NCBI GenBank assembly: GCA_021108405.1
Contig: JAIOQW010000347.1
Coordinates: 18,486 to 82,485 of the forward strand
Source: Methanosarcinales archaeon
GTDB lineage: Archaea > Halobacteriota > Methanosarcinia > Methanosarcinales > Methanocomedenaceae
Direction: 5' to 3'
DNA length: 64,000 nucleotides
The notes beneath the pieces were generated by a model that ran no database searches, was not told where the DNA came from, and saw only the letters and a program-made list of their open reading frames with translations. The position numbers and the translations under genes are program-made. This document shows, piece by piece, positions 1 through 64,000 of the stretch. Positions within the stretch are counted from its first letter, which is position 1, and each line of letters starts with the position of its first letter.

Positions 1-696
1 ACGGGCAGGTTCAGGTAGTGTGTCAATGGCTCTATTAAATATAATGGTATTACCGTCCGGTTCAACCAGGGTGAACCTTGCATGGGGGTTAACAATGGCT
101 GTGTTTTTTAGATATTCCAGTACGCTTTGCCGCCTACCCTTGACATAGGAGGCTTTCATTTCCATCTCCACACGAGTACCTCTGGGCCGATCCCAGTCCA
201 CATTTTTATCTTCGATTATTTCAGGTTCATTGGTACTGGTATTAATTATCAGTTCATAATAATGAGCAGGTTTACCCCTATCGATCTTTGATATGATCCT
301 GGTTGGTCTGCCTGTGGTTAACTGGCTGTATAGTACAGCGGCAGAAATACCAATCCCCTGTTGTCCACGACTTTGCTTTATTGCATGGAACCTGGAGCCA
401 TACAGGAGTTTGGCAAAGGTCTTTGGGATCTGTTCCTTTATTATACCAGGTCCGTTATCCTCAATTACCGTTGCTATATTATCCCCGCCTGCATCTTCAA
501 TACTGATCATAATATCAGGTAAGATATCTGCATCTTCACATGCATCAAGTGCATTATCAACTGCTTCCTTTACTGCAGTTAGCAGACTACGTGGAGCCGA
601 ATCAAAACCAAGTATCTGTCTATTTTTCTCAAAAAATTCTGCTATACTGATAGCACGCTGCTTTTTTGCAAGCTCTTGCGCTATGATTTGTACCAC
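1..696 (-). CDS. top6B: DNA topoisomerase VI subunit B, N-terminal ~232 codons (gene runs off the left edge)
   Basis: Own minus-strand translation: (V)[32 protein letters not shown]...[13 protein letters not shown]...VIEDNGPGI...[17 protein letters not shown], which are GHKL/Bergerat ATP-binding motifs typical of Top6B. GTG start at 694-696 with AAGGTGA 7 nt upstream. Absent from the ORF track because no stop lies in the window; + strand ORFs 293-715 are antisense shadows. Confidence 0.85.
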
Positions 697-738
697 TAAT
701 GTATCACCTTATTAACAATAAAGCAAAATGATATCCAA

Positions 739-969
739 TCAGAGTTCCGCACCAACAACTGTCTGTGTAGAAGTGACACTCTCGCTCTCACGTATTGTGT
801 CCACAAGATTATTCAGGGTACTTAAGCCTTCTACTTCGCTAATAACCACAAAATCATACTCTCCGAAGATATGATAGATATCCTTGGTACCTTTGATGCT
901 CTTCAATTCATTAAAAGCTGATTTCTCTTGACCTGGTACTACTTTGACCATAGTCACACCGATTACCAT
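739..969 (-). CDS. Stand-alone Lrp/AsnC-type ligand-binding (RAM) domain protein, 76 aa
   Basis: Size and pattern (VKVVPGQEKSAFNELKSIKG..IYHIFGEYDFVVISEVEGLSTLNNLV..I) match the effector domain of Lrp/AsnC regulators without the HTH part. Confidence 0.6.
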   Translation of the reverse strand: MVIGVTMVKVVPGQEKSAFNELKSIKGTKDIYHIFGEYDFVVISEVEGLSTLNNLVDTIRESESVTSTQTVVGAEL

Positions 970-1010
970 ATATTGTCACCGTCCATTTACTATATCCAAT
1001 TAAAATTTTT

Positions 1011-1180
1011 ATAGTATATCAAGTATAACTTGATATATCGAAAATGTTCACTTCGTTCACATTTTCTAATTCTCCATTCCTCTGGAATATCGGACGAAGA
1101 TTCTACGAATCTTCTAATCTTCGGCTCTTTTAAGAGTCTCAGTCAAGAAAATCCGACCAAAGGGAGGATTTTGTTCTTGA
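1011..1180 (+). repeat. Mosaic hairpin repeat, locus 1: M1-M2-M3-M4-M5-M6 (full copy)
   Basis: TATATCAAGTATAACTTGATATA / GAAAATGTTCACTTCGTTCACATTTTC / CCATTCCTCTGGAATA / GAAGATTCTACGAATCTTC / CGGCTCTTTTAAGAGTC / TCAAGAAAATCCGACCAAAGGGAGGATTTTGTTCTTGA. Lies between the KaiC-like gene end and the RAM-protein start. Confidence 0.9.
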
Positions 1181-1253
1181 CTCCCATATTGGTTTAATTA
1201 GCTTTAAAGGTTAGGATTTCAAACGATAGATGCAATTCATGTTTCTGAATTTT

Positions 1254-2138
1254 TTACGCAGTACCGTTTTTCGCAGGATCATATGAAGACTTAACTAATC
1301 GTTTTGCCAGATTTGATGCACTTCGAAGCTGCAGACCGGATTTAGTAAAAAAGAATTGATGCGGCATTTCATTGATCTCTGTTAACCGCATTTTTTGGAT
1401 CTCAATAAAATACGTTTTATATTGATCTAATTCCTGTCTAAATTTTTTATCAAAGAAAAAAATACCATCACCCATAAAATCAAAATCATCATATTCATTT
1501 ATTTCAATACCATGTTTTTTTTCTGTAATAGCAAAACAAGTTATTTTTTTTTCTTTAATGATCTTTAAGATATTTCTCCATTCTGACGAATGTCTGAATT
1601 TCTCATGTGAAGAAAAAAGATTAAGTGAATCAAAAACAATACGTTTTGGCTTAAAAACCTCAATAATCTCTATAATCTCCTCTAATGACAGCATAGTAAA
1701 TCCGAATATTTCCAGATACCCTTTATCCAGATAATCTCCGACATCCCATCCATATCGTATAGACTGTTTGATCAACTGTTCTACTTTTTCCTCAAAAGAG
1801 AAAAAAATACATTTTTCATTGTCCTTCATACCCTCCAATAAGAACTGCATGGAGAATGTAGTCTTACCAGTTCCAGGGGGACCTGTTACTACTACAACAA
1901 ACCCTTCGGGAATTCCACCTTCTACTAATTCATCGAAACCCGGGATACCAGTTCTTACTCTTTTAATAACTTTGCTGAGGCTTTGAGGATCTATTTTATC
2001 TTTTAAACGGATTTTATCCATACCTAACAATGCACGCTCTAAAACCACATTCTTAGCACCTAACTCCTGCTCATAACGCTCAAGTACTCTCATAGCCTCT
2101 GTACTAAGAGTAGTATGGATAGGGTGTTTAGCACGCAT
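1254..2138 (-). CDS. KaiC/RecA-superfamily ATPase (single KaiC-like domain) with ~60-aa N-terminal extension
   Basis: RVRTGIPGFDELVEGGIPEGFVVVVTGPPGTGKTTFSMQFL (Walker A) and overall KaiC/RadA-like layout. Confidence 0.7.
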   Translation of the reverse strand: MRAKHPIHTTLSTEAMRVLERYEQELGAKNVVLERALLGMDKIRLKDKIDPQSLSKVIKRVRTGIPGFDELVEGGIPEGFVVVVTGPPGTGKTTFSMQFLLEGMKDNEKCIFFSFEEKVEQLIKQSIRYGWDVGDYLDKGYLEIFGFTMLSLEEIIEIIEVFKPKRIVFDSLNLFSSHEKFRHSSEWRNILKIIKEKKITCFAITEKKHGIEINEYDDFDFMGDGIFFFDKKFRQELDQYKTYFIEIQKMRLTEINEMPHQFFFTKSGLQLRSASNLAKRLVKSSYDPAKNGTA

Positions 2139-2179
2139 ATTATTGTATCCTGTTCATACCTGGTATCAGGTACTAATAA

Positions 2180-2602
2180 TCAGTTGTGTTTTTTACTGGT
2201 AATAAATAAAAAGACCAGTGCTATCATTACAGCTATTGGTAAGGCCATTAGTGGAAATTCCGGTACTAATATCGTATTATTCGGGTTTATAGTAATATTG
2301 AACTCTTCACCAGCTTCATTTCTACTCTTACCAAACTCACCGTCTTTTTCTGCAACTATATAAATGGTTCTATTTTCAGGTAATGACTCCAGAGAAATGG
2401 AAAAATCCCCGTTCATATCTGTCCAACTGCTGTATAAACAGTCAGTATAATCATCATTTTCATATATTGATATTGCAGCAAATCGTACAGGTTCTCCATT
2501 GTTGTTGTTAACTGACCCATGTACTTCTAAAGCCACACAAGGCATACTCATAGCCAGTAATAAGATAAGTGCCAGCATAACTCTTATAATAGTATTATTC
2601 AA
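2180..2602 (-). CDS. Small secreted protein with PEF-CTERM-type tail
   Basis: N-terminal signal peptide (MLALILLLAMSMPCVA). C-terminus is VPEFPLMALPIAVMIALVFLFITSKKHN: PEF motif, TM helix, basic tail. The middle resembles a carboxypeptidase-regulatory-like beta sandwich (weak). Confidence 0.5.
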   Translation of the reverse strand: MNNTIIRVMLALILLLAMSMPCVALEVHGSVNNNNGEPVRFAAISIYENDDYTDCLYSSWTDMNGDFSISLESLPENRTIYIVAEKDGEFGKSRNEAGEEFNITINPNNTILVPEFPLMALPIAVMIALVFLFITSKKHN

Positions 2603-2803
2603 TTAATTTTCCTCCTAACCACCCGGAAAGCATATATGTATTAAATAAATATAATCTTGAATATTGTTTAACTGAATTTATTATTGATTTGGAATATTAA
2701 TGGGAATTATTAATTTATTTTACTATTACTACCATTCTTAACTATTTAAATCTTACGAAAAAAATAGAATGTGATGATCATCATTATTACAATTTATTTT
2801 ATA

Positions 2804-2816
2804 TTTGAAGTGGATA
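2804..2816 (+). repeat. Isolated 13-mer TTTGAAGTGGATA (module M7 core)
   Basis: The same 13-mer forms both arms of the 15141-15195 hairpin and occurs inverted at 29089-29101. Confidence 0.5.
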
Positions 2817-2836
2817 CAAAAATAGCAATAAGTCAA

Positions 2837-3826
2837 TTATGGTACAAATAATCCAATCACGCAAAATACGCTTGTTAAAAGAAACATTGCTTTAGTTGCC
2901 TGTTTTTCATCAACTTTCATATAATATGGCAATATCCACTTGAGAGTCAACGGATTTGGTACTTCAAGGGTTCCATCATTCCTTATCTTTCCAAATTTAG
3001 CAGTTGGAAATTTTCTTATTTTCCAGTATACATATAATAAAAAATTTACTGTATGTGGAATAAGCATAATAAATCCACTTACAATAAATCCCTGGACAAC
3101 AATAAGTGCTCCGATAGTAGATCCTACTGTAAGGGATCCTATATTACCCCAGAAGATTTTTGAAGGATACCGTTCAAATATATAAAAACCAAATGTTGCG
3201 CCAGTAATACTGATAATTGAAAATATATTATCAACATCCATGACTATTATACTTTTAATGATCAAGGACATTAGTATTATCACTGAAAGACCGGAAGACA
3301 ATCCATTATATCCAGAATGCATATTTATTAAATTCGCAGCAACCAGAACGAATGTAGGAACAATGAGCTGGATATATATATCTCCTAAGTCTACATATCC
3401 TATTATCGGGAATACTACTGTTGTGTTGGTTACATATTGAATTAAGGGATATGAGCAATAATACATGATAAGAAGCTTGGATGCTCGACCTATATCCAGC
3501 ATGTCATCAAGTATTCCAAATAATGCAAATGATGTAATGACAACAAGTATCACATAATTCATTGATTCGAATTTGAAAAAAAGTGAATTCAAGGATAATG
3601 CAAGCAAAGAAATAAGAATGATTGCAATCCCACCACCGGTAGGTACTTTTACTCCACCTTTTTTATAGACATCCGGAACCACCAAATTTTTTTCAATAAG
3701 TTTCCTGATAAGATAGGGTATAAATAAAATTGATCCGATAAAAGGAAGAAAGAAAACGCTAACTATTTCAATCATTAATAATGGTTGAGATGATATTAAT
3801 TGAATAAATGGATCAAGAACTGACAA
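2837..3826 (-). CDS. MraY/WecA-family (GT4) polyprenyl-phosphate HexNAc-1-phosphate transferase, AglH-like
   Basis: Polytopic membrane protein with VPTGGGIAII and FGILDDMLDIG motifs characteristic of the family. Confidence 0.7.
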   Translation of the reverse strand: MSVLDPFIQLISSQPLLMIEIVSVFFLPFIGSILFIPYLIRKLIEKNLVVPDVYKKGGVKVPTGGGIAIILISLLALSLNSLFFKFESMNYVILVVITSFALFGILDDMLDIGRASKLLIMYYCSYPLIQYVTNTTVVFPIIGYVDLGDIYIQLIVPTFVLVAANLINMHSGYNGLSSGLSVIILMSLIIKSIIVMDVDNIFSIISITGATFGFYIFERYPSKIFWGNIGSLTVGSTIGALIVVQGFIVSGFIMLIPHTVNFLLYVYWKIRKFPTAKFGKIRNDGTLEVPNPLTLKWILPYYMKVDEKQATKAMFLLTSVFCVIGLFVP

Positions 3827-4455
3827 TATTTCACATTTCTCCTTGTGTATATCTTTTTTTTAATTTTTTCTGCAATACAATATTATATTTTATGTTTTTT
3901 AATTATTGCGGTATAGGTAGATTCTATTACATGAAATGCAGCATATTTAAATTTTATCTAATCAGGACAAAGTTGTGATTATAAATATTTACACTCTGTA
4001 GATTATAGATAGATTTAAATATTTTATAGTCAGTTATTAAAGTATATAATCGGTCTTGAGAAAAATTGTCAGATTTGCATTTGGTCTGAATAACTTGATT
4101 ATTTATTCCAGGTATATAAGGTAAAATTTGTAGATTTATCATTTGATAACTGCAAATCAGTTCGTAGTTAAAGCAAAAGTTAATAGACTTGTCATCACAT
4201 GTTGAATCGAAACTGTATAAATTTGCAGTTCAACAAATAATAAAAGAAGTGTGAAAAATGAATAGCCAAACAAGATGGATAAGCATATGATGAAGGATTG
4301 ATGATGGAGATGCAAGCCGACAGCCACTGGTGCAGGTCCGCAAATCCATCCTGGAGATGTGACTGTCTCAAAAGAGGTGATCGTGGTTTGCGAGTTCAAG
4401 TGAATTTTGTCCCAAGTATTATATATCCGTCTTATATGACCCATAGTATTATATA

Positions 4456-4526
4456 CTCAAGAAAATCCGAGCGTTAACGAGTATTTTGTTCTACATCAAG
4501 TTATACATGATATACTATTAAAAAAT
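4456..4526 (+). repeat. Mosaic hairpin repeat, locus 2: M6 followed by M1 with AT-rich flank
   Basis: CTCAAGAAAATCCGAGCGTTAACGAGTATTTTGTTCTA then CATCAAGTTATACATGATATACTATTAAAAAA. Confidence 0.8.
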
Positions 4527-4635
4527 ATATGACAATGAGTATAAGGATAACCACAAGCTTTATCGACATATTTATATAGTTTTAATTTATATTAAAAACA
4601 ATTAATTTAATTAGCATTTCCAGGAGGAAAGCAGG

Positions 4636-4896
4636 ATCATTCGAAAAATATTTGGAGCTGTAAGTATATTTATAATAATTTTTTGTTTAGCAGGGATTGT
4701 AGATGCAATTGTATCCGGGTATGATAATATCGACTCTGAAGAACTAGAAAAAAAAAATACTTCGTTGGAAGAAAAGATAATTAATAGTCCCAAAGTTGAT
4801 GATTCAAAACATATCCCTGAATTCTCATCTATTGCACTTCCTATCGCAATAATAATCGGGATCTTGTTTATATATACATCTCACAAAGAAACATGA
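4636..4896 (+). CDS. Candidate small secreted PEF-CTERM protein (~86 aa) with non-canonical start (ATC/ATT)
   Basis: Frame open 4615-4893 with no ATG/GTG/TTG. GGAGG at 4623-4627 lies 8 nt before ATC 4636. Translation (I)IRKIFGAVSIFIIIFCLAGIVDA... ends KHIPEFSSIALPIAIIIGILFIYTSHKET, the same PEF..ALPIA tail as 2180-2602. Not in the ORF track. Confidence 0.35.
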   Translation: MIRKIFGAVSIFIIIFCLAGIVDAIVSGYDNIDSEELEKKNTSLEEKIINSPKVDDSKHIPEFSSIALPIAIIIGILFIYTSHKET

Positions 4897-4923
4897 AAAA
4901 AAAATTAAATACCGGAACCAGGA

Positions 4924-6747
4924 CTACAACAGTCCAAGTTCCTTGAGTTTACTATTAGTAGGTTTGCCGTTCTCCCAGCCACGTAGAGTATAATATTCAG
5001 GAAGCATTTCAGATAGATGTGATACTTTTCCTTTTGATGCTCCACTTGAAATCGGCTCTTTAAGTAACCTTTTCGGTAGTGTATCATCTTTTTCATCAAC
5101 TCCATACCTATTGTTTATAAGCCTCTCTAAATTAGTCACCCTTTCACCTATTGTTAACACATCACTTTCATCTTTATCCCAGCCGGTGATACTGGATAAC
5201 ATGCTCGTATAGTCTGGTAACCCAAGTGCAAATGTATTGAACAGACATACCACTGATGAATTTACCACTGAAGTAAAATCCTGGAAAGTTATGGTCCACT
5301 GTGCTTTATTACTGGTAGTATACGGATCAAGTTTTTCAGGCAGTCCGGTTATCTCAGGAGCTATCATATAACCGCTGACATGACACCCACCTCTATTAGC
5401 TGTTGCAAAGTTTAGTCCGATCCCCTGTATGGCGCGCGGGTCATAAGCCGGAAGTTCTAGTCCCTTGACACTCATAGATAGATCAGGTTGTTGGAATTTT
5501 ATTGCCATTTTTCTTGAGCCGTGTGCAAGCTCTGCACCGAAACCTGCACGGTATGCAGTCCTCCATACAGCTTCTACCATTGCCTCCGCATTTCCAAATG
5601 CAAGATCAAGGCCAGATAGGACAGAGGACGGAATGTTACCTTTTTCTACAAGTTCCATAGCACATGCAATAGTTGTACCCATACTAATAGTATCAAGCCC
5701 TAGTTCATTGCACAAATAGTTGGCTTTTATAATTGGTTCAAGATCAGCAATACCACAATCAGACCCAAATGCAAAGATGGTTTCATACTCAGGTCCCTCA
5801 CTTTTACTTACACTAAAGGCTCCGTCTGATACTTTACTGACTCTTCCACATCCGATCGGACATCCCCAACATGCCTTTTTTCCAATAAGATAGGTATCTG
5901 ATAGAGTCGGACCATTTTGCCTGTCAGCCTCAGGAAAATATCCATCCTGGAAATTCCGTGTAGGATATCCGCCATGATCGTTGATGGTATTAACAAGTAC
6001 GGCAGTGCCGTAAATAGGAAGTCCCTCACTGGTGACCCCATTCTCTTTAATTTTGCCAAGGGCTGTTCTAACATCCTGTTTAAGTGCATCCGGTCTGGCA
6101 ATAGGTACTTTTCCCGTACCATAGACTGCTATAGCTTTGAGATTCTTACTGCCCATGACAGCTCCGGCACCACACCGTCCTGCAGCACGGAAATTATCAT
6201 TAATGATACAGGCCATCGGGACCTTATTCTCTCCTGCCGGGCCTATACATGCTACTGAAGCCTTTGGCTGGTCGAGCATTTTAAGTATAGTATCTGTGGT
6301 GGAAAAGGTATTCATACCCCAAATACCGGATGCATCCATAAGCTCTGCTTTACCGTCAATTATACCTAGATATACCGGAGTGTCAGAAGCACCGCTGATA
6401 ATTACTGCATCATATCCTGCAAATTTAAGATAAGGACCCCATTTTCCACCTGAATTGGCACTTCCAAGCAGACTGGTAAGCGGGGAGCGCATAGTAATAA
6501 CATGATACCTGCCACTTGTAGGATAAGTTGTACCTGTAGCAGGACCGGTAGCAAAGACAATAGTATTATCCGGCCCAAGCGGGTCAATATCAGGTTTAAA
6601 CCTGTCATATATCATCTTCAGGGCAAGACCCTTTCCGCCTATGAACATCTCTGCTATATTTTCATCTAACTGAATATCTGTTAGTCTACCTCTGGTAAGA
6701 TCTACTTCTAATATTGTTCCGATATATCCACCCAACATATGTATCAT
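4924..6747 (-). CDS. aor: Tungsten-type aldehyde:ferredoxin oxidoreductase
   Basis: 607 aa, N-terminus GYIGTILEVDLTRGRL, full-length AOR-family pattern including CWGCPIGCGR (4Fe-4S ligands). Confidence 0.9.
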   Translation of the reverse strand: MIHMLGGYIGTILEVDLTRGRLTDIQLDENIAEMFIGGKGLALKMIYDRFKPDIDPLGPDNTIVFATGPATGTTYPTSGRYHVITMRSPLTSLLGSANSGGKWGPYLKFAGYDAVIISGASDTPVYLGIIDGKAELMDASGIWGMNTFSTTDTILKMLDQPKASVACIGPAGENKVPMACIINDNFRAAGRCGAGAVMGSKNLKAIAVYGTGKVPIARPDALKQDVRTALGKIKENGVTSEGLPIYGTAVLVNTINDHGGYPTRNFQDGYFPEADRQNGPTLSDTYLIGKKACWGCPIGCGRVSKVSDGAFSVSKSEGPEYETIFAFGSDCGIADLEPIIKANYLCNELGLDTISMGTTIACAMELVEKGNIPSSVLSGLDLAFGNAEAMVEAVWRTAYRAGFGAELAHGSRKMAIKFQQPDLSMSVKGLELPAYDPRAIQGIGLNFATANRGGCHVSGYMIAPEITGLPEKLDPYTTSNKAQWTITFQDFTSVVNSSVVCLFNTFALGLPDYTSMLSSITGWDKDESDVLTIGERVTNLERLINNRYGVDEKDDTLPKRLLKEPISSGASKGKVSHLSEMLPEYYTLRGWENGKPTNSKLKELGLL

Positions 6748-6886
6748 TCCTGTCTTTTATAGTAACTGTTCGCTGTTTCTTGCAGTTATTGCAATATATA
6801 ACCGGGTCCGTTGTAATTCATGTTGAATTAGCATTAATTAGTGAAAATCCGTTTTTTTTCAGTAATGCGACGATCTCGTATTATAT

Positions 6887-7060
6887 AAGAACAAAATCCT
6901 CACTTCATTCGGATTTTCTTGACTGAGGCTCGTAAAAGAGCCGAAGATTAGAAGATTCGCAGAATCTTCGTCTGACATTCCAGAGGAATGGAGGATTAGA
7001 AAATGTGAACGAAGTGAACATTTTCGATATATCAAGTTATACTTGATATACTATAAAAAA
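6887..7060 (-). repeat. Mosaic hairpin repeat, locus 3: full M1-M6 copy, inverted
   Basis: Reverse complement of locus 1, module for module. Ends with ACTTGATATACTATAAAAAA. Confidence 0.9.
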
Positions 7061-7160
7061 TAATAAACATAGGTCACTATAAACCTATGCTTTTAAGAAA
7101 ATACTTATATCGTTAGTGTTAACCTGGAAAATAAGTATGTTTATACTTTCATATACATTT

Positions 7161-7191
7161 AAAAAATGAGGACATTATATCCTCATTTTTT
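7161..7191 (-). terminator. 12-bp perfect hairpin plus T-tract overlapping the stop codon of 7183-8634
   Basis: AAAAAATGAGGA-cattata-TCCTCATTTTTT. A T run follows the hairpin on either strand. Confidence 0.4.
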
Positions 7192-8634
7192 TCTTTTATC
7201 TATTTGTCGGACTGCTATTATCAAGCCGAAGATTGCTGCAATTATGCTAAAACCAGGTAATCCGCCTTCATCGGATGTCTTGTCAGGTATCGCATCAGTT
7301 GCTTCACCTGATATCGTGGATTCCGCACCCAGACCTGTTCCGTATTCGTCATCTGATGTTGATGATATTTTCTCGGCTGTAATAGAAAATGGAGAGAAAC
7401 CTGGTGTTTCGCCCTCGAATTTTAAAAAGTCTGCATCATGACCGATCTTTGTTGTCTTTAATGAATCCCAGTTTCCATCACTGTATCTATTTAATGCGAT
7501 CGTAGCTATATTGATATTGTTGGTATCGATCCATGATCTCTCTATTGTAAAGAAAACTTTTGCACCGGCAATATTTTCAGATGATGCCCAGTTGCTGTTT
7601 CCAACATTAATATTAATATTTTTATATATCACACCTGCCGGAGGTTTGTCAACTATTGTGGAGATATCTTTAAGCACTTCCACTTCTGCAGCGATCGATC
7701 CGGCATTTGTTAGACCTGTAAATGTGATGGATTGGACACTATTACCCTCGGATTCGAAATTATAAGTTATTTTGGAATCTTTGGATATATACTGTCTTTT
7801 GGTCTCTGATATGTGGATATTATTATTATTTTCACCGGAAGAAGTGGTACCAACACCACGGTTACTGCTGCTGCTACTACTACTGCTACTACTGCTTACA
7901 CTTGATTCTGATCTGGTGACTGACACATCTTCAGTTACAGTTCCTCCAGGGATAGATGATGTAATTTCTACTGTAAATGTATTAGACTCAACCGGAGAAT
8001 CAGCTTTTACTACCCAATAACCGGAACTACTTGCTCCTCCACTTGCTATGGTACCCAATGAATATGATAAGCTGCCTGTGGAAAGACTCCAACCGGTAGG
8101 AAGGGTTATTGCTGCAGTCACATCAGTGGCATCAGCAGCAGTTATTTCTCCGAGGTTTGTAACAGTATAGTCTAATCTGACAGTACCTCCGGCACTGACC
8201 GAGCTCTTGTCTTTAATCACAGCCACATCAATAACCGGTCTATCTTTAATTGTGAGAGGATTTGATGTTGTCTTAGGTGTTGCCGGATTATCTGTTCCGG
8301 TAGCGGTGATTGTAAAGGGATTGCTGTAGGTACCAGGTGTATTTGCAGTCAATGACCATTCGACCTTCTCAGTTGTATTTGAACTAAAAGTGATTTGTTG
8401 AGCGCTATTTTCGATACTGACACCTACACCGTCACCTGGTATCAATGTGACGGTTACTGTTTTAGATGTGGTTATCCCTTCAGCAGTGATAGATGTCGAA
8501 ACTGAAAATGATTCATCCTTTACTACTGTATTGACATCACCAATAGTATTGATTTGTAAAGATGAAACTGCACTTACTGTTTGGATATTCAATGCTAATA
8601 CTAGAATAATCAATATTAATGATATTAGTCTCAT
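7183..8634 (-). CDS. Cell-surface protein with PGF-pre-PGF domain and PGF-CTERM anchor signal
   Basis: Signal peptide, poly-Ser linker (SSSSSSSSSS). The segment YKNININVGNSNWASS...ERSWIDTNNINIATIALNRYSDGNWDSL...PGFSPFSITA is paralogous to the tail of 33124-36387. C-terminus is LPGFSIIAAIFGLIIAVRQIDKRKK. Confidence 0.75.
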   Translation of the reverse strand: MRLISLILIILVLALNIQTVSAVSSLQINTIGDVNTVVKDESFSVSTSITAEGITTSKTVTVTLIPGDGVGVSIENSAQQITFSSNTTEKVEWSLTANTPGTYSNPFTITATGTDNPATPKTTSNPLTIKDRPVIDVAVIKDKSSVSAGGTVRLDYTVTNLGEITAADATDVTAAITLPTGWSLSTGSLSYSLGTIASGGASSSGYWVVKADSPVESNTFTVEITSSIPGGTVTEDVSVTRSESSVSSSSSSSSSSSNRGVGTTSSGENNNNIHISETKRQYISKDSKITYNFESEGNSVQSITFTGLTNAGSIAAEVEVLKDISTIVDKPPAGVIYKNININVGNSNWASSENIAGAKVFFTIERSWIDTNNINIATIALNRYSDGNWDSLKTTKIGHDADFLKFEGETPGFSPFSITAEKISSTSDDEYGTGLGAESTISGEATDAIPDKTSDEGGLPGFSIIAAIFGLIIAVRQIDKRKK

Positions 8635-11600
8635 TTATGTACACCTCCCTCTTCGTGATACATCATACTCATGTTCTCCATCATGAAATGCCTTTCTACA
8701 ATTTCTGACTTTTGAGTTGATGAATCTGTGAGATTTATCAGTACAACAAAGTCACCAAAGCTAAATTCACCTACTTTATTAATAAGTTCTGAATTATTAA
8801 TTATCAATGTACCAATTCCATTTGTCATCGTACCAGCGCTGTCAAGGTTTACGATTGTCGGTTCCATCATATCCATGTCAAAACCTTTGTCAAAACCTTC
8901 GTCAAAGTCATCGTCAAAGCCATCGTCAAAACCTTCGTCAAAACCTTCGTCAAAACCTTCGTCGAAACCTTCGTCGAAATCATCCATTGAATCAGTCCAC
9001 ATTACCATCAATTTATCAACTGAAATAGTTCCGTTTACCTGTTCATTAGTGAATGTCCTGGCAGTTAAGAATATTGATACGTTCTCGGATACATTGAATG
9101 GTTCCCATTCTTTATTTGCAATAGTTATCAATGTTGAAACATTATTGACAGTTTCTTTCATAACCGGGAATGATATAGGCCATCCCCAGAGAGTGCCGAT
9201 TTCAACCCATCTTTCATCAAATTTCTCTCCAAACTTATTTAACGTACCACCTTCTTCACCGTACATGTCAATAGGTTCATTGTCACCCCATCTATCTGTA
9301 AGATCATTGTCATCATCATATCTTCCTGAATTTACAGAGAACTTACCATCTGCACAATTATCCTCCAGTACCATATAATAGGGTTGGGTAACATTCACAT
9401 TCCCATCATCATTTAAGTCTGTATTAACATCGGCTTCTGTAAAGTTCCCTACATAATATGAATCTCCGTCAGGAGCCCAATCCGAAAACGGATATATTCC
9501 ATGTGTTAGAGAAGCATTTGCAAAGATTATCTTACCACCCCATGGAGAAGCGACTGCTACATATTCATTATCAAGTTCAGGTATCTGTACACCGATCCTA
9601 TAACTTTCATTGAAAGTTGAATTCGCAACCAGGACCCTGTCAAATGTGTTGCACCACTGGTCATACTTTTCCAGTTCGGATTTTTCAGCGTCATTGTACC
9701 CATATACTGTATAGCCCATATAAGAAACCACAGAAACACGTCCTGATTCAAGTTCTCCGTTGTCCGGATCATCATCCAGCAGGACTTCCAGATCACTGAT
9801 CTTATACAGGGCTTTGGCGCTATACAGCGTCAGTGTAACATTTTGCGAGGTTACATTAGAAACATTCACGTGGAACTCACCTGGTCCCCAGCCTATCCAT
9901 TCATTAAGACTATAATTTCTGGAACCAGATTGATACCAGTCATCACCTAAAAGATAATCGATTTCCATATTAGCTGTACTACCATGGGTAGCACTGTTTA
10001 AAGTGATATTCCAGAATCCCCAGCAAAGCTCAGTATCTCCTGAGTTAATAGTCACATTATTCCCTTCCGGATAATAATCCGTAAAGTTATAACTGACAAC
10101 CTGATCACCCATCGTGAGATTAATACTGTCATTTGTCACAAAATTACTGATCCCGGTTGAGTCATTATGGTAACTGGAGTTGGTTGTATTAAAGTACCAG
10201 CTGTCCTGCATATCAAATGGCCATCCGATTCTCAGGACATCATCTTTTCCGGTTCCATGTAGCATTACTGCACCCATAGCCTCAGTTTCTATACCGTAAT
10301 TTACACTTAGACCGTTTCCGTCCGATACTTTTGTAACATTGACATCCCCTACTGTCCCGATTGACGCTTCCACTACAAAAGACCGAAGCTCCAGTCCGGG
10401 AAGGTTCCACATCTCATAAGGAGATATGTTTGTATAATATGGGCCAGGAAGCTCAATATTATAATGAAGCAAGTACTGTCCGTTTGGTATGTTTTTTTCT
10501 GATGTGTTGATAGTAAGCATGGCCAGTCCGTATTCGTTAGTCTTGGATTCTTGGTCGATATTTATATCATTAAAGCCCGGTGTAAACCATGTTAATTTAT
10601 CAATTGTTACATTTGCATTGGCTATACCTCCTGTCTTAGCATCAGTCGCACCTGGCTTTTGGATAAGGAATGGAATGGTAACGTTCTTTCCGTTCTGGAA
10701 CGTTCCAAGCCATTCACCGCTCCAGCCCATTTTATAGCTGGTGAACTTTAGTTCATATTTATTGTTCTGGTACATCATATTTATCAGATAAATAGGTGCT
10801 CCGCCAAATTCTACCGGATCACCTGCGCTGGCATCAATAGCATTGGAAAAGTTTGAAGTGTTTGCAACAAGTACTGTATCATAAATTCCTGCGGTTTCAT
10901 TATCTGCAAGGATAAGATAATATATATTCTCTCTTGAATCCCAGTTCGCCCAGTAATCACCATTTCCATCCAGATCAATATTTAACCAGTCACAATCCTG
11001 CATCCAGTCAGATATAATGAATTCCCCTGATTTACTGAGCGATGTATCGATGTTGTATCCCGAACTCAGACAGTCTTTACCTGTGAACTCAATACTACCA
11101 TCCGAGCCTATGGATGTGACATTCCACTGTCTGATAGTAACATTAGTGTTATTTTTCTCATTGAATGTTTCCCCTATATCAAGATTGGTAGTATTTTTAG
11201 TATCTGAAAAATTACAATTGTTATAGTTTATATATATGTTGCGGGGTGAAGTAAGGTTCACCAAGATCCAGAATGGTGTCCGATCTTCCTCCATTTCCCA
11301 TTCAGTCAGTAATTCTATTTCCCATTTTGCAACCTTTCCAACATATGAATTAGTTGCAACTGAATAGTTTAGGCCCGGATATCTACCATCTATATCCTTT
11401 TCCCATTCTTCTACTTTGGATGTCGTATCGTTAACAAATATGGAGGTTTTTGTAGTTTGCATCCTGTCTAAATCAACACCTATCCAGTAGAACTCAGGAA
11501 GTCCAACACTTGCAATTTCTACCTGGAACCAGAAATGAGTAAATACTTCATCTCCATCTTCGTCTACAACATTGATCGTCATGAAATAACTTCCCTCATC

Positions 11601-14597
11601 CCATCCTGTCAGATCAATTGTCAAATTGACTCTTTTACAATTATTACCATCTGGTTCTACTACTGAACTGATGTTCAGGTCTGAGCTGGTCTTGTAAGGT
11701 GTCCCTCCGAACATCCCTTCTTTCATAACCATAGTAACATTTGTGGCGCTAGTAATATTATGCTTATTTCCGCCCATCCAGCTATCACTGGCTTCCACGA
11801 TTATACTCATACTCTCACCAACGCCAAAACGGTTATTCCAGTCCTTTGCATAAGCCCAGGCAACAAATGGATTCGACTCAACCCATGCCCTGCGTGTCTC
11901 AATATTACCACCTGATTCTGCCTCGAACACAAATTCATACATACCTGATTTTGTAACTGCTCCATCGGTATATTCTATGGTTTCTGATGTAGTTGCGTTA
12001 GTTTCAATTTGAATTGGATCAATTGTATGTGATCCACCAATAAACGTTGGTGGCTGCGGATTTTCCCAGCTTCCCATATAGTATATCTTATCAAGTGTAA
12101 TATTAGATATCATATTTAAAGACATATTGGATGGGTCTGCTATTTTGGCAATAAATGATATATCTTCACCTGCTTGTATATTCCACATTTCAGGATATAT
12201 ATCAAACATGAAACTTCTAACTTCAAACCACCCGTGTCCGTAATCATAAATGACATCATTTGTCACAGGATCATTTCCGTTGACCTTTATGGAAACATCA
12301 TACCATCCGGATTTTAACGGATTCGTGGCATTAATAGTTAATATTACAGTCCCATTTTTATCAGTTGTTCCGCTGACATTGGAACCTGTGGTATCAAAAC
12401 TGATCTTTTCCCATGTCTCACCATAACGAATTTCAGCAGCGGTTACCAGTTTATCTTCCACAGGACTGTGGCTCGAATCTTCAACTGTAACTTCAATTTT
12501 TATATCTGAAGTTGAGGTGAAAGTCTTGAACATACCACCCTCAGTTGCCGGGCATGCCCATATGAAATATAGTTTCGTATCAAAGAATCCATGACCGACA
12601 GCCTGTGTACTTGTTCCGTCTTTTAGAGTTGCATTGATCCAGAATTTCACATGATGGAAACCCAGACTACTGTCATTTACATAGAACCTGAGACCTCTGG
12701 AGCTTTGTATATCAACAAGATGAGGATTTTCCATATATTCAGTGACAAGTGCTCCTTCGCTTTCACTATATACTTCGATTAAACCTGCATCGGTTATGTT
12801 AGCAGAAGGTATGACCTCCATGTTCTTGGGGTCAAATGCCATTATCTTTAGTGTTACGTTAGCATTTCGTGATACCATTGGTGCAAAATTACCATCTGAT
12901 GTTGAAGGCTGCCCATGAACGAAAATATTTTGAACTCCAATACCTGTGAATTCTTCTTCTACTGTCCCGTCCAGGTCAACAGTTACTTTAACATTAAATA
13001 TCCCGGTTGAGGGTGGCGTTTTGAAAGTAATTATACTGGCATTTTGTGCGGTGTTGTTGAGTTCGGTTCGCATCCATGGATCTACCAAATTATCTTCAAA
13101 GAATGTGGTAAGATCTATTACATCCCACTGGCGTGTAACATCAACTCCCGATGAGTCCAGTATTGTTAATGAAAATTTACTCTTGTTGCTGTTGTCGGTA
13201 AGGCCGTTGATATCAGCTTCTGTACCTGTGCTCATATCAAAACCGCCCACAAAGATATAACCAGTCTCATCAGGTGCAAAACCTTCAAGGTCATGCTTTT
13301 GCGGACTTACCGGGAACAAGAATATATCATATCCTCTTACCTGGTAACCGATGTATGACTTCTGTTTCGAAGAACCAATAGTTGCTATATATTCTACTTT
13401 ATAATCTCCTTGCGGGGCATTATCAGGTATCGTGAAAGAAGAATTGTAGAAACCCATATCACTATTAAATGAAAGTGTGTTTGAATTGTTATATCCTTTG
13501 GGACCTTTGATATTTGCAGTAACGGTCGCGTAAGATCCATTGATAACCATACCGGTTGACCTTTTCAGATATACTACGAAGATACCATTATCGCCACGTG
13601 CAAATTGATGTTGTGGTTTATACTCGGGAGACAATATATCCCCATACATTGAATATGTATTAACAGAATACGAAATGTGTCCTACATCACCTGCAATAAA
13701 GTGATACAGTCCTGATTTACTTTGTATGGTAATATTTGTGGTAACTACACCATACTTGTCAGTGGTTACCGTAGTTGTTTCTAACAGTGTCCCATTGTCA
13801 TTGACATGATCAAGAGTTAGTTCTATATTACTTAAGCGATAGTCAGAAGCATTTAGTGCAAGCAGCGTGATGTTCTTATCTCCACCACTCTGAAAAACCG
13901 GTGCAATAGGACGAGCAAGTACTATTTCAGTAGCATTATCAACATAAATAAGTGTATACATGGTAGCATTAAGTTTAACCTTCGAGCCTTCAACCAGATT
14001 ACCAATAGTACTAACACCTGAACCGTCGGAACTTAAGTTCATATCGTCATCGTCATCCATATAAACAGTATCATCATCAGAGACCAGGAAATAGTAATCA
14101 GTATCATCGAATTCAATATTTCCGCCAGTCTTACTAACATTAAGCGGACCCTGAATATTATGATTGGTTGATAGGCTAACAGTCAGAACCTGCCCCTGGG
14201 TAAACAGTATTTTTATTTTCTTAGGATCATTTATTCCAAGTACAGTAAAATTCAGATATGGTGAAATAGTTCCACTTATAACATCTTGCGCTTTGATCAT
14301 ATAATTTCCTGATTCAGCAGGTGCAATTATAGTTGCTGAAAAAATACTATTATTTGCCTTTACAGTAGTAGTATTTTCCCACGCAGAGTCATTTGATATT
14401 ATAATTTCAACATGGCCTGAAGCATTTCCATCAAGTATTTCTCCTGAAACACTTATCGTATCACCCATAGAGTAGGTCTTTGAATCAATACTGAATTTCT
14501 GTATCGAAGTTGCCGTACATGCAGGAATTATCAATATGATGATGATTACTGCTAAAAATAAATATGCTAGCATATTGTACTTATTATATGTATTCAT
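8631..14597 (-). CDS. Giant (1988 aa) secreted or surface protein, probable glycoprotein, no recognisable catalytic domain
   Basis: N-terminal signal/TM (MLAYLFLAVIIIILIIPACTA). Very many N-x-S/T sequons by eye. Acidic FDEG repeat near the C-terminus and no C-terminal anchor. Its stop overlaps the start of 7183-8634 by 4 nt. Confidence 0.7.
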   Translation of the reverse strand: MNTYNKYNMLAYLFLAVIIIILIIPACTATSIQKFSIDSKTYSMGDTISVSGEILDGNASGHVEIIISNDSAWENTTTVKANNSIFSATIIAPAESGNYMIKAQDVISGTISPYLNFTVLGINDPKKIKILFTQGQVLTVSLSTNHNIQGPLNVSKTGGNIEFDDTDYYFLVSDDDTVYMDDDDDMNLSSDGSGVSTIGNLVEGSKVKLNATMYTLIYVDNATEIVLARPIAPVFQSGGDKNITLLALNASDYRLSNIELTLDHVNDNGTLLETTTVTTDKYGVVTTNITIQSKSGLYHFIAGDVGHISYSVNTYSMYGDILSPEYKPQHQFARGDNGIFVVYLKRSTGMVINGSYATVTANIKGPKGYNNSNTLSFNSDMGFYNSSFTIPDNAPQGDYKVEYIATIGSSKQKSYIGYQVRGYDIFLFPVSPQKHDLEGFAPDETGYIFVGGFDMSTGTEADINGLTDNSNKSKFSLTILDSSGVDVTRQWDVIDLTTFFEDNLVDPWMRTELNNTAQNASIITFKTPPSTGIFNVKVTVDLDGTVEEEFTGIGVQNIFVHGQPSTSDGNFAPMVSRNANVTLKIMAFDPKNMEVIPSANITDAGLIEVYSESEGALVTEYMENPHLVDIQSSRGLRFYVNDSSLGFHHVKFWINATLKDGTSTQAVGHGFFDTKLYFIWACPATEGGMFKTFTSTSDIKIEVTVEDSSHSPVEDKLVTAAEIRYGETWEKISFDTTGSNVSGTTDKNGTVILTINATNPLKSGWYDVSIKVNGNDPVTNDVIYDYGHGWFEVRSFMFDIYPEMWNIQAGEDISFIAKIADPSNMSLNMISNITLDKIYYMGSWENPQPPTFIGGSHTIDPIQIETNATTSETIEYTDGAVTKSGMYEFVFEAESGGNIETRRAWVESNPFVAWAYAKDWNNRFGVGESMSIIVEASDSWMGGNKHNITSATNVTMVMKEGMFGGTPYKTSSDLNISSVVEPDGNNCKRVNLTIDLTGWDEGSYFMTINVVDEDGDEVFTHFWFQVEIASVGLPEFYWIGVDLDRMQTTKTSIFVNDTTSKVEEWEKDIDGRYPGLNYSVATNSYVGKVAKWEIELLTEWEMEEDRTPFWILVNLTSPRNIYINYNNCNFSDTKNTTNLDIGETFNEKNNTNVTIRQWNVTSIGSDGSIEFTGKDCLSSGYNIDTSLSKSGEFIISDWMQDCDWLNIDLDGNGDYWANWDSRENIYYLILADNETAGIYDTVLVANTSNFSNAIDASAGDPVEFGGAPIYLINMMYQNNKYELKFTSYKMGWSGEWLGTFQNGKNVTIPFLIQKPGATDAKTGGIANANVTIDKLTWFTPGFNDINIDQESKTNEYGLAMLTINTSEKNIPNGQYLLHYNIELPGPYYTNISPYEMWNLPGLELRSFVVEASIGTVGDVNVTKVSDGNGLSVNYGIETEAMGAVMLHGTGKDDVLRIGWPFDMQDSWYFNTTNSSYHNDSTGISNFVTNDSINLTMGDQVVSYNFTDYYPEGNNVTINSGDTELCWGFWNITLNSATHGSTANMEIDYLLGDDWYQSGSRNYSLNEWIGWGPGEFHVNVSNVTSQNVTLTLYSAKALYKISDLEVLLDDDPDNGELESGRVSVVSYMGYTVYGYNDAEKSELEKYDQWCNTFDRVLVANSTFNESYRIGVQIPELDNEYVAVASPWGGKIIFANASLTHGIYPFSDWAPDGDSYYVGNFTEADVNTDLNDDGNVNVTQPYYMVLEDNCADGKFSVNSGRYDDDNDLTDRWGDNEPIDMYGEEGGTLNKFGEKFDERWVEIGTLWGWPISFPVMKETVNNVSTLITIANKEWEPFNVSENVSIFLTARTFTNEQVNGTISVDKLMVMWTDSMDDFDEGFDEGFDEGFDEGFDDGFDDDFDEGFDKGFDMDMMEPTIVNLDSAGTMTNGIGTLIINNSELINKVGEFSFGDFVVLINLTDSSTQKSEIVERHFMMENMSMMYHEEGGVHK
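8877..8981 (-). repeat. 12-bp coding tandem repeat (~9 units) encoding (F-D-E/D-G)n
   Basis: GTCAAAACCTTC-type units. Protein reads DDFDEGFDEGFDEGFDEGFDDGFDDDFDEGFDKGFD. Confidence 0.9.
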
Positions 14598-14843
14598 AAT
14601 ACTGCCCCCAAATTATAAAATTCCTATTTTATTAATATTTGATTTCTTTGTTTAAAGTCAAGACATCCCCAATTTATTTTATATTACTTACTATAAATAT
14701 CTTCTCATCTTTTAAACTGGAAAAAAAATTTAGTAAACCCATCACGCAGGAAAAACATCATACATAGTATTACGATAATAGAAAAGTTTATTACCATCAT
14801 CGATCATAAGGATGTTCCGCGGATATAATTGGTTTGTCATATT

Positions 14844-14922
14844 AATATCAAGTATACCTTGATATATCGAAAATGTTCACTCTGTTCACATTTTCTAATC
14901 TTCAGCTTCTTCGAAGCTTCAG
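14844..14922 (+). repeat. Mosaic hairpin repeat, locus 4: M1-M2-M5b
   Basis: AATATCAAGTATACCTTGATATA / GAAAATGTTCACTCTGTTCACATTTTC / TAATCTTCAGCTTCTTCGAAGCTTCAG. Confidence 0.85.
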
Positions 14923-15000
14923 TTAAAAAATACTAAACCAGGTAAATAACCAATTATCTATCAAACTAAAAAAAAAAATTTGTCTGCCAACAAGAACTAA

Positions 15001-15036
15001 AAACGTAGAGAATAAACTCCTCCATTCTCTACGTTT
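15001..15036. other. 13-bp perfect inverted repeat with 10-nt loop, followed by a T/A tract
   Basis: AAACGTAGAGAAT-aaactcctcc-ATTCTCTACGTTT. The loop and 3' arm (CTCCTCCATTCTCT) resemble M3. Confidence 0.6.
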
Positions 15037-15085
15037 CTATATTTTTTAAAAAAAAATCTGTATCAACTTCTAAAAATAGAGGAAT

Positions 15086-15134
15086 GACACTTTAGAGGAA
15101 AAACTCTGTGTTCATTGTGGCTATCATTTTTACC
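15086..15134 (-). repeat. Partial copy of module M8 (homologous to 29164-29222)
   Basis: Reverse complement GGTAAAAATGATAGCCACAATGAACAC...CCTCTAAAGTGTC versus GGCAAAAATGATAGCCACAGAGAACAC...CGTCTAAAGTATC at 29164. Confidence 0.7.
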
Positions 15135-15140
15135 CTCTGA

Positions 15141-15195
15141 TTTGAAGTGGATATGTAAACGCGAACGAAGTGAGCGTTTACATATCCACTTCAAA
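15141..15195. repeat. 22-bp perfect hairpin carrying the M2 loop (M7/M2-long)
   Basis: TTTGAAGTGGATATGTAAACGC-gaacgaagtga-GCGTTTACATATCCACTTCAAA, 64 nt upstream of the purL ATG. Confidence 0.9.
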
Positions 15196-15258
15196 AGTTA
15201 TGTATAGAATAATATCATCTATAAAACCATATATACCTGCAAAATAGGAAGATGAATC

Positions 15259-17403
15259 ATGCTACCTGAAGACGATTTAAAAAAGATCACTAAAAAATTA
15301 GGCAGAAAACCCACACCAGTAGAAGAAGGTTGCTTTATAAACCTCTGGAGTGAACACTGCTCCTACCGTTCCAGCGCACCCATCCTGAAAACATTTACCT
15401 CTACCGGAGAAAGGGTCATCATCGGGCCCGGTGATGATGCTGCTATTGTGCGTCTTAAAGACGGCTGGGTACTGGCCATAGGAATGGAGAGTCACAACCA
15501 CCCTTCGTATGTTGATCCTTATAATGGTGCTGCAACAGGTATCGGTGGGATAGTACGTGATGTCATCTCTATGGGCGCACGTCCGATCGCTCTTATGGAC
15601 CCGTTATATTTCGGGCCGCTGGATAATGAAAAGAATAGATATCTTTTTGAACACGTGATCATGGGAATTGCCGGATACGGCAATTGTATTGGTGTACCTG
15701 TGGTTAGAGGTGAAGCATATTTCCATGAGAGTTTCAGCGGAAACCCACTTGTCAATGTAGTGTGTGTAGGCCTTGCCAGAGAGGACAACATTGTAACAGC
15801 AACAGCACAACATGCAGGCAATAGATTGATACTCATGGGTTCTTCAACAGGCAGGGACGGACTGGGCGGAGCCTCCTTTGCATCCAGGGACTTAAGTGAA
15901 GAGTCTGAAGCAGATGACCGGGGCAGCGTACAGATAGGTGACCCGTTCACAGAGAAACTGGTTATGGAAGCAACACTTGAAGTTATAGATAAAGGACTGG
16001 TAGCGGCATGCCGCGATCTGGGTGCTGCCGGACTGGCCGGTGCCAGTAGTGAGATGGCAGCAAAAGGAGGACTGGGTGCGCATATCATCCTTGATAATAT
16101 CCACCTGAGGGATGAGACCTTAACTCCTTTTGAGATCATGATCTCCGAGTCACAGGAACGCATGGTACTGGAAGTAAGACCTGTTGATGTTGATGCAGTA
16201 CTGGCCGTGGCTGATAAGTATGACCTCAAGGCTAATGATATCGGCGAACTTACAGCAAAGACCCAATATTTACTGGAATATAAAGGAGAAGTGGTCGCAG
16301 ATATCCCTATATTATTCTTATGTGAGGGTGCTCCCACATTTGAAAGAGAGTCCCAACCTGCCCTCATAAAAAGAAGGAAGGAAAAACCCGTGGTACCTGA
16401 TGATCTTAAAGATATGATCCTTAAATTACTCAGCTCACCAAACATTGCATCCAGGGAATGGATATACCGTCAGTATGATCATGAGGTGCAAGTACGCACT
16501 ATAATCAAACCGGGTGGTGATGCCGGTGTAATACGGATTATAGATGACAAAGAAGGGCTTGCCTTTTCCTGTGGTTGCAATCCCCTGCATGTAAAAACAG
16601 ACCCATATACCGGTGGAGCATGTACAGTAATTGAAAATGCTATGAACTTAGCATCAGTAGGAGCTAAGTCTATTGCACTGGTTGATTGCCTTAATTTCGG
16701 TAATCCCGAAAAACCGGATATATACTATGAGTTTAAACAGGCATCCCTGGGTCTTGGTGATGCAGCCAGAACATTGAACATTCCGGTAGTAGGTGGTAAT
16801 GTGTCATTCTATAACGAGAGTGATGAGTTTGCAACAGCTATAGCGCCAACACCCAGTATAGGAATGGTAGGATGGGTTGAGGACCTCAATCACGTCCCCG
16901 CCTCTATTTTTCAGTCCCACGATGAAACAGTGATATTAATAGGTGATACAAAAGAGGAATTGGGAAGTAGTGAATATTATTCACTGCTGGAACTTAACGA
17001 ATCCGGTGATCCTCCATCAGTGCCCGGAAATATAGACACTATTATCGATACAATAATATCTGTTATCGGATCAGGTTTTGTTACTTGCGCCCATGATGTA
17101 TCATTGGGCGGCCTGGCTGTTACTTTATGTGAAATGGTAGGATCAGTCGGAGCGGACATAGACTTGAGAGGATCACAACTCAGGATTGATGATGCTCTCT
17201 TTTGCGAATCATGCGGTAGAATGGTTATAACAACACATGAACCGGGAAAGGTTATGGATATGTTGTCTGATGTAACTTGCAGTGTAATTGGTAAGACTGG
17301 TGGTGATGGATTGACCATCACTACCAGTGAAGGGGTTATTGAGTTATCATCTCATGATATTGATCATGCGAGAAGTAGTCTCTCACGGATAATGACCGAT
17401 TGA
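15259..17403 (+). CDS. purL: Phosphoribosylformylglycinamidine synthase subunit PurL
   Basis: 714 aa, full-length PurL pattern ([19 protein letters not shown], two AIR-synthase-like repeats). Confidence 0.95.
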
Positions 17404-18447
17404 TTTTTTTTGAGGTCTTTTTAATAATCCTTTAAATCTAAAGACAAATAGCAGTCCTAAGACCATTATTAGTAATGCAACTACTCCGAAAATAACCAAT
17501 CTTAGAATATTAGTTTTTTCCTCTTCTACCATTACTGCCTGTGTAGGGGCAGGCTCTAAGGTCGGTGCAGGTGTTATCGGGAAAATTGTATCTGCTGCCC
17601 AGATATCACCATTTCCATTTTCGTAAGAAGTATACAATAATTTGGAACCATCATGACTCCAATCCGGATGGGCAAAGTTCCTGGATTCACTTATAAGTAC
17701 TGCTTTTTCATTTCCGTCAGACCGCATTACCCAGATATCATTATATCCATTTTCATTCGATATGAATGCAATCCATTCACCGTCCTGACTCCATGTAGGA
17801 TCGGTCTGTCTAAATTCATCATCTGTAAGCTGGGCCCAGTTCGTGCCATCCGCATTCATTACCCATATATTTTCATCTGCTGAATAAGCGATCTTTGTGC
17901 TATCAGAGCTCCATGAAGGTGACTCGATTGATATCCCGAAATCAGTAAGTGAAACTGCATTAGAACCATCAGGATCAATAGTCCAAATTTCATAGTTATA
18001 ATTTACCCATCTTAGAAATAGAATTTTGGTACCATCATTATTCCATGTTGGATTTCTTGCATTGATCTGCTGCGTTACTTGACTTGCGTCTGTAAGTGCA
18101 TTATTGATAATATAAATGTTTGAATAAGGATTTCGCGGATCATTATTTTCCGCAATATACAGGATCCCGCCTGGACCCCAATCAGGCTGAAGCAGCCAGC
18201 TTTTATAAAAGCTTTCTTTAGTATTCATGCCGTTTGTATCCATGATCTGAAGACTGGTGTGTGATGAATCTTCAGTAATATAAACGATCTTGCTATCATC
18301 CGGACTCCAGGTTGCATCATTTTCACTGGACAGATCACTGGTCAACTGGTGTATCTCAGTAACTTCAGGCATTTCACTTCCTGCGGCTAATTGTGCTAGA
18401 ACCAGTATGGTTAGAACGAAAATTAATGACGTTTTTAATGCTATCAT
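17383..18447 (-). CDS. TolB-like PD40 beta-propeller surface protein with C-terminal TM anchor
   Basis: Repeated P.WSPDG..I.Y-type PD40 motifs ([48 protein letters not shown]). The likely start is the internal Met ([23 protein letters not shown]), not the 18540 call. Its 3' end overlaps the purL end by 21 nt. Confidence 0.7.
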
Positions 18448-18627
18448 AATATCACTACATTTTTTTATTTTTTTGTATTTTTCATAGATTAGGATAAATG
18501 AAAGATTGTTCCATTTCCTCATTATTATTATAATGCTCATATATGTAGTACTGGTTTATAAACTTAACCATTGAAAACGAACCCTTATGTTAATTAACAC
18601 CATTATCAAGTCGCAGGTGAATGAATA

Positions 18628-19974
18628 ATGGCAATCCACCCAATTGAATATCGTTATGGTACTCCTGAAATGAAGCAAGTATGGAGTGAAGAGTCAAAGC
18701 TGAGAAAAATGCTAATGGTAGAGGTAGCCCTGGCAAAGGCGCAAGCAAAGGTTGGCATGATCCCAAAAGAAGCTGCCGGGATAATCGAAGTAGCATCCGA
18801 CAGTGTCGAACTTAAAAGAGTTACCGAGATCGAAGATGAGATCCAGCATGACATGATGGCTGTGGTACTGGCCCTGTCAGAGCAGTGCCAGGATGAAGGG
18901 AAATGGGTTCATTTCGGTGCCACATCAAATGATATACTGGACACACAACTTGCACTCCAGATAAAAGAAAGCATTGGTCTTTTACGCAAGAAGACCACAA
19001 GTGTCCGGGATGCCCTTATCACAAAGGCAGATGAACATAAAAATACGGTCTGTGTTGGCAGGACACATGGCCAGATAGGTGTCCCTACTACGTATGGTTT
19101 GAGATTTGCGATCTGGGCAAGCGAGATGGATAGACACCTTACGCGCCTGGGCGAACTAACACCCAGAGCAGTGGTCGGGCAGATGACGGGTGCTGTGGGC
19201 ACACAAGCAGCCTTTGGTGATAAAGGGATCGAGATCCAGCAGTGGACAATGAAATACCTGGATATTGGAAGTGTAGAGGTCTCCAACCAGATCATACAGC
19301 GGGATAGACATGCTGAGTTTGTGATGTGGATGGCTAATACTGCCACTACTCTTGATAAGATATGTGTGGAATTTCGCAATCTTGCGCGTAGTGAGATCGC
19401 AGAGATAGAAGAGAGTTTTGGTACTAAACAGGTAGGTTCCTCAACTATGCCCCACAAACGCAATCCTATTAAGAGCGAGCAAGTGTGCGGACTTGCACGC
19501 ATCGTGAGATCTATGGTAGAACCTGAACTCCTTAATAATACCCTATGGGATGAGCGTGATCTGACAAACAGCTCCTGTGAGCGTATTATTTTCCCTGAAA
19601 CCTGTGTGCTGACTGATCATATCCTTAAGCTGATCGAGAAGATTATCACCAATCTTAGGTTTTTTCCTGAAAACATCAAACAGAACCTGAACCTGATGCG
19701 AGGTCTCAATATGGGAGAGGCTGTGATGATCGAACTGGCCAAAAAGAATGTTGGTAGACAACAAGCTCATGAAATTGTAAGGACAAGTGCCATGGAAGCT
19801 CGTGAGACAGGTAGGCACATGAAAGACATACTTATTTCAAGACCGGAAGTAACCAAATATCTGGATATGGAAGATATTGAACATATTATGGACCCAAGGC
19901 AGTATATCGGTACTGCTGTAACTCAGGTTGAGATGCTTGTGGAGCGGTTAAAGAAAAAGGATACGGATATGTAA
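18628..19974 (+). CDS. purB: Adenylosuccinate lyase
   Basis: 448 aa, fumarate-lyase signature GSSTMPHKRNP, full-length PurB pattern. Confidence 0.95.
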   Translation: MAIHPIEYRYGTPEMKQVWSEESKLRKMLMVEVALAKAQAKVGMIPKEAAGIIEVASDSVELKRVTEIEDEIQHDMMAVVLALSEQCQDEGKWVHFGATSNDILDTQLALQIKESIGLLRKKTTSVRDALITKADEHKNTVCVGRTHGQIGVPTTYGLRFAIWASEMDRHLTRLGELTPRAVVGQMTGAVGTQAAFGDKGIEIQQWTMKYLDIGSVEVSNQIIQRDRHAEFVMWMANTATTLDKICVEFRNLARSEIAEIEESFGTKQVGSSTMPHKRNPIKSEQVCGLARIVRSMVEPELLNNTLWDERDLTNSSCERIIFPETCVLTDHILKLIEKIITNLRFFPENIKQNLNLMRGLNMGEAVMIELAKKNVGRQQAHEIVRTSAMEARETGRHMKDILISRPEVTKYLDMEDIEHIMDPRQYIGTAVTQVEMLVERLKKKDTDM

Positions 19975-19991
19975 AGTAGGTACCTAAATTA

Positions 19992-20987
19992 CTATAATCT
20001 AGTCATTTTTTTATAATCAGTAATAGTGGATATCGGTTGTATCGTTATATCTATACCACTCTCTTCCACGGCTGCCATACTATTTATGCCCGCATATACC
20101 GGAAGCCCTATTTTTCCAGGAGTGACTGGTGCCTTAAGTACAGGAGTGCCTGGCTCACTGATCTTGATCAGGCAATCTATATCGATTTCCATGGCCTTAT
20201 TAAGTACTTCCACTGCTTGGTCATAAGCTGAAGCAGGGATCTCCCTGATATTTGCCAGTAGTTTACCATTCCCTGTCTCATAAGTATCAAGAATAGATGT
20301 CATTTTCCTGTCTATGAAGATCCTCATTGGGTCTATTGTGGTACCGCTGTATAATACCAGATCCGAAAATGCAGTAGGTGCCCCTTTCATCATCTTAATA
20401 AGTCCGCCATATCTCGGACTTACCGGTATTCCGTTTCTTACTAATATACCATCGATCGTGATACTGCAAACTGTTGCAATACCCACCTTTCCTTCAGGAA
20501 CCCTGAACTCAGGATCATTTTCTTCCAGTATCCTGACATACGGGCTCATTGAATAAGGTTTATAGCTCATAGCTGAAATGATCTCCATAACATCGTCAAA
20601 ATCGTCCTTATCAATAATTGCAGTATTTACGATCACGTTGCCATTGCCTGTATCTACATCAAGGTTAGTATTGTAGATCAACTCATCAATAGTAGTACTA
20701 ACAAACCCGACTCTATATCCGATCAGGCCGTCCTCAAGCTCCTGGAGTCCTTTTTTAGTAATAGTCCTACCTGAATAGCCTTCCCTTACTGTAAGACCAC
20801 GCTCATCCAGGATCCTCAGATGATACCTTACACCCCTCTCCCCTATCTGGTATCCTCTCTCTTTCATCCTATCAGCAATGATACGTGCACCAACAGCTCC
20901 ATCACTTTCCTTAATGATCCTCATGATCTCCATTAGTTTTCTCTGTACCTGGGGATCTGTATTGGATGATATCATTGATATATTCAT
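19992..20987 (-). CDS. nrpR: NrpR-type nitrogen regulatory repressor (wHTH + one NrpR/DUF128 domain)
   Basis: N-terminus RIIADRMKERGYQIGERGVRYHLRILDERGLT followed by an NrpR-domain pattern. Sits 17 nt downstream of glnA. Confidence 0.75.
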   Translation of the reverse strand: MNISMISSNTDPQVQRKLMEIMRIIKESDGAVGARIIADRMKERGYQIGERGVRYHLRILDERGLTVREGYSGRTITKKGLQELEDGLIGYRVGFVSTTIDELIYNTNLDVDTGNGNVIVNTAIIDKDDFDDVMEIISAMSYKPYSMSPYVRILEENDPEFRVPEGKVGIATVCSITIDGILVRNGIPVSPRYGGLIKMMKGAPTAFSDLVLYSGTTIDPMRIFIDRKMTSILDTYETGNGKLLANIREIPASAYDQAVEVLNKAMEIDIDCLIKISEPGTPVLKAPVTPGKIGLPVYAGINSMAAVEESGIDITIQPISTITDYKKMTRL

Positions 20988-21004
20988 ACTCCATTATTTT
21001 ATAT

Positions 21005-22327
21005 CTACATAATATTGAGATAACGCTGTATCTCCCAATCATGGACGTGTATCCTATAGGCGTCCCATTCGGCACGTTCCAGCTTTACAAAATCATTAAA
21101 TACATGGGAACCAAGGGCATTGATTATAACGTCATCACGTTCGAGTTCGTTCAGTGCATCCTTTAGAGTTCCCGGTAATGAATCAATTTTTTGCCTGGCA
21201 CGTTCTTTTGGATCCATTGCATATATATTTTCTTTGATGGGTTGTCCGGGATCGATCTTATTCTTTATACCATCCAGACCGGCCATAAGAATAACAGCAA
21301 AGGATAGATAAGGGTTGCAGGATGGGTCAGGACTTCTAAGTTCCATTCTGGTACTTAATCCCCTACCCATTGGGATCCTGATAAGTGAACTCCTGTTGGC
21401 ACCTGACCATGATATGTATACAGGAGCCTCATATCCTGGTACCAGTCTTTTATAGGAATTAACAGTTGGATTGGTAATTGGGGTAATAGCTCTTATATGT
21501 TTAAGTACTCCACCAATGAAATATTTTAATATCTCACTGATGCCATATTCACTGTCCGGGTCATAGAATGCGTTTTCGGTCCCTTTGAATAGAGATATAT
21601 TTATATGCATTCCATTACCGTTCTCACCAAATAGTGGTTTAGGCATGAATGTGGCATGAAGTCCCATGTTATTGGCAATAGTCCTGGTTACATACTTAAA
21701 AGTTACTACATTATCGGCAGTGGTAAGTGCATTGCCATATTTGAAATCAATCTCGTGCTGTCCTGATGCCACTTCATGATGTGAGGCTTCTATTTCAAAT
21801 CCCATACCTTCCAGGGCGATCACGATCTCTCTTCTGATATTCTCTGCAAGATCAACAGGTCCAAAATCAAAATATCCGGCAGAATCGTGTGGTATAGTGG
21901 TAGCATGCCCATCTTTTTTCTCAAACAAGAAAAACTCCAGTTCAGGTCCGGTATTCATCTCAAATCCCATGGATGATGCCACTTCCATAGCTCGTTTGAG
22001 CACGTATCTCGGGTCGCCTTCGAATATCTTACCATCTTGAAGCTGTACATCACATATCATTCTGCCTATTGATCCGTTATTGTGGGTCCATGGAAGTAAC
22101 TGGAATGTATTGGTATCGGGCTTAAGGATCATATCCGATTCTTCAATTCGAACAAAACCTTCTATAGAAGACCCGTCAAAGGAAATACCCTGGTCCAGTG
22201 CTTTATGCACCTGGGATATCGGTATTGCGACATTCTTGACTATTCCCTGAATGTCAACAAACTGGAGACGTATGAATCTGACATCTCTATCTTTTATTAT
22301 TTTAATAATATCTTCATTAGAATTCAT
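21005..22327 (-). CDS. glnA: Glutamine synthetase type I
   Basis: 440 aa, FMPKPLFGENGNGMHINISL and the rest of the GSI pattern. Confidence 0.95.
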   Translation of the reverse strand: MNSNEDIIKIIKDRDVRFIRLQFVDIQGIVKNVAIPISQVHKALDQGISFDGSSIEGFVRIEESDMILKPDTNTFQLLPWTHNNGSIGRMICDVQLQDGKIFEGDPRYVLKRAMEVASSMGFEMNTGPELEFFLFEKKDGHATTIPHDSAGYFDFGPVDLAENIRREIVIALEGMGFEIEASHHEVASGQHEIDFKYGNALTTADNVVTFKYVTRTIANNMGLHATFMPKPLFGENGNGMHINISLFKGTENAFYDPDSEYGISEILKYFIGGVLKHIRAITPITNPTVNSYKRLVPGYEAPVYISWSGANRSSLIRIPMGRGLSTRMELRSPDPSCNPYLSFAVILMAGLDGIKNKIDPGQPIKENIYAMDPKERARQKIDSLPGTLKDALNELERDDVIINALGSHVFNDFVKLERAEWDAYRIHVHDWEIQRYLNIM

Positions 22328-22391
22328 TATAGCACCTGGTACATAAAGTTAAAACAATGATGTAATTAGTAAGGATGATATTAATTGTTTC

Positions 22392-22613
22392 TTATCTGCG
22401 AGATATGATGAAGAACCTGGTTAGGTAGATGCAGACCACAATCACTATAAAACTGAAGATTGCACTGAAGATCGGACTGTACTCATGCTCAAACCATGTG
22501 TCAATCACATCCTGCACCGAGAAAAAGAAGTATAGTGTGGCGATCAGCATAAGAAACATCACAATAAATAAGAGTCCTGTTCTGAATGTACTTTCAAGAT
22601 TGTTTCCAGTCAT
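22392..22613 (-). CDS. Small two-TM membrane protein, 73 aa
   Basis: Two hydrophobic helices. The start overlaps the stop of the upstream gene (TAATG), suggesting translational coupling. Confidence 0.4.
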   Translation of the reverse strand: MTGNNLESTFRTGLLFIVMFLMLIATLYFFFSVQDVIDTWFEHEYSPIFSAIFSFIVIVVCIYLTRFFIISRR

Positions 22614-23557
22614 TAGTAATCCCTCCTGATACGGATAAGCATAAAAATCGCAATTATAATCGCAATACAGGTCATCGCTGAAGTGAACCCTGGCATTAGT
22701 CCATCCTCATAATCCATCTCTTCTGGTTCTGTCATGAAGTCCTCGACCTCAATATCATTTTCCACGATCTCTTCATCTTTAGGGACCGTACGCTTCGGGT
22801 TGAGCTGCACCACGCCCTCTGCGCGCTCAACGATGGTATCGTTCTTCCAGATCAAAACCTCGACTATGTAATTGTAATTATTGGGTACGGAAATCTCACA
22901 ATTCCTGATGATCGTTGTATCTTTTTCGATGTTGCCTGTCGTGATCCAGAGCTTGTCAGCAAGGAGCCCGGCGTCGACCTCACGGGCTTTGATCAGCATG
23001 GACAAATTCTCGCTTGTGCTGTCGCCTTCATTTGTGAGGTAAAGATCCACACCGATTGTCACTCTTGAGTCGGTCACATTCTTCACCAGAAAGTCCATTT
23101 CCTGGATCTTAAGACCGATATCGTAGATATTTGGGGTAAGATCACCAATGCCATAGATTCGTACTGATTCCTGACGCAATCTCTCTTCGTCCTCAAATAA
23201 AACGACATCTATTCGATACCCGCCATCTCTTTCGACACTGATCAGTTGCGATACCGGTATCGTTATTTCTTTGTTTATACTTCCTGCAGGAGTCGTTGTT
23301 TGAGCTACAAGGAGTCCTGATACGGAATCAAACGCTTTCAAGATGAGTTTTATATCACCACTTCCACCATCCCCCCGGTTCTCGATATATGTGGTTACAT
23401 TCAGCAGAACTTCGGTACTTGTGACCCGCTCCGATGAAATATCTATCTCTGCGATGCTAAGCCGACTTTCTTCGAAATCCCGAAGGCAACCAGATGTTGC
23501 AAGTGATGTGATAAGTATGACGCATAGAATTAGGATTGCAATTTTTTTTTGGTGCAT
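22613..23557 (-). CDS. Surface (lipo)protein with PGF-CTERM tail
   Basis: Likely start MHQKKIAILILCVILITSLATSGC (lipobox-like). Two repeated beta-rich domains. C-terminus is LMPGFTSAMTCIAIIIAIFMLIRIRRDY. Confidence 0.6.
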   Translation of the reverse strand: MHQKKIAILILCVILITSLATSGCLRDFEESRLSIAEIDISSERVTSTEVLLNVTTYIENRGDGGSGDIKLILKAFDSVSGLLVAQTTTPAGSINKEITIPVSQLISVERDGGYRIDVVLFEDEERLRQESVRIYGIGDLTPNIYDIGLKIQEMDFLVKNVTDSRVTIGVDLYLTNEGDSTSENLSMLIKAREVDAGLLADKLWITTGNIEKDTTIIRNCEISVPNNYNYIVEVLIWKNDTIVERAEGVVQLNPKRTVPKDEEIVENDIEVEDFMTEPEEMDYEDGLMPGFTSAMTCIAIIIAIFMLIRIRRDY

Positions 23558-23692
23558 TATTGTTAATGTTATTAGGTGAAAGTACATAAAAGTTACTTAA
23601 GGTCCAAATCCATTCGCAGTTATCTTTCGATTGTTGCTGCCAGTCTTTCCAGTGACATAACTGATTCCTGTCAGGTTCATAACCATACATCT

Positions 23693-23881
23693 TCATCGCT
23701 GGTATGGTAAGGCGATAGGTCGCCATTTTGGGGACTTTTCTTCCATAAGATATATTGTCAATCTATTCTTCCATTCCCAATAGAGTATCATGGGGTACAT
23801 AATGAAAAAGCAAATCAATAAGGACCCCATCACACCTTTTAAAATGAAATCAAAAGGAAGAGCCTTTCCTGTTAAAGTCAA
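23693..23881 (-). CDS. Possible small membrane protein (TTG start); frame stays open upstream into repeat locus 5
   Basis: Hydrophobic translation ...IKWDIVGWIIIASLFLHGF(L/M)TLTGKALPFDFILKGVMGSLLICFFIMYPMILYWEW. There is no ATG/GTG upstream. Confidence 0.25.
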   Translation of the reverse strand: MTLTGKALPFDFILKGVMGSLLICFFIMYPMILYWEWKNRLTIYLMEEKSPKWRPIALPYQR

Positions 23882-23941
23882 AAAACCATGTAAAAATAAA
23901 GATGCTATTATTATCCACCCTACAATATCCCACTTGATTGA

Positions 23942-24060
23942 GCGAAGATTAGAAGATTAGAAGATTCGCAGAATCTTCGTCTGACATTCCAGAGGAATGG
24001 AGGATTAGAAAATGTGAACGGAATGAACATTTTCGGTATATCAATTTATACTTGATATAC
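23942..24060 (-). repeat. Mosaic hairpin repeat, locus 5: M1-M2-M3-M4 plus M5 stub, inverted; abuts the aroC stop
   Basis: GAAGATTAGAAGATTAGAAGATTCGCAGAATCTTCG / ACATTCCAGAGGAATGGAGG / GAAAATGTGAACGGAATGAACATTTTC / TATATCAATTTATACTTGATATAC. Confidence 0.85.
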
Positions 24061-25139
24061 TAAGATAAATGATCTGTCCTGATCAAATGGTCTGCAAGTA
24101 CCAGTGCCATCATTGCCTCGGCAACGGGAACGATCCTCGGTGGAATTGTAGGATCATGCCGACCCTGAATAACGATCTCAGTATCAGACAGACTCAGCAG
24201 GTCTACTGTCTTCTGGGGTCTCGCAATAGATGGGGTTGGTTTAACAGCGATCCTGCAGATGATATTCTCTCCACTGGATATGCCACCCAGAATACCTCCG
24301 GCATTATTGGAAGTACATACTACTTTTCCATTTCTAATCTCAAATGGATCGTTCATCTGGCTACCTGTTAAACCTGCACATGCAAAACCTGCTCCGATCT
24401 CCACACCCTTAACTGCTCCGATCCCCATTAGAGCCCTGGCAATATCAGCATCCAGTTTATCAAATACAGGTTCACCGAGTCCGGGAGGCATTCCCAGAGC
24501 AATGATCTCAACAATCCCGCCAATGCTGTCGTTATTTGCTCTTGCCTGCCTGGTCTTACTGAGCATAACTTCTGCGGCTTTTAGGTCTGCACACCGCACA
24601 GGATTTGATTCCACATTGGTACGGATCTCATCAATAGTAACAGGTGAGGCTTTGACATTGGCAAGTTCCACTACATGTGCCAGTATTTCAATACCATGCA
24701 CAGCTAATACTTTTTTGGCTACTGCACCACCTGCCACACGTGCTGCAGTCTCCCTGGCAGATGCACGTCCTCCCCCTTTGTAATCACGAATACCATATTT
24801 CATGAAGTACGTATAATCCGCATGACCAGGACGGGGAGTATCTTTGATACTTTCGTATTTGCTGGAATCCGCATCCTTATTATAGATCACTAATGAGATG
24901 GGCGTACCAGTGGTCTTACCCTGGAAAATGCCGGATAGGATATTTACTTTGTCATCTTCTTTACGTGGTGTGGATACGTCACTCTGGCCCGGACGCCTCC
25001 TATCAAGCTCATGCTGGATATCAGCCTCTGTAAGCTCAAGTCCGGGAGGGCAGCCATCTATGACAACACCTGTTGCAGGACCATGACTTTCACCCCACGT
25101 TGTTATTGCGAATGCTTTTCCGAATGTGTTTCCTGCCAT
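24060..25139 (-). CDS. aroC: Chorismate synthase
   Basis: 359 aa, N-terminus [18 protein letters not shown] and full-length AroC pattern. Confidence 0.95.
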
Positions 25140-25140
25140 T

Positions 25141-25899
25141 TTAAGACTCCTTCCCGCAAACGGGACATTTCGGATTCTTTTGTATACTTATTTCATCAAA
25201 GGTCATATAAAGCGAATCGTAATAGAGCATCCTGCCTACCAGCAATTCACCGATCCCGATAAGATATTTTACTACTTCAGTGGCCTGGATAGCACCAATG
25301 ACACCAGGAAGCACACCAAATACACCGGTCCTACGTGCTGATTGTTCTATTTCCTTTGGTGGCGGCTGCTCGAAAATACAACGATAACATGGGCCACTCC
25401 CGGGAAGGATTGTAATAACCTGGCCCTCATACTTGAAGATACTACCATGGGAAAGTGGTATGCCTGTCAGTACACATGCATCATTTATCATAAATCGAGT
25501 GGCAAAATTATCCGAACAGTCCACTACCATATCGTAATCAGGTATAATATCACCTACATTACCATCGTCCAGTCTCATCTCCATGGGAATTACTGTGACA
25601 TCTGGATTCAGTCTTTTTACGAATGCGGCTGCGGATGCGACCTTCGGTCTACCTATATTTCCTCCATGTATTACTTGTCTCTGCAAGTTACTTAGATCAA
25701 CCACATCATCATCGATAATACCAATAGTCCCTACCCCGGCTGCAGTTAAATACTGGATCACCGGTGAACCCAAACCCCCTGAACCTATACAGAGCACTTT
25801 TGAGCTAAGAAGTTTATCCTGTCCTTTTTTACCTACTTCAGGTAGCATAATATGACGTGAATAACGATGTGTCTGTATCTCATCGAATTTGGTATCCAT
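25141..25899 (-). CDS. ThiF/MoeB/UbaA-family E1-like adenylyltransferase
   Basis: [19 protein letters not shown], the GSGGLGSP nucleotide loop, and CxxC pairs (GPCYRC, CPVCG). Ends 1 nt before the aroC start. Confidence 0.85.
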
Positions 25900-25934
25900 T
25901 TTATGAACCTACCCGGTTTTTATCAGATCATATG

Positions 25935-26216
25935 TTAAATTAACAGTTCATAGAGCCTGGTATGAAAACTCAAAATAAGTTTGGTAACTTCATGTTCCAT
26001 ATTCAACTTGAAAGTACGTATCTGTTTTCCCATACGTTTTTCAATAACAATATCTTCTCTTAGAAGAGGGTCGATCACTCTTGCCACACTGGAATGGGAT
26101 AGACCTGTTTCTTCTGCAATACCTGAAAGATATGTGCTCTCATTTTGATGTTCGATAAGGTTTTCAAGGACTATCATCTGTGCAGTCCGCCCGAATATTT
26201 TCTCTAATGCTTTCAT
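25935..26216 (-). CDS. Small winged-helix transcriptional regulator, 93 aa
   Basis: YLSGIAEETGLSHSSVARVIDPLLREDIV is a typical HTH recognition segment. Confidence 0.5.
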   Translation of the reverse strand: MKALEKIFGRTAQMIVLENLIEHQNESTYLSGIAEETGLSHSSVARVIDPLLREDIVIEKRMGKQIRTFKLNMEHEVTKLILSFHTRLYELLI

Positions 26217-26673
26217 GTGAAATCATAGTAAATAAATTGCTCATTAATATTAAGATTAACTGTTTTTTATTAGAGTTAGAAGAAATAAAGAAAGATTTGG
26301 ATAATAATTATTGGGCTGGATTAACATAGATACACATAGATATGCAAATGCCTAAATAAAAAAAATATTTACTACTATGAATTACAGCAGTAACTTAAAA
26401 CCAATAATACTAAATAGTAATACTAATAATTACGTATTAATATATTAATGGATATATACTCCGTAAAAAAATAAAATGTGTTTATTTATCTTGCTATATA
26501 ATTTTACCACAGATAGAAAGATTCATAGAATCCAATCTTTTCCATACTTCCGGTGGTTATTATATTCTGACCAATGATTTTTCAATGGTATCTAAGTGAG
26601 GCTAAATAAATACATCTAGTAAACGTCGGTTTCGTTTGCATTACCTCAGAGTATAGGAAAGTATTTTCCAATA

Positions 26674-26725
26674 CAAGAAAATGCTCACTTCGTTCGCATT
26701 TACTTGAGATATATTTTTTTATAAA
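26674..26725 (+). repeat. Mosaic repeat, locus 6: M2 variant with T-rich tail
   Basis: CAAGAAAATGCTCACTTCGTTCGCATTTACTTGAGATATATTTTTTTAT. Near-identical to 45761-45803. Confidence 0.8.
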
Positions 26726-26757
26726 ATATATACAGTAAAAAAAACGGTGGAAGGAAC

Positions 26758-27423
26758 ATGGATAAAAAAAAACACTTAAATAAGTCAGAAGAAAAATCAA
26801 AGGAATACTACGAACATCTCAATTTTATAAATGAGATTTTAAGGCATGATATTTTTAATGACCTGACAGTTATTAATGGTGCTTTGGAACTTTTCAAAGA
26901 AAACCGGAAAGAAAAAAATATTGATATGGCACTTAATCGCATTAATTCATGTATTGAAACAATAAACAGAATGAGGGATCTTGAATTATTCTTTTCCTCC
27001 CATACTGACTTAACAATATATTCTGTAACTGACGTTCTGGAAGATGTTATTAAAGGTTATCCATTAATCACATTTAACATAGAAGGTCAATCCCGGGTCC
27101 TGGCTAATGAATGTTTTAATCCCATTCTGGAGAATCTAATAAGTAATGCTATTATTCATGGAAAAACCGATAGAATAGATATTAAGATAAAAACAGATGA
27201 AAAGTACTGTAGAGTGAGTATTGCTGATGAAGGTATCGGAATCCCGGATGAAATAAAAGAAAAGATATTTGATAAGAATTTTGCATATGGTAAAACCGGG
27301 AAAACAGGTTTGGGATTGTATGTAGTCAGGGAAGTCATACAATACTATGGCGGATATGTATATGTTGAAGATAATACACCCAAAGGTACTGTTGTTACTT
27401 TGGTATTTAGAAAAGTGAAGTGA
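26758..27423 (+). CDS. Soluble histidine kinase core (dimerisation/H-box + HATPase_c), 221 aa
   Basis: H-box EILRHDIFNDL, N box LISNAIIHG, G boxes DEGIGIP and GLGLYVV. Confidence 0.7.
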   Translation: MDKKKHLNKSEEKSKEYYEHLNFINEILRHDIFNDLTVINGALELFKENRKEKNIDMALNRINSCIETINRMRDLELFFSSHTDLTIYSVTDVLEDVIKGYPLITFNIEGQSRVLANECFNPILENLISNAIIHGKTDRIDIKIKTDEKYCRVSIADEGIGIPDEIKEKIFDKNFAYGKTGKTGLGLYVVREVIQYYGGYVYVEDNTPKGTVVTLVFRKVK

Positions 27424-27487
27424 AATCAAAGTAATTGTGTATCCACTAATAAGTCACATTTACCCCGATAAAATCCGTTCCTATCCA

Positions 27488-27525
27488 AGACGGCCGCCCG
27501 AACCACGTTTGGCGGCTGTTCGTCT
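27488..27525. other. GC-rich stem-loop in otherwise AT-rich non-coding DNA
   Basis: AGACG-GCCGCC-cgaaccacgttt-GGCGGC-tgtt-CGTCT. Confidence 0.5.
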
Positions 27526-27638
27526 ATGCGATAATAATAAATGTACCATCATCTGCCATGATCTTCTCATATCCGGATGAAGTAAACTCGATATCGGGAA
27601 CATTGTTTACAGCAGGCGGCTTTTCATTATGCTTCTTT

Positions 27639-27752
27639 CTAAATGCCCATTTCTTGCATGATCATACGTACATCAAGTATGTTGACGTATCCGTTCCCAT
27701 CCATATCCGCTTCTTGTAAGTATTTGCTGCTGAATACAATTCCAAGTGAGTA
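27639..27752 (-). pseudogene. Orphan C-terminal fragment with dockerin/EF-hand-like Ca-loop
   Basis: Minus-strand frame gives ...GIVFSSKYLQEADMDGNGYVNILDVRMIMQEMGI*. It has no plausible N-terminal part. The neighbouring 27430-27640 carries broken frames. Confidence 0.25.
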
Positions 27753-27820
27753 TATTATTTATACATCCACTGTGTATTAGAGGGTTAATAACTCTCAATA
27801 TTTAGTAGAGCATTTTATTA

Positions 27821-27937
27821 TAGTGTATCAAGTATAACTTGATATATCGAAGATGCTCACTTCGTTCACATTTTCTAATCCTCCATTCCTCTGGAATGTC
27901 GGTCAAGAAAATCCGACCGAAGGGAGGATTTTGTTAT
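27821..27937 (+). repeat. Mosaic hairpin repeat, locus 7: M1-M2-M3-M6
   Basis: TAGTGTATCAAGTATAACTTGATATA / GAAGATGCTCACTTCGTTCACATTTTC / CCATTCCTCTGGAATG / TCAAGAAAATCCGACCGAAGGGAGGATTTTGTTAT. Lies 83 nt upstream of tRNA-Leu. Confidence 0.9.
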
Positions 27938-28019
27938 TATTCACTACAAAAGGATAGAGGTGATTAAACAAACTGGAAATCAATAGAAGATTTGATTCAT
28001 AATTAATATAGTCCCATGG

Positions 28020-28104
28020 GCGGGGGTAACCAAGCCAGGCCAACGGTGATAGACTCAAGATCTATTCTCGCAGGAGTTCAAGGGTTCGAATCCCTTCCCC
28101 CGCA
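28020..28104 (+). tRNA. tRNA-Leu (anticodon CAA), class II with long variable arm
   Basis: Hand-folded cloverleaf: acceptor GCGGGGG/CCCCCGC plus discriminator A; anticodon stem ATAGA/TCTAT with loop CTCAAGA; variable arm CTCgcagGAG; T arm AAGGG-TTCGAAT-CCCTT. No encoded CCA. Confidence 0.9.
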
Positions 28105-28116
28105 TTTGTTGTAATT

Positions 28117-28707
28117 ATGAACTTTATTCCATACTTATTCCCTATTGTCGGAGCTGCTATCGGATATTTCACAAACGATATTGCTATTAGAATGCTTTTT
28201 CGGCCACACAGACCTATCGGTATCGGACAGTTCAAGATACAGGGATTGTTGCCTAAACGTCGAAATGATATAGCAGAAAGTGTAGCTGCAACAGTAGAGA
28301 AAGAACTGATCTCAATGCAGGACCTATCAGGTGTGCTATATGATATCGACTTTTCCTCTGCTATTGATAAAATAGTAGACATTCATTTTGATTCGGCTAA
28401 CAATAAAGAAAAAAAAGAGTTATTCTCGAAGATTAACCTCACTATAAATGCATTTATGCGACCAAGAATAAAAAAGTCATTAAATGAGAATAAAGATGAA
28501 CTTATCCACGAATTTATTCAGGAAATAGAGAGAAATGTCGATTTCAAGGAGATCATTGTAAGAAATATAGAAGATTATAGTCTGGATCAAATGGAAGATA
28601 TCGTGATGAGTGTTTCTTCAAGAGAATTAAGGTATATTACTATTATTGGCGGGGTCCTGGGCTTCTTAGTAGGTTTGATCCAGATGATAATCTATCTGAT
28701 AATATAA
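28117..28707 (+). CDS. DUF445-like membrane-associated protein
   Basis: N-terminus FPIVGAAIGYFTNDIAIRMLFRP and C-terminal TM (IGGVLGFLVGLIQMIIYLI) match the DUF445 layout as I remember it. Confidence 0.5.
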   Translation: MNFIPYLFPIVGAAIGYFTNDIAIRMLFRPHRPIGIGQFKIQGLLPKRRNDIAESVAATVEKELISMQDLSGVLYDIDFSSAIDKIVDIHFDSANNKEKKELFSKINLTINAFMRPRIKKSLNENKDELIHEFIQEIERNVDFKEIIVRNIEDYSLDQMEDIVMSVSSRELRYITIIGGVLGFLVGLIQMIIYLII

Positions 28708-28713
28708 TGCAAA

Positions 28714-28935
28714 TTATTCTCCATCTTCTTTCGTATGTTCAATGGTTAAATTTACAGTAAAATCACCGATTTTCTTTACTTCTTCGCGGGTAGGTTCCTC
28801 ACTCTTATTAATAGCCTTTAGCCTTTCTACATCTATTCCTGTATTTTGACTGACATCTTCATAAGTAAACCTGAATTTATGGATAAGCTCTTTGATATAG
28901 CGTTTAGTTTTTGCTCTGTGTCTTGAAATAGCCAT
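28714..28935 (-). CDS. Small hypothetical protein, possible HTH, 73 aa
   Basis: ORF with a basic N-terminus and a YEDVSQNTGIDVERLKAI helix-turn-helix-like stretch. No family recognised. Confidence 0.35.
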   Translation of the reverse strand: MAISRHRAKTKRYIKELIHKFRFTYEDVSQNTGIDVERLKAINKSEEPTREEVKKIGDFTVNLTIEHTKEDGE

Positions 28936-29050
28936 TTTATTCCTCCAAAATATAAATATTGTAAATTATACAATTTGTTGCTGCCATATACAGTCAATGA
29001 TTATTATTAATCTATCGCCTTCTAAGGTTAAAACCTAAAATATTTATGGA

Positions 29051-29160
29051 AGATATATCACGTATAACTTAATATACAATAAAATGGTATCCACTTCAAA
29101 TCAGAGAACAAAATCCTCCCTCCGGTCGGATTTTCTTGAGTATATCAATACTTGATATAC
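29051..29160 (-). repeat. Mosaic hairpin repeat, locus 8: degenerate M1, then M7-M6-M1 (inverted)
   Basis: ATATATCACGTATAACTTAATATA ... TATCCACTTCAAATCAGAG / AACAAAATCCTCCCTCCGGTCGGATTTTCTTGAG / TATATCAATACTTGATATAC. Confidence 0.85.
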
Positions 29161-29163
29161 TAG

Positions 29164-29241
29164 GGCAAAAATGATAGCCACAGAGAACACTTAAGATCAC
29201 AGAGGATTTCGTCTAAAGTATCCTTAAGTGCTCTCTGTGGC
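29164..29241 (+). repeat. Module M8: conserved 27-mer plus 19-bp hairpin, 34 nt upstream of the LysE-family gene
   Basis: GCCACAGAGAACACTTAAG (29177-29195) pairs with CTTAAGTGCTCTCTGTGGC (29223-29241) with one mismatch and a 27-nt loop. The 5' part is homologous to 15086-15134. Confidence 0.7.
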
Positions 29242-29274
29242 AGATAATATAAACAATGATTAATCAATAAAATT

Positions 29275-29910
29275 ATGTTAGAAATTATAGAAATGTTAGG
29301 CATAGGATTCAGCGTAGGTCTTACAGGTGCACTGTTACCTGGGCCTATGCTGTTTGCTACTATTGAATCATCTTTTAAACAGGGATGGACCAGTGGTCCG
29401 AAAGTAGTTTTCGGACATGCTGTGATCGAGATCGCTTTATTTATAATTATAGTATCCGGGTTATCCTCATTTAAAACCCAGGAGACTATACTATGGATAT
29501 CGATCATAGGTGGAGTTGTTCTGGTCATCTTTGGAATATTAACAATCAAAGAAGCAAAACATGCATCTCTCACAGGTGGTAACACCATATTTAAAAGTCC
29601 CTTTGCAGCCGGATTCATCACATCTATCTCTCATCCGTATTTCTGGCTCTGGTGGTTGACAATCGGGGCCGGATTAATTTTAATGGGACTTGAAATCAGT
29701 CTTATTGCAGCAATAATATTTCTGGTAGGTCATTTTGCAGCAGATCTAAGCTGGTATACACTGGTCTCTACTACTGTAAGCCAGGGAAAGTCGTTGATGT
29801 CCGAAACAACATACCAGCATATCCTGGTTTGCTGTGGTATATTCTTAATATTATTCGGAATTTGGTTTATGACCAGTCAGGTGATCAGTATTCCCGCTTA
29901 CCTGAAATAA
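29275..29910 (+). CDS. LysE/RhtB-family amino-acid exporter
   Basis: 211 aa, six-TM layout, N-terminal GFSVGLTGALLPGPMLF motif typical of the LysE family. Confidence 0.7.
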   Translation: MLEIIEMLGIGFSVGLTGALLPGPMLFATIESSFKQGWTSGPKVVFGHAVIEIALFIIIVSGLSSFKTQETILWISIIGGVVLVIFGILTIKEAKHASLTGGNTIFKSPFAAGFITSISHPYFWLWWLTIGAGLILMGLEISLIAAIIFLVGHFAADLSWYTLVSTTVSQGKSLMSETTYQHILVCCGIFLILFGIWFMTSQVISIPAYLK

Positions 29911-31012
29911 ATTCTTCAGTCATTAAATATGCTTCATCATCACTGTACTGCCTTGGCGGATGTTTCATAAAATAAGATGAAGGAGAATATAAAACTCCTC
30001 CTATGCCTCTTTCAAGACCGAGTTTGCAACACCGTATAGCATCTATTCCTACTCCTGCCGAATTGGGGGAATCTTCCACAGAAAGCCGCAATTCCAGTTC
30101 CATAGGAATATCGCCGAAGAGCTTACCTTCCATTCTGATAAAGCATACTTTATTATCCTTCTGCCATGGTACATAGTCACTTGGCCCTATGTGGATATTC
30201 CTATCTTCAAGCCTTTCATCAAGCACAGATTGGACTGCTTCAGTCTTTGATGTTTTCTTTGAACTGAGTCTAGTTCGATTTAGCATATTAAGAAAATCGG
30301 TATTTCCACCGGTATTTAACTGATATGTCCGCTCCAACTTGACCCCTCTCTTATTGAACAGGTCAGTCAAAGCTCTATGCGTGATAGTAGCTCCCAACTG
30401 GGCTTTCACATCATCACCGATAATCGGAAGACCTTTTTCTTTAAATCTATCTGCCCACACCTGGTCACTTGCTATAAAAACAGGTATATTGTTAATAAAA
30501 GCTATGCCTGCATCAAGAGCACATTCAGCATAGAACCGAGCAGCTTTTTCAGAACCTACCGGAATATAATTTAATAGGATCTCTACACCGGATTCTTTTA
30601 AAATATTAATGATCTCTTCTTTAGTGGACTCCTTCTTATCAGATGGAGAAAAGGTATATTCACTATCATAATTTTCCATATGTTCAGATATCCCATCCAG
30701 TATATTTCCCATCATTACCTTAACGCCCGTCAAAGGAATTTTATCACAGATTATTTTAGTGCAATTTGGTAACTCAAAAATAGCTTGGGAAATATCTTTA
30801 CCTACTTTCCTTTTATCAATATCAAAAGCAGCCACTACCTCAATATCATAAGGTTTATAACCACCAATATCCCAGTGCATCAATCCAATCGCATCATTAT
30901 TATTTTTATCTTTATAATATTCAATACCCTGAATAAGAGAACTTGCACAGTTCCCTATACCCACAATTGCAATTTTTATTTTTTTCACTGGTAATCGCCC
31001 GGATAAATTCAT
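29885..31012 (-). CDS. myo-Inositol-1-phosphate (inositol-3-phosphate) synthase, archaeal short type
   Basis: KIKIAIVGIGNCASSLIQGIEYY N-terminus, LNTGGNTDF and a SYFMKHPP-type C-terminus. The start may be GTG at 30988 rather than 31012. Confidence 0.85.
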   Translation of the reverse strand: MNLSGRLPVKKIKIAIVGIGNCASSLIQGIEYYKDKNNNDAIGLMHWDIGGYKPYDIEVVAAFDIDKRKVGKDISQAIFELPNCTKIICDKIPLTGVKVMMGNILDGISEHMENYDSEYTFSPSDKKESTKEEIINILKESGVEILLNYIPVGSEKAARFYAECALDAGIAFINNIPVFIASDQVWADRFKEKGLPIIGDDVKAQLGATITHRALTDLFNKRGVKLERTYQLNTGGNTDFLNMLNRTRLSSKKTSKTEAVQSVLDERLEDRNIHIGPSDYVPWQKDNKVCFIRMEGKLFGDIPMELELRLSVEDSPNSAGVGIDAIRCCKLGLERGIGGVLYSPSSYFMKHPPRQYSDDEAYLMTEEFISGKREY

Positions 31013-31100
31013 TTCAACCTTCTTCAGAAATGTTCACATCCTATATAAAAGTATGAATTCTATTCTCCATTATCTTACCTTATCAATGCCTTTTTTCTAG

Positions 31101-31172
31101 TATATCAAGTATAACTTGATATACTCAAGAAAATCCGACCGAAGGGAGGATTTTGTTCTTGTATATCAAGTA
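31101..31172 (+). repeat. Mosaic hairpin repeat, locus 9: M1-M6-(half M1)
   Basis: TATATCAAGTATAACTTGATATA C TCAAGAAAATCCGACCGAAGGGAGGATTTTGTTCTTG TATATCAAGTA. Ends 4 nt from the moeA stop. Confidence 0.9.
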
Positions 31173-31175
31173 AAT

Positions 31176-33083
31176 TCAGTCACAATCCACGAACTCGCCA
31201 GTCCTCTTATATGATGTTATTCCCGGAGGTAAACAACTCTTTAAATCATCACTACACAGTATATTTAAAAGATCACGCCCTATTTTACTCTCAACAAATG
31301 ACCGCTGCATGATAAAATCATATTCTTCATCCGCGAGGTGAATGAACTTCAGACCATTTGATTCTGCTACTGACCTGATGCCAATTCCAACATCTACCCT
31401 ATTCAGTTTTACAGCGGCTGCAACTGCACTATGAGTCCGCGCTTCGGTATCGTATCCATCCAGGTCACTGCAGATCTCATCGAAACCCACACCCAGTTCT
31501 TCTGCCAACTCGTGTAGCCTGTTATCTATCAATACCCTGGTTCCCGAGCCCCGGTTTCTATTGATCATTCTATGACCGGGAATATCCTCAAATCCATAGA
31601 TATCGCTATCGTGCCTGACTATAAGTCCCTGATCTCTCAGATAACCTTTAACAAGTACCGCATTTCTTATGCCAAAACTCTTAACAAACGAGATATTATA
31701 CACCCCTCCCTCATCCAGCAGATGTACGCCGCCCATATCCGCAACCCCATCTCTGACTGCTGTTAAGGCACCTGTACTACCTGCATTTATAGTTCTGACC
31801 TTGTAAGGTAAAAGGCGCGTCAGAGCTTCAAAACCCAGGCAGTGACTCCCTATAAATAAGATATCAGGTGATCTCACATCACCCATTAATGTTACTTCAA
31901 CTTCCTGTCCTGATGTGAGCATCTCTACGTTTGGATCAATCTCAATAAAACCGTCTGCATAAGCCAGAGTAGTTATAGCACCGGATCCTTTATCGACCGG
32001 ATAAGCCTGTCCTCTCACCAGACCTACGGGCAGCAACTGACGCCGTCCTACTGAGCGAAATTGAATTGCCATGCTGGCTGTTACTTTTGTTTTAGAGTCA
32101 GGTATTCCAAGACTATGCCTGATCATAGGAGCTGTGAACTCATTGAATATGGTAAGAGCTGATGTGGGATATCCTGGCAGTCCGAATACCGGTGTCCCAT
32201 TTATCATTCCTAATATTACCGGTTTACCTGGTTTGATATTAATACCATGAAGCAGCACCGTACCTTTTTCTTCAATGATCCTGTACATTACATCCCCAAC
32301 ACCTGCTGATGTACTGCCTGATGTTAATACCAGATGACACTCATGTACCGCCTTCTCAAGTATCTTTTCCATATCAGGGCGGTGGTCCCGGACAATCCCG
32401 TAATACTTTACATCTGCTCCACATTCCCTTGCAGCCGAACCCAATGAGTATGAATTAATATCATATACTTTACCAGGCGAAAGTACTGTACCAGGTGAGA
32501 TAAGTTCGGTACCTGTCGATATGATACCTACTCTTAAGTGTCTTACGTTTATACGGTCCACTCCTATGGCAGCCAATACACCTATCTCCCTGGGCGTTAG
32601 TCTGGTACCGGCCTCCAGTACTCTTTCCCCTATCATGATATCCGATCCTGCATGGATGACGTTCTCATTTATGGAAACGGGACGTACTATTGCTATACAG
32701 TCCGGATTTGGTCTGGTATATTCTACCATCACTACAGAATCAGCACCTTTGGGCATCATTGCTCCAGTTGAGATCTCTACTGCCGAATCTTTATCTACTG
32801 CCACTTCCGATAGAAAACCTGCATCTACTTTGCCATTTAGTGTAAGAAAAACGGGTCTGTCCTCTCTTGCAGAATATGTATCCTGTGCACGTACAGCAAA
32901 ACCATCCATAGAAGCACGATCAAAGCCAGGAACATCCTGATTGGAACTCACGTCTTGCGCCAGTATATGCCCCTGAACATCTTGTATGGCTAATTCAGTA
33001 ACCTCAACAGGTAGATGAATCTTGCTAATTATCCGCCTGGCCTCTTCGGATGAAATTAATGCCCTGAATTCTTTGCGATCCAT
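31176..33083 (-). CDS. moeA: Molybdopterin molybdenumtransferase MoeA fused to a C-terminal periplasmic-binding-protein-like domain
   Basis: The N-terminal ~400 aa carry the MoeA pattern (PGFDRASMDGFAV, LTSGSTSAGVGD, PGKP, GLPGYPTS). The C-terminal ~225 aa are PBP-like. Confidence 0.85.
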   Translation of the reverse strand: MDRKEFRALISSEEARRIISKIHLPVEVTELAIQDVQGHILAQDVSSNQDVPGFDRASMDGFAVRAQDTYSAREDRPVFLTLNGKVDAGFLSEVAVDKDSAVEISTGAMMPKGADSVVMVEYTRPNPDCIAIVRPVSINENVIHAGSDIMIGERVLEAGTRLTPREIGVLAAIGVDRINVRHLRVGIISTGTELISPGTVLSPGKVYDINSYSLGSAARECGADVKYYGIVRDHRPDMEKILEKAVHECHLVLTSGSTSAGVGDVMYRIIEEKGTVLLHGINIKPGKPVILGMINGTPVFGLPGYPTSALTIFNEFTAPMIRHSLGIPDSKTKVTASMAIQFRSVGRRQLLPVGLVRGQAYPVDKGSGAITTLAYADGFIEIDPNVEMLTSGQEVEVTLMGDVRSPDILFIGSHCLGFEALTRLLPYKVRTINAGSTGALTAVRDGVADMGGVHLLDEGGVYNISFVKSFGIRNAVLVKGYLRDQGLIVRHDSDIYGFEDIPGHRMINRNRGSGTRVLIDNRLHELAEELGVGFDEICSDLDGYDTEARTHSAVAAAVKLNRVDVGIGIRSVAESNGLKFIHLADEEYDFIMQRSFVESKIGRDLLNILCSDDLKSCLPPGITSYKRTGEFVDCD

Positions 33084-33123
33084 TTTATTCCACTATAATG
33101 TATATAGTAGGTTTACGTGAAAC

Positions 33124-36100
33124 TTATTCTTTCTTTCGTATAAACTGTACTACGATTAGCAAGATCAGTAAACTAATGAACAGACCCGGAGCAGGAATAC
33201 CTGTTTTTTCTTCAGTAGAGATATTATCAGCAGAAGTATCTGTATCAGTTGAAGATTCTTCCACTACTGTCGGATCAACAACCATACCTTCTTCACCAGC
33301 CGAACCTGTAAGGTTCGGTTTCCCGGTTACAGCAAAAGAAGAGAAACCTGGAGTTCCTGATTTATAATAAAAATTATTATCATCCTGATCTATCAAAGAT
33401 GTCTCAAGAGTATTCCAGGTCCCATTGCTGTACCTGTTCATTCGAATAGTTGTTTGATCTATATTGTTCGAAGTAATCCACGACTTTTCCACTTTGAATG
33501 AAATAGTTACATCAACGATATTTTTTGAAGTAGCCCAACCTGAGTTCCCCATCCAGATATTCAGGTTCTTATATACCATATCAGATAGACCATTGTTTAC
33601 CAGAGATGAAGTATTTTTAAGTATCTCAGTCTTTGTTGTGATTTGTCCTGAATTGGTCAAACCCGCGACATTGATACATTTTACTATGTTATCTTCCTTA
33701 TTGAATTCATAACATGTTTTCTGTCCTTTGCTAATGTATTCCCTAACATTCTCAATGATCAATATATTCTTATAATCCTCCCCGGAAGATCCGCCTCCAC
33801 TTGAACTACTTCCACTACCACTACCACTACCACTACCACTACTTCCACTATCACTACTTTCTTCTTTTCTTGTTACTGTAATTGTACTTGATGTTACCTG
33901 GTTGTCTTGATCAGTTACTGTAGCAGTAATGATGTTATCACCCAATGATAAGGGAACCTCTATTGAGTATGTTCCTGAATGATCCGAGATATTAAGATCC
34001 TGATAATATTGGTGTTTATTTACTGTTACAGTTACATTCATGGCTGAACCATTTCCGCCAACATCACCTTTAATATCAATCCAATCCGAAGTGCAACTAG
34101 ATCCATTAAAAGGAGATGTGATGTTGATGGATATTGGCAATTTTTCTACTATGTTGATTGTTAATTGATCGTTACTGGTCTCACCTGAAGTACCATTTGC
34201 ATCGATAGTGTAGTTAAAAGAACCTTCTGTTGTAGTATTTACCGGGATAAATAATATCTCACCACTATTATAATCCGTAGGGGAGACATGTGGACTGCCA
34301 TTTATTGATACCCGGTATTTATTGGGGGATTTATCGGTAATAACCCATATAATATTTGCAACAACACCCTGTTCAATAGATTGATCAGGTGGAGAATTTA
34401 TCACGGGAGGTAATGCTTTTACAATAATACGGACCGTATAGTTTTTTTCATGTCCCATTGTATCATTCGCAAAGATGACATAGTCCGAGGTACCTAATGT
34501 AGAAGAATTTATCGAGATATTAATATCGCTTTGGCTTTCATAAGATGTGGGATTAACAATTTGAGTGCCATTTCTTGATACCCAGTACTGATGCGGATTA
34601 ACATCTATTATAGATATAATAATTTTTTTTTCAATATCATCATCTTGCTTGATCGTTAGTTCTTCCGGTCCTGAAAAGTTTATAATTGGTGATGTTGTAT
34701 CCTGGATGGTTATTTCTACCTGGTCAGATGCATTATTCCCGGATTCATCCTCTGCAAAGATTGTATAATTCCAGGTACCCTGCACTGCAGTATCTATTTC
34801 AACTATAATCTCACTACCGTTATCATAAGATTCCGGAGGACGTACTTCTGAATTATTTCTTAATACATAACACTGTTTGGGATATAACTCACTTATAGTC
34901 CAGGTAATGTTGTATCCTGTGGAACCCTGTTCGATTAATTGATCTCCCTGTCCGGTTATTACCGGACGAGTTATATCAAGGGTACTATAGGTAGTGGAAT
35001 TATTCCACACTATATCATTACCTGCAAGATCTCTTACTGAAACATGTACGGTATGTGTACCCTCCTCCCGGGCAGTGATCATTCCTTTCCACAGACCATC
35101 TTCCTCAGTATAATTTAATTGGGTACCCTCGGATTCTACTCTGATAAAATCAATATCAATATCAACATCACCGACCCTAACTTTAACCTGTACCTCATCA
35201 CCTGTACAAGGTGTACTGGTACTCAGTGTCACATCGTCTATTACAGGTGATGATGTATTAAAAATATCTACTATAGCCTGTGCGATCTTTTCATGACCTG
35301 CCGAATTGAAATGTAAACCATCATCGGTAACGGATTCATCAATGACCCAGCAGTCCGAGTATGTCTCATGTCCTACATAATCCCTTGCATCTACCACAAT
35401 CGATGATGGATAGTTCCATGCAATTTCTATCAATTGATTATTTATATTAGTGATCTTATCTAATCTTGTTTGCGTCGTTTGTGATGGTAAAATTAACATA
35501 ATTACCGGAATGATAGAATTATTATGAGATTTTTGAATCATGGATTCCCAATTTTTAATAATATTTGTACTACTTATACCACGATTTACATCATTTATAC
35601 CACCTTCAATTAATACATAATTCGGTGATAAATCAATTACATCAGATTCAAACCTTTCATTAATTTGTGAAGTTATTTGTCCACCAATGCCCATATTTTG
35701 GTATGTCTTACCTACTTTCGTTGACCAATGATGCTCAATTGTCGTAGGAATATTAGTAATATCTTCAGTTACAATAAAAGAACAGTGTTCAAGATTTCCT
35801 GAAATTATTGAATCCCCGATAAAAACCATATGTGTATTTTCCATATATGGTTCTATTACAAAAATATAATCCTCAGGGGTTTGTATTTCCCACTGGAAAT
35901 CTTTTATGGGTTTTGCACCACCATCAACGTAATACGTCCTATGGTCTCTATTATTCTGGTCTATATATAGTGCATCTCCGGTAGCATTGATCCGATAGCC
36001 ATAAAAATCACCTTCGTGCACTCCTTCAATAGGTGGAAACAGGTCGATCTTATTGATATCATCTGAAGAAATATTATTAACTAAATTATCTGTAATACCA

Positions 36101-36387
36101 ATCCTTTCATATTCATCTCCGCTTTTTCTCCACACAGTAAAATAAAATTCTCTTAAGTTCGAAGCATTAGCTACATCAAATCGTATTTGATTAATTGTAC
36201 CTGTCTGTCTTATTCTGTCATTATGACCAGCTTGTATGAATTCCCTATCCAAACCGCCCCAATTTGCCGTATCTGATTGTTCTATATCCGAATAAGGTGC
36301 TGTTTTTGAAAATGCACTTGTTGAAGGGACTATACATATACTAATTAACAATAATAAAACCAAAAAGCCAGATGTTTTTCTATTCAT
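33124..36387 (-). CDS. Surface protein: SGNH/GDSL hydrolase domain + Ig-like repeats + Ser/Gly linker + PGF-pre-PGF + PGF-CTERM-like tail
   Basis: SGNH blocks FIGDSIISG, GGINDV and DGLHFNSAGH. Four repeated ~85-aa modules, SGSSGSGSGSGSGSSSSGGGSSG linker, tail PAPGLFISLLILLIVVQFIRKKE. Confidence 0.75.
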   Translation of the reverse strand: MNRKTSGFLVLLLLISICIVPSTSAFSKTAPYSDIEQSDTANWGGLDREFIQAGHNDRIRQTGTINQIRFDVANASNLREFYFTVWRKSGDEYERIGITDNLVNNISSDDINKIDLFPPIEGVHEGDFYGYRINATGDALYIDQNNRDHRTYYVDGGAKPIKDFQWEIQTPEDYIFVIEPYMENTHMVFIGDSIISGNLEHCSFIVTEDITNIPTTIEHHWSTKVGKTYQNMGIGGQITSQINERFESDVIDLSPNYVLIEGGINDVNRGISSTNIIKNWESMIQKSHNNSIIPVIMLILPSQTTQTRLDKITNINNQLIEIAWNYPSSIVVDARDYVGHETYSDCWVIDESVTDDGLHFNSAGHEKIAQAIVDIFNTSSPVIDDVTLSTSTPCTGDEVQVKVRVGDVDIDIDFIRVESEGTQLNYTEEDGLWKGMITAREEGTHTVHVSVRDLAGNDIVWNNSTTYSTLDITRPVITGQGDQLIEQGSTGYNITWTISELYPKQCYVLRNNSEVRPPESYDNGSEIIVEIDTAVQGTWNYTIFAEDESGNNASDQVEITIQDTTSPIINFSGPEELTIKQDDDIEKKIIISIIDVNPHQYWVSRNGTQIVNPTSYESQSDINISINSSTLGTSDYVIFANDTMGHEKNYTVRIIVKALPPVINSPPDQSIEQGVVANIIWVITDKSPNKYRVSINGSPHVSPTDYNSGEILFIPVNTTTEGSFNYTIDANGTSGETSNDQLTINIVEKLPISINITSPFNGSSCTSDWIDIKGDVGGNGSAMNVTVTVNKHQYYQDLNISDHSGTYSIEVPLSLGDNIITATVTDQDNQVTSSTITVTRKEESSDSGSSGSGSGSGSGSSSSGGGSSGEDYKNILIIENVREYISKGQKTCYEFNKEDNIVKCINVAGLTNSGQITTKTEILKNTSSLVNNGLSDMVYKNLNIWMGNSGWATSKNIVDVTISFKVEKSWITSNNIDQTTIRMNRYSNGTWNTLETSLIDQDDNNFYYKSGTPGFSSFAVTGKPNLTGSAGEEGMVVDPTVVEESSTDTDTSADNISTEEKTGIPAPGLFISLLILLIVVQFIRKKE

Positions 36388-36508
36388 AACTTAACTTTTT
36401 AAATTAGTATTATTTAATTCTTACGGAATTATATTTCGATTTCGAAAGAGTACTATGATCAAAAAGATCAACAACCCTGTAAATAGATTAAAACCCTGTG
36501 TTTTATTC

Positions 36509-37207
36509 TCACCACAATTTTTCCACTGGAATTGCCTGGTTATGGATACCTGTAGCAACCAGTGCACCTGAGATCCCTATATCACTTAATTGATCAAGAT
36601 CAGCCACATCCCGCACGCCACCTCCGAATATGATATCATGATCGGAATATGCAACTGCACTCTTAAGAAAATCAACATTGATGCCTGACTCCGTGCCTAC
36701 TTTTGTCAGGTCGATGATGATCAGGTCATTGATCGGATATTCATTGAGCTTCTTAACTGCTTCCAGTGGAGTGAATGACATCCTGGTATTAGTCAGGATC
36801 TTATTATCCATTATATCAATATTAACATGTATCCTGCCTACGTCTTTTAGCTCACATGCCTCCCCGATGACATCAAAGTCGGCATTCTCACACCCGATTG
36901 TCACAGTATCTGCTATCTCAAGTCCGGTTGATACATCTTGTGTGGTTTTGACACCACAACTAAGTATGGTTTTTGAGTACTGTGATACATTTTTAATAAC
37001 AGAATAATTATCACCTATTCCACGTATCAGGTTGAGGTCAGCGGCATATACTTCCTTAGGATGAAGTTCTTTAATAATATTAAGGGGATCTGATGTTTTA
37101 CAGACACAACTATATTCACCAATCGGAAGGTAATGTTCACGCTGACCGCGAAGTGCATGCACTACTAAACTATTGAATATATCCAGCACAAGAATTGTAC
37201 GCATCAT
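36509..37207 (-). CDS. HisA/HisF-family (beta/alpha)8-barrel protein
   Basis: 232 aa; ILVLDIFNSLVVHALRG... and ...IIFGGGVRDVADL...GISGALVATGIH follow the HisA/HisF phosphate-binding pattern. The specific function cannot be assigned from sequence alone. Confidence 0.55.
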   Translation of the reverse strand: MMRTILVLDIFNSLVVHALRGQREHYLPIGEYSCVCKTSDPLNIIKELHPKEVYAADLNLIRGIGDNYSVIKNVSQYSKTILSCGVKTTQDVSTGLEIADTVTIGCENADFDVIGEACELKDVGRIHVNIDIMDNKILTNTRMSFTPLEAVKKLNEYPINDLIIIDLTKVGTESGINVDFLKSAVAYSDHDIIFGGGVRDVADLDQLSDIGISGALVATGIHNQAIPVEKLW

Positions 37208-37253
37208 ATTATCAATTATTGTAACATGCTGCTTAAAGCATAAGTAGTTGTCT

Positions 37254-37414
37254 TTTTTATAGTATATCAGGCATAACTTGAGTTGAAAATACTTCGTATT
37301 TTCTAATCCTCCATTCCTCTGGAATATCAGACGAAGATTCTTCGAATCTTCTAATCTTCGGCTCTTTTAAGAGCCTCAGTCAAGAAAATCCGGGCGGAGG
37401 GAGGATTTTATTCC
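37254..37414 (+). repeat. Mosaic hairpin repeat, locus 10: M1(degenerate)-M2short-M3-M4-M5-M6
   Basis: GAAAATACTTCGTATTTTC / CCATTCCTCTGGAATA / GAAGATTCTTCGAATCTTC / CGGCTCTTTTAAGAGCCTCAG / TCAAGAAAATCCGGGCGGAGGGAGGATTTTATTCC. Confidence 0.9.
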
Positions 37415-37634
37415 CTTTAAATAAATAGATATTTAATCTCTAAAATCTATTTCGATATACTTATATATATCAACACTTATAATATTTAGTGTAAGGGTGG
37501 ATAAAACTTACTTGATACTCCTGGGATTCTAAGTAAAATACTCTCAGGCTTAATAATCCAGGAAAGTATTCGAGCATGTGATTTCGTAAGAGTATGTAAC
37601 TTTAATTTATATATACCTGAAGGAATAATAAGAT

Positions 37635-40034
37635 ATGAATATATCCATAGGTACAAAATTTGCTATCGGGATTTTATCTATTCTTTTATTCTCCTTTCTC
37701 TTTGCAGGAGGAGTTGTAGTGTATCTATTTAATAATATGGTACAGGACAACCTACAGCAAACTGTAGTCCAGGATCTTAATGCTGCTGATGTATTGTATC
37801 AAGATCATTTAATGCAAATAGAGGATACGATATACTATACTGCAAGTTCCCAACGGATATGTATTCCTCTTATTAATAACGATTCTAATTTGCTATATAC
37901 TAATCTTGTCAATATCTATAATGAAAGGTTCAAGTACAAACTTGACTTCATCACAGTTACTGACAAGAATGGTGTGGTTATAGTCAGGGCAGCAAATCCC
38001 ACAATTTTCCAGGACTCTATATATGATCATAATCTGATCTGGTCTGCCTTAAATGGTACGACAGTGTCATCTACCCAGATAATGACTGAAAAAGAGCTGC
38101 TTAAAGAACGTAAAATAATGGCAGATCAGTCATCTATGGAATTTAATAACACGCTAAATGTAAAATCCGGACCTGATAATATCTCAAACACATGCATGGT
38201 TATAATGGCAGCAGCTCCAATCAAAGACAATGAAGATAATGTCATTGGTGTATTGTATGGTGGTGACCTGATAAATCGCGATAATAAGATCGTAGATAAA
38301 ATACAGAATGCTCTATATCCTAATGAAAATTATAATAGCAATGATATAGGAGTAGTTACTATCTACCAGGATGATTTCAGGATATCTACTACTGTTCCCA
38401 CAGACACGAAAGAGCAGTCAGTCAGTACCAGAGTTTCAGAAGAAGTTCATGATGCCGTGTTAAATAAAGGAAAATACTGGGATGGCAGGGCATTTGTGGT
38501 AGATGAGTGGTACGTTACTGCTTATAAACCTATCAAAGATTTCGATGGAAATATTATAGGTATGATCAAAGTTGGTATCCTGGAGCAGCCGTATATTGAT
38601 AAAGGATATAAAGTACTGGGTATTTACCTTGTATATTTATTTTCAGGTTTTATATTATCAATTTTCTTAACCCGTTATTTTACCAAAACCATTACTAAAC
38701 CCATATATAAATTGACCAGAGGAACAAAGGACCTGGTTCATGGTAGTTTTAAAAGGATAAATATTAAAACAAATGACGAGATCGAAAAACTTGCTGATGC
38801 TTTTAATGATATGGCAATAGAACTGCAGAAGACAATGGGTAAACTTATTTCATCCAGGAATGAGATTGTAACAATGTTTGAAAGTATGAGTGATGTTGCT
38901 AGTGCCCAGGACATGAATATGAAGATCACTTTTGCTAATAAACTGGCAAAGGAGATATATGGTGAAGATATCATAGGCAAATTCTGTTATAAAGTATATG
39001 CATGTGAAGAAAAATGCTGTAAAAACTGTCCGGCTCTCGATTCAATTAAGACTACAAAGGTAACTCAAATAGTTCATAGAAGAATGAATAAGGAAAAATT
39101 TACCTCTTATTGTGAAATCACCTGTTCACTGCTAATAAATGAAAAAAATGATATTTCAGGCACTCTGATAATACGAAGAGATGTAACAGAGTCTAAAACA
39201 CTTGAGTATGAACTTAAGCAATCCTTTAATGACCTGGAAAGTGCCTATAAAGAACTTCAGCAAATTGACATAAAGAAATCTGAAATAGTCGCTAACTTTT
39301 CCCATGAGATACGCACTCCACTTACGGCTATTAAAGGTTTTTCAGAATTGATGATCGATGATACCTTTGGCATCACAACTGAAAAGCAAAAGAAATACCT
39401 GGCCGTAATAATACAAAATACTGATCGACTGACCAAATTGATAACAGATGTTTTAGACCTATCCAGAATGGACTCTAAAAATCTCGATATTACTACTATC
39501 AAACTGAATGATTTAATAAATATTATCAAAGCAGATTTTACCAAACCTGCTGTTAATAAACAGATCGAAATTTCAGTTGAGATCGAAGATAAACTGGTAC
39601 TTGAGGCAGATAATGACAAGCTTGCCAGGGTATTCACCAATCTATTGGAAAATGCTATTAAATTCACAGACAAGGGGGGTAAAATATCGATAAAAGCATG
39701 TCATAAGGGTAAAGATCAAATACATATTGAGATCAGTGATACTGGAATAGGGATACCTGAGGATGAACTTGAAAAAATATTTGATAGATTCTACCAGGTG
39801 GATGCAAGTAGTACACGAAAATTCGGCGGGACCGGTCTGGGTCTTGCTTTATCCAAAATAACAATTACCAGGCACAATGGTAAGATATGGGTCCATAGTG
39901 TGGTTGGGGAGGGAAGTAGCTTTCATATTATTCTACCAATCAAGCAGACTACAAATATTAATACACTTCAACAAACTCTTCTAATTACACACTTCGATTC
40001 ATCGAAGGGTTTAAATATCATCATCTACACATAA
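37635..40034 (+). CDS. Membrane sensor histidine kinase (extracellular Cache-like region, HAMP, Cys-rich PAS-like, HisKA, HATPase_c)
   Basis: Two TM segments flank ~300 aa. HAMP-like segment DEIEKLADAFNDMAIEL, H-box FSHEIRTPL, NLLENAIKFT, DTGIGIP, GTGLGLA. Confidence 0.85.
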   Translation: MNISIGTKFAIGILSILLFSFLFAGGVVVYLFNNMVQDNLQQTVVQDLNAADVLYQDHLMQIEDTIYYTASSQRICIPLINNDSNLLYTNLVNIYNERFKYKLDFITVTDKNGVVIVRAANPTIFQDSIYDHNLIWSALNGTTVSSTQIMTEKELLKERKIMADQSSMEFNNTLNVKSGPDNISNTCMVIMAAAPIKDNEDNVIGVLYGGDLINRDNKIVDKIQNALYPNENYNSNDIGVVTIYQDDFRISTTVPTDTKEQSVSTRVSEEVHDAVLNKGKYWDGRAFVVDEWYVTAYKPIKDFDGNIIGMIKVGILEQPYIDKGYKVLGIYLVYLFSGFILSIFLTRYFTKTITKPIYKLTRGTKDLVHGSFKRINIKTNDEIEKLADAFNDMAIELQKTMGKLISSRNEIVTMFESMSDVASAQDMNMKITFANKLAKEIYGEDIIGKFCYKVYACEEKCCKNCPALDSIKTTKVTQIVHRRMNKEKFTSYCEITCSLLINEKNDISGTLIIRRDVTESKTLEYELKQSFNDLESAYKELQQIDIKKSEIVANFSHEIRTPLTAIKGFSELMIDDTFGITTEKQKKYLAVIIQNTDRLTKLITDVLDLSRMDSKNLDITTIKLNDLINIIKADFTKPAVNKQIEISVEIEDKLVLEADNDKLARVFTNLLENAIKFTDKGGKISIKACHKGKDQIHIEISDTGIGIPEDELEKIFDRFYQVDASSTRKFGGTGLGLALSKITITRHNGKIWVHSVVGEGSSFHIILPIKQTTNINTLQQTLLITHFDSSKGLNIIIYT

Positions 40035-40046
40035 TACTATACCTAA

Positions 40047-40211
40047 AAAGAACAAAATCCTTCCTTCGGTCGGATTTTCTTAACTGAAGCTTCGGAGAAG
40101 CTGAAGATTAGAAGATTCGTAGAATCTTCGTCCGACATTCCAGAGGAATGGAGGATTAGAAAATGCGAACGGAGTGAGCATTTTCAATATATCAAGTTAT
40201 ACTTGATATAC
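40047..40211 (-). repeat. Mosaic hairpin repeat, locus 11: M1-M2-M3-M4-M5b-M6, inverted; starts 13 nt after the kinase stop
   Basis: AAGAACAAAATCCTTCCTTCGGTCGGATTTTCTTAAC / TGAAGCTTCGGAGAAGCTGAAG / GAAGATTCGTAGAATCTTCG / ACATTCCAGAGGAATGGAGG / GAAAATGCGAACGGAGTGAGCATTTTC / ATATATCAAGTTATACTTGATATA. Confidence 0.9.
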
Positions 40212-40240
40212 TAAAACAAATCAAATGAGGGGGAAATCAT

Positions 40241-40459
40241 ATGGACTCATTCACAATAACCCAACCAAACGAGAAAACCACTCTTAAGTCAACATATATT
40301 AAGACAGTTGTAAGGACAGGTTCGAATTGCGAAATCTGCAAATTTCGGGATTATGCAAATAATAATCCAAATTCACCAATAAATAGAATATGGGAATGGC
40401 ACACAAAATGGTGTCCAGGATGGAGGGCCTATCAAAAGGAATTGGCTAAATGGAAATAA
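40241..40459 (+). CDS. Tiny Cys-rich protein (72 aa), possibly the 5' half of an interrupted 136-codon frame
   Basis: NCEICKF...WHTKWCPGWRAY (Zn-ribbon-like). RBS GAGGGGG. The TAA at 40457 is followed in frame by 63 sense codons encoding a TM helix. Confidence 0.45.
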   Translation: MDSFTITQPNEKTTLKSTYIKTVVRTGSNCEICKFRDYANNNPNSPINRIWEWHTKWCPGWRAYQKELAKWK

Positions 40460-40701
40460 TTAGATGCTTGGTTCAATCTGATAATAACAATCGGTATGGT
40501 ACTATCTGCCTTTATAACCATATTTGCATGTTCCTTCTATGGTAAACAGTGTATTTCGTATTTTACCAAGAAAAATTATACTTTAATATACCATAAAACA
40601 GGCATAACTATAAGCCAAGGACAAACATTAAGAAAGCTCAATAACTTTTAAGCGTAAATTAATCTGAACTTTCATAAAGTTGTGCTAATAGCTCTTAATT
40701 G

Positions 40702-40871
40702 TTTTAGTATATCAAGTATAACTTGATATATTGAAAATGCTCACTCCGTTCGCATTTTCTAATCCTCCATTCCTCTGGAATGTCGGACGAAGATTCTACG
40801 AATCTTCTAATCCTCCATTCCTCTGGAATGTCGGTCAAGAAAATCCGAGCGCTAGCGAGGATTTTATTCTT
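40702..40871 (+). repeat. Mosaic hairpin repeat, locus 12: M1-M2-M3-M4-M3-M6
   Basis: M3 occurs twice (40761-40786 and 40809-40834 approx.). M6 has the GCTA loop variant (CCGAGCGCTAGCGAGG). Confidence 0.9.
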
Positions 40872-40930
40872 AATAACTTAACGAAGTGGATAAAAAAAAG
40901 CAATTAAGCAGCTTTTTTTTGAAAGAAATT

Positions 40931-42151
40931 ATGGAAAGTTTAAATATGGAAAATTTTAAAAATCTTGGTATCAGTGTGCGCCTTCTAAAAACTATAAATG
41001 ATGAGAAATTCGATCATCCTACCGAAATACAGGAAAAATCGATTCCGTTAATCCTTGCGGGAGAAGATGTTATAGCCGGATCTGCCACTGGTTCAGGAAA
41101 AACTCTTGCATTTGCTTGTGGCATATTACAGACTGCTAAAAAAGGAAAAGGGATACAGGCTTTGGTCCTGACTCCTACAAGAGAATTGGCAGAGCAGGTC
41201 ACAAATGCTTTAAGGAAATTCTCAAAATTAATCCCTTTAAAAATTATGTCCGTCTATGGTGGTGTGGGGATCAATGAGCAGATCAGGGGTTTAAAGACAG
41301 CAGATGTGGTGGTAGGAACACCGGGCAGGATACTTGATCATATCGAAAGAAAGACCATTAACTTTAATGGGGTAGAAACACTGGTGCTTGATGAAGCAGA
41401 CCGGATGTTAGATATGGGATTTATGGACGATGTGACTAAAATTATTAATAGATGTCCCCAGAACCGGCAGACCCTTTTATTCTCTGCTACGATCTCAAGA
41501 GAAATTGTCAAACTTGGCAGAAAATTTATGGATGAACCGATCCATGTAAAAGTTAAATCTAATATCGATGCATCACAATTGGACCAGTGCGTTTATAGAG
41601 TTAAAGCGAATATGAAATTATCATTACTCCTGCATCTATTGAAAAATGAAAAATCAGATCTGTCAATGGTTTTCTGCAATACAAAGAGATATACCGATAC
41701 GGTCGCTAAGAACCTGAGATCATCAGGTATTAATGCCCAGGCTATTCATGGCGGACTAACCCAGAAAAAGCGGAACAATGTTATGAAGCGATTCCATACA
41801 GGGAAGGCTGGTGTTCTTGTATGCACAGATGTGGCTGCAAGGGGGCTTGATATCGATGGTGTTTCCCATGTTTACAATTATGATATTCCCAGGGAGAGTA
41901 AGCAGTATATCCACAGGATCGGAAGAACTGCAAGAGCTGGAAAAGAAGGGAAGGCAATTAATATTCTTTCTGACAAAGATAATGATAATTATAAAAATGT
42001 ATTGAAATTCAATGATGTTGAGATAAGGAAAGAAAAGTTACCTGCTATAGAAAAGATACAAATAAAACAGTCGGAGCAACTTGGAATTAAACCTAACAAT
42101 AAACGCATCTCCAGAAAAAGGACTAATTCTAACAGGCACAAGAATCGATAG
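40931..42151 (+). CDS. DEAD-box ATP-dependent RNA helicase
   Basis: Q motif F..LGIS...PTEIQ, AGSATGSGKT, PTRELA, VLDEADRM (DEAD), SAT, HRIGRTARAG. The start is ATG 40931 or 40946 rather than the GTG 40886 call. Confidence 0.9.
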   Translation: MESLNMENFKNLGISVRLLKTINDEKFDHPTEIQEKSIPLILAGEDVIAGSATGSGKTLAFACGILQTAKKGKGIQALVLTPTRELAEQVTNALRKFSKLIPLKIMSVYGGVGINEQIRGLKTADVVVGTPGRILDHIERKTINFNGVETLVLDEADRMLDMGFMDDVTKIINRCPQNRQTLLFSATISREIVKLGRKFMDEPIHVKVKSNIDASQLDQCVYRVKANMKLSLLLHLLKNEKSDLSMVFCNTKRYTDTVAKNLRSSGINAQAIHGGLTQKKRNNVMKRFHTGKAGVLVCTDVAARGLDIDGVSHVYNYDIPRESKQYIHRIGRTARAGKEGKAINILSDKDNDNYKNVLKFNDVEIRKEKLPAIEKIQIKQSEQLGIKPNNKRISRKRTNSNRHKNR

Positions 42152-42243
42152 TTTTTTTGTGGTATATAAAGTTAAAATTACTTCTCAAATCTTGACATAT
42201 TGAAATGCATTCATAAACTCCAGTATGTCGAGATAGAGATACT

Positions 42244-42416
42244 TTTTATAATATATCAAGTATAACTTGATATATCAAAAACGCTCACTCCGTTCACATT
42301 TTTTGATCCTCCATTCCTCTGGAATGTCGGACGAAGATTCTACGAATTTCCTAATCCACCATTCCTCCGGAATGTCGGTCAAGAAAATCCGAGCGTTAGC
42401 GAGGATTTTGTTCTTG
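42244..42416 (+). repeat. Mosaic hairpin repeat, locus 13: M1-M2-M3-M4-M3-M6
   Basis: Same module order as locus 12. M6 has the GTTA loop variant. Confidence 0.9.
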
Positions 42417-42453
42417 TATATAAGTATTAATAGTATAATATGAATGATAATAT

Positions 42454-42804
42454 ATGATAACTCAAAGAGATAATGCACTATTTGAGGCAGGCATCAAGCT
42501 GGGTGCTTTATATCACCAGTTTGTGGGGGCACCGATAAACCTGGATACGGTAGATAGTCTCGAGCAAGCTATTAGTAAAAGCATATCAGTCCAGCCGTAT
42601 GTAAAGGAGATCACTGTAAGGATCGATAGAGATATGATCGCACAAACGATAGGGGATGTATTCGGATATTGTGAATTGGAAGGGGTAATGCTAAACGTAG
42701 AAGCAAGTATTGTATTTAAGGGAGTAACTGCTGTGGTCGCTTTGAAATTCGATCCAGGACTAAACTACCCCCTTATGCGTATAATAAATGTCATTGAAGT
42801 ATAG
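42454..42804 (+). CDS. Archaeal-type dihydroneopterin aldolase-like protein (MptD/DUF381-like)
   Basis: 116 aa. RDNALFEAGIKLGALYHQFVGAPI matches my memory of the archaeal DHNA family. Not verified by search. Confidence 0.5.
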   Translation: MITQRDNALFEAGIKLGALYHQFVGAPINLDTVDSLEQAISKSISVQPYVKEITVRIDRDMIAQTIGDVFGYCELEGVMLNVEASIVFKGVTAVVALKFDPGLNYPLMRIINVIEV

Positions 42805-42866
42805 ATTTTGATAAAATTAAGATAATAATCTGGATAAAATTATATTGACATCGAGTGGAAGATCAT

Positions 42867-43631
42867 ATGATTGATATAGATCTATTGAAAATGATTTACT
42901 GCACGCCATTCCTTTTATATTCGTGTTATACTGATCTGCAGACCAGGAGAGTATCTAACCAGGTATGGAAAGTAATGTTGATCGGAGGAGGTTTATTTGC
43001 CGCCTATGATATTATTAACACAGGTATGCCTGCCCTTCTCGGACTGGTTCTCAGCGTAGGGATCATATTTATTTTTGTTTATATACTTTTTCAGTTCGGA
43101 GCCTTCGGAGGGGCAGATGCCAAATGCCTGATAGTATTGGCGATTATTATACCAGTCTATCCCCTAATAAAACTTTTTGGTGTGGAATATCCACTTACGG
43201 GAATTCCTTTGATCAACCTATTTGCTTTTACGGTATTTGGAAATGCTATCCTGCTGACTATTGTGGTACCTCTGGGCCTTTTTTTTAATAATCTAATTGC
43301 ACTTAAGCCTCGAGAGATATTAAAAAACCCTGCATATCTATTTGTAGGATATAAGACTGATATTTCAAAACTGCAGGGTAGACATATTAAATTGATACAC
43401 GAGCGCTTTTTAGTAGATGGTGTTTTACAGACCAGGTTCAAACGGGGGGGTGTGGATATCGAGGAAGACATAATAAAAGAACTTGAAACTTTTGCACATA
43501 ACGACCTGATGGATAGACATGTATGGGTCACGCCTGGTATGCCTTTTATAATCCCGATAACACTGGGTTTCTATACAGCAATAATCTTCGGTGATTTGAT
43601 ATTTTATCTTACCAGGCAGATAATAATGTAA
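42867..43631 (+). CDS. A24-family aspartic peptidase (archaeal prepilin/preflagellin peptidase-like)
   Basis: Polytopic membrane protein with YTDLQTRRVSN and FGAFGGADAKCLIVLA (two catalytic Asp motifs). Confidence 0.75.
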   Translation: MIDIDLLKMIYCTPFLLYSCYTDLQTRRVSNQVWKVMLIGGGLFAAYDIINTGMPALLGLVLSVGIIFIFVYILFQFGAFGGADAKCLIVLAIIIPVYPLIKLFGVEYPLTGIPLINLFAFTVFGNAILLTIVVPLGLFFNNLIALKPREILKNPAYLFVGYKTDISKLQGRHIKLIHERFLVDGVLQTRFKRGGVDIEEDIIKELETFAHNDLMDRHVWVTPGMPFIIPITLGFYTAIIFGDLIFYLTRQIIM

Positions 43632-43734
43632 TCCAATATGTGATCGGTTAAGTAATGAATCAGGATAATCTAATAATTTTTTTAATGAAATATCTTCAAC
43701 TACAATATTTAAATATTTTTAAATACTTTGCTTG

Positions 43735-43955
43735 TAGAATATCAAGTATAACTTGATATATCGAAAAAATGGAGGCGCTCACTTCGTTCACATTTTTTGA
43801 TCCTCCATTCCTCCGGAATGTCGGACGAAGATTCTACAAATCTTCTAATCCTCCATTCCTCCGGAATGTCGGACGAAGATTCTACAAATCTTCTAATCCT
43901 CCATTCCTCCGGAATGTCGGTCAAGAAAATCCGAGCGTTAGCGAGGATTTTGTTC
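43735..43955 (+). repeat. Mosaic hairpin repeat, locus 14: M1-M2-(M3-M4)x2-M3-M6
   Basis: Contains a perfect 48-bp tandem duplication, 43801-43848 = 43849-43896. Confidence 0.95.
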
Positions 43956-43991
43956 AAATACCAACATATTAGAATAAAGGAGTTATTGATT

Positions 43992-44546
43992 TTGCCAAGT
44001 CCGGTCGGGCATGTACTTTGTGGGATTTTAATTTATCTGATCATTAACAGATACAATAACAGATATAGCCTCAGTGTTTTGTCATTGTATATCTTCTTTT
44101 CAGTTCTTCCTGATATTGATTTTGCACCTGGATTTATAATACATGATCCTAGCTTTTTCCACCAGGGCTTAACCCATACTCTAGGAGCCGCTGCTATTGC
44201 AGGAACCATAGGAAGCTTGATACTAAGAAGAAAGGGTCAGTTTATTAATTGCTGTTTATTATTTACAGGAATTTATTACTTTCATGTGGTTCTGGATTAT
44301 ATAGCATCAGCATCTGATACAAGTTATCCATTCGGAGTGGCTCTATTCTGGCCTTTTAGCGTTGAGCATTATTCATTTCCTGTTATGATCTTTCTCGATA
44401 TATGGAGAGGTGAAACAAATACTACTTTCATATCAGGTCTTTTTAATTATCATAATTTACTGGCAATAATGATAGAATTGATGATCTTCTTGCCGCCAAT
44501 TATATTACTCTATTATTTTTCATTTCATAAGAAGCAAGCAGATTAA
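43992..44546 (+). CDS. DUF457/YdjM-like membrane-bound metal-dependent hydrolase
   Basis: Probable TTG start at 43992, 9 nt after AAGGAG, giving (M)PSPVGHVLCG..., the usual N-terminus of this family. The ORF-track start at 43797 reads through the repeat and is rejected. Confidence 0.6.
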   Translation: MPSPVGHVLCGILIYLIINRYNNRYSLSVLSLYIFFSVLPDIDFAPGFIIHDPSFFHQGLTHTLGAAAIAGTIGSLILRRKGQFINCCLLFTGIYYFHVVLDYIASASDTSYPFGVALFWPFSVEHYSFPVMIFLDIWRGETNTTFISGLFNYHNLLAIMIELMIFLPPIILLYYFSFHKKQAD

Positions 44547-44555
44547 TTGACAATT

Positions 44556-44933
44556 TCATAGACTGATGATCAGGTCGCCTTTACTCTGGTATTCAAGGAA
44601 TAGTTCTGCTACCACGTGGGATTCGATCATTTCTATCTCTGGTATTAATTCAGATTCTTTTAATCCGATAATATCAGCTGCAAGCTGACAGCATTTGAAT
44701 TTCACTCCTAATTTAATGCATTCTTTTACTTTTTTATCATATTCCGGGGCACCGCGGTGTTTTCCATCTTTTCCAAGTACTACACCCATAGGTCCCCATA
44801 ATATTACTATGACATCAAGTTCGTTTTTCCGGTAAAATTTTGCAAACCGCAAAGTCTCAAGCGGGCTTGTACTTTCATATACCATATTTTTTAATAATAA
44901 CAGTACTTTATTAACTTCAGACATTTTTCCCAC
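44556..44933 (-). CDS. DsrE/DsrF-like family protein
   Basis: 125 aa, alpha/beta pattern with LDVIVILWGPMGV and KFKCCQLAADIIG resembling DsrE-fold proteins. Weak call. Confidence 0.45.
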   Translation of the reverse strand: MGKMSEVNKVLLLLKNMVYESTSPLETLRFAKFYRKNELDVIVILWGPMGVVLGKDGKHRGAPEYDKKVKECIKLGVKFKCCQLAADIIGLKESELIPEIEMIESHVVAELFLEYQSKGDLIISL

Positions 44934-44976
44934 TAATATATTTATCTCTAACCTTAAAAAGAAAACGATTTAAATT

Positions 44977-45222
44977 TCATAAACCATTAGCATCTGCAAA
45001 TTTAATTAATGCCTCACCAAGTGCCCTGGTATATTTTGGATTCAAATTGAATCTGGCCTTTTTTTGTCCGCTGCGTTCCTTTGCGATTTCAACATACTCT
45101 TTATCATATCTCTCACTGGATGCAAGTGTTATGGTCATGTACCAACCGCTACTCATCTTCACTTCTAAATAATCTTTTGCATCTTCTTTTTCTGGTGTGT
45201 CTGTCATTTTATTTTTCCTCAT
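44977..45222 (-). CDS. Hypothetical protein, 81 aa
   Basis: Clean ORF with charged composition. No family recognised. Confidence 0.35.
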   Translation of the reverse strand: MRKNKMTDTPEKEDAKDYLEVKMSSGWYMTITLASSERYDKEYVEIAKERSGQKKARFNLNPKYTRALGEALIKFADANGL

Positions 45223-45247
45223 AGTGTGATTATGAATATTTTTTTGT

Positions 45248-45311
45248 AGTATATAATCTGTAAGATAATATACTTAAGAAAATCCGACCGAAGGGAGGAT
45301 TTTGTTCTTGA
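45248..45311 (+). repeat. Mosaic hairpin repeat, locus 15: degenerate M1 + M6
   Basis: TAGTATATAATCTGTAAGATAATATAC TTAAGAAAATCCGACCGAAGGGAGGATTTTGTTCTTGA. Confidence 0.85.
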
Positions 45312-45405
45312 AGGTCTTTATTCTATGTTATGCTTGATAAATACTTTTATAGAACAATGTTTTAATACAGTAAAGCATATTTACCAACCATACAGGTGAT
45401 CTAAG

Positions 45406-45759
45406 ATGTCAAAAAAATCGGGTGCAATGCGAGGAGTTAATCCCAAAGCAATGAACAAAATGATGAAGCAAATGGGGATAAACAGTGATGAGATTGACAA
45501 TGTAGAGCAGGTTATAATCAGGACTCAGGATACTGACATTATTTTCGATGATGCCAATGTGACCAAAGTAGAAGCTCCTGGTATGCTAACCTATCAGATA
45601 ATAGGTAATCCGCGGGAAGTTCCAAGAGAGATCCAAATATCGCAAGAGGATATAACCCTGGTTGCCGAGCAAACCGGAAAGTCCCAGGATGAAGCCAGAG
45701 CAGCTCTAAAGGAGACGGGTGGAGATTTGGCAGAAGCTATTTTAAAACTGGGAAGTTAA
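45406..45759 (+). CDS. nac: Nascent polypeptide-associated complex protein (NAC domain + UBA)
   Basis: 117 aa. MNKMMKQMGI..., VIIRT..., and the C-terminal UBA-like DEARAALKETGGDLAEAILKL. Confidence 0.9.
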   Translation: MSKKSGAMRGVNPKAMNKMMKQMGINSDEIDNVEQVIIRTQDTDIIFDDANVTKVEAPGMLTYQIIGNPREVPREIQISQEDITLVAEQTGKSQDEARAALKETGGDLAEAILKLGS

Positions 45760-45760
45760 T

Positions 45761-45865
45761 AAAAATGCTCACTTCGTTCGCATTTGCTTGAGATATTTTT
45801 TTATAGTATATCAAGTATAACTTGAGGTACTCAAGAAAATCCGACTGAAGGGAGGATTTTGTTCT
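45761..45865 (+). repeat. Mosaic hairpin repeat, locus 16: M2variant-M1-M6, starts 2 nt after the nac stop
   Basis: AAAAATGCTCACTTCGTTCGCATTTGCTTGAGATATTTTTTTATAG / TATATCAAGTATAACTTGAGGTAC / TCAAGAAAATCCGACTGAAGGGAGGATTTTGTTCT. Confidence 0.9.
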
Positions 45866-45945
45866 AAAATATATACAGGAATAAAATTCCCGTTAACCAG
45901 GTGGGAGAGGCATTAAACTTAAGCAAAATACTATTTATGAATATA

Positions 45946-47024
45946 ATGGCAGGAAAAAACGCAGCATTACAATAATTCTTTTACTAATTATAGCCATTAT
46001 TACCACAACCCAAATAGCACAAGTATCAGCAAATACAAATTCCATACCCCCCAATAAATGGACATTTAATGATGACTATTTCACTATCTACGGCAGTCCT
46101 GAGATTGTAGTAAGCACAATAGGCAACCCGGAATATAACAAGGATGAATCATCCCCGATCCTTATTAAGATCATGAACCAGGGTAAGGTACTGGGATTTG
46201 AATCAGATGATAAACCAGAAGATGCAAACGAGATAGCTCTATCAAAAATAGAACTGCAGCAGGAATATGGAGTAACTACAGCTTTAGGCGTAATTGCATC
46301 TGTTTCACCAATGGATGCTCCGTTAGACATTAAAACTTCGCCCCAGAGCGCAGGTACTATCATCTCAGGCCAGGTATCAGACCCGCTGCAGTTTGATATA
46401 GAGGTATGGGACAATGCAAAGGCAGGGACATACCAGCTATTAGTCAATCTTACATACCAGTATCAGGAAGATGTACAGGTAGAAGGTAATGCTACTACGA
46501 ACGAGATCGATTCTAATATATTGTATAAAGAGGTCAATGAGACTCATATAATTACTATTATAGTCAATAAACAGGCCGATTTTAAAGCTCTTAGTGTAGA
46601 AAGTGATCTACTGCCTGATACATCAGGTATCCTCAGTATCACATTCAAGAACACTGGTGAAGAAAAAGCTACCAGGGCTAGTGCCAGACTGAGGTTATCA
46701 GATCCCTTTAGCAGTACCGATTTTACGGCATATCTGGGAGATATGGAACAGGAGGACGTAGTTCAGGCAAAGTTTGATATTGATGTAGACAAAGATGCTA
46801 CTCTCAAGGTTTATTCGGTCACGGTCGAGATAGAATATGAAGACATGGAAGGTGAAACAAAGATCTCTGATTCTATCTATGTGCCAGTAGAGGTTAAAGA
46901 GACGAAGAAAGAAGCAGGATTATTTCAAAACCCGATACTTATTATCGGAATCGTACTGATACTGGCAGTTTTATTATTTTTCTTTACAAAGAGGCGTAAA
47001 GGTGACAGAGGCACTGATAAATGA
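45946..47024 (+). CDS. COG1361/CARDB-like surface protein with C-terminal TM anchor; 5' end needs a -1 shift at 45954-45960
   Basis: The frame of ORF 46173-47024 is open back to 45897. It encodes a signal peptide (RKKRSITIILLLIIAIITTTQIAQVSA) but has no ATG/GTG/TTG. ATG 45946 is in the +1 neighbouring frame and stops after 9 codons. A6 tract at 45954-45959. Confidence 0.55.
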
Positions 47025-47958
47025 TGCCATAATCTCTATTGATAAAGTGGTCAAACGGTACAATGGTTTTACGGCAGTGGACGAAATTTCTTTCAACATC
47101 AAGAAAGGTGAGATATTCGGACTTCTCGGTCCTAATGGTGCCGGCAAATCCACCCTGATCTCTATTTTGTGTTGCCTGTTTACACAGGACTCTGGCAAGA
47201 TCACTATTGACGGATTCGATAATATTAAGGACTCTATCAGGATTAAAAATGTGATAGGTGTAGTACCCCAGGAGATCAGTCTTTATCCTACACTGAGTGC
47301 CAGGGAGAACCTGGCATTCTATGGCAAAATATATGGTCTTTCAAAAAAGGCACTGCATAGCAGGATAGAAATACTGCTGGATATGGCGGGTCTAACTGAG
47401 CGGGCTGATGATATGATCCAGGGTTTTTCAGGTGGTATGAAGCGAAGGATCAATATTGCTGCAGCACTGCTGCACGACCCCAAGATACTGTTTATGGATG
47501 AACCTACAACCGGAGTTGATCCACAGAGCCGTAAGCGGATATATGATACCATTGTAGATCTCAATAAACAGGGAATGAGTGTACTTTTCACCACACACCA
47601 GATGGAAGATGCACAAAAACTGTGCCACCGGATCGGAATTGTGGATAAAGGGCAGCTTATTGCCCTGGATACACTTACAGGACTGCTTGAGCTAACAGGA
47701 GAAAGTGATCTTATCCATGTTGAGGCTAAAGATATCCCCCCGAATGCTGTGGAATCTATCAGGAAGATAGAAACTGTCCAGCAGGTATCCATAGACGAGG
47801 ATAGTATGACCGTTCAACTATTAAAGGGGAGGGAACTACTTGTCAATATAATTGATATCCTGATATCAGAAGGGGCTAAAGTGGAATTTATTAATATCAA
47901 AGAACCAGATCTTGAGACACTATTTTTACATTTGACAGGTACTAAATTAAGGGGCTAG
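47002..47958 (+). CDS. ABC transporter ATP-binding protein (ABC-2 type)
   Basis: GPNGAGKST, LSGGMKRR-like FSGGMKRR, ILFMDEPTTGVD. Overlaps the upstream surface-protein gene by 23 nt. Confidence 0.9.
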   Translation: MTEALINDAIISIDKVVKRYNGFTAVDEISFNIKKGEIFGLLGPNGAGKSTLISILCCLFTQDSGKITIDGFDNIKDSIRIKNVIGVVPQEISLYPTLSARENLAFYGKIYGLSKKALHSRIEILLDMAGLTERADDMIQGFSGGMKRRINIAAALLHDPKILFMDEPTTGVDPQSRKRIYDTIVDLNKQGMSVLFTTHQMEDAQKLCHRIGIVDKGQLIALDTLTGLLELTGESDLIHVEAKDIPPNAVESIRKIETVQQVSIDEDSMTVQLLKGRELLVNIIDILISEGAKVEFINIKEPDLETLFLHLTGTKLRG

Positions 47959-47960
47959 AA

Positions 47961-49142
47961 ATGAAATTCCATATCATTGCAGCTAAGGATATGAAGATCC
48001 TTATTCGTGATCACAATGCTCTCATTTTAATGTTTATACTGCCTATGCTGTTAATCTCAGTAGCAGGACTGGCACTGGGCGGTACATTCGAGGATAATAT
48101 CAGAATAGATGTACTGGTAGTTGACCTGGATAATAGGGATCTATCAAAGGAATTTGTGCAATTTCTCGAAGATATAGATATCCTGGATGTAGATATGGAG
48201 TCAAACGAGTTTGCTGCCAGGGACAGGGTTAAGAATAAAGAGTACGGCAGGTTGGTCATAGTCCCACCGGGTTTTACTGAATCCATAATGACAGGCCAGG
48301 ATACTGAGTTGCTTATTATCTCAGATCCATCCGAGGATTCCCAGAATACGGTTTTGGAGAAGATCATCGAGGGATATGCCAACCGGATGTCAACCTACGT
48401 GGTAACAATTAAAACCGTTACCACCTATGGTGTCCCGACTTATGATCAAGAAAAGGTCTTTGATATTATAAAAGTAGTAGACAGGTTCATAGCCTCACCA
48501 CCAGTAGCAGTAGTCACACAATCCTCTACTACTGATACGAAAGATTTCTCACCATTTATTCAGTACGTTCCCGGATTTGCTGTCATGTTCCTGCTGCTTA
48601 CCTGTGTGGAGGCCGGATCAGTCAGTCTGCTAAAAGAACAGGAATCCGGGACCCTGAGGCGTCTTGTCACAGCCCCTATCAGCAGGAGTGAGATCATTGG
48701 CGGCAAGATCGCCAGTATCTTTATTCGTGGATTTATTCAATTATCCGTACTGCTGCTATTCGGACAGGTGGTCTTTGACCTGAACCTGGGCAGCAGCATA
48801 GCGGCTATTATTATCCTGATATCAGCGGTCACACTGGCTGGTACCGGTTTTGGAATGCTGGTTGCAGTTCTTGTAAAAACCAAGGACCAGGCATCCTCTC
48901 TATCTTCTATGCTGGTACTGACAATGTCTGCTATGGGAGGTTCCTGGTGGCCTTTGTTCATTGAGCCGCAGTTCATGCAGGATATTGCTCATTTTACTAT
49001 CACTGCCTGGGCTATGGATGGATTCTATGACCTGTTGATTTTTGACACCGGAGTAAGTGGAATAATGAAGGAAGTAGGAGTATTATTGCTTATGAGTATG
49101 ATTTTTTTCTGGATCGCTACAACCAGGTTTAAGTTTGAATAG
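47961..49142 (+). CDS. ABC-2 family transporter permease
   Basis: 393 aa: N-terminal TM, large extracytoplasmic loop, then five C-terminal TM helices. Confidence 0.85.
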   Translation: MKFHIIAAKDMKILIRDHNALILMFILPMLLISVAGLALGGTFEDNIRIDVLVVDLDNRDLSKEFVQFLEDIDILDVDMESNEFAARDRVKNKEYGRLVIVPPGFTESIMTGQDTELLIISDPSEDSQNTVLEKIIEGYANRMSTYVVTIKTVTTYGVPTYDQEKVFDIIKVVDRFIASPPVAVVTQSSTTDTKDFSPFIQYVPGFAVMFLLLTCVEAGSVSLLKEQESGTLRRLVTAPISRSEIIGGKIASIFIRGFIQLSVLLLFGQVVFDLNLGSSIAAIIILISAVTLAGTGFGMLVAVLVKTKDQASSLSSMLVLTMSAMGGSWWPLFIEPQFMQDIAHFTITAWAMDGFYDLLIFDTGVSGIMKEVGVLLLMSMIFFWIATTRFKFE

Positions 49143-50427
49143 ACGGATCTATGGTAATATTCCCGCCCAGTCTTTGTATAACATTAAAGAACCCTGGGAA
49201 AGATACATCCACAGATTCTACTGTATCAATTGTTGTATCTCCTGCTACCATCCCGGCTACTGTCAGTGCCATTACAATACGGTGGTCATGCCATCCATGT
49301 ACCTGTGCTCCGTGCAGACCTGTGCCCTTGATCAATAAACGGTCAGGCTCCTGTATAATATCCACACCCATTTTGCTGAGTTCAACTGTCATAGCATTAA
49401 GCCTATCAGTTTCCTTGAACCTTACATGTTCGGCATTCTCTATTACCATCTCACCTTCACAAACGGCTCCTAATACTGACAGTGTGGGGACAAGGTCAGG
49501 TGTCATACCTACATCTACGTTGATACCATGCAATTGACTCTTATTGATTGTAACTACACCATGCTGTTTGTCCCATATAAGATCAGCACCCATATCCTGC
49601 AGTATGGATATGATCGCAGCATCTCCCTGGCTGCTGGGAAATATTCCATTGATAGTAACACCATTTCCTGCCAGTACACCTGCTGCTAATAAATAGGATG
49701 TAGAAGAAAAATCTCCTGGTACGGTATATTCACTTAATGAATAAGACTGGTTGGGAGGTATGATGAATTTTAAGTTCTGTTTGCTCCCTTTTTCTATATG
49801 TATCTCAATACCAGCGCTCTTAAGCATCTCAAGAGTAATATCCACATAAGGCCTGGATTTTAATTCACCTTCTACCTGGATCACGGTCTCATCAGGACAT
49901 AGAGGACAGGCGATAAGTAGTGCAGAAAAGAACTGGCTGCTAATACTGCCGTCAACTACTGCCTCACCACCGCTCATCGGTCCACGTACTATAATAGGGG
50001 CAGTACCATTATCTTTAGTAGAGAACACTTCTGCTCCCAGGTCGTTCAGGGCCCTGATCAGTGGTGTATTGGGACGTGTACGTATGGAATCATCTCCGGT
50101 AAGCACTATAGTTCCATTGCACAGGGCACTCACAGCCATAATAAGCCGTAATGTCGTCCCGCTATTTGCCACATCTATTACATTATCTGCAAGGTCAGGA
50201 TGTCCTTTGACTCCGTTAATAATAAGATCGTCATTCTCCTGGTGAATCCCTGCACCCAGTGCTTTACATGCCTCTACCGATGCAAGTGTGTCTGCTGATA
50301 AAAGGGGGCGGTAGACTGTTGTTTGATCAGATAGTGCGGATATGACCACAGCTCTGTGAGTATAGCTTTTAGATGGTGGGGCAAAAACCTTGCCCTTGAG
50401 TATTGATCGGTCGATTGTTGCTTTCAT
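49129..50427 (-). CDS. aroA: 3-Phosphoshikimate 1-carboxyvinyltransferase (EPSP synthase)
   Basis: 432 aa, PPSKSYTHRA, LANSGTTLRL-like VANSGTTLRL, full-length AroA pattern. Confidence 0.95.
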   Translation of the reverse strand: MKATIDRSILKGKVFAPPSKSYTHRAVVISALSDQTTVYRPLLSADTLASVEACKALGAGIHQENDDLIINGVKGHPDLADNVIDVANSGTTLRLIMAVSALCNGTIVLTGDDSIRTRPNTPLIRALNDLGAEVFSTKDNGTAPIIVRGPMSGGEAVVDGSISSQFFSALLIACPLCPDETVIQVEGELKSRPYVDITLEMLKSAGIEIHIEKGSKQNLKFIIPPNQSYSLSEYTVPGDFSSTSYLLAAGVLAGNGVTINGIFPSSQGDAAIISILQDMGADLIWDKQHGVVTINKSQLHGINVDVGMTPDLVPTLSVLGAVCEGEMVIENAEHVRFKETDRLNAMTVELSKMGVDIIQEPDRLLIKGTGLHGAQVHGWHDHRIVMALTVAGMVAGDTTIDTVESVDVSFPGFFNVIQRLGGNITIDPSIQT

Positions 50428-50493
50428 TGTTTATCAGTTCTATTTTCTATTATTTAGCAAAATATAAATGCATTGGTATTTGATTTACTCATA

Positions 50494-51612
50494 ATGAGAC
50501 TTCATGAATATCAATCCAAACAAATATATAGGGAATATGGCATCCCTACTCCTGATGGGATTATATGTACTACTATTAATGAAGCTGAGCAGGCTGTCAG
50601 ACAATTACATAGTGCGGTTATTAAAGCCCAGGTGCTGGTAGGAGGTAGGGGCAAAGCAGGTGGTGTCCTTAAAGCCACACAGGATAATGCGAGTAGTATT
50701 GCCGCGCAAATCTTTGGTCTTACTATCAAGGGCCTGCCAGTGCGTAAAGTGCTGGTTGAAAAAAGTATGGCAATAGCAAATGAGTACTATGTAGCAATTG
50801 TACTGGACCGCAGTACCGGATCCCCTCTATTGATGGTGAGTGCCAGTGGAGGTGTGGATATCGAAGAAGTGGCAAGGACTACACCCCATTTGATCTGTAA
50901 AAGATCTATTGACCCTTATATGGGACTTATGTCACATCAACTGCTATATATGGCAAAAAAGCTGGGAATTGATGATATAACTGCATTTTCAAAGCTTATC
51001 AGAAACCTGTATAATATATATGAAACATTTGACTGCACTTTAGTTGAGATCAATCCACTGGTATTGACGCAAAGTGGCCATATAATTGCTTTAGATGCCA
51101 AGATCAATATTGATGATAATGCACTGTTCAGACAAAAGGCTATGCAGGAACTATATATCCGGAACCAGGATGATCTTGAACCCCAGGAAGTGCAGGCCAA
51201 AAAGCTTGACATGAGCTATGTGGATATGGAAGGGAATATCGGATGTATAGTGAACGGTGCGGGACTGGCCCTGGCAACCCTTGATATGATCAGTCTTGCA
51301 GGCGGTTCGCCTGCTAATTTTATGGATGTGCGCGGTGGTGCTGATGCTTTTCATGTGGGCAGTGCCGTATCTATCACTGCATCCAATCCAGGGACTGAAT
51401 TGCTGCTTATTAATATGTTCGGAGGACTTACCCTGTGTGATGAGATCGCGCAAGGAATACATGATACGCTTAAAAAGTTGAATATTCCGGTTGTTATCAG
51501 ACTTACCGGTACTAACCAGGAGAAAGGATGGGATATCCTCCATGGTGCAAATGTGACTGTGGCACACAGCACATCAGAAGCTGCAAGGATAGCTGTGGAG
51601 ATGGTACAATGA
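50494..51612 (+). CDS. sucC: Succinyl-CoA synthetase beta subunit
   Basis: [19 protein letters not shown]-terminus (ATG 50494; the TTG 50473 call is too long) and ATP-grasp pattern. Confidence 0.9.
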
Positions 51613-52472
51613 GTATACTGGTAAACGAAAAAACCAGATTGATAGTCCAGGGTATTACAGGTCATGTGGGTACACTCGAAACAAGATTGATGTTAAATTC
51701 AGGTACAGAGATAGTAGCCGGGGTCACACCTAAAAAAGGTGGTAAGATAATAGAAGGAGTACCTGTGTATGATACTGTGCAGGAAGTACTTGATGAGATG
51801 AAAGCAGATACTTCCATCATTTTCGTGCCTCCGGCCCACGCAGCAGAGGCTATATTCGAAGCAGCAGAGGCTGGGATAAAACTTGTGGTATGTATCACTG
51901 AAGGTATTCCTGTGAAGGACATGGTCAAAGTGCTTCCGTATATTAAAGATAGAGATGTGAGACTCATAGGACCCAACTGTCCTGGCATTACTACACCCGG
52001 TGGAGCAAGAGTAGGTATTATGCCTGATTTTATATTCTCAAAAGGTAATGTGGGTGTGGTATCACGCAGCGGGACACTTACTTATGAGGTTGTGGACACG
52101 TTAAGTAAAGCTGGTATTGGTCAATCTACATGTGTTGGTATCGGTGGAGATCCTCTTATCGGGACAAGTTTCATTGACGCTCTTGGGATGTTTGAGGATG
52201 ATCCTGATACTTCATCTATTGTAATGATAGGTGAGATAGGAGGAACGGCCGAGCAGGAAGCAGCCGAATATATTAAGGAATATGTAAGCAAACCTGTAGT
52301 GAGCTATATAGTAGGGATAAGCGCACCCCAGGGCAAGACCATGGGACATGCCGGTGCTATCATTAGCGGTGGGGTTGGAAGTGCCAGGGAGAAGATACGG
52401 GTTCTTGAAGGGGCTGGAGTTAGTGTTGCTACGAGTCCTGAGGATATTGTAGAGAAAGAGAAAATATTATGA
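51609..52472 (+). CDS. sucD: Succinyl-CoA synthetase alpha subunit
   Basis: [18 protein letters not shown]..., [16 protein letters not shown] (phosphohistidine loop). Its ATG overlaps the sucC stop (ATGA). Confidence 0.9.
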
Positions 52473-52849
52473 AAACAATATTTGATAGCTATCCTTTATG
52501 GACTGTTATTCTTGCCAATATTTTTTTACTTGCGGTTTATCTTGCAGGCGCATATATAATATTTACATTAAGCCTGGTTACTGGAATTTTATATATAATA
52601 TATATCGTTCTTCTTGAGTTTTATTATCTTAAGGAAGGGTGTACCTGTTGTTGCTATTATGGCAAATTATGTGCCTTTGGTAAAGGAAGTATATCTGCAT
52701 TGTTTTTCAAGAAAGGAGATCCTGGAAAATTCTGTGAAAGAGAGCTTGGTTTTAAGGATTTTATTCCCCAGGTCCTTGTAGTGCTAATTCCATTAGTTGT
52801 GGGAACAGCTATTATTATTTCAAGAGGTTTTGATTTTTTATTTTGTTAA
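52469..52849 (+). CDS. Small membrane protein with Cys cluster ([11 protein letters not shown]), 126 aa
   Basis: Three predicted TM helices. Its start overlaps the sucD stop by 4 nt. Confidence 0.5.
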
Positions 52850-52864
52850 ATCTTATGTACCATC

Positions 52865-55312
52865 TCATCCTGACAGCCATATTGCTATAATCTCCTGGAG
52901 ATCTGTAGAAGACATAATATGTCCTCTTACTGGTATATCCTCTAACCAGTGATGAATAGCTTTTTGAAGTTCCACTGTAGTGACTGCACCCCCCCCTTCT
53001 GAATCTTCACCAATCCATTCATTTTTCCAATTATCATTAATTTGATTTCCACCAACTTTTATCACCCAGAAATCCTTACCACCAGCACTGTACGATTCCG
53101 TAGATCCTGCAATTATATAACCACCATCAGTAGTCTGCTGGATTGATTGTGCAAAATCATTATCAGTCCCTCCAAAGGTTTCATTCCATTGCTCGTTTCC
53201 ATTCGAATCTGTTTTCACAAGCCAGAAATAATAGGAATATTCACTACTATACGATTGTGTGGATCCTGCAATTATATAACCACCATCAATGGTTTGCTGG
53301 ACTGAGTTTGCATAATCCCTACTATTTCCTCCAAAGGTCTCGTTCCATTGCTCGTTCCCATTCGAATCGGTTTTAATAAGCCAGATATCTTCATAAAAAT
53401 TATCATCCTCCGTAATTCCAGCAATGATATAACCACTGTCAGATGTCTGCTGGACTGAGTATGCCCAATCCCCATAAGATTTTGTAAAGGTCTTATCCCA
53501 TTGCTTGTTTCCATTCGAATCTGTTTTCACAAGCCAGGAATCAGCCATACCAGCATCGTAATGAATATATCCTGCAATGATATAGCCACCATCAGTGGTC
53601 TGCTGAACAGAAGATGCTTTATCTTCATAAATTCCTCCAAATGTTTTGTTCCATTGCTCGTTTCCATTCAAATCTGTTTTCACAAGCCAAAAATCACCTT
53701 CATTAACATCGTACGAGGACGTATATCCTGCAATTATATAACCACCATCAATAGTCTGCTGAACAGAAGATGCCTCTTCCCAGGCAGTTCCTCCAAATGT
53801 CTCGTTCCATTGTTCGTTTCCATTCGAATCCGTTTTCACAAGCCAGGAATCACTATAACCAGCACCGTACGAACACGTTGATCCTGCAAATATATAACCA
53901 CCTTCTATAGTCTGCTGGACCGAATTTGCCCAATCTCGGTTAGTTCCTCCAAATGTTTTGTTCCATTGTTCATTTCCATTCGAATCCGTTTTCACAAGCC
54001 AAGAATCACCACAACCAGCACCGTACGAGTACGTATATCCTACAATTATATAACCACCATCAGTGGTCTGCTGAACAGAGGATGCATCTTCCCAGGCAGT
54101 TCCCCCAAATGTCTTGTTCCATTGCTCGTTTCCGTTTAAATCGGTTTTCACAACCCAAAAATTCCCATAACCAACACCATACGAATACGTACGTCCTGCA
54201 ATAATATAACCGTCATCAGTAGTCTGCTGGACTGTGTTTGCAGAATCACTATTAATTCCTCCGAATGTTTTGTTCCATTGCTCGTTTCCATTCGAATCTG
54301 TTTTCACTAAACAAAAATCAGACTTATCAGCACCATACGGGTATGTATATCCTGCTATGATATAACCACCATCAGTAGTCTGCTGAACTGAGTATGCAAA
54401 ATCACCATTAGATCCACCAAATGTTTTGTTCCATTGCTCGTTTCCGTTTGAATCAATTTTCTTCAATGAAAAATCATAGCCACCAGTGCTGTACCAGTCC
54501 GTCGATCCTGCAATTATATAACCACCATCAGTGGTCTGCTGGACGGAGCATGCCTCCTCATCATAATATTCTGCAAATGTTTTGTTCCATTGCTCATTTC
54601 CATTCGAATCTGTTTTCACAATCCAGAAATCTGACCAGTAATCACTACTATACGAATACGTTTCTCCTGTAATTATATAACCACCATCAGAGGTCTGCTG
54701 GATAGAGTATGCACAATCCCGTTCCGTTCCTCCAATTGTCTTGCTCCATTGCTCATTTCCGTTCAGATCTATTTTCATCAATAGAAGATCACGATCACTA
54801 TACGACCATCTTTCTCCTGCAAGAATATAACCACCGTCAGTGGTTTGTTGAACTGAATATATATTCAACCAGTTAGATCCTACATAAGTCTTATTCCATT
54901 GCTCGTTTCCGTTTGAATCGGTCTTCACAAGCCAGAAATCACCAGAATCAACTATGTGCGTGTACGTATTTGCAATTATATAACCACCATCAATGGTCTG
55001 CTGGACAAAAGATGCGTAATTATCCTCAGTTCCATCAAAGGTCTTGCTCCATTGCTCGTTTCCATTGGAATCGGTTTTCACTAATAAATAATCATAATCA
55101 CCATTCAACCACCTATATCCTGCAAGAATATAACCACCATCAATAGTCTGTTGAATAGATGATATTTCACCCCAGGAATTTCCTCCAAAAGTCTTGTTCC
55201 ATTCTTCTTCTGGTGCCGCTCCATTAGCACATCCAATGTTTATGGATATTAGCATTAAGAATAGAAGCGCGAGCATTAATATTAATTTGAATGTTCTTTT
55301 TACACTATTCAT
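52865..55312 (-). CDS. Secreted protein made of ~14 tandem ~52-aa beta-propeller-like repeats
   Basis: Signal peptide, then 13 copies of W/FLVKTDSNGNEQWNKTFGG...SVQQT.DGGYIIAG plus edge repeats. The unique ~70-aa C-terminal tail has no anchor motif. Confidence 0.75.
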   Translation of the reverse strand: MNSVKRTFKLILMLALLFLMLISINIGCANGAAPEEEWNKTFGGNSWGEISSIQQTIDGGYILAGYRWLNGDYDYLLVKTDSNGNEQWSKTFDGTEDNYASFVQQTIDGGYIIANTYTHIVDSGDFWLVKTDSNGNEQWNKTYVGSNWLNIYSVQQTTDGGYILAGERWSYSDRDLLLMKIDLNGNEQWSKTIGGTERDCAYSIQQTSDGGYIITGETYSYSSDYWSDFWIVKTDSNGNEQWNKTFAEYYDEEACSVQQTTDGGYIIAGSTDWYSTGGYDFSLKKIDSNGNEQWNKTFGGSNGDFAYSVQQTTDGGYIIAGYTYPYGADKSDFCLVKTDSNGNEQWNKTFGGINSDSANTVQQTTDDGYIIAGRTYSYGVGYGNFWVVKTDLNGNEQWNKTFGGTAWEDASSVQQTTDGGYIIVGYTYSYGAGCGDSWLVKTDSNGNEQWNKTFGGTNRDWANSVQQTIEGGYIFAGSTCSYGAGYSDSWLVKTDSNGNEQWNETFGGTAWEEASSVQQTIDGGYIIAGYTSSYDVNEGDFWLVKTDLNGNEQWNKTFGGIYEDKASSVQQTTDGGYIIAGYIHYDAGMADSWLVKTDSNGNKQWDKTFTKSYGDWAYSVQQTSDSGYIIAGITEDDNFYEDIWLIKTDSNGNEQWNETFGGNSRDYANSVQQTIDGGYIIAGSTQSYSSEYSYYFWLVKTDSNGNEQWNETFGGTDNDFAQSIQQTTDGGYIIAGSTESYSAGGKDFWVIKVGGNQINDNWKNEWIGEDSEGGGAVTTVELQKAIHHWLEDIPVRGHIMSSTDLQEIIAIWLSG
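53035..55210 (-). repeat. Coding tandem array (~156-165 bp period) inside 52865-55312
   Basis: Recurrent DNA blocks such as CCAAATGTTTTGTTCCATTGCTCGTTTCCATTCGAATC.GTTTTCAC. Confidence 0.9.
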
Positions 55313-55709
55313 TTTACTACCTCACCAATTTTTTCTACAAATCCAGATATCAATTCGAGAAGTGTTTTTTCAAAATCTTTAATTCCACCTTTTTCAATAA
55401 AAATTATAAAACTATAATAATCTTTCTATTTATTCTTAATATTTTTTTATATTTATAATAACTTCATAAGATATGGAACACTACATTAAAAAAATTGATC
55501 TTGTCTTCCCGTGCTACAGTACACCCCCCTATTAAAATTAGGATACAGATATCCAACACCCCACACAAAAAATTATATAAAAAAATACCCCTTCAGCTCA
55601 TTGTTATATAGACTCAACCAGATACAAGAACCGTAATTATCTTAGGAACTAACACATACAAAACCAAAGGACATATCACTCCAGATTCCAATTCAGTCAA
55701 AATGAACAT

Positions 55710-55847
55710 AAGAACAAAATCCTCCCTTTGGTCGGATTTTTTTGACTGAAGCTCCGAAGGAGTTGAAGGTTAGAAGATTCGTAGAATCTTCGTCCGACAT
55801 TCCAGAGGAATGGAGGATTAGTAAATGCGAACGAAGTGAGCATTTAC
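55710..55847 (-). repeat. Mosaic hairpin repeat, locus 17: M2-M3-M4-M5b-M6 (inverted, no M1); abuts the stop of 55850-57724
   Basis: AAGAACAAAATCCTCCCTTTGGTCGGATTTTTTTGAC / TGAAGCTCCGAAGGAGTTGAAG / GAAGATTCGTAGAATCTTCG / ACATTCCAGAGGAATGGAGG / GTAAATGCGAACGAAGTGAGCATTTAC. Confidence 0.9.
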
Positions 55848-55849
55848 TA

Positions 55850-57724
55850 CTACATCCTGCGTATAAAGCTAACCACAAAGATCCCTATTAATCCCAATAA
55901 CATAGAAAATCCGGGAATAACAGGATCCTGCTTATTAGCAGAAGATGTTTGTGTCGGCGCCGGAGATATTGTCTTTAAAGGTATAGGCGTATCTGTAGTT
56001 GTCGTATTCATTTCACTTATATTAGATGATATATTTAAATTTTGAGTATTAGTAAGCTGCATTGTGGTCTTTGCAATCACTCTGGCATAATTATATTCTA
56101 CGATCTTCTGGCTGGGTGATTCAAGCGAATCTGCAAACTCATATGCACTTGCAGCCAGTACAGGTTCTATACCTGCATTCCTTACATCTTCAATAGCTAT
56201 TCTTGCCGATTCGGCACTGCGGTTGATCTTGGTATCCACATCAGCATAACCCAGCAGACTAATAGCTGTACTGGCCTGTTCTGCTGCCAGTAATGAATCA
56301 AAGATAGCTCCGCTGTAATATCCTCTTTCATATTCGATCTTGGCTCTATTAAGCGACTCTTCAGCTTCCTGTAATAGGTTCAGGAGTCCGTGCCAGCTTT
56401 CCATCTCATGAATAACAGTCTCTGTATAGATAACAACAGATGAGGCAGTACCCACATACCATCCGGCTCTGTCTTTCAATATGGTTTCTGGTGTGATAGT
56501 ATTAGAATTAGCCAGTGATAGCCACCATCCAACTGTCTGGGCTCTCATAGATGCCTGAGTAAGAATCTCAATGAACTGTTTATCGGATTCTGCGGATCTT
56601 GCATCTTCTAAGAACTGTTCTGCCATTACTACTCTGATCTCGGCAGCACCCACACTGTCCACATCCACAACCCCACCATCTTTGAATGCATCCACTTCCT
56701 GGCGACTCTCATTGATCTCCAGGGTCACCTGTTCTAATAGATTATTAAGATACTCATTTTTATCCTTAGCATTCTGGTATTCCTCGTACCATAATATGAA
56801 TTTCAGGTTCTTCAGGATCAGCAGGCCTGTATTAGTGGCTGCATAATATTGCTGATCATCATATTGTTCATATCCGTATCTTAATAGTTCTTCCTGGGAT
56901 TGTAAAGTATCAGAAAACTGCGTAGTCTCATCAAGTGCTTTGTGATATAATAGATTTGCTTCACTCAGTACATCAGCAGACAGGGGACGTAGAGTATTCA
57001 GGTATTCAGCCGACCGTATGCCCTTTGGTGGTATGGAAATATTGATCCGATTGCCTGTGAATAATTCAACTGCCTCCTGGATAGTTGCTACTTCCTCAAC
57101 ATTGATGTTTTGTTCTTTTCCTCTTTCTATCACATCTATCAGGACAGGCTCATCTTCGATCATAACAAACGGACCTCCCTGTACTGTTTTTCTATTAGGG
57201 ATCATTACTTCGGTCTGGCCTTCGGGTACAATGAATAATGTTGCACCGTGCTGAGCTGCTGCATCGAGTTTAGAAGGAATTCCCCCTACCGGTCCTATAC
57301 TGCCGTCAGGGTTTATCATACCAGTCATCACCACATCCTGTGATAACTTCCAGTTCATTATATCAGCAATAGTAGCAACAGTAAGTGCAGCACCGGCTGA
57401 GGGCCCACCAATAATAGGGGAAGTGACTTCAATAATATAATAAAAATCATATTTGGTAGGGTCGATATCTGTTATATCAGAAGCTACAAGAGTTGCCATT
57501 CTGGCTGAACCTTGCAGGTCCATCTGGGTATAGGGTTGAGTATCTACAAATACGTGGCCGCTACCAGGGGTTACAATTACTGTAGCATTCAATAATACTC
57601 CAGATTCACCATCGGGTGTAGAATATGCAGCCACTATTGGAACTGTTATTCCTTCTTCCATATTAAGTGCACACGCAGGTGTAACAAATAAGAAAATCAG
57701 GATAATAGCTAAAATGAACCTCAT
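55850..57724 (-). CDS. Extracellular S16 (Lon C-terminal-like) serine protease domain + long helical domain + PGF-CTERM
   Basis: Signal peptide (MRFILAIILIFLFVTPACA from ATG 57724), GGPSAGAALTVA (Lon-type Ser motif), tail VIPGFSMLLGLIGIFVVSFIRRM. Confidence 0.7.
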   Translation of the reverse strand: MRFILAIILIFLFVTPACALNMEEGITVPIVAAYSTPDGESGVLLNATVIVTPGSGHVFVDTQPYTQMDLQGSARMATLVASDITDIDPTKYDFYYIIEVTSPIIGGPSAGAALTVATIADIMNWKLSQDVVMTGMINPDGSIGPVGGIPSKLDAAAQHGATLFIVPEGQTEVMIPNRKTVQGGPFVMIEDEPVLIDVIERGKEQNINVEEVATIQEAVELFTGNRINISIPPKGIRSAEYLNTLRPLSADVLSEANLLYHKALDETTQFSDTLQSQEELLRYGYEQYDDQQYYAATNTGLLILKNLKFILWYEEYQNAKDKNEYLNNLLEQVTLEINESRQEVDAFKDGGVVDVDSVGAAEIRVVMAEQFLEDARSAESDKQFIEILTQASMRAQTVGWWLSLANSNTITPETILKDRAGWYVGTASSVVIYTETVIHEMESWHGLLNLLQEAEESLNRAKIEYERGYYSGAIFDSLLAAEQASTAISLLGYADVDTKINRSAESARIAIEDVRNAGIEPVLAASAYEFADSLESPSQKIVEYNYARVIAKTTMQLTNTQNLNISSNISEMNTTTTDTPIPLKTISPAPTQTSSANKQDPVIPGFSMLLGLIGIFVVSFIRRM

Positions 57725-57765
57725 ACCAAGCAATATATGGTATGATAGTAATAAATGTTATGGAA

Positions 57766-57975
57766 GAGAACAAAATCATCGCTAACCCTTGGATTTTCTT
57801 GACCGACATTCCAAAGGAATGGAGGATTAGAAGATTCATAGAATCTTCGCCTGAGGCTCTGGAAGAGCCGAAGATAAAAATGTGAACGGAGTGAGCATTT
57901 TCGATACTGAAGCTTCGAAGAAGCTGAAGAATAGAAAATACGAAGTGTTTTCGATTCAAGTATAACTTGATATAC
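57766..57975 (-). repeat. Mosaic hairpin repeat, locus 18: permuted copy; + strand order M6'-M3'-M4'-M5'-M2'-M5b'-M2short'-M1
   Basis: All modules keep the inverted polarity, but M3'-M4'-M5' run in the opposite order to loci 3 and 11. Contains both M5 types and both M2 types. Confidence 0.9.
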
Positions 57976-58028
57976 TATTAAAAATGAAAATATATTAATA
58001 GTTGATCCTCTATTTATTACTATATAAC

Positions 58029-58841
58029 ATGCCAGAGCTTGAATATATAATATTTACTGATATGGATGGCACTCTAATAGACCATAATACCTATTCATAT
58101 AGAGATGCTTTACCGGCTTTAAGACTTATTAGTAAAAAGAATATCCCGCTTATCTTCTGTACCAGTAAGACAAAAGCAGAGTTAGAGGTTTATTGCGATG
58201 AATTGAACATCCACCATCCATTAATACCTGAAAATGGTGGTGCTATATTCATTCCTGAGGATTATTTTAATTTCCCTTATAAATATGATAAAAAAATTGA
58301 TAATTACCATGTCATCGAATTAGGAGAACAATATGAAATATTAAGAAGTATCCTCACAGAAATAAGCACTATGATAGATTGTAAAGTTATCGGGTTCGGG
58401 GATATGGATATAGACCAGATCTGCCTGGAATGCGGTTTGGACAGACAATCTGCTGCCTTTGCAATGAAACGTGACTATGATGAGGCATTTATTATATTAA
58501 GCCCTCCTGAGAAAGCTGTACAATTGGAACAGGAGATCCTGAATAAAGGCTATAATTATACCAAAGGTGGTCGGTTTCATCATATAATGGGCTGTAACGA
58601 TAAAGGCCGCTCAGTTTCAATCCTCAGTGACCTTTACAGGCAACAATGGTCAAATATAAAGACCATAGGTTTGGGTGACAGCCTTAATGACCTGCCAATG
58701 CTCAAGGTTGTTGACATAGGCATACTGGTACAAAAACCAGGAGGGATATATGACCCTGCTGTTACTGATCCTTCTATTAAAAAGGGGAATGGCATAGGTC
58801 CAGCAGGATGGAATAAGGAACTTATTAGTATCTTGAAATAA
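58029..58841 (+). CDS. HAD-IIB mannosyl/glucosyl-3-phosphoglycerate phosphatase family protein
   Basis: IFTDMDGTLID (DxD nucleophile motif), CTSKT, GDSLNDLPM. The size and pattern are those of MpgP/GpgP (YedP) enzymes. Confidence 0.8.
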   Translation: MPELEYIIFTDMDGTLIDHNTYSYRDALPALRLISKKNIPLIFCTSKTKAELEVYCDELNIHHPLIPENGGAIFIPEDYFNFPYKYDKKIDNYHVIELGEQYEILRSILTEISTMIDCKVIGFGDMDIDQICLECGLDRQSAAFAMKRDYDEAFIILSPPEKAVQLEQEILNKGYNYTKGGRFHHIMGCNDKGRSVSILSDLYRQQWSNIKTIGLGDSLNDLPMLKVVDIGILVQKPGGIYDPAVTDPSIKKGNGIGPAGWNKELISILK

Positions 58842-58904
58842 AATGTATTTATTTATGTATTTATGTATTTATACATTCTTAAAAAAAATTTGGTGTGATG
58901 AAGT

Positions 58905-59432
58905 ATGATTCGACTCGGCAGCATGTTGCCCCAAGCTTTTATGATCGGCATAATAGAAATGGTTAATGAAGCCGGTCCTGAGAAGACCGCAGAATGGCTT
59001 ACGAATATAGGTAAGGAAATGGCAAAAACTCAGGGCCCAGGACTTGAAGGAAGTCCTTTGGACGGACTGAATTACCTGCCTTTTTGCCCATTTGCAGATG
59101 AATTAATACGTTTTATTGATATATTTGGCGAGCACCCTGAAGAATTTTTAAAAATTGTGCAATATGCGAAAGAACGAGAAGCTGAAGATAAGAATAAAGT
59201 AGAATGTCCGGCAGTTGCTACATTTATTTGCTTGCTTCATAATGCATACAGGAAAAAAAGAGCCAAAATGGCAGGTTATGAAACAATACACCTTGCTTGT
59301 AAAGCTATAATGCCCAGTGCTCCAACAGCTTATAATGAAGAAGCAATTAAAGTAGCAGGCATAACAAAAGAAGAAGTTGATAATATCCTTCAAAAGGGAT
59401 CATGTATTTTTAAATTCATTAAAAAGGAGTGA
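58905..59432 (+). CDS. Hypothetical Cys-containing protein, 175 aa
   Basis: Clean ORF between the phosphatase and GH15 genes. Has LPFCPFADEL and CLLHNAYR motifs. No family confidently recognised. Confidence 0.4.
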   Translation: MIRLGSMLPQAFMIGIIEMVNEAGPEKTAEWLTNIGKEMAKTQGPGLEGSPLDGLNYLPFCPFADELIRFIDIFGEHPEEFLKIVQYAKEREAEDKNKVECPAVATFICLLHNAYRKKRAKMAGYETIHLACKAIMPSAPTAYNEEAIKVAGITKEEVDNILQKGSCIFKFIKKE

Positions 59433-59438
59433 TCTTCT

Positions 59439-60668
59439 TTGGATATTAGCGAAGCTGACAAATTATATGAGAATTGTGTTAAAATCCTCAAAGAGAACCA
59501 GCACCCGAACGGTGGGTTCTATGCCAGCCCTCCCGGAACAAGGTATCCCTTCATTTATCCGCGCGACCATTCTATTTGTATTCTCGGGGCTATCTCTGCA
59601 GATCTTTTAAAAGAAGCAAAACACGGTCTTGAGTTCATGCTGGCAGCCCAGAAACCTTCCGGGGAATTCAGCCAGCGTTATGATGTGGATGGGAACGATA
59701 CCAGTTACAAGGACCTGCAAATAGATGGCAATGGTTTAATCCTTTATGCTCTGAACCAGTACCTTAAGGCCACTGGTGGACTGTTCTATGACAGCCTTGC
59801 CGACAAGGCTTTTTGTAACCAGTACTGGGAAGCCATTGAAAAAGCTGTGGAATTCATACTTATAAATAAAAACAATGAAGTGGACCTTATTCATACCATA
59901 AACAGTATACATGAATATCCTGCTTACGAGCACGGTTTTGAGATATATGCCAATTGCACATGCTGTACCGGCCTTTTTGGAGCTATTGAGATAGGCGAGG
60001 CTCTTGGTAAGGATGTTGATGAATGGAAACAGCAGGCGCAACAGATAAGACTGGCAATACTTGAGAGGCTGTACAGTCCGAGGCGCAGGTCCTTTATAAA
60101 ATGCATCAGAGTAAAATATAAAAGCAGCGAGCCAATCGGATATGACGCTTTTGCCTCATCCGTAATAGATGTAGACGCTGTAGAATATTCTCCTGCCCAT
60201 TTCGGGCTTATCGATGAACATGACCTGAGGAATGTAAAGACCATAAAACGTATCCATGAGAAGCTCTGGGATAAAGAACTGGGTGGGTTGAACCGCTATC
60301 CAGAGCTCTGGAACCGCAATAATGGCGGTTACGGGCCGTGGTGCCATTTCACCTGCCAGCTTTCTAACCATTACACTGCTATCGGAGATCAGGATATGGC
60401 AGAAAAATATCTATGGTGGGTAGTGGAAATGGCACACGATCATATGCTGCCTGAGCATATATCAACAGTAGAACGCTTCGAGATGTGGCTGGAAGATTAC
60501 AGCAATGCCAGGATATTAAGGGACAGCAAACTCACTATGATCGAGAATGTCAGATCACACCCTAAATGGAAAGAAGGTTTTGCTTATGTTACTATGCCGC
60601 TCATCTGGCCACATGCTGAATTTATCAGGGCATATAATAATTATAAGAATAAATTTATTAAAAGATAA
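59439..60668 (+). CDS. Glycoside hydrolase family 15-like (glucoamylase/trehalase-type (alpha/alpha)6 barrel)
   Basis: TTG start. NGGFYASPPGTRYPFIYPRDHS, QIDGNGLILYAL, LNRYPELWN...GPWCHFTCQL are GH15-related patterns. Confidence 0.7.
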   Translation: MDISEADKLYENCVKILKENQHPNGGFYASPPGTRYPFIYPRDHSICILGAISADLLKEAKHGLEFMLAAQKPSGEFSQRYDVDGNDTSYKDLQIDGNGLILYALNQYLKATGGLFYDSLADKAFCNQYWEAIEKAVEFILINKNNEVDLIHTINSIHEYPAYEHGFEIYANCTCCTGLFGAIEIGEALGKDVDEWKQQAQQIRLAILERLYSPRRRSFIKCIRVKYKSSEPIGYDAFASSVIDVDAVEYSPAHFGLIDEHDLRNVKTIKRIHEKLWDKELGGLNRYPELWNRNNGGYGPWCHFTCQLSNHYTAIGDQDMAEKYLWWVVEMAHDHMLPEHISTVERFEMWLEDYSNARILRDSKLTMIENVRSHPKWKEGFAYVTMPLIWPHAEFIRAYNNYKNKFIKR

Positions 60669-60672
60669 CAGA

Positions 60673-61899
60673 TCATGAACGGTCTTGTTTACTTTCACTA
60701 AACACCTGTGCTAATTTCTCGGATGCATAAATATGGTCAAATTTCTTTACTAATTTCAAACCATTATCAGCAATTGTCTTTCTTAGTTCTGCGTCTTTTA
60801 AAAGACTGATCACATACCTGGCAAATGTATCATAATCATCAGCAACAAACATGTCATTCCCATGGGAAGGATCTATTCCAAAAGTAGCCAGAGGAGTAGC
60901 AACAACAGGCAATCCACATGCCATTGATTCTAATATTTTACCTCTAAATCCGGTGCCTAACTCTATCGGAGCTACAAACACATCGCTTTTCCAGTACAAT
61001 TGACGTACATTCTCATTATCTCCTCCTTCCCTGACAATGATATTGTCACTTCTTAGATCCAATAGTTCATGAGGCGGATGGAACCCGATTGCATAGAATT
61101 TTGCATCAGGGACTTCCTGAAGGATGTGGTTCCAGCAATGATCAATGAAATTCTTTGCAGCATCCACATTAGGATAATGCTCAAAATTTCCTAAATATAG
61201 AATTCTTTTTGAATTCTCATCCCGGGTTTTATCAATAGGAGGATAATAGAATTCCGTATCCACTCCATGGGGGACTATCCTGACTTTCTTCTTTAATCCG
61301 GGGTCATACTTGATTAGAATCTCACTGTCTTCCCTGGTTAGTGATAAAATTCTATCAACTGCATTATACATAGTGAATTCATAATCATGTAACTCCTTGA
61401 TTTGCGCATCACTGATGTCTTCTCCTTTTGCGGCTCTTAGTTCAAACGCTTTGGTATAGCATTCATGTACAGAAATTACTGTCAAAGTATCTGGCGGGAA
61501 TATATCCTGATTTGCTTCTAAGTATTGTCCTGCCATTGAATATTCTGCAATAACCGCATCGAAATGATTCTCTTTCACTGATATTCTCAATGCTTCTTCA
61601 ATTTCTTTATTATAGCCACCGTCGCCACTTAAAAAGAACTTAGGTCTTTTCATGTTGAATTTTTTAAATAAGTCCTCAACTTTCTCTTCAGATCTATCCT
61701 TAACAGAATCGATAAGCAGGATCTTATCACAATAGGGCTTAAGGCTTGTATCTTCACGATCTTTGTCAGATTGAGCAGGAGCGATCAGGGTTATATTATG
61801 TCCCATTAAAGACAGGTTTTTAATTCTATGATAGATAAGTATGGGTCCACCTATGATATCTGCCCTCGGAAGCAGTTTGGTTATAAATAAAAGGTTCAT
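60673..61899 (-). CDS. GT4-family (GT-B) glycosyltransferase
   Basis: N-terminal GGP..IYH and the C-terminal E-x7-E region (ILESMACGLPVVATPL). Confidence 0.8.
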   Translation of the reverse strand: MNLLFITKLLPRADIIGGPILIYHRIKNLSLMGHNITLIAPAQSDKDREDTSLKPYCDKILLIDSVKDRSEEKVEDLFKKFNMKRPKFFLSGDGGYNKEIEEALRISVKENHFDAVIAEYSMAGQYLEANQDIFPPDTLTVISVHECYTKAFELRAAKGEDISDAQIKELHDYEFTMYNAVDRILSLTREDSEILIKYDPGLKKKVRIVPHGVDTEFYYPPIDKTRDENSKRILYLGNFEHYPNVDAAKNFIDHCWNHILQEVPDAKFYAIGFHPPHELLDLRSDNIIVREGGDNENVRQLYWKSDVFVAPIELGTGFRGKILESMACGLPVVATPLATFGIDPSHGNDMFVADDYDTFARYVISLLKDAELRKTIADNGLKLVKKFDHIYASEKLAQVFSESKQDRS

Positions 61900-63134
61900 T
61901 TTGATTCTTTCCTTTCTTGAACAATATTTTCAATTCTTGATCTGATCTCTTCCTGATACGTATATTCCATCATTTCTTGCCAGCGTTTTTGCAATATGCA
62001 TAGATCCTGGAATGGACTGGAATCAGGCACAGCGTCGGTTTGGGAAATAATGATATTGCGTAATGCCTCTTCGCTTCCTTCAACGTCACCCTGGGCAAGA
62101 TATTCTTCTGATAAGAGTTCGGATGAATGTCTGATCTTCTCATTAAGATCATTCTTTAGAAAACAGCCTGGATACGGATCAAAATCCTCAGGATAGACCT
62201 TTATCATCCCTTCCACATCCTCCTGGCTTTCTATCTTTGAGCGTTCATAGATAAAACGATAAATATCCTCTCGCAATTGTTTCCAGGTATGGTGGGTTTT
62301 TTGCGGAGGAAGATGTTTGATCGAGAGTTGATCATCCAGGTAGAAACGATATCCGAACATCCTTGCATTCATTAAGAAGTCGATATCCTCACCTCTTGGA
62401 ACCTCAGGGTCAAATGGTATTACAGTAAAGAGTCTTCTATGAATGACCATATTCCCACCAAAAACAAATGGTGTCTCTTTTAACCTGGGTTCTGTTCCAA
62501 TGATCTGATCAAATGCCTTATTCATATTATCAAACTGATCCCAGTATTTCATCCAGGGGTGATATGGTTTCTTAACATGGTAGTCTCCATCGGGCTGGAG
62601 GTAATATCCGGCTACAGCATCGATATTTGATCCGGTACTATTAGTGCCAATGAATTCTTTTGTCTTTGATATGAATTTCCTATCCTCGAATACCTCGTCA
62701 TCATCAATAAGTACAGCCACTTCAGAACCCAGGACATGTGGAATGAACATACATAGATTTCGAATATTGGAATAACCATTGAGTTGAAGAAGATCAATAT
62801 ATTCCTTTTTACCTTCACTGATCAATAATTCATGTATCTGTTTAAGATGGGAAGGTCCAAATTGCAGTACTTCTACTCCAGCGTCAGTATAAGCGGATTT
62901 GATGATATCGGCTACTTTTTTTTCAACCTGGATCTCAATATCTTTTGATGTTGGGATAGCAAGTATTACCAATTGAAAATCTTTATCCTCAAGTACGCCT
63001 ACGCTCTGTATTGCTCGCGATAATGTACCTTCGTTATCCAGGGGGATCGGATGATCGTATATTGTATCTCCTTGTATCCAGCCAACACGGCTTTCTCTTG
63101 CCCAATATGATGGGATTACCATTGTAAGTTTCAA
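61896..63134 (-). CDS. GT-A-type glycosyltransferase-like protein (GT2-like)
   Basis: MVIPSYW..., acidic VLIDDDEVF (DxD-like) and PRGEDIDFLMNARMFGY. Overlaps the downstream GT4 gene by 4 nt (ATGA). Confidence 0.55.
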   Translation of the reverse strand: MKLTMVIPSYWARESRVGWIQGDTIYDHPIPLDNEGTLSRAIQSVGVLEDKDFQLVILAIPTSKDIEIQVEKKVADIIKSAYTDAGVEVLQFGPSHLKQIHELLISEGKKEYIDLLQLNGYSNIRNLCMFIPHVLGSEVAVLIDDDEVFEDRKFISKTKEFIGTNSTGSNIDAVAGYYLQPDGDYHVKKPYHPWMKYWDQFDNMNKAFDQIIGTEPRLKETPFVFGGNMVIHRRLFTVIPFDPEVPRGEDIDFLMNARMFGYRFYLDDQLSIKHLPPQKTHHTWKQLREDIYRFIYERSKIESQEDVEGMIKVYPEDFDPYPGCFLKNDLNEKIRHSSELLSEEYLAQGDVEGSEEALRNIIISQTDAVPDSSPFQDLCILQKRWQEMMEYTYQEEIRSRIENIVQERKESK

Positions 63135-63198
63135 AACAATAACTCCATTTATATTTTTATATTGCCGGGTGTTTTTCTACTATAAAATAATTAATTTT

Positions 63199-64000
63199 TT
63201 AGTTATAAGTATCAAGGTCATACAGAGCAGCCTCTTTTAATCTCTGACGAATATCAGGCATAGCTGATATTGCTCTTTTCCAGTCAGGCAGCCTCATTCT
63301 TGTCGGATTGTCGATATATTCCCTGCCTGATGATAACATAAGCTTTGAGATATCCTCAACAATGCATTCTTCATTGTGCCTGTTATAATTTAGCCTGTTG
63401 CACAGGGCATCAGCATGGTACTGACGTATATGATCCTGAGCTGTGCGCTTATACTGTACAATAACACTTTGCAAATAAGCCTCATTTATATCATATCCGT
63501 CTATTTCTACCAGATTCCTGAATATGGTCTTGGTAATATCTTTGATCATTTTAGTAATACCGCTTTCAGTATCTTTTCTAAAAGATCTGTGTTTGTGTTC
63601 ATAGAATTCAAGATCTACCTGGCATGTTCTTTTAAAGGTAATGTTTTTGAAGACTTCAGCAAGTAGTCCTACTTCCAGCCCCCAGTCACCTGGTATGCGG
63701 ATATTAAGGGCAAGATCAGATGTCATACAGAACTCACCGGAAAGTGGATATTTAAAAGCACACATATATTTAAGGAAATCCGAATGACCGTTCGTTTTTT
63801 CAAGTAACGTATTTAAAAGAGGACTTAACATAAGCCTGTACACACGACCGTACATTATCAGTTTTTCCATATCAATCCTTGCATAATATCCTTTATTAAA
63901 AAAGAAATCCAGATCAGGTTCAACAACAGGATAGAAAAGTTTTGCCGGGAGAATCCTGGCATATGATACAATATCTGCATCATGCATTGCTACAGCATAA
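63199..64000 (-). CDS. GT81-type glucosyl/mannosyl-3-phosphoglycerate synthase-like protein, C-terminal ~267 codons (gene runs off the right edge)
   Basis: The frame is open to the window end (..YAVAMHDADIVSY). The blocks DAD, GRVYRL..PLLN, YPLSGEF, GDWGLEVGLL and YEHKH parallel the GpgS (GT81) sequence as I recall it. Confidence 0.6.
   Translation of the reverse strand, partial: YAVAMHDADIVSYARILPAKLFYPVVEPDLDFFFNKGYYARIDMEKLIMYGRVYRLMLSPLLNTLLEKTNGHSDFLKYMCAFKYPLSGEFCMTSDLALNIRIPGDWGLEVGLLAEVFKNITFKRTCQVDLEFYEHKHRSFRKDTESGITKMIKDITKTIFRNLVEIDGYDINEAYLQSVIVQYKRTAQDHIRQYHADALCNRLNYNRHNEECIVEDISKLMLSSGREYIDNPTRMRLPDWKRAISAMPDIRQRLKEAALYDLDTYN

Follow-up and report, generated by a model that had tools for sequence, protein, structure and literature searches.

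The 64,000-nucleotide stretch of DNA analyzed here (the window) comes from an uncultured methane-oxidising ANME-2 archaeon. It contains about 20 loci with hairpin modules, all outside genes, which together occupy approximately 2.3 kb (3.6% of the window; a sequence-only reading had estimated about 2.5 kb) at a density of about 0.3 copies per kb. The loci are as follows.

1012..1177, + strand: full element M1-M2-M3-M4-M5-M6, 166 nt, between a KaiC-like gene and a 76-aa gene
4459..4517, - strand: M1, then an inverted M6b hairpin
6888..7053, - strand: full element M1-M2-M3-M4-M5-M6
14840..14922, + strand: M1-M2-M5b, 3'-truncated, without M6
15117-15150: site without an element, paired with the filled site at 29162 and adjoining the hairpin 15141..15195
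15141..15195, strand not assigned: perfect 22-bp hairpin with M2-type loop TCACTTCGTTC
23960..24062, - strand: M1-M2-M3-M4, 3' end degraded, abutting the stop codon of chorismate synthase
26673..26735, - strand: divergent M1'-M6' element (52.8 bits), the uninterrupted paralogue of 45757-45880; on the + strand, an M2-like hairpin and a T-run
27821..27937, + strand: M1-M2-M3-M6, upstream of tRNA-Leu
29054..29076, + strand: solitary M1-like hairpin
29105..29162, - strand: M1 (short loop deletion)-M6, filled site GTGGCTATCATTTTTGCCC[TAG...GTTC]TCTGATTTGAAGTGGATA
31098..31159, + strand: minimal M1-M6 element, 62 nt (95 bits)
37260..37414, + strand: M1 (degenerate)-M2short-M3-M4-M5-M6
40049..40213, - strand: M1-M2-M3-M4-M5b-M6
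40705..40870, + strand: M1-M2-M3-M4-M3-M6b, within the conserved leader of a DEAD-box helicase gene
42249..42414, + strand: M1-M2-M3-M4-M3-M6b
43735..43956, + strand: M1-M2 (degenerate)-(M3-M4)x2-M3-M6b
45247..45308, + strand: minimal element of a compensated M1 variant (TATATAATCT gta AGATAATATA) and M6 (85.6 bits)
45757..45880: nested pair, a divergent M1'-M6' (- strand; 45757-45803 and 45866-45880) split by an inserted element
45804-45865, + strand: standard M1-M6 element interrupting the divergent M1'-M6'
55711..55847, - strand: M2-M3-M4-M5b-M6 without M1, abutting the stop codon of a Lon-domain gene
57767..57974, - strand: composite M1 (loop inverted)-M2short-M5b-M2-M5-M4-M3-M6b

With up to three mismatches, M1 showed 19 strand matches at 13 window sites (0.00 expected in 100 shuffles), and the M6 core (AAAATCCG-N10-11-GGATTTT) showed 13 matches (0.00 expected in shuffles), indicating that chance is excluded as the source of the repeats. 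The observation of a dense hairpin-module repeat family was confirmed; the modules recur where the sequence-only reading had placed them, including the full copies at 1012, 6888 and 37260 and the shorter copies at 31098 (M1-M6) and 27821 (M1-M2-M3-M6). However, what it had described as M6 alone at 45274 is the M1-variant and M6 element at 45247-45308. Six copies assigned to successive gaps between 40.0 and 45.9 kb are real, but the gaps are not strictly consecutive, as 42804-42855 is empty. The family was also present in ANME-2 cluster archaeon HR1 and in other ANME-2 MAGs; it was found in ANME-2 relatives only, and no match was found in plasmids, phages or viral contigs. Short-read contigs terminate inside the repeat. 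An Rfam search, which had been proposed with the original observation, yielded no family matching the modules even at E ≤ 1. In addition, no earlier description of the family was found in the literature or in an archaeal MITE list (PMC10969869), and the sequence-only reading had likewise known of no archaeal description. The family appears to have been undescribed until now.

The grammar and the ends were derived from approximately 65 copies in the window and in HR1 contigs. Free combination of modules had been proposed; instead, the ends are fixed, as M1 and M6, and the modules between them follow an order. The element begins with (T)AG followed by the hairpin M1 (10-12 bp) and ends with the hairpin M6 and then GTTC(T), its last letters reading GGATTTTGTTC(T); conservation breaks off sharply past GTTC(T). 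The two terminal hairpins are unlike each other. At 62 nt, M1-M6 is the smallest complete copy. Longer copies carry an optional M2, an inverted hairpin of M6-like type, and then one to six X hairpins alternating with M4. Here, X denotes a single hairpin type (CYTC, 6 bp, loop, 6 bp, TCRG) comprising M3, M5 and M5b, of which M3 and M5 had been taken for separate modules, and X with M4 forms the 48-nt interior repeat unit. M6 contains a common RNA motif, tandem G.A pairs with a GAA loop, and is followed by T-rich tracts on both strands. In the internal hairpins, a 2x2 internal loop is conserved that reads GA/GA on one strand, TC/TC on its complement; the GA/GA strand is opposite to that of M6.

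Whole elements behave as discrete insertions with sharp junctions, since an orthologous site was empty in four relatives and the window itself holds two paralogous empty/filled pairs (26700 vs 45804; 15117 vs 29162). The ortholog comparison, also suggested beforehand, concerned the helicase-leader site (40705..40870), where alignments of L036, L037, L039 and L119 read TTAATTGTTTT followed directly by TAATAAC, compared with TTAATTGTTTT[AG...ATTCT]TAATAAC in the window. Presence or absence at this site could mean precise loss, repeated insertion or between-strain recombination. In 3/3 resolved insertions, a T-rich octamer (consensus TTTTTWT) directly preceded the element on its 5' side. Among 50 distinct flanks, T occurred at 90-96% at positions -7, -6, -4 and -1, and 46 had at least five T in the last 8 nt before the element, compared with 6.9% of random octamers drawn from the whole window, coding sequence included. 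The last 8 nt of the element, TTTGTTCT, match this pattern too. The supposedly conserved outer flank of M1, CTATAAAAA (on the element strand, TTTTTATAG), consists mostly of target DNA and not of element. No target-site duplication was detected at the three resolved junctions, where the ambiguity was one T only, and a TA duplication tested at the helicase site failed. Terminal inverted repeats were absent, TAGTATATCAAGT at the 5' end being unrelated to AGAACAAAATCC, the reverse complement of the opposite end. The repeats are neither CRISPR nor MITEs of the classical kind with these two features, in agreement with the sequence-only reading.

The interior of the element grows and shrinks in place after insertion. 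At the helicase-leader site, the 165-nt element of the window contrasted with a 62-nt M1-M6b in L116-118, and L036, whose aligned leader flanks are almost identical to those of L116, was empty. L035, which is 99.6-100% identical to the window, had one 48-nt unit fewer at 40705..40870 and at 43735..43956. Differences of 48-nt units between assemblies could be short-read collapse. The HR1 site (L007) orthologous to 57767..57974 has only the M1 hairpin in common with it, and its plain M1-M6 lies on the opposite side of the shared M1. In L038, the insertion position past the helicase stop codon was different. Element subsets are internal deletions or amplifications of a longer element at one site, and slipped-strand mispairing or recombination between similar hairpins and repeated TAAT linkers would be the likely cause.

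The hairpin structure is under selection. In M1 and M6, 96.5% of cells were paired and five pairs had changed on both sides, a level reached in 0/500 shuffles; in the X hairpins, both sides had changed in 6/8 pairs and the TC/TC internal loop was almost invariant. M1 stems with compensated changes were also found in L119, whose helicase is 83% identical. Predicted folds were far more stable than those of shuffles (z from -4.1 to -5.2 for RNA, from -4.6 to -5.8 for DNA), and both strands of the element folded equally well. The stem mismatches, 26 G.T and 41 C.A with 20 of the latter from one column, do not indicate the folding strand.

We propose, with a probability of roughly 0.75, that the repeats make up a lineage-specific family of small mobile DNA elements in ANME-2 archaea, whose members are non-coding and non-autonomous. 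Across the window and its relatives, 65/66 loci lay outside long ORFs and both orientations were present, as had been noted from the sequence; copies occupied divergent, convergent and tandem gaps. Tandem-gene contexts showed no orientation bias (13 co-directional vs 12 opposite). The intergenic location, the lack of orientation bias in tandem contexts, the density of copies and the short-read contigs that stop in the repeat represent a selfish-type distribution.

The strictly intergenic location also favors structural or regulatory elements maintained by the host in the manner of REP/BIME, with spread being secondary; the arrays would terminate transcription bidirectionally, make mRNA 3' ends more stable, insulate neighboring genes or serve as binding sites for a nucleoid protein. 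Compensatory changes preserving the hairpins across lineages, the T-rich tracts after M6 on both strands, the conserved 2x2 internal loops and the several copies directly after stop codons (23960-24062, 55711-55847 and 45757) are consistent with such roles. However, host maintenance is unlikely, as orientations are equal and every type of gap is occupied, close relatives have empty orthologous sites and show no sign of anything in place of the element, and one copy lies in a 5' leader that is highly conserved and in which a terminator would do harm. Copies also diverge about as fast as their flanks, and the requirements of mobilisation explain the structural constraint equally well. Any influence that copies exert on neighboring genes, whether by structured leaders or by hairpins with a U-rich tract after them, is probably a by-product and not why the family exists.

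Dispersed genes for small structured RNAs, with the T-rich, TATA-like flank and M1 start as an archaeal promoter, the hairpins as RNA and the T-rich tail of M6 as terminator, are considerably less probable. The flank and element start often read TTTTTATAGTATAT, which is TATA-box-like, but the T-run is target DNA and many flanks (TTTTGTAG, TTCTAG, TTTTTTAG) are poor TATA boxes. The oligo-T-like 3' end GGATTTTGTTCTT, the stable folds and the G.A pairs and GAA loop of M6 suit an RNA, whereas the internal GA/GA loops on the opposite strand, the lack of an Rfam match and the freely varying number and order of modules, unlike a functional RNA, do not. Classical MITEs, i.e., internally deleted DDE-type insertion sequences moved by a resident IS, are known in several archaea (PMC10969869) and are likewise small, AT-rich, highly structured, intergenic and multicopy, but this very improbable origin is largely refuted by the missing terminal inverted repeats and target-site duplications.

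As mobile elements, the copies would probably be excised and reinserted in single-stranded form by a trans-acting enzyme, which would recognise both terminal hairpins and cut 3' of the T-rich motif at each junction. The most plausible mobiliser may tentatively be named as a Y1 HUH transposase, either of IS200/IS605 type or a RAYT. Non-autonomous IS200/IS605 derivatives include palindrome-associated elements of haloarchaea. Against such a step, the target is a degenerate T-rich octamer and not the strict 4-5-nt motif typical of IS200/IS605, and M1 starts only 2-3 nt from the junction, leaving no room for an IS608-type guide sequence. The dissimilarity of M1 and M6, the equal folding of both strands and the strand count in the window (10 plus and 7 minus copies, with no clear replication bias) also speak against it. 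Neither a transposase nor an autonomous copy was found in the window or 9.7 kb upstream, in line with the earlier statement that the repeats have no associated ORF or transposase. Around the HR1 copies, no transposase family was among the 25 listed of 181 families matched by 140 ORFs; these 25 include all 16 matched by at least two ORFs.

Compared with known systems, the elements resemble classical MITEs (Correia, RUP, Sulfolobus SM) in being small, non-coding, structured, intergenic, multicopy and lineage-restricted, but lack the terminal inverted repeats and target-site duplications by which MITEs are defined. IS200/IS605 elements have subterminal hairpins, make no duplication and insert 3' of a short motif (established knowledge; PMC6006769), and form the commonest archaeal IS family, present in >65% of Halobacteriota genomes (PMC13343696), which lends plausibility to an enzyme of this class. 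Like them, the ANME-2 elements lack terminal inverted repeats and duplications, have a subterminal hairpin at either end, insert directly 3' of a short T-rich motif and show precise presence/absence alleles; they differ in the degenerate target, the left hairpin close to the junction, the modular, tandemly amplifiable interior and in that no cognate tnpA or tnpB was identified. REP, BIME and REPIN systems (RAYT = TnpA-REP transposases) are likewise dense short extragenic hairpins whose compensated stems persist in related lineages, with a short conserved tag that immediately precedes the hairpin on its 5' side, (T)AG here and in many REPs GTAG (PMC3733652), and REPINs have inverted hairpins within one unit, as M2 and M6 are here. 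However, REPs are single 20-40 nt hairpins and BIMEs alternate REP orientations, whereas the ANME-2 elements have two unlike terminal hairpins and sharp whole-element insertions, and the REP-associated TnpA classes that define REP/BIME systems were found only in Bacteria (PMC6006769). Of the sequence-only interpretation, the dense, intergenic, ORF-less hairpin-module family in an archaeon is upheld; the combinatorial BIME mosaic is not supported. Pneumococcal BOX elements, boxA-(boxB)n-boxC (Croucher et al. 2011, PMC3049150), likewise have two fixed unlike end modules and a variable count of tandem internal modules whose number at one locus varies between strains, and are intergenic, strongly folded and without an ORF. 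BOX elements differ in their bacterial host (Streptococcus) and in ends with inverted-repeat similarity to ISSpn2, whereas the ANME-2 elements have several internal hairpin types that alternate in a fixed way, a defined T-rich target and no duplication. On the best reading, BOX elements and REPINs are the closest to the ANME-2 family in architecture.

A direct-repeat finder showed that the modules form interlocking families in the window, and each module sequence proposed in the sequence-only reading was recovered where it had been placed. M1, the hairpin at the 5' end of the element, gave 19 strand matches at 13 sites in the window with up to three mismatches, and the core of M6, the hairpin at the 3' end, gave 13, against 0.00 expected in each case; therefore, chance is excluded. 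A module-by-module parse assigned about 20 loci and about 2.3 kb (3.6% of the window) to the repeats, so the dense family stood and the earlier total of about 2.5 kb was revised. The contig has five further copies in the 9.7 kb that precede the window. As had been claimed, the loci are extragenic (65 of 66 in the window and relatives lie outside long ORFs) and occur in both orientations: with the element oriented plus, the gene contexts were divergent in 18 cases, co-directional tandem in 13, anti-directional tandem in 12 and convergent in 8. This absence of orientation preference speaks against terminator, promoter or leader activity as the primary role.

The window genes are ordinary housekeeping genes, among them purL, purB, glnA, nrpR, aroC, aroA, sucCD, a DEAD-box helicase and NAC. 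Some other ORFs were recorded. An 815-aa ORF (52865-55312, minus strand), in which a unit of about 156 nt (52 aa; 63-81% identity) recurs in tandem at least 13 times, gave faint Pfam hints only (Mucin_bdg) and probably encodes a repetitive surface protein. The 1988-aa ORF at 8631-14597 (minus strand) has no Pfam match; its repeats of the 12-nt GTCAAAACCTTC at 8865-8996 encode an acidic (D/E)-(G/D)-F-D tetrapeptide tract near the C-terminus, and the gene next to it (7183-8634) has a weak DUF11 match. The 140-aa ORF at 293-715 (plus strand) is probably spurious, and the gene table of the window's own contig calls topoisomerase VI subunit B on the opposite strand.

The copies are not confined to the window. 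An exact search for the M1 core, with one genome per species, returned 34 stretches.

M1 core stretches returned by the exact search
29 stretches: ANME-2 cluster archaeon HR1
1 stretch: ANME-2 MAG_011
1 stretch: uncultured Methanosarcinales MAG
3 single bacterial stretches, unrelated and without any other module: Omnitrophota MAG, Bacilli MAG, Psychroserpens assembly

An M1-M6 covariance model was run over 1.11 Mb, comprising the window and 83 loci. All 54 matches fell in the window, its own contig (L120) and contigs L116, L119 and L038, that is, in ANME-2 relatives, and about 0.95 Mb of other loci, archaeal and bacterial, gave zero matches. Database searches of viral contigs, plasmids and phages gave no match to the element. 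Two contigs align closely with the window: an HR1 contig is orthologous to 56338-64000 at about 95% identity, and the ENA contig ERZ26872896 NODE_71 (84 kb) is 99.6-100% identical over three aligned blocks.

Same-oriented copies from the window and HR1 follow a fixed plan: a T-run, (T)AG-M1, an optional interior, M6 and the end GGATTTTGTTC(T). The interior reads TC-M2-TAAT-X-(A/G-M4-TAAT-X)n, where X is M3, M5 or M5b, hairpins with the common plan CYTC, 6 bp, 3-4-nt loop, 6 bp, TCRG. The minimal element, M1-M6, measures 62 nt; the X-M4 unit measures 48 nt, n ranges from 0 to 5, and the unit reaches five to six tandem copies in contigs L011 and L034. M1 is a 23-26-nt palindrome preceded directly by (T)AG in 94-96% of copies, and it stands 2-3 nt from the 5' junction, M6 standing 4-5 nt from the 3' junction. 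Terminal inverted repeats were not found, the 5' end (T)AGTATATCAAGT being unrelated to the reverse-complemented 3' end AGAACAAAATCC. On the plus strand M2 reads AAAATGC-TC-AC-TYC-GT-TC-RCATTTT, and on the minus strand M6 reads AAAATCC-TC-CC-TTC-GG-TC-GGATTTT; read side by side, these show that M2 is an inverted hairpin of the M6 kind. Fusions such as TATATCGAAAATCC...GGATTTTGTT (contigs L022-L025) look like deletions between the GAAAAT common to M2 and M6. Together with the fixed plan, these fusions indicate an ordered element with internal deletion and amplification, and the freely combining mosaic of the sequence-only reading had to be given up.

Every module folds, and on either strand whole elements fold far better than their shuffled versions, whether RNA or DNA parameters are used (z -4.1 to -5.8); minimum free energies are equal for both strands with both parameter sets. 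The minimal-element alignment holds 11 distinct sequences, two of them from L119, whose helicase is 83% identical, with the M1 stem variants TATATAATCT/AGATTATATA, TATATGATCT/AGATCATGTA and TACATAAAGT/ACTTTGTGTA. In this alignment 96.5% of cells pair and both sides changed in 5 pairs, a score reached by 0 of 500 shuffles; slid controls showed 29-46% pairing. Covariation clearly supports both terminal stems, M1 and M6. Among 18 distinct X hairpin sequences both sides changed in 6 of 8 pairs. Their 2x2 internal loop is nearly always TC/TC (C8 and C26 invariant, T7 in 17/18 and T25 in 15/18), which on the complementary strand is tandem GA/GA. In M6 the GA/GA is on the element strand, and CC-GAA-GG comes after it, replaced in the variant M6b by GC-GYTA-GC. 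Mismatches numbered 26 G.T versus 41 C.A (20 C.A from one M2 column), with no significant strand asymmetry. In M1 the base (TAGTATAT...ATATAC) and the ATA loop are conserved and the apical 5 bp covary, a pattern that fits recognition by a protein.

We compared orthologous sites for presence or absence and for target-site duplication, as the sequence-only reading had proposed, and found a polymorphic site in the leader of the DEAD-box helicase gene. In contigs L036, L037, L039 and L119 the site is empty, and TTAATTGTTTT runs directly into TAATAAC. In the window the same two sequences flank a 165-nt insertion (40705-40870, plus strand) that begins with AGTATATC and ends with GGATTTTATTCT, the leader being otherwise almost invariant. 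At exactly the window's junctions, L116, L117 and L118 have no more than M1-M6b (62 nt), and their flanks in the aligned leader almost match those of the empty L036. Two paralogous pairs within the window gave further comparisons. At 26700 TTTTTTTAT is followed by AAAATATATACAG, and at 45804 AG...GTTCT stands between them; the covariance model showed the background common to both to be itself an M1'-M6' element, divergent and on the opposite strand, indicating a nested insertion. At 15117 GTGGCTATCATTTTTACCC is followed by TCTGATTTGAAGTGGATA, and at 29162 TAG...GTTC interrupts that sequence. None of the three empty and filled comparisons showed a target-site duplication beyond a possible single T of boundary ambiguity. 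Beyond the helicase the 83-90% relatives do not share the window's gene order; therefore, the other five elements at 40-46 kb are not comparable across strains.

The sequences around two of these sites have features of their own. Conservation in the helicase leader holding 40705-40870 exceeds that of the helicase coding sequence: about 170 nt 5' of the start codon are almost invariant across relatives (window 40600-40945 minus 40705-40870, L036, L116 and L119) with helicase proteins of only 83-93% identity. This suggests a long and conserved 5' leader, perhaps one of the cold-shock deaD type, with the element in mid-leader. A motif of about 90 nt is shared by 15085-15200 and 29240-29090 (minus strand), upstream of purL (15259, plus strand) and of a 73-aa ORF (28935-28714, possibly purS). 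It reads ACTTTAGAsGAAA..CTCTGTG..GTGGCTATCATTTTTrCCCTCTGATTTGAAGTGGATA and runs on into a perfect 22-bp hairpin at 15141-15195. It could be a leader of purine genes or a regulatory RNA; in Rfam it gave generic hairpin (miRNA-precursor) matches only.

A target profile was built from 50 distinct 5' flanks, the element's AG coming right after position -1.

Base preference at the target positions
-8: T 60%
-7: T 92%
-6: T 90%
-5: T 64%
-4: T 92%
-3: T 78%
-2: A 52%, T 28%, G 16%
-1: T 96%

At least five T occurred among the last 8 nt in 46 of 50 flanks, compared with 6.9% of random octamers from the whole window, coding sequence included. Insertion was always 3' of the T-rich motif, which is longer than the 4-5 nt usual for IS200/IS605 and is degenerate. 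Since the octamer is already present in empty sites, it is target DNA. At the other end, conservation falls past GTTC (82% T, next 58% T, background thereafter). The last eight bases of the element itself, TTTGTTCT, agree with the target pattern, and the logo, in a resemblance noticed after the fact, suggests that the same type of motif lies 5' of both putative cut points. Head-to-tail tandem elements, predicted if the 3' end serves as a target, were not found.

Copies also turn over between strains. ERZ26872896 NODE_71 differs from the window by two 48-nt units (in 40705-40870 and 43735-43956) and about a dozen mismatches, and by nothing else; the unit differences reflect real polymorphism or else a collapse in the assembly. 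At 57767-57974 the HR1 orthologue has only the M1 hairpin in common with the window and carries a plain M1-M6 on the opposite side of M1. In L038 (helicase 98% identical) an element remnant lies right after the helicase stop codon, whereas the window has no element at that position and a full element 90 nt further on. A degenerate M1-like sequence follows the helicase stop codon and its T-run in several lineages.

Degenerate M1-like sequences 3' of the helicase gene
Window 42152-42200: TTTTTTTGTGGTATATAAAGT...
L116 11221-11260: TTTTTTACAGTATATCAGTATTCAGTA

Older insertions at a recurrent target may have decayed into these sequences. The inositol-1-phosphate synthase gene has an M1-M6 element upstream both in the window (gene 29885-31012, element 31098-31159) and in L119; the two are oppositely oriented, indicating independent insertions. 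In L119 a perfect (CAACTAT)n 7-nt tandem repeat (3551-3658) lies directly 3' of the divergent M1-M6 and 5' of this gene.

We consider it likely (probability about 0.8) that the repeats are non-autonomous mobile elements. The absence of a transposase in the window, as first read, was confirmed by gene tables and searches. The 140 ORFs around the HR1 copies matched 181 families; among the 25 listed, which include all 16 matched by at least two ORFs, there was no transposase family, and no Y1 gene was seen among the families listed for the loci examined. Neither the window nor about 270 kb of HR1 loci nor the plasmid, phage and viral collections yielded an IS with the element's ends. An autonomous copy was not found either: in the HR1 loci, every M1 that lacks an M6 close by proved to be a truncation, an N-gap or a contig end.

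Two candidates were rejected. One HR1 contig (L018, MZXQ01000130.1), considered as an autonomous copy, holds a truncated element between tandem small genes, inserted right after a gene's T-run. Each of these paralogous genes (1-1161; about 105-110 aa) has in front of it a conserved leader of about 100 nt (GATACACGgAGATTTGC...AAGTGTATCAGAGCACCGAGGTGGGGTGCTAAGAA...GGAGGTG) and behind it a terminator-like hairpin with a T-run. The second, a 72-aa ORF (40241-40459, plus strand) considered as a transposase, encodes a small Cys-rich protein without a Pfam match. It has a good ribosome-binding site and lies between inverted full elements (40049-40213 and 40705-40870) with M1 ends inward, a layout that resembles a composite unit.

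The lack of inverted ends and duplication, the unlike subterminal hairpins, the insertion 3' of a T-rich motif and the precise presence or absence make single-strand "peel and paste" the best-matching known mechanism, a comparison resting on established knowledge and on PMC6006769. The element would be mobilised in trans by a Y1 HUH enzyme of the IS200/IS605- or REP-associated type. IS200/IS605 is the most common IS family of archaea (PMC13343696). We hold the HUH step only tentatively, at clearly less than even odds, because the target is degenerate, M1 lies so close to the junction and the REP-type TnpA / RAYT classes have been reported from Bacteria only (PMC6006769).

A further reading, unlikely when taken together with its enzyme details, is that ANME-2 archaea possess an archaeal counterpart of REPIN-RAYT or an entirely new hairpin-reading mobilisation system. 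A vertically persisting enzyme, single-copy or unrecognised, would read M1 and M6 as single-stranded DNA, cut 3' of a TTTNTTNT-type motif at the target and at the element's own end, and maintain hundreds of structured modules, several percent of the genome. If so, module amplification would provide a tunable set of leader and terminator structures. Other origins fared worse. A TA target duplication of the IS630/mariner type fits a paralogous pair and fails at the helicase site. A retroposon with a poly(A) tail, suggested by the A-run in which copies end when read on the opposite strand, was rejected because the T-run is already present in empty sites. M1 contains CTTGATA, the nick-site motif of pC194/phiX174-type replicons, and the element's 3' end contains GTTC/CTTG, the IS91 target tetranucleotides; we treated this likeness to a rolling-circle nick site as coincidence because CTTGATA is missing from the compensated M1 variants and GTTC is internal to the element.

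ANME-2 archaea are uncultured, are key to marine methane oxidation and have genomes derived from metagenomes. A repeat about every 3 kb fragments their short-read assemblies, and contigs of HR1 and of a Logan assembly terminate inside the repeat. Copy presence or absence and the number of 48-nt units provide ready-made strain markers. The family also puts strong hairpins into leaders and 3' regions of housekeeping genes. As non-autonomous mobile elements, the repeats are a clean natural case in which inverted ends and target duplication are lacking, the T-rich target is defined and the terminal hairpins covary, and they occur in a domain without reported REP-type systems or enzymes; the identity of the enzyme, once found, would extend archaeal single-strand transposition biology.

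The elements form a family of small non-autonomous interspersed repeats, dense and mechanistically suggestive. Searches of the literature on ANME and ANME-2c repeats (miniature inverted, intergenic) found no description of such a family, and a 2024 review places archaeal MITEs only in Sulfolobus, Halobacterium, Haloquadratum, Desulfurococcus and "several other" genomes (PMC10969869). No known RNA family in Rfam matched the modules: in the window tRNA-Leu at 28020-28104 alone passed the gathering threshold, and at E<=1 nothing fell on any of the six 40-46 kb elements, a sub-threshold snoR35 match at 45163-45226 lying outside them. A CRISPR array had been set aside on first reading, rightly: the internal 48-nt tandem units have no unique spacers, the loci are dispersed and cas genes are absent from the window. 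The elements resemble MITEs in being small, non-coding and multicopy. However, terminal inverted repeats and target-site duplication, which define classical MITEs, are both absent, so the elements are not classical MITEs, in agreement with the sequence-only reading.

Its likening to BIME/REP was supported in part. M1 qualifies as a REP-like extragenic imperfect palindrome of the 20-40 nt class, in high copy and with a conserved 5' tag. In contrast, REP, BIME and REPIN units are singlets or inverted doublets of one and the same REP, whereas here unlike ends, M1 and M6, stand in fixed order, and only M2 and M6 form a REPIN-like inverted pair of related hairpins. IS200/IS605 derivatives share with these elements the lack of terminal inverted repeats and target duplication and the subterminal hairpins on the same strand at both ends; they keep a specific short motif at the left junction, whereas the T-rich preference here is strong, degenerate and longer. 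The pneumococcal BOX, boxA-(boxB)n-boxC with a strain-variable number of boxB (PMC3049150), likewise has fixed ends and a variable tandem interior that differs between strains (here 165 vs 62 nt at one site). BOX ends, however, are IS-related inverted repeats, and the present elements have no such ends and were found only in ANME-2 relatives; the resemblance is one of architecture, not descent. The closest analogues are thus the pneumococcal BOX in architecture and IS200/IS605 derivatives and REPINs in mechanism.

Follow-up and report, generated by a model that had tools for sequence, protein, structure and literature searches.

The hairpin M6, flagged at positions 45274..45311, is probably the right-end hairpin of a small mobile DNA element devoid of any gene, with another hairpin, M1, at its left end. 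It lies in the stretch of 64,000 nucleotides analysed here (the window), a contig that belongs to an ANME-2 (Methanomarinus-like) archaeon. The family is specific to this lineage: the same modules are found in ANME-2 HR1 and in the Methanosarcinales MAGs CSMAG_508 and CSMAG_887, diverged copies appear in two further ANME-2 MAGs, and none is seen at two other ANME-2 loci. Our observations support a constraint that acts on the folded single strand, and the most plausible target of selection is the propagation of the element itself.

ANME-2 archaea, which are uncultured and whose genomes assemble poorly, consume a large share of the methane produced in marine sediments. Contigs repeatedly break inside the repeats described here (extra contigs with identical proteins, L165 and L167, terminate there), and one rearrangement breakpoint coincides with a repeat. 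Recognising the family thus explains the fragmentation of ANME-2 assemblies. Its insertion sites and apical variants may serve as strain markers, while insertions in the 5' UTR of a DEAD-helicase gene, at stop codons and upstream of a tRNA gene are candidate regulatory changes.

The focal copy and the modules of the family

Between 45274 and 45311 the sequence reads TTAAG AAAATCC GA CC GAA GG GA GGATTTT GTT CTTGA. The M6 core (45279-45303) comprises a stem, tandem G·A/A·G mismatches (45286-45287 and 45295-45296) and, within these, an inner helix and loop (45288-45294). The features of the focal copy are as follows.

45240..45247, plus strand: T-rich left flank (TTTTTTGT), ending in NTTNT, the presumed target motif (from the flanks of 20 insertion sites)
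45248..45308, plus strand: minimal element of 61 nt, made of AG, the M1b hairpin, CTTAAG, the M6 core and GTTCT (from the sequence)
45250..45272, plus strand: M1b hairpin TATATAATCT GTA AGATAATATA, a covarying variant of M1 (TATATCAAGT ATA ACTTGATATA) (from M1 covariation)
45274..45311, plus strand: M6 extended hairpin, the flagged feature (from the sequence, copy search and covariation)
45304..45308, plus strand: 3' terminal pentamer of the element, GTTCT (from conservation among 35 copies)

These boundaries were assigned by analogy with pairs of empty and filled sites. The minimal unit of the family, 61 nt long, is AG-M1-CTCAAG-M6-GTTCT; the focal copy carries CTTAAG between M1b and the M6 core. 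The left end is separated from M1 by 2-3 nt, the right end from the M6 core by 5 nt. The two hairpins share no sequence, and the ends of the element (AGTATAT... and ...GTTCT) do not form inverted terminal repeats. Each position of the GTTCT right end is kept in 30-35 of 35 copies, and beyond it the sequence is unrelated between copies. In 24 of 27 copies N-TAG, with A, G or C as its first letter, immediately precedes the M1 stem; M6 and M2 lack a tag of this kind.

The longer copies are mosaic: an inverted pair, M2 and M6, encloses M3-M5. Elements range from 61 to 230 nt and no gene is found inside. M2 is an inverted paralogue of M6, and two other hairpins, M3 and M5, are organised around the tandem G·A/A·G mismatch seen in M6. 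The preliminary description of this DNA had given M2 a constant loop of 11 nt. This stretch is altered in 5 of the 13 copies, and it does not form a loop: the complementary strand reads GA-AC-GAA-GT-GA, that is, the overlooked M6 design of a stem, G·A·A·G, a 2-bp helix and a triloop. When composites are folded at minimum energy, most show M2 paired with M6, TC being opposite GA. Within one element, the G·A strands of M2, M3 and M5 are opposite to that of M6.

About 76 modules at some 19 intergenic loci make up 3.3% of the bases of the window, and no confirmed gene is interrupted. A search for AAAATCCGA-N7-GAGGATTTT (at most 2 mismatches) retrieved 12 copies of M6 where 0.01 were expected, and TCACTTCGTTC (at most 1 mismatch) had 13 matches against 0.75 expected. 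The other copies in the window are these.

1013..1177, plus strand: composite M1-M2-M3-M4-M5-M6, between convergent genes
4462..4514, plus strand: decayed M6b-like hairpin, then inverted M1
6888..7052, minus strand: composite M1-M2-M3-M4-M5-M6, M6 inner helix AT/GT
14842..14922, plus strand: truncated M1-M2-M5b, without M6
15141..15195, plus strand: perfect 22-bp stem around an M2-type G·A core
23960..24061, minus strand: truncated M1-M2-M3-M4, its leading TAG being the chorismate synthase stop codon
26673..26707, minus strand: solo M2-core hairpin with M6-type flanks
27822..27937, plus strand: composite M1-M2-M3-M6, upstream of tRNA-Leu
29105..29161, minus strand: short-M1 + M6 element, antisense to both neighbour genes
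31099..31159, plus strand: minimal M1-M6 element, absent from 99% identical strains L168, L169 and L170
37261..37414, plus strand: degenerate composite, M6 G·A lost (GG), coinciding with a rearrangement breakpoint relative to L168
40049..40212, minus strand: composite M1-M2-M3-M4-M5b-M6, inverted relative to the next composite
40706..40870, plus strand: composite M1-M2-M3-M4-M3-M6b, inserted within the DEAD-box helicase gene's conserved 5' UTR, fold z-scores -8.8 and -8.3
42250..42414, plus strand: composite M1-M2-M3-M4-M3-M6b
43736..43956, plus strand: composite M1-M2-(M3-M4)x2-M3-M6b, with 48-nt tandem units
45757..45791, minus strand: solo M2-core hairpin with M6-type flanks (CTCAAG ...), starting at the NAC stop codon; an M2/M6 intermediate
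45805..45865, plus strand: minimal M1-M6 element, inner helix CT/GG (T·G wobble on the G·A strand)
55711..55847, minus strand: composite M2-M3-M4-M5b-M6, without M1
57767..57976, minus strand: shuffled composite (M1, M4-like, M5b, M2, M5, M4, M3, decayed M6b)

The variants quoted in the preliminary description were all recovered. The CC/GG inner helix of M6 is present at 45279, 31130 and 27908, the GC/GC helix at 40840 (GCTA loop), 42384 and 43926 (GTTA loop), and the AT variant at 6893 on the minus strand, as AT/GT; the M2 stems are GT/AC (1041), GC/GC (40734), TAAATGC (55822) and TAAACGC (15156). Two further statements have to be amended: the copy at 1143, said to have a GAA loop, is an M6 at 1148 that reads AAA, and the G·A pair, said to be retained throughout, is absent at 37385 (GG), 40054 (AA) and 57772.

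Insertion sites and strain comparisons

Mobility is visible at two orthologous sites, which are precisely empty in strains 97-99% identical. Site 1, in the 5' UTR of the DEAD-helicase gene, is empty in L081, L082, L083 and L085, where AATTGTTTT is directly followed by TAATAAC. The same site in L079 (97% DNA identity to L083) holds M1-M6b only, against M1-M2-M3-M4-M3-M6b in the window. At site 2, the 61-nt element 31099-31159 is missing in L168, L169 and L170, the first of these having 99.1% DNA identity to the window. The insert is AG-M1-M6-GTTCT, 61 nt, and neither pair of empty and filled sites needs a target duplication. L171 and L172 carry tandem copies, GTTCT being joined to AGTATATC at the junction. 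A comparison of the NAC-gene neighbourhoods of other ANME-2 genomes found no synteny.

Insertion occurs directly 3' of a T-rich NTTNT motif, and target duplication is absent: in the left flanks of 20 insertion sites T is found at -1 in all 20, at -4 in 19 and at -3 in 13. This flank resembles the element's own 3' end, GTTCT, and, because flank and element end share the same bases, the boundaries are ambiguous by 1-5 nt. The T-run had several other possible meanings, which we discarded. Together with the TATA-like TAGTATAT it could be seen as the element's own promoter, but it is part of the target site, and the NAC gene possesses its own TATA-like box, located downstream of the element. An intrinsic terminator is at odds with a T-run that precedes M1, none coming after the hairpin; GTTCT and unrelated sequence follow M6, and orientation is random. 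Retroposition, suggested by an A-run after the minus strand, does not fit with a T-run already present in empty sites. Two further candidates were set aside: the M3 sequence TTCCAGAGGAA resembles the core of replication-origin ORB repeats, but copies are dispersed, not clustered, while integron attC sites would not match mixed orientations and the lack of cassette arrays.

The apical 7-8 nt of M6 switch in a single step between near-identical strains. In the copy at 27822..27937 the apex is CCGAAGG in the window and GCGTTAGC in L168, the surrounding stretch being otherwise identical; at 29105..29161 it is CCGGAGG in the window and GTAGAGG in L168. These switches are not an assembly artefact: the variant lies at most 12 nt from unique flank, and short k-mers fix the locus. 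At one orthologous locus CC/GG with GAA became GC/GC with GTTA in one step, and such a change is therefore not to be counted as stepwise compensatory evolution.

Covariation, retained mismatches and the favoured strand

The preliminary description had argued from compensatory changes in the M2 and M6 stems to selection on a folded structure, and had tentatively likened M6 to kink-turn or loop-E protein sites. The first part stands, as a constraint on single-strand folding based on covariation in every module and on the mismatches that are kept; the second is not supported. A formal covariation test on 32 distinct M2/M6 sequences, taken from the window and related genomes, was positive: paired cells amount to 95.5%, compared with 82.6% after shuffling and about 50% after the partners were slid by 1-3 columns, and both sides changed in 5 of 9 pairs (36 cells), a value as high being obtained in 0 of 500 shuffles. 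Since this covariation mostly divides three sub-families (M6, M6b and M2), the number of independent events is small. M1 also covaries (92.3% paired, 4 of 10 pairs altered on both sides), and covariation was found in every module set (M2/M6, M3/M5 and M1). Covariation among repeat copies does not, on its own, point to a functional RNA.

The G·A columns of M2/M6 are conserved at 90% or more, and (GA, GA) is by far the commonest 2x2 mismatch among hairpins of M6-type design (37, versus 8 for the next unrelated type). These purine mismatches are preserved, not corrected into a perfect palindrome. They bear directly on the possibility that structure is not selected at all, apparent compensation arising incidentally as copying and gene conversion spread a few sub-families and as palindromes repaired themselves by template switching. 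That most double changes separate three sub-families, and that CC/GG-GAA turned into GC/GC-GTTA in a single step at an orthologous locus, would fit with such a process. Yet self-templated repair would erase the G·A mismatches, which are the best conserved positions; moreover, unrelated stems (M3, M5, M5b, M1b) retain the same architecture, and T·G intermediates lie between T-A and C-G pairs. We give this reading very little credence.

One strand is favoured. Non-Watson-Crick pairs on the G·A strand split into 21 G·T and 6 A·C (p = 0.006), a split that is not significant when distinct sequences only are retained (14 vs 6, p = 0.12). The T·G wobbles of M1 share their strand with the G·A pairs of M6. 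This strand is 1-4 kcal/mol stabler than its complement, or 2-4 kcal/mol when folded as RNA; the focal 61-nt element has a folding energy of -17.2 kcal/mol on the top strand and -13.6 on the bottom strand.

The stability of the G·A strand as RNA, and wobbles compatible with G·U that favour this strand, might be taken to mean that M6 and M2 act once transcribed, their tandem sheared G·A pairs and 7-nt apex making a site of K-loop type, to which L7Ae or some other RNA-binding protein would bind with an effect on mRNA stability or translation. Indeed, tandem G·A and A·G pairs lie beside a helix as in K-turns and K-loops, close an apex of 7-8 nt in M6 and M2, and in M6 fit the formal K-loop layout 5'-N-GA-(7 nt)-GA-N'-3'; their sequence is compatible with trans sugar-Hoogsteen pairing, and their positions are conserved. 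In addition, the copy at 40706-40870 lies in sense within a conserved 5' UTR, and is very probably transcribed. The rest of the evidence goes the other way. M6 differs from a K-turn in having no 3-nt bulge and in the pair that adjoins G·A, at 3b·3n, which is a Watson-Crick C-G, and the apex of M6 and M2 can form a 2-bp helix with a triloop. All four module types have a symmetric 2x2 internal loop, and M3 and M5 hold the same G·A pairs in a loop that cannot kink. Orientation of M6 relative to flanking genes is random (8 sense, 8 antisense), the G·A strands of M2, M3 and M5 against M6 are opposed inside one element, and copies are present or absent between strains 97-99% identical. Rfam, searched over the whole window at gathering thresholds and at E up to 5 in 40-46 kb, gave no match to any module; apart from tRNA-Leu it returned just two C/D-box matches, both below threshold and unconnected with the modules. 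An RNA motif of this kind is improbable.

A role for the host at the level of DNA would make the modules duplex or cruciform sites for a chromatin protein or a regulator, for instance in domain insulation or in promoter or terminator context. BIMEs bind IHF and gyrase in E. coli. The modules are dense in intergenic DNA, M1 with its T-run resembles a TATA-box sequence, and copies adjoin oligo-T tracts of the type that serve as archaeal terminators. A dimeric protein, though, would favour a true palindrome, while the GA...GA mismatch is kept in four module types; stems covary instead of holding one sequence; the wobble asymmetry indicates one strand; and insertion polymorphism between strains speaks against a fixed host role. 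We see hardly any likelihood in this proposal.

Propagation of the element and comparison with known systems

We therefore return to the mobile element. It is, in our opinion, fairly probably a non-autonomous PATE/REP-like element, the hairpins of its top-strand DNA being read by a putative structure-specific transposase acting in trans. The element would move as single-stranded, top-strand DNA, and the enzyme would recognise its subterminal hairpins, as in the peel-and-paste process of IS200/IS605 and PATEs, or in REP/REPIN with RAYT. Stems would change only in pairs because copies that fail to fold stop propagating. Purine-purine G·A pairs and purine loops would stabilise the top-strand hairpin over its complement, and thereby mark the substrate strand and its orientation. 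Ectopic gene conversion among the many copies may shuffle modules and apical sequences. Shared across the family, the tandem G·A mismatch would provide an enzyme acting on single-stranded DNA with a simple recognition code that can be tested. Composites with G·A hairpins on both strands speak against a single top-strand model, which would account for them only via inverted insertion or duplication.

No transposase was found in the window, where Pfam analysis of 40 ORFs returned housekeeping genes only, nor in 8.7 kb of the contig beyond it, which carry Topo VI, gyrase B and NifB-like genes; a six-frame scan of about 270 kb of related loci for the Y..NQ motif of IS200 Y1 enzymes and for HUH motifs gave no match. 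A viral contig collection yielded two chance matches only, without the other modules, and no description of the module sequences was found in the literature on them and on ANME-2 repeats. A bolder reading, which we deem unlikely, is that of an undescribed self-sustaining system of REPIN/RAYT or IS200-PATE type in ANME-2, with sheared-G·A hairpins read by a strand-specific enzyme and an exchangeable apical cassette. The 7-8 nt cassette at the apex of the terminal hairpin would then exist as alleles (CCGAAGG, GCGTTAGC, GTAGAGG ...) that switch faster than the surrounding genome mutates, and it might determine specificity, instead of being neutral sequence. If true, this would be the first such system known from archaea besides the PATEs of haloarchaea.

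PATEs commonly encode omega RNAs used in trans by TnpB (PMC10055086), and this might extend here, with an element encoding the 3' part of a TnpB omega RNA, M6 as the last hairpin of the scaffold and the flank past GTTCT as guide. M6 does adjoin the right end, and the fold of the roughly 170-nt composites is very stable (z = -8.8). At 61 nt, however, the minimal element falls short of the length of a typical scaffold, shuffling and duplication of modules would be incompatible with a fixed one, and the retrieved sequence contains no tnpB. We regard a guide-RNA scaffold as quite improbable and keep to a DNA element mobilised in trans.

How does such an element compare with known families? Repeats of the REP/BIME type, structured and modular, are familiar from bacteria but have hardly been documented in archaea. 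Like REP, BIME and REPIN sequences, the ANME-2 repeats are short imperfect palindromes, strictly extragenic and present in many copies (about 76 modules in 64 kb), that form mosaics of modules in alternating orientation; as in REPINs, M2 and M6 make inverted doublets able to fold back into a long hairpin. The TAG-ending tetranucleotide (A/G/C-TAG) 5' of the M1 stem recalls the GTAG tag of REPs, and irregularities of the stem set orientation in both. In contrast, the host is archaeal, stems are AT-rich, not GC-rich, the irregularity is a tandem G·A/A·G and not a bulge, and no flanked single-copy RAYT gene was seen in the scanned sequence. RAYT-type enzymes and REP-associated Y1 classes are unreported in archaea (PMC6006769).

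Classical MITEs are a poorer model: the ends here are not inverted repeats, and the two empty/filled sites show no duplication. The BOX elements of Streptococcus pneumoniae have boxA and boxC as terminal modules and a variable number of boxB; they are intergenic, with strong predicted folding. M1 and M6 are likewise fixed terminal modules and the 48-nt M3-M4 units a variable interior, without any sequence similarity and in another domain of life. A conserved G·A mismatch is not known from BOX elements.

Canonical IS200/IS605 elements have end hairpins similar to each other, the left one 15-20 nt inside the end. The ANME-2 hairpins depart from this, as from PATEs: M1 and M6 are unrelated and M1 lies 2-3 nt from the junction. 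The target motif also differs from that of IS200/IS605, being loose (NTTNT in the left flank, facing GTTCT at a right end whose boundary is ambiguous by 1-5 nt) and not a fixed tetra- or pentanucleotide. Furthermore, the interior consists of shuffled modules, neither a cognate tnpA (Y1-HUH, PF01797) or tnpB nor an autonomous element with matching ends turned up in the scanned sequence, and the host belongs to a methanotrophic Methanosarcinales lineage, not to the haloarchaea. The likeness to PATEs and IS200/IS605 nevertheless extends to gene-less elements of tens to a few hundred bp, to imperfect, strand-specific hairpins beside both ends, to seamless empty sites and, apparently, to insertion on the 3' side of a short motif similar to the end of the element itself. 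PATEs are defined by the absence of inverted terminal repeats, near-terminal palindromes, no target duplication and a length too short for a transposase (PMC3119063). All of this is found here: the elements are non-coding and too short, they lack inverted terminal repeats and have palindromes near both ends, and their strain-specific insertions correspond to contiguous empty sites without duplication. The likeness holds even for the smallest forms, reduced to their termini at 52 bp in PATEs, where they appear to move (PMC3119063), and at 61 nt here.

Covariation in the module hairpins

The preliminary description of this repeat family proposed that the stems of its M6 and M2 hairpins carry compensatory substitutions. 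Each variant it quoted was located in the window, and the observation is real; it is stronger than stated, because every module shows it. The M6 core pattern, with at most two mismatches, matches 12 times in the window for 0.01 expected, and the M2 "loop" word 13 times for 0.75 expected. That 11-mer loop, supposedly constant, varies between copies, and the copy near 1143, credited with a GAA loop, lies at 1148 and has AAA.

Hairpins and leader compared (L-numbers designate sequences from related ANME-2 genomes)
45274-45311: focal M6 copy, read from the sequence as TTAAG-AAAATCC-GA-CC-GAA-GG-GA-GGATTTT-GTT-CTTGA
27917-27923 and 29123-29125: positions in two M6 hairpins with orthologues in L168 (10081-10106 and 8879-8903)
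40500-40945: DEAD-box helicase leader region (L079 5760-6000; L081 5860-6010; L082 2430-2630)

The proposed structure was tested on a pool of 32 distinct M2/M6 hairpins, taken from both the window and related genomes: 95.5% of cells were paired, compared with 82.6% after column shuffling and about 50% with slid partners. Changes on both sides affected 5 of the 9 pairs (36 cells), which none of 500 shuffles equalled. Conservation of the G·A columns reaches 90% or more, but the pair, said to be retained throughout, is lost in three copies (37385, 40054, 57772). The complementary strand of M2, AAAATG(Y)-GA-AC-GAA-GT-GA-(R)CATTTT, repeats the design of M6 exactly: a stem of 7 bp, the tandem G·A/A·G, a helix of 2 bp and a triloop of purines. 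M2 and M6 are homologous, since an M2 core stands within M6-type flanks (CTCAAG...) in two solo hairpins, at 26673-26707 and 45757-45791.

The other modules behave likewise. M3 (CC-TC-CATTCC-TCT-GGAATG-TC-GG) and M5/M5b have a tandem TC/TC, that is G·A/A·G on the other strand, 2 bp from the base of a 6-bp stem. Across some 200 kb of ANME-2 sequence, hairpins built this way show the mismatch (GA, GA) far more often than any unrelated type: 37 cases, next to 27 of its mirror image and at most 8 of any other. Pairing is 97.4% in M3/M5, with 5 of 7 pairs doubly changed, and 92.3% in M1, with 4 of 10.

Modules are chained in the order M1-M2-M3-M4-M5-M6, with variable interiors, some duplicated or shuffled, including 48-nt M3-M4 tandem units. 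The window holds about 76 modules at about 19 intergenic loci (3.3% of its bases). Within a single composite, M6 has its G·A pairs on one strand and M2, M3 and M5 have theirs on the other; in the fold of minimum energy, M2-M6 pairing (TC opposite GA) encloses the inner hairpins, with z-scores of -8.8 and -8.3, one per strand. An extra module, TTTGAAGTGGATA(T/C), supplies both arms of a hairpin whose perfect 22-bp stem encloses an M2-type core (15141-15195), and recurs beside other elements (window 29083-29100; L065 about 5400).

Mobility and allele exchange

The elements are mobile. Site 1, in the conserved 5′ UTR (about 180 nt) of the DEAD-box helicase gene, is empty in L081, L082, L083 and L085, which read AATTGTTTT/TAATAAC (slashes mark junctions). 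L079, with DNA 97% identical to that of L083, has AGTATATC...(M1-M6b)...GGATTTTGTTCT at the same point, and the window has M1-M2-M3-M4-M3-M6b between identical flanks. Site 2 is the 61-nt element 31099-31159, missing in L169, L170 and L168, the last 99.1% identical to the window in DNA. Its empty form is GCCTTTATTCT/TGTATATCAAG and its filled form GCCTTTTTTCT/AG...GTTCT/TGTATATCAAG, while L171 and L172 hold two tandem elements with the junction GTTCT/AGTATATC. Neither site requires a target duplication. Each position of the right end, GTTCT, is kept in 30-35 of 35 copies, and the sequence beyond is unrelated. The pentamer preceding AG conforms to NTTNT, with T in 20/20 at -1 and in 19/20 at -4, and in most cases closes an oligo-T tract. 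The presumed target thus resembles the element's own 3′ terminus, and because flank and end are alike, boundaries are uncertain by 1-5 nt.

The helicase leader, in which repeat elements are inserted, follows a TATA-like box and is conserved among ANME-2 species; it is reminiscent of the long leaders found in cold-regulated helicase genes of archaea. A different insertion, of 173 nt, follows the helicase stop codon and a T-run directly in L079 (7225-7397, against L083 1374) and is missing in L083 (96-97% identical); it begins with ACAGTATATCAG, similar to the start of M1, and may therefore belong to a related family. A segment of about 187 nt (27786-27972) that includes the composite preceding tRNA-Leu(CAA) is bounded by a TAGAGG direct repeat and missing from L171 (around 9200-9300) and L172; a larger insertion may have carried the composite. 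Inverted composites (37253-37413, 40048-40225) bracket a sensor kinase gene (37635-40034). L168 1-790 corresponds to window 38236-39025, inverted, from inside this gene, joined to 37265 in the left element, which reflects either inversion/deletion between repeats or a chimeric assembly. Elements also adjoin coding sequence: the stop codon of chorismate synthase is the TAG (24060-24062) leading M1 at 24037-24062, and the TAA of the NAC gene (45757-45759) starts an M2-type hairpin.

Two orthologous M6 hairpins differ between the window and L168 by clustered changes limited to the apical 7-8 nt: CCGAAGG becomes GCGTTAGC at 27917-27923, in a 260-nt stretch otherwise identical, and CCGGAGG becomes GTAGAGG at 29123-29125, again within identical sequence. 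At about 0.9% background divergence, the chance probability of such clustering is about 1e-10. Through the first of these differences M6 turns into the M6b allele all at once, so that here at least a "compensatory" substitution is a swap of alleles and did not evolve step by step. The switches are most simply explained by gene conversion over short tracts, with another copy as donor; targeted variation could also account for them. No switch of this kind separates L171 from L172 (98.3% identical).

Polarity and nature of the folding strand

Selection on a folded structure, RNA hairpin or DNA cruciform, had been proposed; covariation in every module supports folding of a single strand. Between co-directional genes M6 lies sense in 8 cases and antisense in 8, so that a required mRNA role is unlikely. 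On the G·A strand (the top strand for the minimal element), non-Watson-Crick stem positions comprise 21 G·T for 6 A·C (p = 0.006), or 14 for 6 (p = 0.12) if only distinct sequences are counted. The T·G wobbles of M1, whose copies display a T-A, T·G, C-G series, fall on the same strand as the G·A pairs of M6. The G·A strand also has the lower folding energy, the difference being 1-4 kcal/mol per module and, in the minimal element, 3.6-6.2 kcal/mol. Taken together, these observations indicate a single strand of defined polarity, and random orientation with strain-level polymorphism leads us to favour DNA over RNA. The loops of the G·A strand (GAA, GGA, GNNA, closed by C-G) belong to a class that can stabilise DNA mini-hairpins. 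The kink-turn/L7Ae reading of M6 found no support.

Host, proposed transposition and known systems

The window comes from a metagenomic contig (ENA ERZ26872896 NODE_71); its genes are of the usual archaeal housekeeping kinds, and the nearest relatives that bear a name are "ANME-2 cluster archaeon" and "Candidatus Methanomarinus sp.". When one genome per prokaryotic species was scanned, multi-copy module matches were restricted, among the matches listed, to ANME-2 HR1 and two Methanosarcinales MAGs, which have the same modular composites; the other matches listed were single and presumably due to chance. Two further ANME-2 MAGs contain M1b-M6 copies that have diverged, and the modules are absent from two other ANME-2 loci examined. 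Rfam, viral contigs and the searchable literature gave no match to the modules. ANME-2 contigs often end, or hold N runs, inside repeat elements (L010, L013, L033, L068, L069, L165, L167), so that the family is a likely cause of fragmented ANME-2 MAGs.

Other features of the window deserve mention. An 815-aa ORF (52865-55312, minus), in which a unit of 150-159 nt (about 52 aa) is repeated in tandem 13 times at 63-81% identity and which weakly matches a mucin/carbohydrate-binding module, likely encodes a repetitive surface protein; the 170 nt at its C-terminal end are found again in HR1 loci. A 1988-aa ORF (8631-14597, minus) contains at least 8 copies of a 12-nt tandem repeat, GTCAAAACCTTC, at 8865-8996, encoding an acidic repeat. 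At window 33831, L168 has a 30-nt in-frame repeat insertion in a 1087-aa GDSL-lipase-like ORF. A sub-threshold Rfam C/D-box snoRNA match (45163-45226, minus; 24.3 bits for a threshold of 40, E = 0.077), overlapping the start of the 76-aa ORF that adjoins the focal M6, is probably due to chance.

The element has no genes and has a hairpin beside each end; these hairpins are irregular and strand-specific, with paired stem changes, and insertion occurs 3′ of a loose motif that resembles the right end. We infer that it would move as single-stranded DNA, acted upon by a structure-specific transposase supplied in trans. The G·A pairs would be an asymmetric mark telling the enzyme strand and orientation, and stems would covary because copies unable to fold no longer spread. 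This proposal is modelled on IS200/IS605 elements and the PATEs derived from them (PMC3119063 for the definition and the 52-bp terminal-only forms), and on REP/REPIN with RAYT. No transposase for the element was found in the window, the adjoining 8.7 kb or about 270 kb of related loci (a Y1/HUH motif scan in the latter), and archaeal cases of REP-type Y1 enzymes are unreported (PMC6006769). That composites carry G·A hairpins on both strands is a further weak point. Unlike in canonical IS200/IS605, M1 and M6 do not resemble each other, and M1 lies just 2-3 nt from the element end. Among known kinds, haloarchaeal PATEs and bacterial REP/BIME/REPIN come closest; this family differs from them by its host, its dissimilar end hairpins, its interior built as a modular mosaic, and a tandem G·A signature common to four module types.
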